Source: Stylophora pistillata (lineage: Eukaryota). Taken from it: a DNA stretch of 64,000 nt. The translations under genes were made by a program, and so were the position numbers. Shown piece by piece: positions 1 to 64,000 of this stretch (position 1 is its first letter; the number at the start of each line of letters is the position of its first letter). The stretch is from positions 1,141,936-1,205,935 of the forward strand of contig NW_019217797.1 in the NCBI RefSeq assembly GCF_002571385.2. The letters run 5' to 3'. The notes below the pieces were generated by a model that worked only from the letters and a program-made list of their open reading frames with translations, had not been told where the DNA came from and did no database searches.

Positions 1-13759: not shown

Positions 13760-14212
13760 ATTTCCCATTCTCCATTTCCCATTCCTCACTCTCCATGCTT
13801 CTATTCTCACTCCCCATTCTGCATTCTCCATTCTCTATTCTTCCATTTTCCATTCTCCCTTCCTCATTCTCCATTCTCCATACTCCATTTTTCATTCACC
13901 ATTCTCCATTCTTCATTTTCCATTCTTTATTCTCCATTCTCCATTGTCCATTCTCCACTCTCCATTCTCCCACTTTCCATTCACCCTTCTCTATTCTCCA
14001 CTCTCCATTCTCCCATTTTCCATTCTCCATTCTCCATTCACCATTCTTCATTCTCCATTTTCCTTTCCCATTCTCCATTCCTCTGTTCTCCATTCTCCAC
14101 TCTTCATTCTCCATTCTCTAATTCTTCCTATTCTCCATTCTACATTCTCCATTCTACATTCTCCATTCTCCCATTCTCCATTCTCCATTCTTCCATTCTC
14201 TATTCTCCATCT
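13760..14212 (+). repeat. Degenerate (TTCTCCA)n heptamer satellite
   Basis: Directly visible. It explains the low-complexity ORFs in the track. Confidence 0.9.
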
Positions 14213-15930
14213 TCGATTCCTTGATTGTTTACGAGCTGATGGGAACCGAGCCGTCAAAAAAGTTAAAGGTTGAAACGATCAGATTACACAACCTTTCTCT
14301 ATTATCCCATGTCAACTTTGTATTTGCGGCTGCATCGACTGGTAACTTAAACACTTTCCCCCTCTGTATTCATGGTTTTCTTACCTTTTAAATGCTTCGG
14401 AACATTTCACAGACAATTCAGGTATTATATTGTTAATATAAGCGAAAGAAAGTCATTGCTTTCTTGATCATATTTTTACATATTTTATGTTGTTACATTT
14501 TCGCGTACATTGTGACTATCTCATTTACCCTGCAAATTTTAAATTTGTTGCGACGGAAAGAAGTGGTTGTTTTGGAAATTTCGCGGTCTACATTAATTGA
14601 CCATGTCCAGGAAGTTCACCTGAAGCAAGGTACGATTTGAGAAGAAGTCACGTCAAAGATTCAACGTAGGAAACTCACATGGGTAATTATTCTTTGATAA
14701 AGTTTTATAAGGCAACACCATAGTTCTCTCTTTCATGATAGTTGTTTGACTTTTATTACCAGAATAAAACCACAGATTGATTATAAAAAGTCTATTTGTA
14801 TTGCAAAATTCCAGCAATCGTTAAAACTATGCTGTGAGCGGGAGAAGTGGGTTCGACTTCTCCAGAACTACTATGCAATGACATTTTTGCTATTTTCTGA
14901 GATCACTTTTTGGAGGACCGCTTTGAGAAAACTTTGCAAATGGGAGATTTAGGCGAAGACTTCTTCCGTCTATATTCAGTTCCTTAGCGCGATCTCGTTG
15001 ATATCGAAGTCTACGTGTTTTGCTCGTTTGTTTCACTTTTTATGGTTAAAAATACATACGAAAGAAATACATTTCATCTGGATATCAATTGCTACCGAAA
15101 TAATCAGGCAATAGCTACGTTGGCCGACTATCAGAAAAACGCCATGACTTCGCTTCCGTAGGAGGCAGTGGCCATAAAAACTACAAAAAACAATAGATAG
15201 TATCAACATTCGAAGATAAAGTTTATATTCCTCTATACATGTATTTGTACACATAGATGGGGTTCTATTTATGTACTTATGGCTCAGTTGATGTGCACAA
15301 CTTCGATGTATACGAATGCCGTGCTATTTACTTCATTACGGTTCGATACATGACTGTATGAACATCTCAAGAGTCACAGATTTTCGCTAATTCAAATCGG
15401 CGAGTCCAGACGCGAGTTAATTTCTATTCAGTTCAGTAATTGCGTTACCTACCAACCCTGACTCAATGGTAACATTCGTTCACTCTCGCTTCTATCGTTT
15501 AATTTCAGTGCAAATCGCCTTCACATTTATCGGTGTAATTTATTTCAAGGCATTCCCTTTATAATTAAACGGACAAATAAGTAATAGAGAGGATAGTTCT
15601 ATTATTTATTTATTATTTATTTTAGTTAACATTGGGATCGATTGCTGAGCCTCATATAATAAAACTAAATCCAAATCGTTACGAAAGATATCGTTGATTA
15701 TCTGTTAGCAATGTTTCATGCGCTGCATTTATCTCTCTATTTCCGTAGTATGTTTTTTTTCAGATGGTCAAAGTTTTACCAGTAAACCAAACAGTCTCGT
15801 GTATCAGTTAGAGGGTCAATCTGCATCCCTATCATGGACCTACAACAGTGCTGGCAAAACAGTCTCTTCCGTATGGTGATTTCACAATAATAACTGCATT
15901 GCTACTAAACCAGCAAGTGGACAATCCACT

Positions 15931-16086
15931 TGTAACGGTGTATTAAATGGATAGACAAGAGTTTGTGTCTGTGACAGCAGTCCTTTATTCAAGCATCTGC
16001 TCGGTTACACACGTGTGTTGACTGCGGGTAAATACTATCGTATTACAATGGCTAACGTATTGAAATCACGTGGATATAACGTCACA
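15931..16086 (-). mobile_element. Solo LTR inserted in the first Ig exon of gene A
   Basis: TGTAACG...CGTCACA termini, exact 5-bp TSD CCACT (15926-15930 and 16087-16091), AATAAA on the minus strand. Confidence 0.8.
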
Positions 16087-17402
16087 CCACTGTTCTCAGA
16101 GTATCAGGTATCAGGGCCTGCAACACTTACCATATCGAATATTCAGACAAAGGACATTGGAATTAATGAATGTCAAGTGTCTTTCTCCTTTAGTGTCCCT
16201 CCAGTGATATTAGATACTGCTGAACTTATTTTGGCTGGCAAGTTTCTAAGCTAAATTAGCTAACTTATCTGTGCTTCAAATTTTTCCCGGTTTGGAAATA
16301 TTTGAACAAAGGGCAGATTTGAACCTTGAATATGTGACTCTCCTGACTGGGAATTCAAACATATATGATGCTGTTTCATTTAATCTAGTCTTGGTCCATG
16401 TACCAGCTCTGTTGACATTAAAACGTTACATTGTGAAGATAAATTAACCCGAGGACAATGAGGAAGAATCAATCAGGAAATGTAATCAGTTTTTTGATTA
16501 TGCGTACAACGTACCAGCCAATTGTCCTGTAGATGTTAGATCTTTTGGACTACTGAAGTTCTTCACGAGAAAACAAGAGTGTGTAAAATATAATCCTAAG
16601 CAAAAGAAGTAATTACAAAACATCAACGGTTTCTTTTTATTGAATAAAGATGATGATCCCTCCCTATGATCATAAAAGCTTTATTCTTGTCAGTTACTTG
16701 TGTGTTACATGAAAACCCTCTCTTATTCTACAATCAGCCATTTTACTCCTAGGAGACAACGTAATGGATATCCTCTCTCATAAAATTTATGTAATTTCAG
16801 ACAGAGAGATGATGCGAAATAGGAGAAAGAAACCAACCAAGGAAAACTGCTTCATATGACAAAACTTATCAGAACTATAATCGTAATAAATACATGGCAA
16901 AACGTGCTGATATCATGCATTTTTAGATCTTGAGAATCAAAGGGCCAAGAAGATTTAAATTATTACTCACACGTGGCACGTCCATCAACTTCCTTTTTTT
17001 ACTATAGACTAAATTTCGATCCTAATATTTTATTTTGTTATGCTAGATTACTGCGTGATGTATCTCCTCTCCTGGTTGGGATAGTTGGTTACTGGGCCCA
17101 CAGTGATTGGCGCAAGCTGTTACGGTGTCTCTGCCTGTCGGCAAATCTAATAAATAGATAAATAAATAAATAAAATTAATGTTTTTCCCCTTTAAACTAG
17201 GCACTACTGTCTAAATAAGAACTTTCCCTTTGTTAACGTAACAGTTTGATGATATCACCTTTCCAGTAAGATGTTTTTATTCCCATGCAGTTAAACCAAG
17301 GATTATAATTAAGACTTCAACAGCTCAAACTTTGGATGAAGGTGCAACAAGAACGTTACCATGTGTTGCTAGTGGCATCCCAAAACCATACAACACATGG
17401 TA

Positions 17403-17735
17403 TGTGAGTGTGTGTGTCGGCTTTACTTCGCGAACGAAGATTAAAAAGGTTGTCCACGTTGACGTCGGCTGCAGTGCCTGCAGCCGACGGCAGTTCGTGG
17501 CTGACCAGACCGATCCGGGAAAGGCAGATCCGCGGGCAGTATCTGCAGAGATAGGTAATGTCAGGAGTGAAGGTGGAGGCGGCGCAGGCCCTCCTCCTCT
17601 GTCGCTTGTCTTTAAGTACCTCATGTCTATCCTCCTCAAATTGAGCGATGGCTTGGTTGATTGTGTGGCGCCAGGTACCACGGTCTGTAGCCAGGTCAGA
17701 CCACTCTTTGTGATCGATGTTGCAGGTGCTGAGTG
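17403..17735 (-). mobile_element. 5'-truncated RTE-clade LINE inserted antisense in an Ig exon
   Basis: Minus strand reads CNIDHKEWSDLATDRGTWRHTINQ...CRYCPRICLSRIGLVSHE (RTE C-terminal motif) and has a (CA)n tail. It splits the host W-Y-K codons TGG TA|C AAA. Confidence 0.85.
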
Positions 17736-19897
17736 CAAAGATGACGTAAAGGTTCAGGAAGATCCAAACAACTCCAGCTACACAATAACATCAGCCAATA
17801 CGAATGATACAGAGATGTACCGATGTGAAGCTGTTGTTAATTCTCCGACTCTCGGCCACTACATCGACCATTATGGTGTTCAGGTTACAGTAGGATGTAA
17901 GAATAAGTAGATCCTTATTCTTATCTCCTGGATCGCGCGAGCTAGATGTTAAGTGTACAACAAATATAATTGAATTACCAATGTAATATAGAATTATCCA
18001 AGTCTACTTTGCCAACACTTTTGTACAGTTGTACAAGAAACAAGTTTTCATGGTCATACATAAGAGAAGGGATTAACAAAAATGGTTCCAATATATCCTG
18101 TGTGTACATATATCGCTGTAAAAGACACTTTCTAACTGGAAAGTGCACAATTGTTGAATGCAGGCACCTAAATATACACGTGAGGTAAGCAATGGTTTGG
18201 TAGCGCTGAAGAAACAAGACTGGTGAGTTTGAGATGTAAATTAGAACCACAACGACCCCTTTTAGGGTTTAAACTGTTTTGAATGCCAAAGCATGCAATG
18301 CAAACTCGTGTCAACTGATACTGTGCCTGTAACAGGAATCCTTTGCTCCTGAACTTCAGTATTAAAACTAAATTGTAAGCCTTAAGATTCCCCTTACTTC
18401 TCTGGGTAACAAATATACCAGTACTTCGTTCATGGGTGGAGCTCAAGCTGCGACTTTATCCATGTTAACCACACGAAGGCTCTGTATCCTATAAAAATAA
18501 AACTTTATCTTGCTAATCAGAAGATGAAATGGCTCAAGAGTTATCCGATTACAATGCACATGTTAGATTCCTCCTGAGCTTCTCTTATTCATTAATAGAT
18601 AAATCTTCTGTTACTACCTTTTAAACGGGGAACCCTGATAAAGCTGCCGTGCAAGGAAAAGCATTCACCCTTCTGTGCAATGCAAATGGCAATCCTGTTC
18701 CAAAATGCACCATCCAACGCACGACGTCATCAGGTACATCACCACTGGCTGGCACCTCAGGGGGAAGATACACAATTTCTAATGTACAGCTTCCTGTGAG
18801 CCAAAAAATAAACCTTAGTTTTCCCATCGCAATGCGGCAAAGTAGTCCAAATGTAAATCCGAGCGTTCTGATTGGTTTGGTCCGAGTGCCACGTAATAAA
18901 CTATTTGCTGATCTCGCTTGCCCCAGCCGATCAGGGGAATATAGGCCGGACCTCGGGCCGATATACCCCAGTACGACCCTCACGCTCATTTAATAAGAAG
19001 TTATTTAGAAAAATTAAAGACAATGTTCATGAATCTGGAGGATTTCTCCGACACACACAAATGTATTCAAGTGCTTCTGCTCATCAGATACCAGAGTGAA
19101 AATAGGAATGATTGAAAGTAAGGCGGACAAAAATGGATTAAGGAATTGTGAGAAAAATAAAAGTTTATAAGTTTCAAATTGTGTGTCGCAATTGTGCCTT
19201 TGTATATCTGCTGCATAAGAAACACCCCGCGTACAAAACCCANNNNNNNNNNNNNNNNNNNNNNNNNNNNNNNNNNNNNNNNNNNNNNNNNNNNNNNNNN
19301 NNNNNNNNNNNNNNNNNNNNNNNNNNNNNNNNNNNNNNNNNNNNNNNNNNNNNNNNNNNNNNNNNNNNNNNNNNNNNNNNNNNNNNNNNNNNNNNNNNNN
19401 NNNNNNNNNNNNNNNNNNNNNNNNNNNNNNNNNNNNNNNNNNNNNNNNNNNNNNNNNNNNNNNNNNNNNNNNNNNNNNNNNNNNNNNNNNNNAAAAATGG
19501 ATTAAGGAATTGTGAGAAAAATAAAAGTTTATAAGTTTCAAATTGTGTGTCGCAATTGTGCCTTTGTATATCTGCTGCATAAGAAACACTCCGTGTACAA
19601 AACCCATGCCAATGAATTTTTAGAGCATTAGCCGTTGATTCCCTTTAATACTTTACTCAAACTAAATTACAGATTTACTAGAAAACTATTAAAAGAAATG
19701 TTTTGAATTGCTCAGCCATCATCAGTTTATTGTTCTCTTCACGTTGACTTTGTTTTTACACGATATATGCAAACACGTTAGAAATTCTAGATCAAATCTC
19801 AATATTCGAAATTAGTGCTGTTACGATAGTTTAAGTAAAACTCACGTATTTAAGGCAATCCTTTAAAGTAAAACTGAACAAATGTTTTAGAATCTAA

Positions 19898-21151
19898 AGG
19901 GCCGATTAATTAAACAAAGTTTAAACAGCGTTTTAACCCATGTTTTAACTGTGGGGCCGATAACCGTCTATATTTAAACACAGATCGTCCATAAACGTAT
20001 TTAGACCATGTTTAACCAACGCTTAAAGAACAATAGCGACTTAGACCTGCCTGAGGCAGCTTTAGACGCTGTTTATGGAGCACTTTGATTACCAGCCACT
20101 TTAAAGTGAAGGAACTACTGTGCTTTAGACCGTTAAGGAAGCACGCTAATAGACGTCATCTGAAATCCAGAAAAACTCGGGAGCTCATGGATATGATTAA
20201 CTATTTAGAGGAATTTAGAAGATTTTCGAATTCGCGACTGGTTCTTTTGGCGTGTCTGTGTTTTCAGCATGCACCATCACTCACAGGTTGTTGAGGGCAG
20301 TTTCGAAACGGAAGGGACAATTCCTGTCCATCCTGATGACTTAAGTGACAGCAAATGAAGGTCTTATGATGTTGGTTAGTTTCCAGCTGGGATCAGGGGA
20401 GTCGATTGTACCCATATTAGGATCATAAGTCCAAACAAATACAACACCGCGGCATTTATAAAGAGAAAAAAAGTTTTACTCTATCAACGTTCAACCTTTT
20501 TATGATGGCGATGCAGTCGTAATTAACATCGTTACACGCTGGCCTGGATGGATCAACGATTTGAGCATTTTCTAGAACATATTGATGCGATTATGGTGGG
20601 TGTTAGCGGATATGCCTGCGCTTGCAGGGCGTTTTAATTAATGATACCAATCCTCAAGCCAAAGAATCAAGAAGAAATGCGCTATAACATATGCGCACTA
20701 GGTGTGTTACTGAGAGATGCCTAAGTTTACTAAAACGACGATTTCCAGGTCTGCACTAAGAACTGTGCACAGCCCTACAGAATACTTTTGTCAGTCTTGA
20801 AATAATGGCACGACGTTTGAAATATTTTCCTTTCTTTGAACGTGATTTCGATTTCCTCCAGCATAATTGGATTTGATTTACGCCCTATTTCGTCACATTT
20901 GGATTTTGGGATTTCTATTGTCATATGATTTTCTTTCTATAACTAAGAAAAAGCTTCCCGATTCCACCAGCAAAAGATTCTCTTCTTCGCTAAAACTTCT
21001 GTTCGTTCGTATTTAATGAAAGCACGTGGATCAGCCACGTTTCAATAATAAAATTTAACCGTTGTTTAACCGTTGTCTATCCAACCAACGTTTACATCGC
21101 GTGTTCGCCTAAGCAGTGTCTGAATTAAACTTCGTTTAAATAACCTGCCCT
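19898..21151 (+). mobile_element. Degenerate PIF/Harbinger DNA transposon
   Basis: ~30-bp imperfect TIRs (AGGGC...GCCCT) with TAA/TTA-type flanks. Broken transposase at ~20380-20760: VDCTHIRI..FYSINVQ..RWPG..SGYAC..EEMRYN..RTR..LLKRRFPGLH. Confidence 0.85.
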
Positions 21152-22574
21152 TAGAGTAAGTGTAGCCACGGGTAGAGATTTAAGTTTTCTAGCCTCCAGG
21201 TAAAACTTTACGTACTATGTTCAACACATATTTTAATGTTGGCTTTCTCTGTTTTACAGTGCCGCCAGTATTTCAAAGTCAGCTGCAAAAAAACAAACAC
21301 AGACTGAGTTTGAAACTGTGAACTACGTATGCATAGTTCATCCAAAACCTGCTGCGCAAATTGTTTGGACACTGAATGAAAAAAATCTGACCAACACACT
21401 ACCATACAATATTTCTACTGATAATGAACCGGTTGAAAATTTTAAACCTCAAAAGACTCGGGCTAGTCTGGATATTGACAGAGTAACCTGGAGACATAAA
21501 GGAGCATTCTCTTGCGTCGCTTTGAACAGTGACGGCCGGACGAATCAAACTACAGATCTTGAAGTGCAGTGTAAGTACTGAATGAAATCAATCCTTTTAA
21601 CCGGCATACGTGTGTAATGAAATCACAGACAATGATATGATGAACAAAATAGCAGCCTGGGATGCCTGTCAATCTATTTTTAACAATATTTTTTCACTAT
21701 TCATATAAAAACAGGCTAACCCGAGCATGCAAAACTTTTGTAGGAGTTCCATGTAAAAAGACCCATCAAGTAGATGACTCACTTTGCAAAACCTCTTTTG
21801 ATTGTTATAGGAACACCATTGAATGACCTGCATTTTTTTTCATATGATGACTTTTATGTTTGTTTTGTTTCTTTTTTTTTTACAGAATCCGTTTTATTGA
21901 TCCCCACAGAATAGCTGCAATAGTAACATTACAAACAATACTATTATTAATTGCACCGATCAACCAGTTGTTCACTCGGTGGTTGATCATCCTCAGAACC
22001 TTACTTTGTAAGTGGGACAAACAGCATCCTTCACTTGTGAAACCATCGGTAATCCACCTACTCAATCAAAAAAGTGGCAGTTCAATGGAGTGGACATACC
22101 TGGAGAGAGCTGCAGTGGCTGCTTGACAACAACTTTTATAAAGGCTTCAGTGACCCAGGCAGACGCAGGATGGTATTCCTGTACTGGAACAAACTCTCTA
22201 GGAGAAGGACCTCCTGCCAGAGCACGATTACTTATCAAGGGTATGTTTAATATATCCTACTTAATAGCCTATAAAATGAGTCAATGCTTTCAACGTTTTG
22301 AAGCTCCCAAAACTTTGCTAAAAACAAACTTGGCGAGGACGGAAAGATGTCCCTCTTGGCGTCCAGGGTAAGTTCTTGAGCACGTAAAAACTTAAAAAGT
22401 GGTTTACGACTTGCGTGTAGGACTCATCTTTATAATCGATACAATCTAAAAGAGATTGCTTTAGATGTATTCTGATCCTAGCAAAGTGCGTGCACGGCTT
22501 TCTCAGATGCTTTACGCAAGCTAGTATCTTACATACGCACTACGCAAGCGGAACTGAATCGTATTTAGTTCTTT

Positions 22575-23250
22575 TAATAATAATAATAATGATAATAATT
22601 TTTTTGAGAGGTAATAATAATAACCTTTATTGAATCTAACATGAAAGTGTATAAAAAATAAAAAAACCTTGCATGTTACAATTCTCCTTTTAAGGAAAAG
22701 TATCACTAACATAAACTACATAATTATGTGGCTATGAATATCACATAAAAGGTAGTCTATATCATACTTTAAGTCTCTTGACAAAGGAAATCCAAAGTCT
22801 TCAAAAGTTCAACGCAAAAGAATAAAGAAAATGTACTATGAAAATAATAAAAATAATCTATAACTGATAATCATGAGTTTAAGGAAGTCTTGCTCGACCC
22901 TTCTCTGCTTCCAGATCCCTGTCTTTAATGTCTAAGTTCCTCCTTCTTGGGGTTCTAGATCCCCTTAGACATAGGAGCGCGCTCCGCAAAATTGCAAAGG
23001 ACACTCTCGCTCTGACTCATTAAATTGTTGTGGCGTAGCTCTCTTGCTCTTTTGCAGATAATAGCTCGGCTAATCTTGAGTGGTACCTCAGGCGTTCGTC
23101 AGCCATCCCCCCCCCCCGACGTTGTAAATACCAGTGGGGTGAAAGTGCCTTGCTCTACTTCTGTTACACGGGAGTTGTATTTTCGCTTCTTTTTATTTTC
23201 ATGAATCCTGTAAATCTGCTTGGGGCTAAGATTTCTGTATAAAAAAAAAA
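22575..23250 (-). mobile_element. 3' end of an RLE-type (CRE-like) non-LTR retrotransposon
   Basis: Minus strand reads [58 protein letters not shown], followed by an (ATT)n tail. Confidence 0.75.
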
Positions 23251-25609
23251 ACTTTACTTTAACGAATCGAACAAAGTCATGCCCCCTTTCCCAATACACT
23301 TAATTGCTATTCCGACATTATGAGAAAGTTATTATGTTATTATCGTTTACTTTCAGCTGAAAGATATATTTGATGGTATGCCTGCTTATGAAAATGTTCG
23401 GGTTAAAGGTGTCAGGTTTGTAACCAGTTAAATGGATTAGTTATTTCAATGTCTCATTATTGTGAGTCTCTTTTATCGGTCATTCCAACTCTCAGCTGCT
23501 AGTTGTCCAAGGTGTGGAAGCGTGACTGTTGACCTTACACTGAGCTTCAATTCTCCAACAAAGGAACAAGATGTTATCACAACGCTTCGTAATGCAGTGG
23601 TAGATGGAAAACTTGGTGAAATCAGTGTCAGCTCTATAAAAGTGGCAAGACTTGATAATAAGGGAATAACCACAGAAATCCGGACAAGTTCTGATCAAAG
23701 TAAGTACATAACAGAATGACCCTTCCAATAAATTTGGCAGAACAATTAATACTACCCCTGGCTGCTTACTGCTAACATTATTTTTTTTTTTATCAAGTAA
23801 ATAAAATCCACTCTCTATTTCTAGGTCCCGTAACGATAATCATTGGCGCCGTGTTGAGAATTTTGTGGCTTGCATGCAGGACAATAGAGCTTAACAGGAA
23901 AGATGCTGGAGGTAAGTTGTTCTTGCAGCTAATAAACTCATATATGTACAGCCCACCGTGGAAAAAAATTTGTTTTCGAAAATTCCCGGACTAAAAACAA
24001 GCCACTCTCCACTGCTCATGGTACAACGATCTTTATCAAAAACTCAACTTTTATTTAAAAAAAAGACATGATTATTTGTTAAGGATATTAGAACAACATT
24101 CTAACAATTTTTACTTTGCTATTCTTCAGGCCGTTCAATCAATGGCTAGAGCAAAGCTCTCATTACTTTTACACTAAGAGTTTATGAGGATATTTTATGT
24201 ATCATTAGTTTAAACTTTGTTTGTTTGATCCCACGTCCTCGTTGTATTTCTCCCTATGTCTTCGTTTCTTTGTTTATTTATTTTGCTTCTCGCGGACTCC
24301 AATTTTTTTTTTCATTACTATTTCCTTCCTTTTTCTTTCCTTAAGTGGCAGGAGAAGAAAGGTAAGCTTACTAGGAAGGTTCATGACTATCTTTATCGGG
24401 GCAACAGAGACAATCAAAAGCATTTGTCAGTTGAACTGACATTAAATCATTAGTTAGCAAATTCGTCATATACTTATTGGTTATGTCAACATACAAGTTA
24501 GGTGTCTTACCCCAAGGCAAAGATCATTTTCTACTTCGTTGATCAGAGGATGTGAAGCACTAACCTTTGAGCATTATACCTTAAATGAACCCTGCTCAAA
24601 CCAAATAATATGCCCTTCTATTTGTACGAGGCATGATCTTACCCTAATATTTCTTTTGTTTTGAATTAATTGCGGTTGACAATTATAATTTGGTGATAAA
24701 ATGTTTTTTTTGTTATTTTCTAAGCACGTATAGAGAATCTACTGATCATAGAAAAGTAAATGTAAGTTTTTGAATTGATTCGTTGATGTATGTATTTTAA
24801 AGTGCACGTGTCATTCTTGGTAAATAACTTTAAATATCCCAAACCTCTGGGATGTGTCACGAAATCAGGTAAACTGGAATCAGCTCATAAATAGCCGTAT
24901 TAATATTGTAACTGTTTCGCGTCCATATCACGAGTAATTCTCTCTTAAATCATGACAAACTTTAAGTATTTGTTCTTGAAGAGGGAACTTCAGGTTAAAA
25001 GCAAACCATAGAAGATAAGAAAGTTGCATTTGCAATATTTTTTGCGTCATAGAACCTTTGTTGGTGTGGACTGAATACGTTCCCTTTGGCAATCTGCTTG
25101 GTTACCTAAGGGGGAGCCGTGGATTAAAAGACACTAACTACAAAGACCCGAATATGAAACCACAAACAAATCTGACATCAGAGCAGCTAATGAGGTTTGC
25201 TTGGCAAATTGCTAATGGAATGAGTTACTTGTCATCACTGCCAGATAGTAACAGACTCATTAACTAAAACCTTGCTCTAATTCCAGTTGTAGTAAATTAG
25301 TTTAACAGGTATTGTATGTTTTGAGTAATCCTTGCTCAAACACTGTCAGTGGATCACCTCCTTCAATTAATATGTTTTCTCTATTAATTTTGTAACTTCT
25401 ATGTCAAAAATATCTTTTTTAACAATTCTTTTCCCCGATGTACTCAAGGATTTTTATTTCTTTGCCTTTGGTCAGTTTCTCTGCATGTTTTCTGTTGTAG
25501 CTTCGTTTCTGCATGACACTTTATTACAAATATTACTCCCTTCTATTACAAACACTTGCAGCTTCTGGTATTGATGGCTCTGTGTTCCAATGGATCACAG
25601 ATTATNNNN

Positions 25610-26166
25610 TCCTTAGATTGTCAGCCTTTGAAATGTATAACATGTCTTTTTCGACGTAGGTGTTTCAACGGAACTGTTAAGTTATGGAATTCTTTGCCTT
25701 TGTCATTAAGAACTTTATCTAGTGTTATTTCTTTCAAAGGATCATTAATTAAACGTTACAAAAAAGCTCTTATCGAAACGTTCGATCAGGACAACGTTTT
25801 TAATTGGAAGTCCTTGTGTTCTAAATGCTTTGCTACCAGGAATTTAATTAGTTTTCGCCAGTGTTGCTTCTAATTACTTATAAACTATTATACTTAGGCA
25901 TGTTTTATCTTTTTTAGGAATTTGCATATTTTAGATAGATATTTTGAAGACAATAAATTTAGTTTTGTATTACCAATTTCTTTTCTATCTTTTTTTTTTC
26001 TCCTTTGGACTTTCACCTAGTTGGAGCTTGCTCTGGTGTGATTGTTCCTCACTGAGCTTTTAGCTTTTCGCTTTTCGTTTTACTATTGAGCTTACTTATC
26101 CTTCTTTTTTTTTTTTTATTTTTTTTTTAACTCAGTGGAAGTTTAATAAATAATAAATAAATAAAA
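25610..26166 (+). mobile_element. 3' end of a CR1/L2-type LINE
   Basis: FRRRCFNGTVKLWNSLPLSLRTLSSVISFK motif, then a 3' UTR ending in (AATA)n. Confidence 0.7.
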
Positions 26167-26440
26167 CATATGAAACAGGGTTTTTTTAAAATTTAGTTCA
26201 CGCTAATCATCTATTACAGTAACTTGGTTTCTTTGTAGATCATTCATCAAGACCTTTCAGCCAGGAATGTCTTGGTGGGTGAAAAAGAAACATGTAAAGT
26301 TAGAAACTTCGGCATGGCCAGAGATGTACAGCAGGACGACATTTATGAAAAAACAACAAAGGTATTGCGTTGGTCAATACTTAGCTGTGTAGTCGCGCGA
26401 TGCGTTTCCATTAGAGACCCACAAATTGACTACCATAGAA

Positions 26441-26528
26441 TCTCCAATAGCTCAGGGGTTAGAGCATCCGACCAGGTCACGGAGGGTCGTGGGTTCGAAT
26501 CCAATCTAGGACTCGAATTTTTTTCCGA
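26441..26528 (+). mobile_element. tRNA-derived SINE head
   Basis: A box TAGCTCAGGGG and B box GGTTCGAATCC; same family as 40839-41102. Confidence 0.7.
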
Positions 26529-29500
26529 TTATAAATCAAATCGTTATTTGTTTCATCTTAACATGCTAACAAAGGTACTGCACCATTATTTTTGAGGACG
26601 CAAAATGATAAGGGAGACTGTGCAGATGTAACTTAAGAGATTCCCAAAGGCAAGTAACTTGGTTATTCAGTTGCTCCGCTTTTCTGATTTAAGACTGATC
26701 TATAATCTAGTTATCAAACGAGGAGTTGTCATGCTAATATTTAATGTCGCAAAATAACTTCAAGCTCTTTACTAAGGTTTTGAAGCCAGTTTGTTGATTT
26801 GTTATTTTAGGGGCGTCTTTCAGTAAAATGGACTGCTATTGAAGCTCTATTCTATGAAAAATATTCAACAAAAAGTGATGTGTGAGTATAATCTTGGGTG
26901 TATGAGTGAATTGCGTTCGCTAGTCGTGAGTAACTTTATGAATGCGAGTATTGGGGAAAGGTGACCGGTGCCGTTGCGGCAGAGTCAAGTGAAACGGGAA
27001 GAGTAATTACGTCCTACTGTAGTTGGCATGGGCCGCCTGTCTTAGGAAACTATCAGATCACGAGGATCTAGAATATCCTTACTTCCTACGTTTTCCATGC
27101 ACTGAATTCTGTAACACTAAATAGTTCGCCAGGCCGAGATTTTCACGGCTGTTCCATTGAAAAGCTTTAAAACTCATCATTGGCTCATATTTCTGAATAG
27201 GTGGAGCTACGGGGTTCTCCTCTAGGAGATTTTTACGATAGGTGAGATGTCAGGGTGATGACAGGCCATGTCATAAATGAAGTGGTCGAGTCTAACTTCT
27301 GAACTGCATTGACTCTTGGAATACCAATGGCTGCCATTTCATGCACAATTAATTTTTTTGTGGCTCAGGTGACAAGTTTGTCCGAGGTCCTTTCCTTAAA
27401 AACTAGATCAAAGAATGTTAACATACTTCTATGTTATGGCCAGACCGCATCTTGCAAAGGTTGTTCGTTCCGATTAAGAGAAAATGATAAACAGCTCATT
27501 ACAATTATGGACGTGGTGTGTATAACTTTATTTCAACCAAGAAAGATAATAAGGCTCAGATTTACCCGCTGGCGCGCCATTTGCAAAAGGTAAGGAATTT
27601 TTATTTTTTATTCTTGGATATGTGTTAGACTGCGTTTAGTAACAGCAAACGATCTGTTTCAGGTGGTTTACCGTATCCAAAGATGGATGGCAAGAAAATT
27701 CCCAAGCTACTACAAGAGGGATACAGAATGCCTAAACCAATGCACGTGGCTGACGATTTGTACGAGACTCTTGTGTTCCAGTTGTGGTATTATGCTGCGC
27801 GCATGATCTTGTTTCTGATTTTGCAGCGCAAACCTATTTTACGTTTTGCGTTTCCCTCTGAGAAAAAATAGAACTAGGAGAGTGTAGTGAACATCCTTTA
27901 CCTGTAAATTGCGCAGATTTCTTCCTTTAGTCGATACATTTAGAATTTCCTTTACGGATTAAGGTCTACTCAAAGTGAAAACCCTTAGAGGAATTTTTCT
28001 TGTACCAAGATATCAGGGAGGTAAAATTGTTCATGATAACGCTCTCTGTGATTTTAGGTTCGTGATTATGGCAAAGAGCTGGGAGGACGATCCCGAAAAG
28101 AGACCAACTTTCTAAAAGCTGAAGACCGAACTCACAGAAGTGGAGAACCAACGCGAGGTTTGATTTATAAAATCTACATTGAAGCTCCTATTTTCATTAT
28201 CGAAACTTAACGCTGGCGATCAATTTTTATTGATACTAATTTCCCTCAGCATTTTTGTTTTAATTTCTGGGAATGCCTGACGCAGATCTCAATCCTGTCT
28301 CTGTGAATAGGCGGCTAATTTGCAACTTCATCACTGGTAACTTGTGCACGTAAGAGCAAGAGTGAAAAGGTGCATTGCGCTGAACGAAGAACCATGCTGC
28401 GCTCATGAAGAAGAAAATCAGTCTGATCTAACCATCCATACTTTACGTCAGTTTGCTTTTTGAAAACTGGTGTTTGTTGGTGGTGTTGGAGTAGTTTTGT
28501 TTTGAACTAGATATCGGTATTCTTGTATCTTACAGAGGCTGCTGAACTTGGAAACTTTCGACGACCGACTTTACGAAAACGTCGGCGAGGATTAAGAAGC
28601 AGAGGAGATAGAATCTCTCCTGAAATGAGGAATGAAACAGGAGATCTTGCAGCCCTGTGTCCTGAGAAGACGTAGAAAAGTCATTTCTGCAGCGTATTTC
28701 AATGAAAGTTTTATCTGAAACGTGGAATTAAACGTATTAATNNNNTNGGNNAANTTNCNNAANTTNNANNGNNAAANGNANNNNNNNTNANNTNNNCNAN
28801 NNNNNNAANNNCACCAAAAAAAAGTGGGTTTTCAGTGTCAAATCGTTATATCCTCTGTCTGAATAAATTCCTCTCCTTTAGACCTCCCAACGGTAATCAT
28901 TGATTAATTGCGAGAAGTAGGAATCATAGTAAGGAGAGTCTTAGGGTAATTCGGTAGGACTGCGTTGCTTATCCCTATTGCGCAAAGAATAATTAAGCCA
29001 CGCGGAGAGAATTAAATACGCATTAAATTATAATAGCAGCTTTTGTTATGCCCAAACCTGTAACAAAGGTAAATACCGAGGTTCTCGTAGGTGGCTCCCC
29101 TACGATGAATTTGGACTGAATTGGAAGCATCAAGGCCCAGTAGAAGAGTGAAATGATAACATGGCGGTCCAATTTTTAAAGATCCTTGTGGCAAGATCGG
29201 GAAATTTGATGTTAAGTTAATAAAATATTATTTTAGGGGTATTTGGGCTTCTTATGTCCCGTAACAATTTTTAAGGTTTTCAAATTACGAGCACTTCCCG
29301 CGCATCTCCCGAAATGAACAATCAGAACAAAAAGCATTAAGGGCGAACTCAAGATCGGTGACCCAACTTCTTCCTTATTTTTTTTTTCGATCGACTTATT
29401 TATGACTGACGACTGTGGCGAGTTTAATAAAATCTTTATCATACGTCTTCTTCTACGATTTTACCAAACGAGATGTATAACATTAACTCAACCAATCAAT

Positions 29501-31041
29501 GGTATACCCTGCTTTTGTCTTCTCATAATTTCTAAAACACTCAAAGGGGATTTTATTCCTTTGAAGGATTTTTCGGCAGACATCGATTTGCTCCTTATGG
29601 AACGCTTGCTAGGCGTCTACCTTCTCCCCGGCAGCCCTTCCTCTCCCTCTGATTTTGTCTCCCTTTTAAGATGTTTAACTCAAACCAAGGAAATAATATG
29701 AAATATGTTTGAATATAGTGATATGCACTTTTGCCTTGCCCTAAAACTGCTTTGTTGTTTTTGGCTCATGGGCCTTTGTATCGAGCGGATTGGTGAAAAC
29801 GACTCCAGATCCCTCAAAAATTGGAGGAAAGCTTCTAAAGGCAAAAGCCTTCTCCGTAAAATTTTCACACTTTATTTCCAAAACATCTGCAGTTTTTTTC
29901 GTGTCCAAAAGTTTCTCATATTTTCCTTAAGTCGAATAATGCGAGACAGTGCCACAACTTCTCTATGAATTATTCGAGTAAGTCAGTCGCCACCTTGAGC
30001 TTTTAACGAAATGCAAAAGAGACTTTAAAATAGGCATTTGTGTATCATTGTTTTGTAGTTATTGCATATCGTTCTCAAAATTGTGGATGCAAGGCCACAT
30101 CTCGATCCCGTTAAACGTTAGATGAAGGCGCTTTGAGAGCAGAGTGGTATGCAAAAAAAAAAAAAAGACTTCAGAGCTCTTCGATACTTTATTTTTACAA
30201 AAAAATTTAAATATGATATACTGCTTGACTGATATGATAAATATGAGAAACCAATGTAACATTGTCATCAGTATAGGAGTTACCGTGCAAACCTTTCAAT
30301 GAAATTGAACGCCAAAAGAAAAAGAAATCAATTATGGGTTGTTTTTTTTTTACATTGACTTTCCCATAATTTCTTTTCATAAAATCTCATAAAATTACCA
30401 TATGGGTTACATCTTTGCGAAAAAATAGACCAATTATCTCACATAGTGAGTATTGAGTAATTCTTCGATCGGCCGAAACTTGAATGACTTAAGTATCTGA
30501 GATGCTAATCGAAGGTGAATTATAATTAGATGAAACTATTCTAACCTGGCCTAAACCAAGCGCCCATTTCCTGATAATTTTTTTTATAAAAGCTATAAAA
30601 GACTATCTCCACAATTTTATAGTCCCTTTTCAAAACCAAGGGAACTTGGGAATTCTAGACTGCTATGCGAGGGCACACCTACTTCTATCTTGAATTTGTG
30701 CAACAGTTTTTAAATTCTCTCTATCTCTATCGTTCTAAGATGGTCTATTTAGACATATACATATATACTGCACATGATAACATTTTAGCAATTACTAAGA
30801 GGCTTAGAAGATTACTACAGCTATTCCGGTCATTAGAAATCATAAAATCTCTGGTTTGTTGACTATTACTCCCACCTTGATGAAAAAGTGGAGTTATTAA
30901 CTTAGGAATATAAAAAACATGGGAGATAAATGTAACAATTTGTTAATTAATATCTTCCACACATCAAATGCATCACCATTATTCAAAGAAAAGAGTTAAT
31001 GAGATTCCCACTTATTTTTATTTTATTCATAGAAGTCTAGG

Positions 31042-31145
31042 CTAGTAAAAATGTAATTCAACTGTTTCTTTAACGGCATCTCCTCCACTCGTCGTTCTTT
31101 CAAGGGTGTACGTGGCGCGTTTAGCATTTGCAAGGACGTTCGGAT
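31042..31145 (-). CDS. Candidate terminal cytoplasmic exon of gene B
   Basis: Strong acceptor ttatttccctttgcAG, phase 1, reads PNVLANAKRATYTLERTTSGGDAVKETVELHFY*. An alternative earlier stop exon lies at 33236-33258. Confidence 0.35.
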
Positions 31146-32065
31146 CTGCAAAGGGAAATAAAACAATTATTCATCATTTAGTCTCTTTCCCTTGCAGGGT
31201 AGGTTGTTTTTCTCTTCTTTAGAGAGCGTTCTGAAATATCTAAATCATAACTTAACCTGAGTTATGATTACAGATTCTGTTCCATACTGGTATTTTTATC
31301 GGCTTTCACCTACAATTATTGACCAGAAAATTTTGCTCTCGCCTTAATTCCACGAGCAAGTCCGCATTCGCTTTTCTAAGTTCGTCGCACGAGTATTTTT
31401 TTCGAGACAATACCCGTCTTATTTTGGGTCTCAACATCTTCAAGTCCATGACTCACCCTACGTATTGTACTAAGAAATTTCACGTAAAGGACGCTAATGG
31501 CTGCCATAATTATAAGCTCAACTATAGCATTGTCGGCAAAAGTCCAAATTTGATATGAAGCACTCGCAACAGCAAACGAGTTGATAATACTTGCCATAAG
31601 TCTCAGATTTTCGTTTTCATACGTACCCATACTGTGCAGGATCCCCTTATTTCCTAAATGAAGAACACAGATGATTTCAAGGAACTCAATGTTTTCTACG
31701 TTTTTGATAAAATACTTGTTTAGATTTTATGAATAAAAGTATTTTGACCGGTGGTTGAGATAACAAGTGACGAACTCCTCTCTGCTGGTTAATTCAACCT
31801 TAAGTAGTTCCATTACAAAGAAAACAGACGTTGAATAGGGAAATAAAAAGATCAACTCAAAATTTGCTTCACTCTTGGCTTGGTGAATAACAGCACCTAT
31901 ATGGAAGGATATGATATCGGACCTCATCGGAACTTTATCTTTCAAATGTAAATCTGCAAAGATCAATTTGTCCGATTGTTGTTGGCATTTCCTAGAATCT
32001 AAGACTTAAGGCGCATAGTACAAGGTCATTTTGAAAATAGAAACAAATCAGTTATTTGTAGTAGT

Positions 32066-32322
32066 AAAGCCTGCTTACGAGCCAAGTGGCCCATTGGGCC
32101 GGCGCTTAACTTCCGGGTTTCCGTGGCAAGAAGCGACTAGGAGCATTTCTACTCCCCCCTGCATGGAATGCTAGTCCATCACAGCATTAAATTGGCCGGT
32201 GCCCTTTTAATACTCCTGGGTGAAGAGAAGCACTGTGAGAGTAAACTGTGTTGCCTAAGAACACAACACAATGTCCCCGGCCAGGGCTCGAGTGCAGTAA
32301 CTGTCAGGCCACCGCGCCTCCA
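32066..32322 (-). mobile_element. tRNA-derived SINE (cnidarian SINE2-like)
   Basis: GAGGCGCGGTGGCCT...CGAGCCCTGGCCGGGGACATTGTGTTGTGTTCTT...GGACTAGCAT body, typical of core-domain SINEs. Confidence 0.7.
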
Positions 32323-33727
32323 TGTTTTCATTCCACTACAACGTTAATATTTACCTTTTCAAAAGTATGCATTCAACTGATAATGTAGTATTCAACTACA
32401 GTATCAAGTTTTCCTTCAAGGGCGAAAGTGAGTAATATTTTATTCAAAGGAGTGAAACAGGATCCGAAATACGCCGAGCAGTTGCCGATTGGAAATAAAC
32501 TAATTAAATTTATATTGCCGATACTTACGACTGATCTGTAGACTTTTCTCATTTCCACTCAATGGTTTTTGTTCCATTTCTGGTTATGAATAAAATAATT
32601 AAAATATATTAGTTTTATTACTTATTTCCTTGCATTCCTCATCAAAGTTAGCCCAGAGCTAATTCACTTTGGAAAAATACTCGCATTGTTTTAATCATAA
32701 AAGTCCTATAGATTGTTAACTAAAGATACAAACAAAAGAACATTTCGGAAGAGCATAAGTCTAAAATCTGGTAAATGATTAACTCTTCGTTCGTTTGTAA
32801 ATTTTTTCGTTTGTTGTATTTTTTTGTTTTTTGTTTTCGTTAGTTGAAAGTGAAATTTCGGACCAAGCGAGCCGGTAGGGACAGTACTGAACATAACAAA
32901 GGCTTATAAACATGCCGAGTCCCGTAACTGACATTGAATGTGGGTAGAGAAGTAAATCTTCCAAGAGAAATCGAAATGGACAATCCGAGTTTTAAAGAAT
33001 TCACGGTCGATTGAATTGTAATCTAACATACGGTGATAAAAATTACACACAGTTAACAATCGGATAGTATATATATATATATTGTCGTTTTCAAAAACAA
33101 AGCAAACAAAAAAAAAATTATGAAGGATATAACCAAACTGGCATAACTGTCAAATTTCATACAAATCACGATGGTGTAAGACAGAGTGCGATCATGTCTA
33201 GGTCTATCTCGGCTAGCTAGCTCATCTTGGTGATCTCAGGTCATCTCAAAGAAGCGACCTTAGAAATAAAATCATACGCCCTTCGAGTGAACAACTTAAA
33301 AGCTTTCTCCTTCCGATCCGTTGAGCGGAAGGCCACATGCATCAGTCACTGCAGCCAAGTTTTAAGACGAGCCATCTTCATGTTTCTGTGAATTCGGCTG
33401 TCGTTCATTCATAAAGTATAAGCCTTGAGCAGTTTGTTTTCTAACAGTCGTGTGGAAAAACTTGCGTGTTTTTATGAGCCACATTTTGACCAGGTTTTAC
33501 TGAACAATTCATTGAAAATTAAGACTAAAATACTTCAGGCAAGTGTTGAATTCGACTTGCTGAACCACGTCTCCCTACACTTCTTTCGTGTTGTAGCCGC
33601 TTCCTAAGTGCTTTACCACAGAAAAGAGGACAGCCAAGGCTTCTCTGTTTGTTAAATCAAAGGGGATGGAAGAAGGTCAGAAGATGTTGTAGACGTAACT
33701 AATTAAATCCATATCTTCAATACATAC

Positions 33728-33784
33728 TGCAGATCTGTACACCTTCTTCAGTTCCAGTTAATGGTTTAGTTTCAGCTTCATCTT
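33728..33784 (-). CDS. Gene B cytoplasmic micro-exon
   Basis: AG/GT flanked, phase 1-1, EDEAETKPLTGTEEGVQIC. Confidence 0.5.
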
Positions 33785-34462
33785 CTAGACATGCATAGAG
33801 GAATTCGATAGATTAGACTTATTAACTTTAGGCCGGCGACAATTTACCTACAAAACATATCTCGCTTTATTCCATTTGATAAAGTCATGGTCAACGTCAT
33901 GGTTTTGTTTGTGATAAGCAGGATGCAAATTCTTTATTAATTGAGGGTAGCACACCATAGTATGACAAAGTCTGATAAACTATTGACCCTTTTACAAACA
34001 AATAAACATGCTAAAATCAAATCAAGCATTACAAAGGACTAAAAATATGTTACAAACTATGAAATAATTGTAGATAAACAGAAATAGACTCAGTACAAAT
34101 TAAAGATAGTTTTAACGAGGTCAATTTTCTCTCGTTACTTAATACCAGTACTTATTTCTCAAAAATCATTTGAAAAAAAAAAGTATTTTGACTGACGAAA
34201 CTGTTCTTCCTGCTAAAATTGTAAATATGTGGAGATCAATCTGCTGCTTATTGATGATATAGCTTGTAATACTTGATGCACGTTAATCCTTTCAAAAAAA
34301 TTTACTTCTTTATCTTTTTCTTCTCTAGATCTCACTTTCTTGGCATTTAAATGCCTAATTTTCTTTGGAGGTGGAAGTAGAGATAGATTTTATGTAAAGG
34401 GTGAAGCATGGTTAGAATATGTTGTCGACCTGACTAGTTAACTATAAATCTTCGACACATAC

Positions 34463-34507
34463 CATTCAGCTGATCTCTTTCTCCATTTCCACGTGATGAT
34501 GGTTTAT
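34463..34507 (-). CDS. Gene B cytoplasmic micro-exon
   Basis: AG/GTATGT flanked, 45 nt, phase 1-1, DKPSSRGNGERDQLN. Confidence 0.55.
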
Positions 34508-34944
34508 CTTTCAAAGCGGTCCGAAGCAGGATAATTTGATGAAAAAAAGATTAGTACTTCTTTCTTAGTATTTTTCGNNNNNNNNNNNNNNNNNNNNNNN
34601 NNNNNNNNNNNNNNNNNNNNNNNNNNNNNNNNNNNNNNNNNNNNNNNNNNNNNNNNNNNNNNNNNNNNNNNNNNNNNNNNNNNNNNNNNNNNNNNNNNNN
34701 NNNNNNNNNNNNNNNNNNNNNNNNNNNNNNNNNNNNNNNNNNNNNNNNNNNNNNNNNNNNNNNNNNNNNNNNNNNNNNNNNNNNNNNNNNNNNNNNNNNN
34801 NNNNNNNNNNNNNNNNNNNNNNNNNNNNNNNNNNNNNNNNNNNNNNNNNNNNNNNNNNNNNNNNNNNNNNNNNNNNNNNNNNNNNNNNNNNNNNNNNNNN
34901 NNNNNNNNNNNNNNNNNNNNNNNNNNNNNNNNNNNNNNNNNNNN

Positions 34945-34978
<34 letters not shown>

Positions 34979-35081
34979 CTCTATTTAACGTGGGTAGGAA
35001 CACTTAGCTGAAGCTAGTTTACATGTTTTCCACAAACAGTTTACAGGTTTTCCACTTGTATCTGTTAGTTGGCATACTTAC

Positions 35082-35180
35082 CTTTTTTCCATCGTCTCCA
35101 ACAAACCCAGAAAGCAAAGGCAATGAACAAAAGAAACAACAAAGATCCCGACAAAGAACCGACTAATATCCATGTGGACC
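35082..35180 (-). CDS. Gene B transmembrane exon
   Basis: GSTWILVGSLSGSLLFLLFIAFAFWVCWRRWKK, AG/GTAAGT, phase 1-1. Confidence 0.85.
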
Positions 35181-36059
35181 CTGACGAAATAAACATTTGC
35201 TGATCAGTCGCAAATTTTAAAGCAAAGTGTATGACATCGTATTAATTCTGTTTCTTTTTTCCTGAGGCAGAAGTAAATATTTGCTGTATATGATGTTGTA
35301 TTAAAATATTTTTTCCCTGCGGCAGAAGGAAACATTTACTGTATATGACGTATGAATTTTACTTTTTTCTTAGCAGAAATATACATTTTCTTACCAGTCG
35401 TAAATTTCAAAGCAAAAATTATGACATCATATTAATTTTGTTGTTTTCTGAGGCAGAAAACTCTATGAACGTACATATGCTGGTGGTACCAGTCTAATAT
35501 GAGATATTCAATGCAGTTTTAACGATGAACTCAAACATTTTAAGGTTGGGGTCTACTGGAAATTTTATTCCCGACTAATGTATTCGAAGTACATTTAATT
35601 TCCTTTGCAGCAGCACTGGCCTTTCGCTTAGACTTTGTCTAAATTTAGGAACAGCGCCTTTTTATGATCAATGGTTCTAATGTTGTAGATTTTAGCCATC
35701 TTACATTACAGATTCTTTGCACAAGACGGGAGGGGTGAACTTATTTCAAAACAAAACTCTCGTTAACTGATATGCCATCTCGGGTCACGGGCTGGCCACG
35801 ACTTCTTATCATTGCAAATTCTCTACTGAATTTAGAGTGAAATTTGCCTAGAAAAACTGGCGCTTTCTCGTTACATTTGATTGCAACTAAAAATTAAAGG
35901 GGAACGGTTTATTTTGATTGTCTATTCCGCAAGGATTTAGCTTAATTGCCTTGACTGATCGGGCCCAGACCCGGCCATATGCGGTAAGTGATTAGGTATG
36001 TTGCCGTTCAAACCACACGCACGTCTTCGTAGAGTCTTCAAAGAATAGTAGTCAGATAC

Positions 36060-36250
36060 CTGAGGAGGATACCCTCGGCGAACTTGTTGCTGAAATAATG
36101 GCATCTTGAGGTGCCATGATCGACAGTGGATCTATTGTGAATTTTCCGAGTTTTCTGTCCAGCGCGGCGTGTTTCAGGGCAGAAAAAATGTTGTCGTTGC
36201 GTACTGTTCGTTCGAATCTTAAATTGAAAATTACAACCACGCTGCCTCTT
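36060..36250 (-). CDS. Gene B SEA-domain exon 3 (GSVVV) plus Ser-rich stalk
   Basis: RGSVVVIFNLRFERTVRNDNIFSALKHAALDRKLGKFTIDPLSI..., phase 2-1. Confidence 0.85.
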
Positions 36251-36363
36251 CTGTTAAAACAAAGAAAACAAGACATAAATTGAAAAGAAAATACTTCCAC
36301 ACTAAAAGTTATATCATAGGGTTCTACTTTTGCAAACTTTGAAAAAAAAACTGAGTCACTCAC

Positions 36364-36422
36364 TCAAAACGTAGGATTTCAACGCTTTTGAAGTTCTTAT
36401 CAGTTCTGAAAAAATCTCCAAT
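36364..36422 (-). CDS. Gene B SEA-domain exon 2
   Basis: 59 nt, IGDFFRTDKNFKSVEILRFE, phase 0-2; same size in genes A and C. Confidence 0.85.
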
Positions 36423-36520
36423 CTGGGAAAAAAAAACTATTTTTCAATACGGATTTGTGATCTTTAAAAGGTATGTATGATATGCCATTCTTTCGCATAG
36501 CGATAAACATGAAAACTTAC

Positions 36521-36639
36521 CACTTCAATAACGCGCTTTGAGAGGTGCTGGTATCTTCTGCTCTCTTCGTACATGAGACTTGTGTCAAATTCCTCATTAG
36601 TGATTGTCATCTTTACATTTATCACATTACTGGCTCTTT
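36521..36639 (-). CDS. Gene B SEA-domain exon 1
   Basis: 119 nt, ERASNVINVKMTITNEEFDTSLMYEESRRYQHLSKRVIEV, phase 1-0. Confidence 0.85.
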
Positions 36640-37167
36640 CTAATATGAAAAAAAAAATAGCTGTTACTGCTCTAGGCAAATGCAAATAGTAGAAAGAGAA
36701 AACAAAACAACAAAACCGGAAAAAATAAAGCAGAAATTAAGGGGAATGCAATGTTGTTATGGTAACCTTATAAGTAATAGTCGCAACATGTATATTTATA
36801 TAATATATATATATATATATAATTGAACATATCCCAGAATCACCCTGAAAGAAACAAACTAAAATGTGTGGAAGTTAGGATCCATCGAGGATATGGAATT
36901 TATGGAGTATATAGTTATCATAACCACAATTTCTGTCTGCGGCGCGTGATTACTTAGAAATAAAATTGTCCATATTTGCCCTTAAGCTATCAAATTTCTT
37001 TCGGCTAAGTGGTAAATAAAAATAACTGAAGTACGAAGCAACAAAAGTATTTTTCGATGCTGTCGGTTGGTTTCCTTACATTTATTTTAGCGACCCTCAG
37101 TTAAAGTAATCAGACTAACTATACACTGCTGCAATAATTAATTTCCTCAGATAGCAGTCCTACTAAC

Positions 37168-37413
37168 CCGCAACATCAAGATATGTACGAGCAGTGGCTG
37201 GAGAACCAATTCCATTTTGTGCTGTACATTTATACCATCCGTGGTCGTTGAATCTTGCGGAATCAAAATGAAGTTCACTACCACTCCCGACATTGTTTTT
37301 GTGAGTCCAAGATATGGTCGGTACCGGATTTCCCATCACTCGACAATAGAGGGTTACATTTTTACCCAACTGAACTGTCTGGTTGATAGATATATCCATT
37401 ATCTGGGCAGGAT
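37168..37413 (-). CDS. Gene B Ig domain 3 exon (I-set-like)
   Basis: VTLYCRVMGNPVPTISW...DHGWYKCTAQNGIG, phase 1-1. Confidence 0.9.
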
Positions 37414-37562
37414 CTGTTAAGAAGTAAAAGTTATAGACTTTCCTTTTCTATAGATGCGATAAGTGTTTTTAAGGAACTCAGTTGGTGATGCGGAATAGGC
37501 TGGACATCTTCAGTTTCTTTTACACTGAACTAATTTTACTTACAAATGAATAAAGGCTGATA

Positions 37563-38120
37563 GTTTCGAAAGAAACTGTTTGGGGCTGCGTCGGTGGGAG
37601 TAACGAAATAATTTGGATATATCAACAAAGTTGAAATGGTAAATTGGCCACCGTAATGATTACAAAAGCTGACGTTTCGAGCGTTAGCCCTTCGTCGGAG
37701 CGAATAGAGGAATTGTGGGTTGTGTGTGCTTTTAAAGGCAGAAAATGGAGCTACGTTATTGGTGGGTGCATGGCAACGAGAAAAACATGAATAAATTAGT
37801 GGAATGAAAAGCGTTCATTGATCCCTGTGGGATTTAGACTGCCGGTTTGAAAGATGAGCTTTTGTTCAAGATTTTTACGGCTTTCCGTGCCACCTAAGTG
37901 CAAGGAAAGACCGCAGATTGCCATATGTTGCTTAGAATGATTAGGTAAATTAAAATGTCTAGCGACTGGTTTCGATGTGTCCTTGTCATTCCTTTCCACG
38001 TCTCGAAGGTGTTCTCGGAATCGGTCACCTAGTCTTCTGCCTGTTTCGCCGATGTATATCTATTTGCAATNTTACGGTGGCCAATTTACCATTTTAACTT
38101 TGTTGATATATCCAAATTAT
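37563..38120 (-). mobile_element. 5'-truncated Penelope-like element (GIY-YIG end plus pLTR) with an inverted terminal duplication
   Basis: YIGETGRRLGDRFREHLRDVE...PVARHFN...GINE (37796-38060), a hammerhead motif, and a 49-bp inverted repeat at 37608-37656 / 38072-38120. Confidence 0.9.
37668..37701 (-). ncRNA. Minimal type I hammerhead ribozyme motif (core variant CCGACGA)
   Basis: GCT-CCGACGA-AGGGC TAAC GCTC-GAAAC-GTC-AGC. Stem I is GCT/AGC and stem III is the palindromic ACGT. Confidence 0.7.
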
Positions 38121-38132
38121 AATTTTACTTAC

Positions 38133-38387
38133 AGTTTACATCAACTTCGCAGAATTCTCTGCTGTTGTTTCCAATTCCGTTCCAAGCAAGGCACTCGTAT
38201 CTACCAGAGTCGCTGCGTTTGATGTCTTCTATAAACAGTATTTCACGGTTTGAAAGTGTCTCTCTTGTATTCGCTCTGTTCCATACAACACTCGGCAACG
38301 GATTACCGGTGAAATTACATACAAGTTTGACATTGTCACCTTCCGTGAGGGCACTGGGACATTGCACTGATGTTATACTTGGTGGGA
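38133..38387 (-). CDS. Gene B Ig domain 2 exon
   Basis: PPSITSVQCPSALTEGDNVKLVCNFTGNPLPSVVW...DSGRYECLAWNGIG, 255 nt, phase 1-1. Confidence 0.9.
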
Positions 38388-51730: not shown

Positions 51731-54700
51731 GTAAGCAATCAAGACAAAGCAGCGTTCCAACAGAAATTGTTGAGCTACGATTTCCTATCAATAAGATCGT
51801 TAAACTTTGTTCCTGATGTTAAAATGTTTAATTGTATTCTAATTAGCATGAAATTGGAAAGATCTTTTCATTGGAAATAAACCTAAAATCGTGGCTATTC
51901 TCAATAACTGATCGCTTCGTGAAATGCTTAGAAGAACCAAACATTTCACAGTGAAACTGGTCTATTACTCGAAAACGCAGGTCTGAATGACCTGGATTCA
52001 CACGAGTAGAAAGCGAAGCCGGAAACGCCATGATCATTATATCAGCAAAAGCCGGAAATCTGAACTTTTCATTTTAACTTTATTTAGCTAAATCCAAAAA
52101 AAAAAATAATAAGTTACTTAAAACCTCTTGCAAATCACTGTTTGACATATACAACACTGAAGCTGGAAATTCAGTATTTTATGAAGACAGGGGAAATGAT
52201 ATATCGAGTAGTTTCTTGTCACTAAATTCAGTTTCCACATTCTTTCAAAGATAGTTTGTGTTAGTCTGTATCGAAATTGTCCAAGACAAAACCCGTCTTC
52301 ATTGTAGATCGAGCAGTTTCGGTTTTGACCTTTTATCGAAAATGAATCAATTGAACTTACTAAGGCTGACTGAAAATGTTGTCGGGTCGCAATGCTTGGG
52401 GAAGCTAGTTTCACAGCCCATCACACTTGTGGAAAGACACCAATTACTCTCAACCAGTCCTTTTCAGGCTTCTTTAATCTCTATTCTCTAATACAGTCCT
52501 AATTACAGCACATTTATTTCACTCTTCCGTCTTTAACCACTCTGACTTTGATCGACTGATCGACTCTGTTTCACTCTTATGTATTTCGGGGAACTCTAAT
52601 CAACTTCCTCCACCTCTGATCGATTACTCTTTTGTACGCGCTGGAGATACAGAACCCGCGAACATATTCACTACCAGTAAGCGTGGGTGGGCATGCTTCC
52701 CAACTGACCTTAGAAGATTAGACAGTTGATGTTGGAACACTTCTCAAAGCGCTTTTTTTTTACAATAATCTGACAAATAAACAGCATCGTACTTGATGCT
52801 TTCGATTAAACGATCAATCTTTGACTGTCAGGCTAAAACAAAAGTGTGGATCTCATAAGGCAAGTTCTGTAGATAAACTCAGCTCGCCCTCTATTGGCAG
52901 TTAGATGAGGCAGTCTTAGGAATCTCATCGCCAAATCTTGTACAGTTTGGGAAGATTGTGGTAAGCAGAAATCTCAGCGTTTAGAACGCCTACAAAAGCA
53001 AGGAATGAGTATCATTTATCAGTTAATTATAAATCTTGTATTCAGCACATGCGTAGTGAACCAAGTCTTTTATTATTAAGAGGGCGAACTTGTAACCTTT
53101 AAAGGTTACTAGTATGCGGAGAAGACAATTCTGTCGCACGGTAGAAATCAAGGTCTCATTAAATACGGTACGTAATCAAAATTACGGAGGAAAGTCACGG
53201 AGGAAAAGGGGAAGTAGTGCGACGATAAGTTTTCGCGCCCAAACTAGGAAACTGAACCTTCGCGGACAATACAATAATAGCGAGGGGAACTAGCTTTGTA
53301 GAGCGACTCGGCAGCGAGAACGGAAACTCGTCACGATTTCCTAGTACGCGGAGATCTACTTCGAGCGATCTCATACGGACGTCGCGGATGAGACAGTGTT
53401 TTGGTTCCACAGTAAACTTTTAGTTTAGGTCAGGCCAACAACTGACACGACGTTCAGCGTACTCAAGTTGAAAATGGGAAAAACCTTTATGAAGTGCTTA
53501 CTTAAGTACTGAACTAGTGTAAGGTTCTACTTTCCTCAAAATTGACAATATTTAAATAGGAATTACAAAGAAACGGAAAACTTGTCTTTGAAGCAAAAAT
53601 GATTTACATTGAAATATTGACATGTCGAAATTGAAAAAGCAGTTTCAATAAACTTTAGGCCATTAAAAATAGGAAACTTAGTGAGAATTCACAGCTTTGA
53701 TATCGAAAATATACCCATGGGAATTGCAATAGAGGAGCTTACAAAATAAAATGAAAAATACAATTAAAACTGTCCGCTTATCTAAGCAAGGTTGGTGCTA
53801 AGTTTGATCGCATGAAAGGAAATTGAAGTTACTAGTCTAAACTTAGCTGCCAACTACCACGGGAACTAATTTTACCAGAAAGGCCATTAACACTTTCATT
53901 TCCCAAAAATTTCACTAGGATGGAACGACAAAAGTACCGATGTACAAGTATGCAGTGAAAGCAAGCAACACGGCAAAAAATCTCTTAGTTTACAACTCAA
54001 AAACTACTGTGGCCTTAAAGTATTTTTTCGTTTTCGACTTACTAGAGGTAAAACCCGAATAAACCCGGATTTTTTAAATATGAAAGTATAAGAATACATA
54101 TGGAAAATTAGCAAATATATATATATATGCCTAAAAATCCAAAGTATAATATTCTATGATACGACAACAATTATTTTTTTGGGCTATAATTTATACAACA
54201 GTAACACCAATTTGAATAGAGCAATTCTTTCATCATTCTTTATAACTCAATCGGTCGAGTCAAAGAGTGAACAAAACACAAGAACTAGATCGAAACCGAA
54301 AAATTAAACTTGAAATGCGCGACCGTAAAATACTAAAAGAATTGGTCCAAAACTAAAACAGATAATACTCCTAAGAGTATAGACTGAAGATTGCGAAGTG
54401 ATAATTTACGGTTGTAGTTAAATTTGAGAGGCTGAACTTATGTGATTCGAGCTAAAAGAAAATACAGCAGAAACTAAACTAAGAAAATATCCCTGATATT
54501 TGTAACACAAGCCTAATTAACAATAAAGCGATTATGAATTGAACCGAAAGCGAGAAATAAATCAGTATTACAGACCAAAAAGGGAAATATCTTAAATGTA
54601 AAAGAAAGAAAAACTTACTTTGGTCTAGCTCGTAACGATAGTAGGTAACTCGCTGTTAGCAGATGATTCGTAAATAGCAGACAAAAATTTGGTGGTATCA

Positions 54701-55198
54701 ACAGCAACTAATAGCGATGAAGTATGAAATACAGTAACTAATACATGTTCTTAAAGTGCCCCTGAGACGAAAACTGACCATTTTATTTTGGCCTAAATTG
54801 TTCACACGATGTTGAATTGGGTCAAGTTAAGACCCTTTTTGTCATTAAAAACTCAAAACAAACCTTCGATGAACAATTTTTACCGCTTCAAAGTCGTCCA
54901 AAAATCGTCCGCCATTGCTGAAAACATGTTCCAGCCGAGCTCGCAAAACGTCATCATNATATTAATTTAATATTGTATTATTATTAGTTATTCTTATTTA
55001 ATATGAGAAGTATCTTTTAGATTTAGACACGAAGGAGCAGTATTGTACTCATCATTAGTATGTATATATCTTTTATGTTTATATCTATCTATGTATATAT
55101 AGGAAGTCTGCATTTTTATTTTTCTGTGTTACAATGCTCGATACATAAAAGTAGAGCGCAACATATATTGAGTTAGAAAAATAGAAAGATTGCGCTTT

Positions 55199-55243
55199 AA
55201 TCCCCACAAGCCTGTTTCGTGATTGCTCACTCATCAGGGGATT
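55199..55243 (-). ncRNA. Minimal type I hammerhead ribozyme motif (GUG at the cleavage triplet)
   Basis: AATCCC-CTGATGA-GTGA GCAA TCAC-GAAAC AGGCTT GT-G-GGGATT: 6-bp stem I, GNRA-capped stem II, near-palindromic stem III. Confidence 0.75.
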
Positions 55244-55692
55244 TTATGAAAGGGGTATAAAACTATGGTCGTCAGCGCATTTAAATATGAACCGAAGATG
55301 AACATTATAGAATCATATCAAATGTTAAAACAAATGCAAGGAAAGATTTTTCAGGAGTACATATATAAGAACAGTTTTGGTTTTTTGTCTTCCCAAACAT
55401 CATGCAGCGAACGTAAATTATTACCTCTCTTATAGAATAAGTATGCGATAAAACACGGCAAACACTTTCCAAAAATGTTTGAAAAACTGTTATGACTCCT
55501 TTGAACATTTAGCAAAAATCTAATCATTTAAAGAAAATGTAGTGCAGCTACAAGGCTTGACTTCAGTGAAGCAACTCGAAAACTTCTCCCTGCCTAGAAA
55601 CCTTCCAGCTTGCTTCGATGAGTCTCCTCACACATGTTCTTTTTTTTTTTTTTCACGATTATGGTTTTTTCCTTTTTTTTTGTAAACTAAAG

Positions 55693-56040
55693 GAGCCTTA
55701 CCAGCCTGGAAAGTTCAACCTGTGAACTTCACTTCTGTCGTTCAGGGAGAGCACTTAACCCTCACGTGGGAATATAAAATGGATGGAACATTTGAACAGG
55801 TTCAATTTTCTCATTTGACGGATGCTGGGAAAGAGAAGTCGGTTGCTGTTAAGTCTTCAATGCTTGGAAACGTAGTCGTTGCCTCTGAATACCAGGAAAG
55901 ATTCAAAGTGAGAATATCAGACTCACAAACAACAGTAAAAATTCTCAGAGCAAAGAAAGCTGACCTTGGAAAGTACAAGCTCGAGGTTATAAACAAGAAA
56001 TTGAAAAAAATAGACAGCGTGGTGGAGGTTTCTGTTTATT
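55693..56040 (+). CDS. Gene C atypical (cysteine-less) V-like Ig exon
   Basis: ALPAWKVQPVNFTSVVQGEHLTLTWEY...YQERF...DLGKYKLEV, 348 nt, phase 1-1. Confidence 0.88.
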
Positions 56041-56782
56041 GTAAGTACTAATGATGCACAAACACGCACGGGAAAGACTAATAGAAAGGCGCAATCGGCT
56101 GGATTTTACTGAACATTTCACGTTCAGATTCCGTATTAGGACCAAGAAACTTCAGACAAAAGTGTGAAAATCGGCCTGCCGAGCTATTTCGGTTTGTGAC
56201 GTATTGCTATTTCGGTTTGTGACGTATGGTGAACTTTGATGGCTTGAGAACTTTGATGGTTTGACATTTTGAAACCTTCAGCTTCATTCAACCAATCATA
56301 TTGCTTGAACCATTCTAAAGAGAATTCTGATTGGCTTATTGTAGTCTACTCTACGAGAACAAAGAGCATCTGTGCTGACGACACTGTTGTTTGTTTTGAA
56401 AATTGAAAGTTATTCTTGGGGAATTTAACGGATTCTTTATCATAAAAGAGATAAAGAAGCCTTGGCTGTGCTCTGTTCTGTTGAAAAGCACTTAGGATTC
56501 GATAAGACTACGTCGCGTGTTTCTCCCTACACTTCTTTCGTGCTCTAGCTGCTTCCTGTGTGCTTTACAACAGAACAGAACACAGTCAAGGTTCTCTGTT
56601 TGTTAAATAGAAGATAAAGAAAACGAAAAATAGATTATGTCTAGTCAAACTCAATCGGAATAGACTGCTGGTCGGCCGGGATATTAAAGTAGTACATACG
56701 CAATTCTTATCACTGAATCCTAGTTTTGAAATTTTGAAAAGAAAGAGAGGCCAAAACATCTACTATTTGTTGTCATTCTTAG

Positions 56783-57040
56783 ATCCACCAGCCAACACCG
56801 TTCTCTCAGTATTTCCCAACAGCAGCGAAGTACTAGGGGGGAGTGTCTTATATGAGGAATGCTACACAGATGCCAATCCTGGTCCACATATTTTTCTGTT
56901 ATACTTCAATGGAAATCTTATTAGAAACAGTAGCTCAGGGGAGTTTAACGTAACCGTTGACAGCGATGGAGTATACACCTGTGCCCCTATTAATACAGTT
57001 GGTTCGGGAGACAATGCGTCGTTCAGCGTGACTATTGTTG
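56783..57040 (+). CDS. Gene C Ig domain 2 exon
   Basis: PPANTVLSVFP...ECYTDANP...DGVYTCAPINTVG, phase 1-1. Confidence 0.88.
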
Positions 57041-57486
57041 GTACGGAATCCGTCAGGTTTTTAGACAGGCTTTCTTGACGTATTCATAAACTACATTATA
57101 GACATAGGCATTATCGCTAAGCCTCTAGCAAGAATTTTGAGTGATTTGTTCATTAAAAGGGAACAGTCATGTATTTATTCAAGGTTTAATCAATATTGAC
57201 CTACGTGATACAACAAATATAACCTAAAGGTGGGGGTGATGTAAAAATATGACAGAAATTCAATGTGTCTCTAGCATTCGTACCATCTTCAGTTTTGAAG
57301 AATCCTGTGTTCTGTTACGTAACAAGCAGTATTTTGTTGCCTTTTTTTTCAAACCGTAGGCGAAAGCCATTTGACACGTGTTTCAGTTTAGCCTCTAGAA
57401 CACTATGCAATAAATCAAAAAAATAATTTTAAAGAATGCTAATATTTCCAGCCTCCTAGTAACTCTTAGTTTTGAACATCTATCAG

Positions 57487-57729
57487 GCAAGCCTATAATA
57501 GCTTCGGAGCCCAAAAGCGTTACACCATTGGTAGGTGAGGCTACATCTCTGAGGTGCCTTGCCTATGGCAGTCCTCCGCTAGCTATTACGTGGGCTCGTC
57601 ATGGCGTTGGAAATGGCTCAGAGCTCTTTTTTCCATCAGCGAGGTTCTCTGACCGTGGATGGTACGGATGCGTAGCTAAAAATGGTCATGGAGTCTCTTT
57701 TAGTTCACTTGCATACCTCGATGTAACCG
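57487..57729 (+). CDS. Gene C Ig domain 3 exon
   Basis: SLRCLAYGSPPLAITW...GSELFFPSARFSDRGWYGCVAKNG; clear paralog of 37168-37413. Confidence 0.9.
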
Positions 57730-57824
57730 GTAAGAACATAAATATATGTATGATTTGGCCCTTCTTGTAACAAAGCCGTTTTGAATTGTTTAAAGCAATT
57801 TTATGGACCCTATTTACTCTTTAG

Positions 57825-57943
57825 ATAGTGCCAGTACCTTCATTACTGGACGAGTGACAATAACAAATGAGAATTTCGATAATAGCTTGGAAAATCCAGC
57901 AAGTATGAGATATCAAACCATTAAAAGGCATTTTGTTGAGGCG
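57825..57943 (+). CDS. Gene C SEA exon 1
   Basis: 119 nt, DSASTFITGRVTITNENFDNSLENPASMRYQTIKRHFVEA. Confidence 0.85.
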
Positions 57944-58778
57944 GTAAGTGTATGTACGGTTAGTCTTAATGTTACGCGATAGGCTAGGGTCTCGGTGCCA
58001 ATTGAGTCGTCTCATAATGGTATCACGACAATGATTATTAGTTTGAACACAATCTTAATTGAATACCATCCTAATGTTCTGTTCAGACTACTAAAAGGTT
58101 TTGTTCCGACTACTAAAATAACTTGTTCAGACTACTATAATAACTTCAAGCGAAAACCACATGCATTTTTATATACCATAATAGTAACACAACGAAATGT
58201 CCTCAGTAGGGTGGTCCCGTCATAAGTCCAGTCTCACTGGGGGGCGTGAGATCCTCCCACTGTGGGTCCGGGCCCGAACACCTAAAGGCTAATTTTTGTC
58301 TACGCCTTTTTGAGGTATTACTTTGAACTGAGAGGGTAAGCTTGATGAGATGGGGTCTTATTTCAAAACAATACTAGATAAAGGGGAGCGACATGATTAC
58401 TAATAACATTAAATCCTTGCAAGAGCCATCACTTAGCAGAAGTTACTTATTTAGCAGGAAGCCTCTGGAAAAAAAAAAAAGATGGATAGCGTAAGACTAA
58501 ATGGGAGATCAGAAGTCTATAGATGGCTTCCATAAAAGGAAATTACAACTATGTCAGAGGTCGAATCGTAGCCTGAGTTAGTGGAAACAGAACTTCTCAC
58601 GCTAACGGTGTTTCATTTTCAATGAAAAATTCTGCCGTACACGATGAGAAGTCGCATATCCAAAATTTTGTAAGATACTGCTGTTGAACTTACGTAATGT
58701 TGCTTTTTAATATTCAATAGCAGTATATGATTTTTTTTTCACGAAAATTTCCAATCACAGTTCATATTTAAAATTCAG

Positions 58779-58837
58779 GTAGGGGAAGTTTTCAAGAACG
58801 ACGTCACCTTCCACAGCACGGATGTCACAAGATTTGA
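58779..58837 (+). CDS. Gene C SEA exon 2
   Basis: 59 nt, VGEVFKNDVTFHSTDVTRFE, phase 0-2. Confidence 0.85.
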
Positions 58838-58904
58838 GTGAGTGGCAATTGCACCATTTTAGTATTTTAAAACCAACTACTTATTGTCACCTTACGCGGT
58901 GGCA

Positions 58905-59200
58905 TTCATATATTCATCCATCCATAAATTCCTTTATTAATCTACCCATCCCTTCTCCGTTCATCCATTCACTCAATCATCCAATCATAAATTTTTCCCC
59001 CCGTCCTCCTTCCATGCTTTCATTTATCGATCCAGCCACACATACACACAGCTATTCTTCCATCCTTCCCTCCTTCTATCCTTCCTTACATCCATTCATC
59101 CCCCCTAAAGTTCCCTCTCTCTCTCTACCAATCTATGCATCTTTCATTCATATATATATTCATCAATCCATACATATTTCCATTTGTTTCCATATCAATC
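58905..59200 (+). repeat. Degenerate (TCCA)n low-complexity tract
   Basis: Visible CATC/TTCC-rich repeats. Confidence 0.6.
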
Positions 59201-59275
59201 CAGTCTTGTTATTAGTCAAACTCTATTTTGATCATTTACTAAATCAATTCCGTTGAATGTTGCTTTCACTGGCAG

Positions 59276-59496
59276 AAATGACAGGAAAGGAACTGTGAAC
59301 ATCCTTTTTGTACTAGCGTTCAAAGAAGCTGTTCTAACAGAAAGAAAAATCACTCTTTTAAAAATCGCTGCCAGAGAAGGAAAACTTGGGGTCTTAGATG
59401 TTGATCCAGCCTCCGTAATGGTTATTCGTGAGACTGAGGAACCTGTGCTTGAATGTAATTTTGGATGCAGACCGTCACGCTCACCGGAAAGTTTAG
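59276..59496 (+). CDS. Gene C SEA exon 3 plus stalk
   Basis: NDRKGTVNILFVLAFKEAV...GKLGVLDVDPASV...CNFGCRP, phase 2-1. A possible second in-frame acceptor lies just downstream (gacAG). Confidence 0.82.
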
Positions 59497-59574
59497 GTAC
59501 TTTTTTCTATTAATTGTAAAGTATTGTGGGACGAGGAAAATACCTTTAATCTCAGGGAAAGGTTTTATTAAAAG

Positions 59575-60468
59575 TGGAGTAGAGAAAGATTGAGAGAAGG
59601 AAAATAGGAAAGAAATACTGGGGACACTTTCAATACGATAAAGGAAAAGAAGGCAAAACCTTGTTGAAGTGGTCTTGAAAAGCTTACAAGGGTAAAATTA
59701 CTTTAAAAAATGGCTCTGCGATAAAGCTACTTTTATCACAATTTAATCTCTGTTTCACACAAGAAATAATCCATTGGCAAATAGATAGTTCTTTAAAATG
59801 GGGATATAGAAAGATTAAGAGAAGGAAAATAGGAAAGAAATACAGGGGACACTTTCAATACGATAAAGAAAAAGAAGGCAAAACCTTGTTGAAGTGGTCT
59901 TTAAAAGCTTACAAGGGTAAAATTACTTTAAAAAATGGCTCTGCGATAAAGCTACTTTTATCACAATTTAATCTCTGTTTCACACAAGAAATACTCCATT
60001 GGAAAATAAATAGTTCTTTAAAATGGGGATAGAGAAAGATTAAGAGAAGGAAAATAGGAAAGAGATACAGGGGAAACTTTCAATACGATAAAGAAAAAGA
60101 AGGCAAAACCTTGTTGAGCTGGTCTTTAAAAGCTTACAAGGGTAAAACTATTTTAAGAAAATGGCTCTGCGATAAAGCTATTTTTATCGCAATGTAATCT
60201 CTGTTTCACACAAGAAATAATCCATTGGCAAATAGATAGTTCTTTAAAATGGAAATAGAGAAAGATTAAGAGAAGGAAAATAGGAAAGAAATACAGGGGA
60301 AACTTTCGATACGATAAAGGAAAAGTAGGCAAAACCTTGTTGAAGTGGTCTTTAAAAGCTTACAAGGATAAAATCATTTAAAAAAAAAACGCTCTGCGAT
60401 AAAGCTACTTTATGCAATCTCTGTTCCACGCAAGAAATAATCCATTGGCAAATATATAGTTCTTTAAA
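59575..60468 (+). repeat. Intronic tandem repeat, ~225-bp unit x4
   Basis: AGAGAAAGAT... recurs at ~59581, 59806, 60031 and 60257. Confidence 0.92.
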
Positions 60469-60645
60469 CTGTGTAGTAAACTAACGTATAATGACCTCGC
60501 TACCTGGGATAGCTAATACGACTAATTCAACGGTTTTAGCGTATTGTGTGGGAAAGATTTCTATCAGAGACCTGTGTTCTCACGTGATTAAAAAACGAGC
60601 CTTTTAGTAAGGTTAAAATCGGTGATTTCTTGATTTGCTCTGCAG

Positions 60646-60747
60646 CTTGCTCATGTGACAACAAAATATTCAGAGCAGTGACAGGAATTCTTGTTTTAAT
60701 AATCATCGGTCTTCTTATTTATGTATTCTTCCAGCACAGAAGATCAG
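60646..60747 (+). CDS. Gene C transmembrane exon
   Basis: ACSCDNKIFRAVTGILVLIIIGLLIYVFFQHRRS, phase 1-1. Confidence 0.85.
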
Positions 60748-61457
60748 GTAACGGTTACATAAATTCTAGATGAACAGATTACAAACTAAACTGGGAATAG
60801 TCCGCGACAGTGAAGTTAAAAATAGTGTGAAGTCCTATCGTTTTTGTAAAAGAAGTCATGTAAATGGCGACGCCTAGATTACATACTACTTGTCTTCTTT
60901 GGGCGACGAGGTCGAATGCAAAGAGTCATTCCGTTACAAGCATCTTGAAATGCTCTTATTACTTGGTTTTAAGTGATGTGAGTCATGTCTAATTGTTTTA
61001 TTCTGGGAAATGCTTTCCACCCCTGCAAGGCTGACTGGTTTAACAGATGCAAAAGCGTCCATTGGGATACTAAATGTGATCCCTTGAGGTCTCCGACTTG
61101 GAACTGAATATCAGACAGGCGTTTTTGTTGAAGGCGTCAACGAAGTTTTGTCCAGTCTCCAAACAGTGGTACAAAACCATGGTCACCTGTTCATCATCTG
61201 AATGTTTGTTGAAAACTAATCAATCACCTAGGGACTTCATGTTTTCCATGAGGCGACTCATAACTATCCAAAGTCATCGACTGATGAAGGATAACAGTAT
61301 GAAGCCAAAATAAAACAGGCAATTCACGTCACCTTGGTCTTCACAGAGTAGAATAGACGATTGCATTTTATTGTTTTACAAATCTGAAGAATCTTTAAGA
61401 AAATTTTAAAATATATTTAGTATTTGTTGTAACGGACTTTTTCTATCTTCATCTTAG

Positions 61458-61476
61458 GAATTGAATCCAAGGAGAG
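61458..61476 (+). CDS. Gene C juxtamembrane micro-exon candidate a
   Basis: ttAG...AG|GTTAG, 19 nt, phase 1-2, GIESKER. Confidence 0.5.
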
Positions 61477-61603
61477 GTTAGCGAAAAATCTCCCTGCACT
61501 CGTTATGTTTCTTAACTGTAGAGGAGTTTTATCGTTATTTTTTTTAAAGTATTATTTTTTTAATTCTTTATTTATTTTTCCACGATTCGTTCACCCTTTT
61601 CAG

Positions 61604-61634
61604 AATGTAAAAGTTTAAGAATAAACCGTTTCAG
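61604..61634 (+). CDS. Gene C juxtamembrane micro-exon candidate b
   Basis: ttttcAG...AG|GTAAC, 31 nt, phase 1-2, ECKSLRINRFR. Confidence 0.45.
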
Positions 61635-61776
61635 GTAACTTTAGAGCCTTGCACATTATTTTTCTCTTTATACAATGCAAAATGATATTTCTAGTAACTT
61701 TATCCAAAACGCTCGTTTTATTCGACAAAAATCGACGAATCAGAAAGGTGTACCTTTGTCTCTACTTTCTTTCAAG

Positions 61777-61822
61777 GAGTTTTGAAATGGCGAGAGAAGA
61801 AACTCGGCGTAGACCTCCAGGC
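61777..61822 (+). CDS. Gene C juxtamembrane exon
   Basis: SFEMAREETRRRPPG, phase 2-0, donor GTAAGT. Confidence 0.65.
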
Positions 61823-62115
61823 GTAAGTTGAATATCAGTGTCACAAACAACTTCAAAGCAAATTTAAAGAATCTCTGTCTTTCATATTTTCCGCTCACAA
61901 GTCACCCTAGGTAGGCTAGCAGTTTTAATATTATCTATCAGACAAAAGTTGAAAAGAGTGCGATTGACAGAAAATTTTAGATTCTAATAAGAAGCCTTAA
62001 AGTTTCTAATTTATGAAAAACTTTGATAACATCCAGTTGGTCAGCGTGGATTCCAGGTACCTGACATCGTGTAATCGACCTCTTTAATAATCTTGTGCTT
62101 TCTCGTCTTTTGAAG

Positions 62116-62413
62116 CATGAAATTTCCATTACTGGAGTCAAAAAAGGTGGAATGCTGGCTAACCCCAAAGTCGCAGACGAATCTGTTGCTGAAACGCCGG
62201 AAACAGAGGCCGATACTGAGCCAATAAATACTGGAATTATTGGATACGACCTGGCCCTGCCGGTCTCCAAATCGTCTTGGAAAGTTCCACGAGAAAATGT
62301 AACTGTAAGAGAAACAATAGGCAAGGGAGCCTTTTCGCAGGTGGCCAGGGGAACAGTCACAAGTCTCCATGGGGCTTCTGAAGTAACAGTAGTTGCAGTA
62401 AAAATGCTTAAAG
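62116..62413 (+). CDS. Gene C tyrosine kinase N-lobe exon
   Basis: WKVPRENVTVRETIGKGAFSQVARG...VAVKMLK. Confidence 0.92.
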
Positions 62414-63206
62414 GTAGAAACTATTCATTTTCAATCCATACACATTTCTATCAATGGGTTAAGCACATAAGCACATTCACCGCCTTTACAAACCACCTTC
62501 AAATACTGTACATTTCTTTCGGGACTGTCATAAGAACCTTCTAAATAAACTTCAAGTCGAAGGCTTGCAAGATTTGTTTCCCATCGAGCCATGATACCTT
62601 TTTCAATTCTCATTATGATTCGAAGATTAATTTCCGTCAGAGCCAGGAGAATTTCTTCGACTCCAACCGCAAAAACATACCTTAAGCGCAGATGATTAAA
62701 GCATAGTAACAAATAAGCGAGTGTTTAAAGAATATGATATAACTTCTAGCAGCAATTAAATGTCCGAAAAATAAATTTTGCGCCTCATCTACTTAAAAGG
62801 GAACCAGCCTATTTAATAGTAAGTTCAGTGCGATTGATTCAAATTTCTTAGAGAAAGTAGGTGATTAGCATGCAACCGTTTGATATACACTTGACTGCGA
62901 AAACACTGACACCTAAAAAGCGTTTAAAATTTACTATGAAACCTTACGGCTTTATGGGCCACAATAATAACCATCATTAGTTGTGCGTCGTTAATAATAG
63001 CAACTATCCAATGTTTCCTAGAAAAATAAGGATTATCATACCAAAGGGATTTCACATAAAAAGCAAGAAAAGAGAATCACTAATTATGTATCTCTGCCAA
63101 CATTTCCCGTAAAGCCGTTGGGTCACATCACATTTGAGGTGTCGACGTTTTTGCATCCTAATATACTTTTTATCCAACTTACTTTTTTTCCACTTTTAAA
63201 TAATAG

Positions 63207-63311
63207 AAAACGCTCCTGCCTCAGATAGGAAGGATCTGCTCTCAGAGCTTGACCTAATGCAGCAACTCAAACCTCATCCATATGTCATCAAACTACTGGG
63301 ATTTGTTGCAG
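63207..63311 (+). CDS. Gene C kinase exon (helix C)
   Basis: ENAPASDRKDLLSELDLMQQLKPHPYVIKLLGFVA. Confidence 0.88.
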
Positions 63312-63399
63312 GTAGCGTAATTAAAACCCCACTGTGCACGACAAACGAGAAGTTCCTAAAGGGTTAGATCTTTTGTAACGTATTTTTTTGTATTGACAG

Positions 63400-63590
63400 A
63401 TCCGTTATTGGTGTTGACTGAGTATGTTCCATTCGGAGACCTACTCGGTTATTTACGAAAAAGTCGAGGACTGAACGACACTTACTACAGCAACCCGAAG
63501 ATCCCAGCAGAAACCACTTTGACGGCAGACAAACTGATGAAGTTTGCTTGGCAGATTGCCGATGGGATGAACTACTTGTCCTCTAAATGT
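63400..63590 (+). CDS. Gene C kinase exon (hinge and insert)
   Basis: DPLLVLTEYVPFGDLLGYLRKSRG...FAWQIADGMNYLSSKC. Confidence 0.92.
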
Positions 63591-63953
63591 GTAAGCTTGT
63601 GAACTGCGTGACTTCTACTCATCCTTATGTCTAGTTTCTAGAACAGCGCTAACACGATTCTCCCTCCTCCCAAGATCCAATTTTCCTAAGAATTGATCCC
63701 CTTTTTTCAGTTATTTAATTGACGGCAGGTGATGATCGCAGTTTACCTGAATCATTTGTAAATGTTAGATTTGATCTCAAAATTAATCTCCTTCTTTGTC
63801 TAGTATATCAAACGGCTGTTTCAAGCAGGTTGATAAATTGGCTGTTTTATGATTTATCACGAGGATATACAGGAGATATGTAACCACTGTGATTATGCAT
63901 CCTATATAAGTTCAAGCATACAGTTTTTTTTATATATATATCTTTCGGAGCAG

Positions 63954-64000
63954 ATAATTCATCGAGACCTGGCAGCACGCAACGTGTTGGTTGGAGAAAA
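63954..64000 (+). CDS. Gene C kinase catalytic-loop exon (truncated by the window end)
   Basis: IIHRDLAARNVLVGE, the tyrosine kinase signature. Confidence 0.92.
   Translation, partial: MIHRDLAARNVLVGE

What the first reader, a model, noticed from the sequence alone, without database searches (positions are those of the whole stretch)
31042..64000. Head-to-head paired receptors: a kinase-less Ig-Ig-Ig-SEA-TM gene and its tyrosine-kinase paralog share a ~720-bp divergent promoter
Seen: genes B (-) and C (+) have the same exon plan. Both have a 64-nt leader exon, three phase-1 Ig exons, SEA split into 119-nt, 59-nt and third exons, and a TM exon. Their Ig3 sequences are clearly paralogous (GSELHFDSARFNDHGWYKC vs GSELFFPSARFSDRGWYGC). 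C continues into a kinase with VAVK and HRDLAARN, while B has only short tail exons and I see no kinase motif on the minus strand before gene A. Known: paired signalling/decoy receptors in gene clusters are typical of immune and allorecognition systems, and FGFRL1 is a kinase-less relative of FGFR. Ig plus SEA is not the ectodomain of canonical FGFR or RET. Inference: this is a co-regulated signalling receptor and decoy or co-receptor module, possibly for self/non-self or microbe recognition.
Basis: partly seen in the sequence, partly recalled or inferred. Interest (0 to 1): 0.85.

Follow-up and report, generated by a model that had tools for sequence, protein, structure and literature searches.

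The report
Coral receptor kinase with kinase-less neighbour
In the coral Stylophora pistillata, a cell-surface receptor tyrosine kinase and an old relative that lacks the kinase sit head-to-head about 0.7 kb apart; both genes are real, conserved and already annotated but unstudied, and no test here showed that they work as a pair.

Summary
Gene B (minus strand, 50949 to 31042) and gene C (plus strand, 51667 to beyond the window) share an exon plan: a 64-nt leader, three phase-1 Ig exons, SEA exons of 119 nt, 59 nt and a third, and a TM exon. Their start codons are 717 bp apart.

B matches NCBI XP_022803692.1 exactly (555 aa, 13 exons). It has a 94-aa tail and no kinase. The N gap lies in B's intron 8, and Pocillopora orthologues are colinear across that junction.

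C is XP_022803619/28 ("FGFR4-like", 856 aa). Its kinase is intact and closest to RET and FGFR.

B is not a pseudogene. Three Pocillopora species have 559-aa kinase-less orthologues, some on intron-less contigs that must be transcripts. Gene and accession numbering puts them next to the C orthologue.

The head-to-head unit occurs three times in this genome.

The two ectodomains are only 33% identical. B's tail has no ITIM or ITAM. dN/dS is below 1 in every exon. The spacer is no better conserved than the introns.

The "paired immune receptor" reading is therefore not supported. A decoy or co-receptor role like FGFRL1 is plausible but untested.

This scan found the same family earlier on other DNA (s1-781821).

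The parts
31042..50949 (-). Gene B, NCBI LOC111341014: kinase-less V-like Ig, Ig, Ig, SEA, TM and tail protein of 555 aa (CDS span including the stop codon)
   Evidence: P0096 maps exactly as 13 exons. Pfam finds Ig and SEA but no kinase.
50886..50949 (-). B exon 1: 64-nt leader and signal peptide (MGCFLEFATLLFWICIISEKA) with a GC donor (GCAAGT)
   Evidence: The same GC donor is present in B'; the C2297 copy has a GT donor.
48788..49138 (-). B exon 2: Ig1, V-set-like, no cysteines, phase 1-1
38133..38387 (-). B exon 3: Ig2 (I-set/Ig_3)
37168..37413 (-). B exon 4: Ig3 (I-set/Ig_3)
36060..36639 (-). B exons 5-7: SEA domain (119, 59 and 191 nt) with a G367-S368-V-V-V motif at the beta-hairpin
   Evidence: Pfam SEA 46.6 bits. 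AF2 pLDDT is 79-94 in the 10-residue blocks across 311-410. VIA Z is 13.7 and 13.2 to MUC16 SEA; the cleaved MUC1 chain that ends at residue 1097 aligns to model residues 310-367.
35082..35180 (-). B exon 8: TM exon, 99 nt, phase 1-1, so skipping it would keep the frame
   Evidence: P. verrucosa isoform P0104 lacks the homologous exon.
34578..34944 (.). Assembly gap (N), inside B intron 8, with a trinucleotide repeat ((TAA)n on the + strand) on its high-coordinate side
   Evidence: Orthologues are colinear across the exon 8/9 junction.
31045..34507 (-). B exons 9-13: cytoplasmic tail of 94 aa (45, 57, 51, 27 and 101 nt). Exons 10 and 11 encode a repeated motif. There is one conserved Tyr (YTxER). 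AATAAA lies 17 nt after the stop.
   Evidence: The last exon is unique in the genome.
50950..51666 (.). 717-bp spacer between the two start codons; candidate bidirectional promoter
   Evidence: It is homologous to the B'-C' and C2297 spacers.
51030..51205 (.). About 175 bp of high-copy interspersed repeat inserted in the spacer; absent from the B'-C' spacer
   Evidence: 1233 first-look candidates genome-wide.
51667..51730 (+). C exon 1: leader and signal peptide. A second, conserved ATG is at 51679.
55693..57729 (+). C exons 2-4: Ig1 (V-like), Ig2 and Ig3; all phase 1-1
57825..59496 (+). C exons 5-7: SEA (119, 59 and 221 nt). The hairpin motif is KGTVNI rather than GSVVV.
60646..60747 (+). C exon 8: Cys-rich linker end plus TM
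61458..64000 (+). C exons 9-14: juxtamembrane region and the kinase N-lobe to catalytic loop (VAVK, HRDLAARN). The gene continues to window-equivalent 67506.
   Evidence: PK_Tyr 293.6 bits. RET is the nearest kinase with a solved structure.

Best explanation
Shown:
- B and C are two intact paralogous type I membrane receptor genes of a pocilloporid-coral family. The layout is signal peptide, a cysteine-less V-like Ig, two I-set Ig domains, SEA and TM.
- They arose by an old inverted duplication that predates the Stylophora-Pocillopora split.
- C keeps a RET/FGFR-type tyrosine kinase. B has instead a 94-aa tail with no kinase and one conserved tyrosine.
- The two genes stay next to each other in Stylophora and in Pocillopora. 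In Stylophora the head-to-head pair was copied as a unit at least twice.

Inferred:
- The 0.5-0.7 kb spacer acts as a bidirectional promoter, so the two proteins are made in the same cells.
- B acts as a non-catalytic modulator of C-type signalling. It could be a ligand sink or a hetero-oligomer partner, in the way FGFRL1 relates to FGFRs.
- B's SEA domain carries the canonical G/SVVV self-cleavage motif. The TM exon can also be skipped in frame. B's Ig ectodomain may therefore be released as a soluble or force-detachable form.
- The conserved tail tyrosine is a possible substrate of the C kinase.
For: - Gene models are exact and the domains are confirmed.
- The ectodomains are colinear: 33% identity over 407 aa, E = 4e-65.
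- There is no kinase on the minus strand.
- B orthologues of 559 aa have the same five tail exon equivalents. Their ectodomains are 65-79% identical to B, which is close to the 71-85% seen for the ectodomain of C.
- Logan contigs of 1.8-3.1 kb encode the whole 559 aa, so they are spliced transcripts.
- B and C orthologues are neighbours in P. damicornis and P. meandrina, and on the same chromosome in P. verrucosa.
- The head-to-head unit is present three times: B/C, B'/C' (494-bp spacer) and contig C2297.
- The SEA fold and the position of the GSVVV motif are confirmed.
- A predicted P. verrucosa isoform lacks the TM exon.
Against: - There are no expression data for S. pistillata, so start sites and co-expression are unknown.
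- The spacer (70-78% identical between the pairs) is no better conserved than the introns (75-82%), so the duplicates give no sign of extra constraint on it.
- It also tolerated a repeat insertion.
- At 33% ectodomain identity, a shared ligand is not assured.
- The other two B-type copies lack the TM and tail, and C' carries a stop codon before its kinase. The pairing is therefore not maintained intact in the duplicates.
- Orientation in Pocillopora could not be checked.
- The B-C complex was not folded.
Confidence: 0.45

Rival explanations
1. B is an independent Ig-superfamily adhesion or recognition protein with its own ligand. The head-to-head position is just the footprint of an inverted tandem duplication, kept because it is neutral, and B has no functional link to C.
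For: The ectodomains are only 33% identical. The spacer is no more conserved than the introns and accepts a repeat insertion. In the duplicated units each partner decays independently: B' lost its TM and tail, and C' has a stop codon. The nearest language-model look-alikes are generic IgSF adhesion molecules, all below 0.9 and so leads only.
Against: B and C remain neighbours across two genera. The pair was duplicated as a unit. Short head-to-head spacers commonly act as shared promoters (general knowledge).
Confidence: 0.35
2. B and C are a classical paired activating/inhibitory immune or allorecognition receptor pair under diversifying selection.
For: The membrane-distal V-like domain changes fastest (dN 0.10-0.15).
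Against: The ectodomains are far from near-identical (33%). B has no ITIM, ITSM or ITAM and no charged TM residue. dN/dS for Ig1 is 0.46 and 0.55, and no exon exceeds 1. B and C each have one-to-one orthologues in Pocillopora with about 75% identical Ig1, which points to ordinary purifying selection.
Confidence: 0.1
3. B is a dying or untranscribed pseudogene copy of an RTK.
For: The other B-type copies are truncated. No S. pistillata transcript contig for B was seen in the protein collection.
Against: All 13 exons are open and carry AG acceptors and GT donors (one GC donor). The tail is conserved in Pocillopora. Pocillopora has full-length transcripts. B's ectodomain diverges at about the same rate as that of the intact kinase gene C.
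Confidence: 0.05
4. B does have a kinase, hidden in the assembly gap or further downstream.
For: A 367-N gap lies 138 bp downstream of the TM exon.
Against: The kinase part of C takes nine or more exons spread over more than 5 kb. B's tail exons continue in frame after the gap to a stop codon followed by AATAAA. The Pocillopora proteins and transcripts end at the same tail. There is no kinase similarity on the minus strand between 27 and 36 kb.
Confidence: 0.02

Closest known systems
FGFRL1 (FGFR5), the kinase-less relative of FGF receptors
   Same: A single-pass receptor whose ectodomain is homologous, at roughly one third identity, to kinase-bearing paralogues, with a short tail of about 100 aa in place of the kinase. 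FGFRL1 is proposed to act as a decoy or modulator (general knowledge). B fits this layout.
   Different: B is not an FGFRL1 orthologue. Its ectodomain is V-like Ig, two Ig domains and SEA, with no acid box. Its ligand is unknown. B sits head-to-head with its kinase paralogue, which to my knowledge FGFRL1 does not.
RET / FGFR / Tie2 receptor tyrosine kinases
   Same: C's kinase domain scores 280 bits against RET and about 245 bits against FGFR1, FGFR2 and Tie2. It has VAVK, HRDLAARN, DFG and PIKW.
   Different: The ectodomain has no cadherin-like domains (RET), no acid box or D1-D3 arrangement (FGFR), and no EGF or FN3 domains (Tie). Instead a SEA domain lies next to the membrane. NCBI's name 'FGFR4-like' reflects only the kinase.
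Vertebrate paired immune receptors (KIR, LILR, SIRP, Ly49)
   Same: Clustered paralogues share one ectodomain plan but differ in their cytoplasmic parts, and the family turns over by birth and death.
   Different: Ectodomain identity is 33%, not near-identical. There is no ITIM, ITAM or charged TM residue, the signalling arm is a fused kinase, and dN/dS is below 1.
Self-cleaving SEA-domain surface proteins (MUC1, MUC16, ADGRF1/GPR110, TMPRSS family)
   Same: The SEA fold matches (Z 13.7, 13.4 and 13.2). B's GSVVV motif lies at the hairpin. The cleaved MUC1 alpha chain ends at residue 1097 and aligns up to B's G367. That MUC1 is cut between G1097 and S1098 is recalled from the literature.
   Different: Here SEA sits between an Ig array and the TM of an RTK family. 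I found no description of an RTK with SEA. C's own motif (GTVNI) departs from the consensus. Cleavage was not tested.
Head-to-head paralogue pairs with a bidirectional promoter (for example COL4A1/COL4A2)
   Same: Two paralogues are transcribed divergently from a spacer under 1 kb, and the unit was duplicated as a pair. In the collagen IV case the products assemble together (general knowledge).
   Different: Promoter activity, co-expression and assembly are all untested here.
Coral Ig-SEA receptor kinase cluster noted earlier in this scan (s1-781821)
   Same: It is in the same genome and has the same V-I-I-SEA ectodomain, joined either to a tyrosine kinase or to a short tail.
   Different: It is a different locus. 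That note describes an inhibitory-looking tail, whereas B's tail has no ITIM. The conserved head-to-head pairing is new here.

Membership tests
Receptor tyrosine kinase (gene C) | Signal peptide, single TM, and a cytoplasmic PK_Tyr domain with VAIK-type Lys, HRDLAARN, DFG and PxxW motifs | tested here: met
   PF07714 293.6 bits. The motifs were read.
FGFR family (NCBI's name for C) | Ectodomain of three I-set Ig domains, an acid box between D1 and D2, and no other domain before the TM | tested here: not met
   D1 is a V-like domain without cysteines. No acidic run is present. A SEA domain lies between Ig3 and the TM. The kinase scores higher against RET than against FGFR.
Kinase-less RTK paralogue (FGFRL1-like layout; gene B) | Ectodomain homologous and colinear to that of a kinase-bearing paralogue | tested here: met
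   33% identity over 407 aa, E = 4e-65. The exon plan is identical.
Kinase-less RTK paralogue (FGFRL1-like layout; gene B) | TM followed by a short tail, no kinase domain, and conservation as such in other species | tested here: met
   The tail is 94 aa. There is no PK_Tyr and no kinase on the minus strand. Pocillopora orthologues of 559 aa have the same tail.
Kinase-less RTK paralogue (FGFRL1-like layout; gene B) | Binds the same ligand as the kinase paralogue, or binds the paralogue itself | not testable with these tools
   Complex prediction returned NOT FOLDED. No ligand is known.
Paired activating/inhibitory immune receptors | Near-identical ectodomains between the partners | tested here: not met
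   33% identity.
Paired activating/inhibitory immune receptors | ITIM or ITSM in one partner, or a charged TM residue for an ITAM adaptor | tested here: not met
   A regex scan of B and three orthologues found none. The TM has no charged residue.
Paired activating/inhibitory immune receptors | Diversifying selection on the ligand-binding domain | tested here: inconclusive
   Paralogue dN/dS for Ig1 is 0.46 (B/B') and 0.55 (C/C'), and no exon exceeds 1. These are whole-exon averages, with no site models and no population data.
SEA domain (autoproteolytic type) | SEA alpha/beta sandwich fold | tested here: met
   Pfam 46.6 bits for B and 39.2 bits for C, against a cut-off of 26.4. Z is 13.7 to MUC16 SEA.
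SEA domain (autoproteolytic type) | G/S[VI]VV motif at the beta2-beta3 turn | tested here: met
   B has G367-SVVV at the hairpin. Pocillopora C has GSVII. S. pistillata C has GTVNI, which is a departure from the consensus.
SEA domain (autoproteolytic type) | Actual self-cleavage | not testable with these tools
   This needs protein expression.
Bidirectional-promoter gene pair | Head-to-head orientation with less than 1 kb between the 5' ends | tested here: met
   717 bp lie between the start codons. The two other copies have about 490-540 bp. Transcription start sites are not known.
Bidirectional-promoter gene pair | Divergent transcription start sites in the spacer, and correlated expression | not testable with these tools
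The supplementary files held for the coral cell atlas do not contain these gene ids.

The most novel reading that the evidence does not exclude
The B/C unit is a conserved, co-transcribed two-part receptor. B's Ig ectodomain is held only non-covalently after SEA self-cleavage, or is secreted when the TM exon is skipped. It is released on contact and either acts on the neighbouring C kinase in cis or trans, or is phosphorylated by C on its single conserved tail tyrosine. This would give pocilloporid corals a contact or force-sensing recognition switch for tissue contact, symbionts or microbes, built from an RTK class (Ig-SEA) that has not been described.
Probability: 0.1. Interest if true: 0.75.

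Novelty: new variant of a known kind. Interest (0 to 1): 0.45.

Why it matters
Corals have very large lineage-specific expansions of receptor tyrosine kinases whose ligands and roles are unknown. At least 148 exons like C's third kinase exon were found in this genome alone.

This locus offers a clean, conserved and testable case of a kinase receptor kept next to a kinase-less relative across genera. The ectodomain layout (Ig-SEA) was absent from the RTK literature I could search.

If the two proteins work together, the pair would be a simple entry point into how corals tune cell-surface signalling, and perhaps into contact or microbe recognition. If they do not, it is an ordinary example of birth-and-death evolution in a gene cluster.

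It also corrects misleading database names: "FGFR4-like", "IgLON5", "hemicentin-like" and "peroxidasin homolog".

Tried and rejected

Pocillopora genomic DNA could therefore not be fetched, and the orientation of the pair there is unknown.

This gives no verdict and is no evidence either way.

Two more head-to-head Ig1 pairs, on C185 and C332, could not be read.

5. The metagenome scan with alignment A1 returned 14 loci (L024-L037). They contain only generic tandem I-set Ig repeats, with no Ig1-type or SEA exon, so they are not this family.

6. phmmer of the SEA third exon against PDB sequences found nothing. The fold search was needed instead.

7. The ESM Atlas returned only generic IgSF adhesion clusters with scores below 0.9. 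The top one is named "Histocompatibility ligand transmembrane form" at 0.86. These are leads only.

8. Paper searches for the gene ids, for accession numbers, and for SEA plus RTK in cnidarians found nothing relevant. Supplementary files of two S. pistillata expression papers do not hold these ids.

9. The word-index protein searches found close relatives only in Stylophora and Pocillopora. This limits what can be said about the family's wider range.

10. Joined step left out. I did not build or submit spliced sequences of my own. Exons were searched by reference, and whole proteins were taken only from database ids returned by the tools.

11. The AF2 model of whole B is poor outside the SEA domain (mean pLDDT 43.6). 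Nothing is claimed about the Ig folds.

Full report
**Source**

The window is Stylophora pistillata contig C14, positions 1141936-1205935. Earlier notes of this scan had already named the species.

**Observation**

Six-frame ORFs and Pfam scans of single exons showed Ig exons and a SEA piece on both strands. Tyrosine-kinase pieces were found only on the plus strand.

A search of protein representatives with B's Ig1 exon, followed by word-index searches, returned the annotated products of both genes:
- B is LOC111341014: XP_022803692.1, 555 aa (P0096). The original genome annotation, PFX33229.1, calls it "IgLON family member 5".
- C is "fibroblast growth factor receptor 4-like": XP_022803619 and XP_022803628, 856 aa (P0118). 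PFX33230.1 calls it "Ret".

I threaded these proteins onto the genome with a strict splice mapper.
- B matches without a mismatch as 13 exons of 64, 351, 255, 246, 119, 59, 191, 99, 45, 57, 51, 27 and 101 nt.
- C has exons of 64, 348, 258, 243, 119, 59, 221 and 102 nt, followed by juxtamembrane and kinase exons.

The start codons are 717 bp apart.

B's first intron has a GC donor (GCAAGT). B' has it too, whereas the copy on contig C2297 has GT.

C's first ATG is not conserved in its paralogues or orthologues, which start at the second Met. C's coding leader may therefore be 52 nt.

**The assembly gap**

The gap at 34578-34944 lies in B's intron 8. It begins 138 bp downstream of the TM exon's donor, counted along the gene, and it ends 70 bp before the acceptor of the next exon. 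Its high-coordinate side is flanked by a trinucleotide repeat ((TAA)n on the + strand).

Both exon borders are phase 1. Stylophora B and the Pocillopora orthologues align across this junction with no extra segment. The gap therefore does not appear to hide any coding sequence. I did not fill it or look it up.

**Is B really kinase-less?**

Yes, on five grounds:
- Pfam finds V-set-like, Ig, Ig and SEA (46.6 bits) in B but no kinase. C has PK_Tyr at 293.6 bits.
- tblastn with C's juxtamembrane and kinase part, run down to E = 50, finds only noise on the minus strand; the best hit has E = 2.9.
- B's tail runs in frame through five small exons to a stop codon at 31044-31042, and AATAAA follows 17 nt later.
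- Orthologues of 559 aa with the same tail exist in P. damicornis (XP_027042370.1), P. verrucosa (XP_066025266.1) and P. meandrina.
- Several Logan contigs of 1.8-3.1 kb encode the complete 559 aa. The gene has 12 introns, so these contigs must be spliced transcripts. This shows that the orthologue is expressed and that its leader and tail are used. This last step is my inference from contig length.

B's ectodomain is 65-79% identical to its Pocillopora orthologue, domain by domain. C's ectodomain is 71-85% identical, and C's kinase 85-91%. B is therefore under constraint and is not decaying.

**What the proteins look like**

B and C ectodomains align end to end at 33% identity over 407 aa, E = 4e-65.

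Neither Ig1 domain contains a cysteine. This agrees with scan note s1-791763.

The AF2 model of B is confident only for the SEA domain, with pLDDT of 79-94 in the 10-residue blocks across residues 311-410.
- That domain matches MUC16, TMPRSS6 and other SEA structures at Z 11-13.7.
- The cleaved MUC1 alpha chain (residues 1041-1097) and the GPR110 chain align to model residues 310-367 and end at B's G367.
- B and its orthologues have G-SVVV at that hairpin. Pocillopora C has GSVII. Stylophora C and C' have GTVNI and GTLNI.
- From the literature as I recall it, G/SVVV is the SEA autoproteolysis site, and Thr can replace Ser in MUC1. B is therefore likely to self-cleave, while C is uncertain.

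B's tail has no ITIM, ITSM or YxxL/I motif, and its TM has no charged residue. It does have one conserved tyrosine (YTxER) and a conserved block, NEKSLQI...NKGIL...DPxVL.

C's kinase is closest to RET (280 bits), then to FGFR1/2, Tie2, FLT3 and PDGFR (about 241-245 bits). No acid box is present. C is therefore not an FGFR by architecture.

**Genomic context**

The pair lies in a larger cluster.
- Gene A (plus strand, window 21.9-28.2 kb) is another Ig-SEA-kinase paralogue. It lies tail-to-tail with B.
- About 43 kb downstream there is a colinear duplicate of the whole unit, B'/C'. Exons are 80-93% identical at the DNA level, and introns and spacer 68-82%. B' has the same 64-nt leader with a GC donor. 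The spacer between the start codons is 494 bp.
- A third head-to-head copy lies on the 9.4-kb contig C2297.
- A DNA search with the spacer finds only these three copies. It also shows that window 51030-51205 is a high-copy interspersed repeat inserted in the B/C spacer.

The duplicates are not intact.
- B' and the C2297 copy have no detectable TM or tail exons. B's last exon is unique in the genome.
- C' has a single in-frame TGA at C14:1245230, just before the kinase, and NCBI ends its models there (528/529 aa). Yet its kinase exons K2-K5 show dN/dS of 0.05-0.17 against C. The stop is therefore recent, allelic or an error.

**Conservation of the arrangement**

- In P. damicornis, the B and C orthologues are both on one 40,215-nt contig as genes pdam_00023708 and pdam_00023707.
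- In P. meandrina they have consecutive accession numbers on one contig.
- In P. verrucosa they are on the same chromosome.

The two genes are therefore neighbours in both genera.

**Tests of the interpretation**

- Paired-receptor criteria fail. Ectodomain identity is low and no inhibitory or adaptor motifs are present.
- Per-exon dN/dS between B/B' and C/C' is 0.15-0.82. Ig1 has the highest dN but a ratio of about 0.5. These are coarse whole-exon averages.
- The spacer is no better conserved than the introns, so the duplicates give no evidence of promoter constraint.
- Co-expression and B-C binding could not be tested.
- No paper on these genes, or on an Ig-SEA RTK, was found in the searchable library.

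**Conclusion**

It is already present in the public annotation under misleading names.

The most likely reading is an old inverted duplication in which one copy lost its kinase and was then kept beside its kinase-bearing partner. A role like that of FGFRL1, as a modulator, decoy or co-receptor, with the added feature of SEA cleavage or shedding, is the best mechanistic guess, but it is inference. Independent function is nearly as likely.

This scan met the same family before at another locus (s1-781821). What is new here is the conserved head-to-head pairing, which was also duplicated as a unit.

**Procedural notes**

- Whole proteins were taken only from ids that the tools returned, and exons were searched by reference. 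The joined step was left out.

Noticed in passing
outside the window: C14:1245230-1245232 (window-equivalent 103295-103297), L015: C', the paralogue of C, has one in-frame TGA just before its kinase, where C has GGA. NCBI models end there (528/529 aa, named 'hemicentin-1-like' and 'contactin-1-like'). The downstream kinase exons still show dN/dS of 0.05-0.17 against C. The stop is therefore recent, allelic or a sequencing error.
   Followed up: partly
outside the window: C14:1229537-1235628 (-), L005; and contig C2297 (L008): Two further B-type copies, B' and the C2297 copy, each lie head-to-head with a C-type leader. Both lack detectable TM and tail exons. Their database models end by reading into the intron after SEA.
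   Followed up: partly
outside the window: window-equivalent 107072-107523 versus 67124-67506: NCBI isoform X2 of gene C (XP_022803628.1) takes its last 45 residues from the terminal exons of C', 40 kb downstream. It is probably a chimeric model caused by paralogue similarity.
   Followed up: yes
window 59568-60468: A 225-bp tandem repeat of 4 copies, 92% matching, lies in C's intron 7. The homologous intron of C' has a single unit.
   Followed up: no
whole genome (G000): At least 148 exons resemble C's third kinase exon, many at 70-81% identity. This is a very large lineage-specific RTK expansion. At least 27 Ig1-type exons of this family are spread over more than 10 contigs, and several have no such kinase exon nearby.
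   Followed up: partly
G000:C185:523327-523653(-) / 528242-528568(+); G000:C332:345420-345752(-) / 350590-350880(+): Two more pairs of family Ig1 exons lie on opposite strands, 4.6-4.8 kb apart, facing head-to-head as in B/C. On C185 only the minus-strand gene has a matching kinase exon (at 501729).
   Followed up: no
window 21900-28200 (+): Gene A is another Ig-SEA-tyrosine kinase paralogue, lying tail-to-tail with B. Its reading frame stops right after the RPTF motif at the end of the kinase domain, at about 28070.
   Followed up: no
outside the window: window-equivalent 71490-72376 (-), L004: An isolated B-like fragment with parts of Ig2 and Ig3 lies between C and B'. It is probably a remnant of another duplication.
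   Followed up: no
protein P0104 (P. verrucosa XP_066025267.1): A predicted isoform of the B orthologue lacks exactly the TM exon, which would give a secreted form. In S. pistillata the TM exon is 99 nt and phase 1-1, so skipping it would also keep the frame.
   Followed up: partly
window 31379-31653 (-): NCBI isoform X1 of B (604 aa, P0099) reads through the donor of exon 12 into the intron. It looks like an intron-retention model.
   Followed up: no
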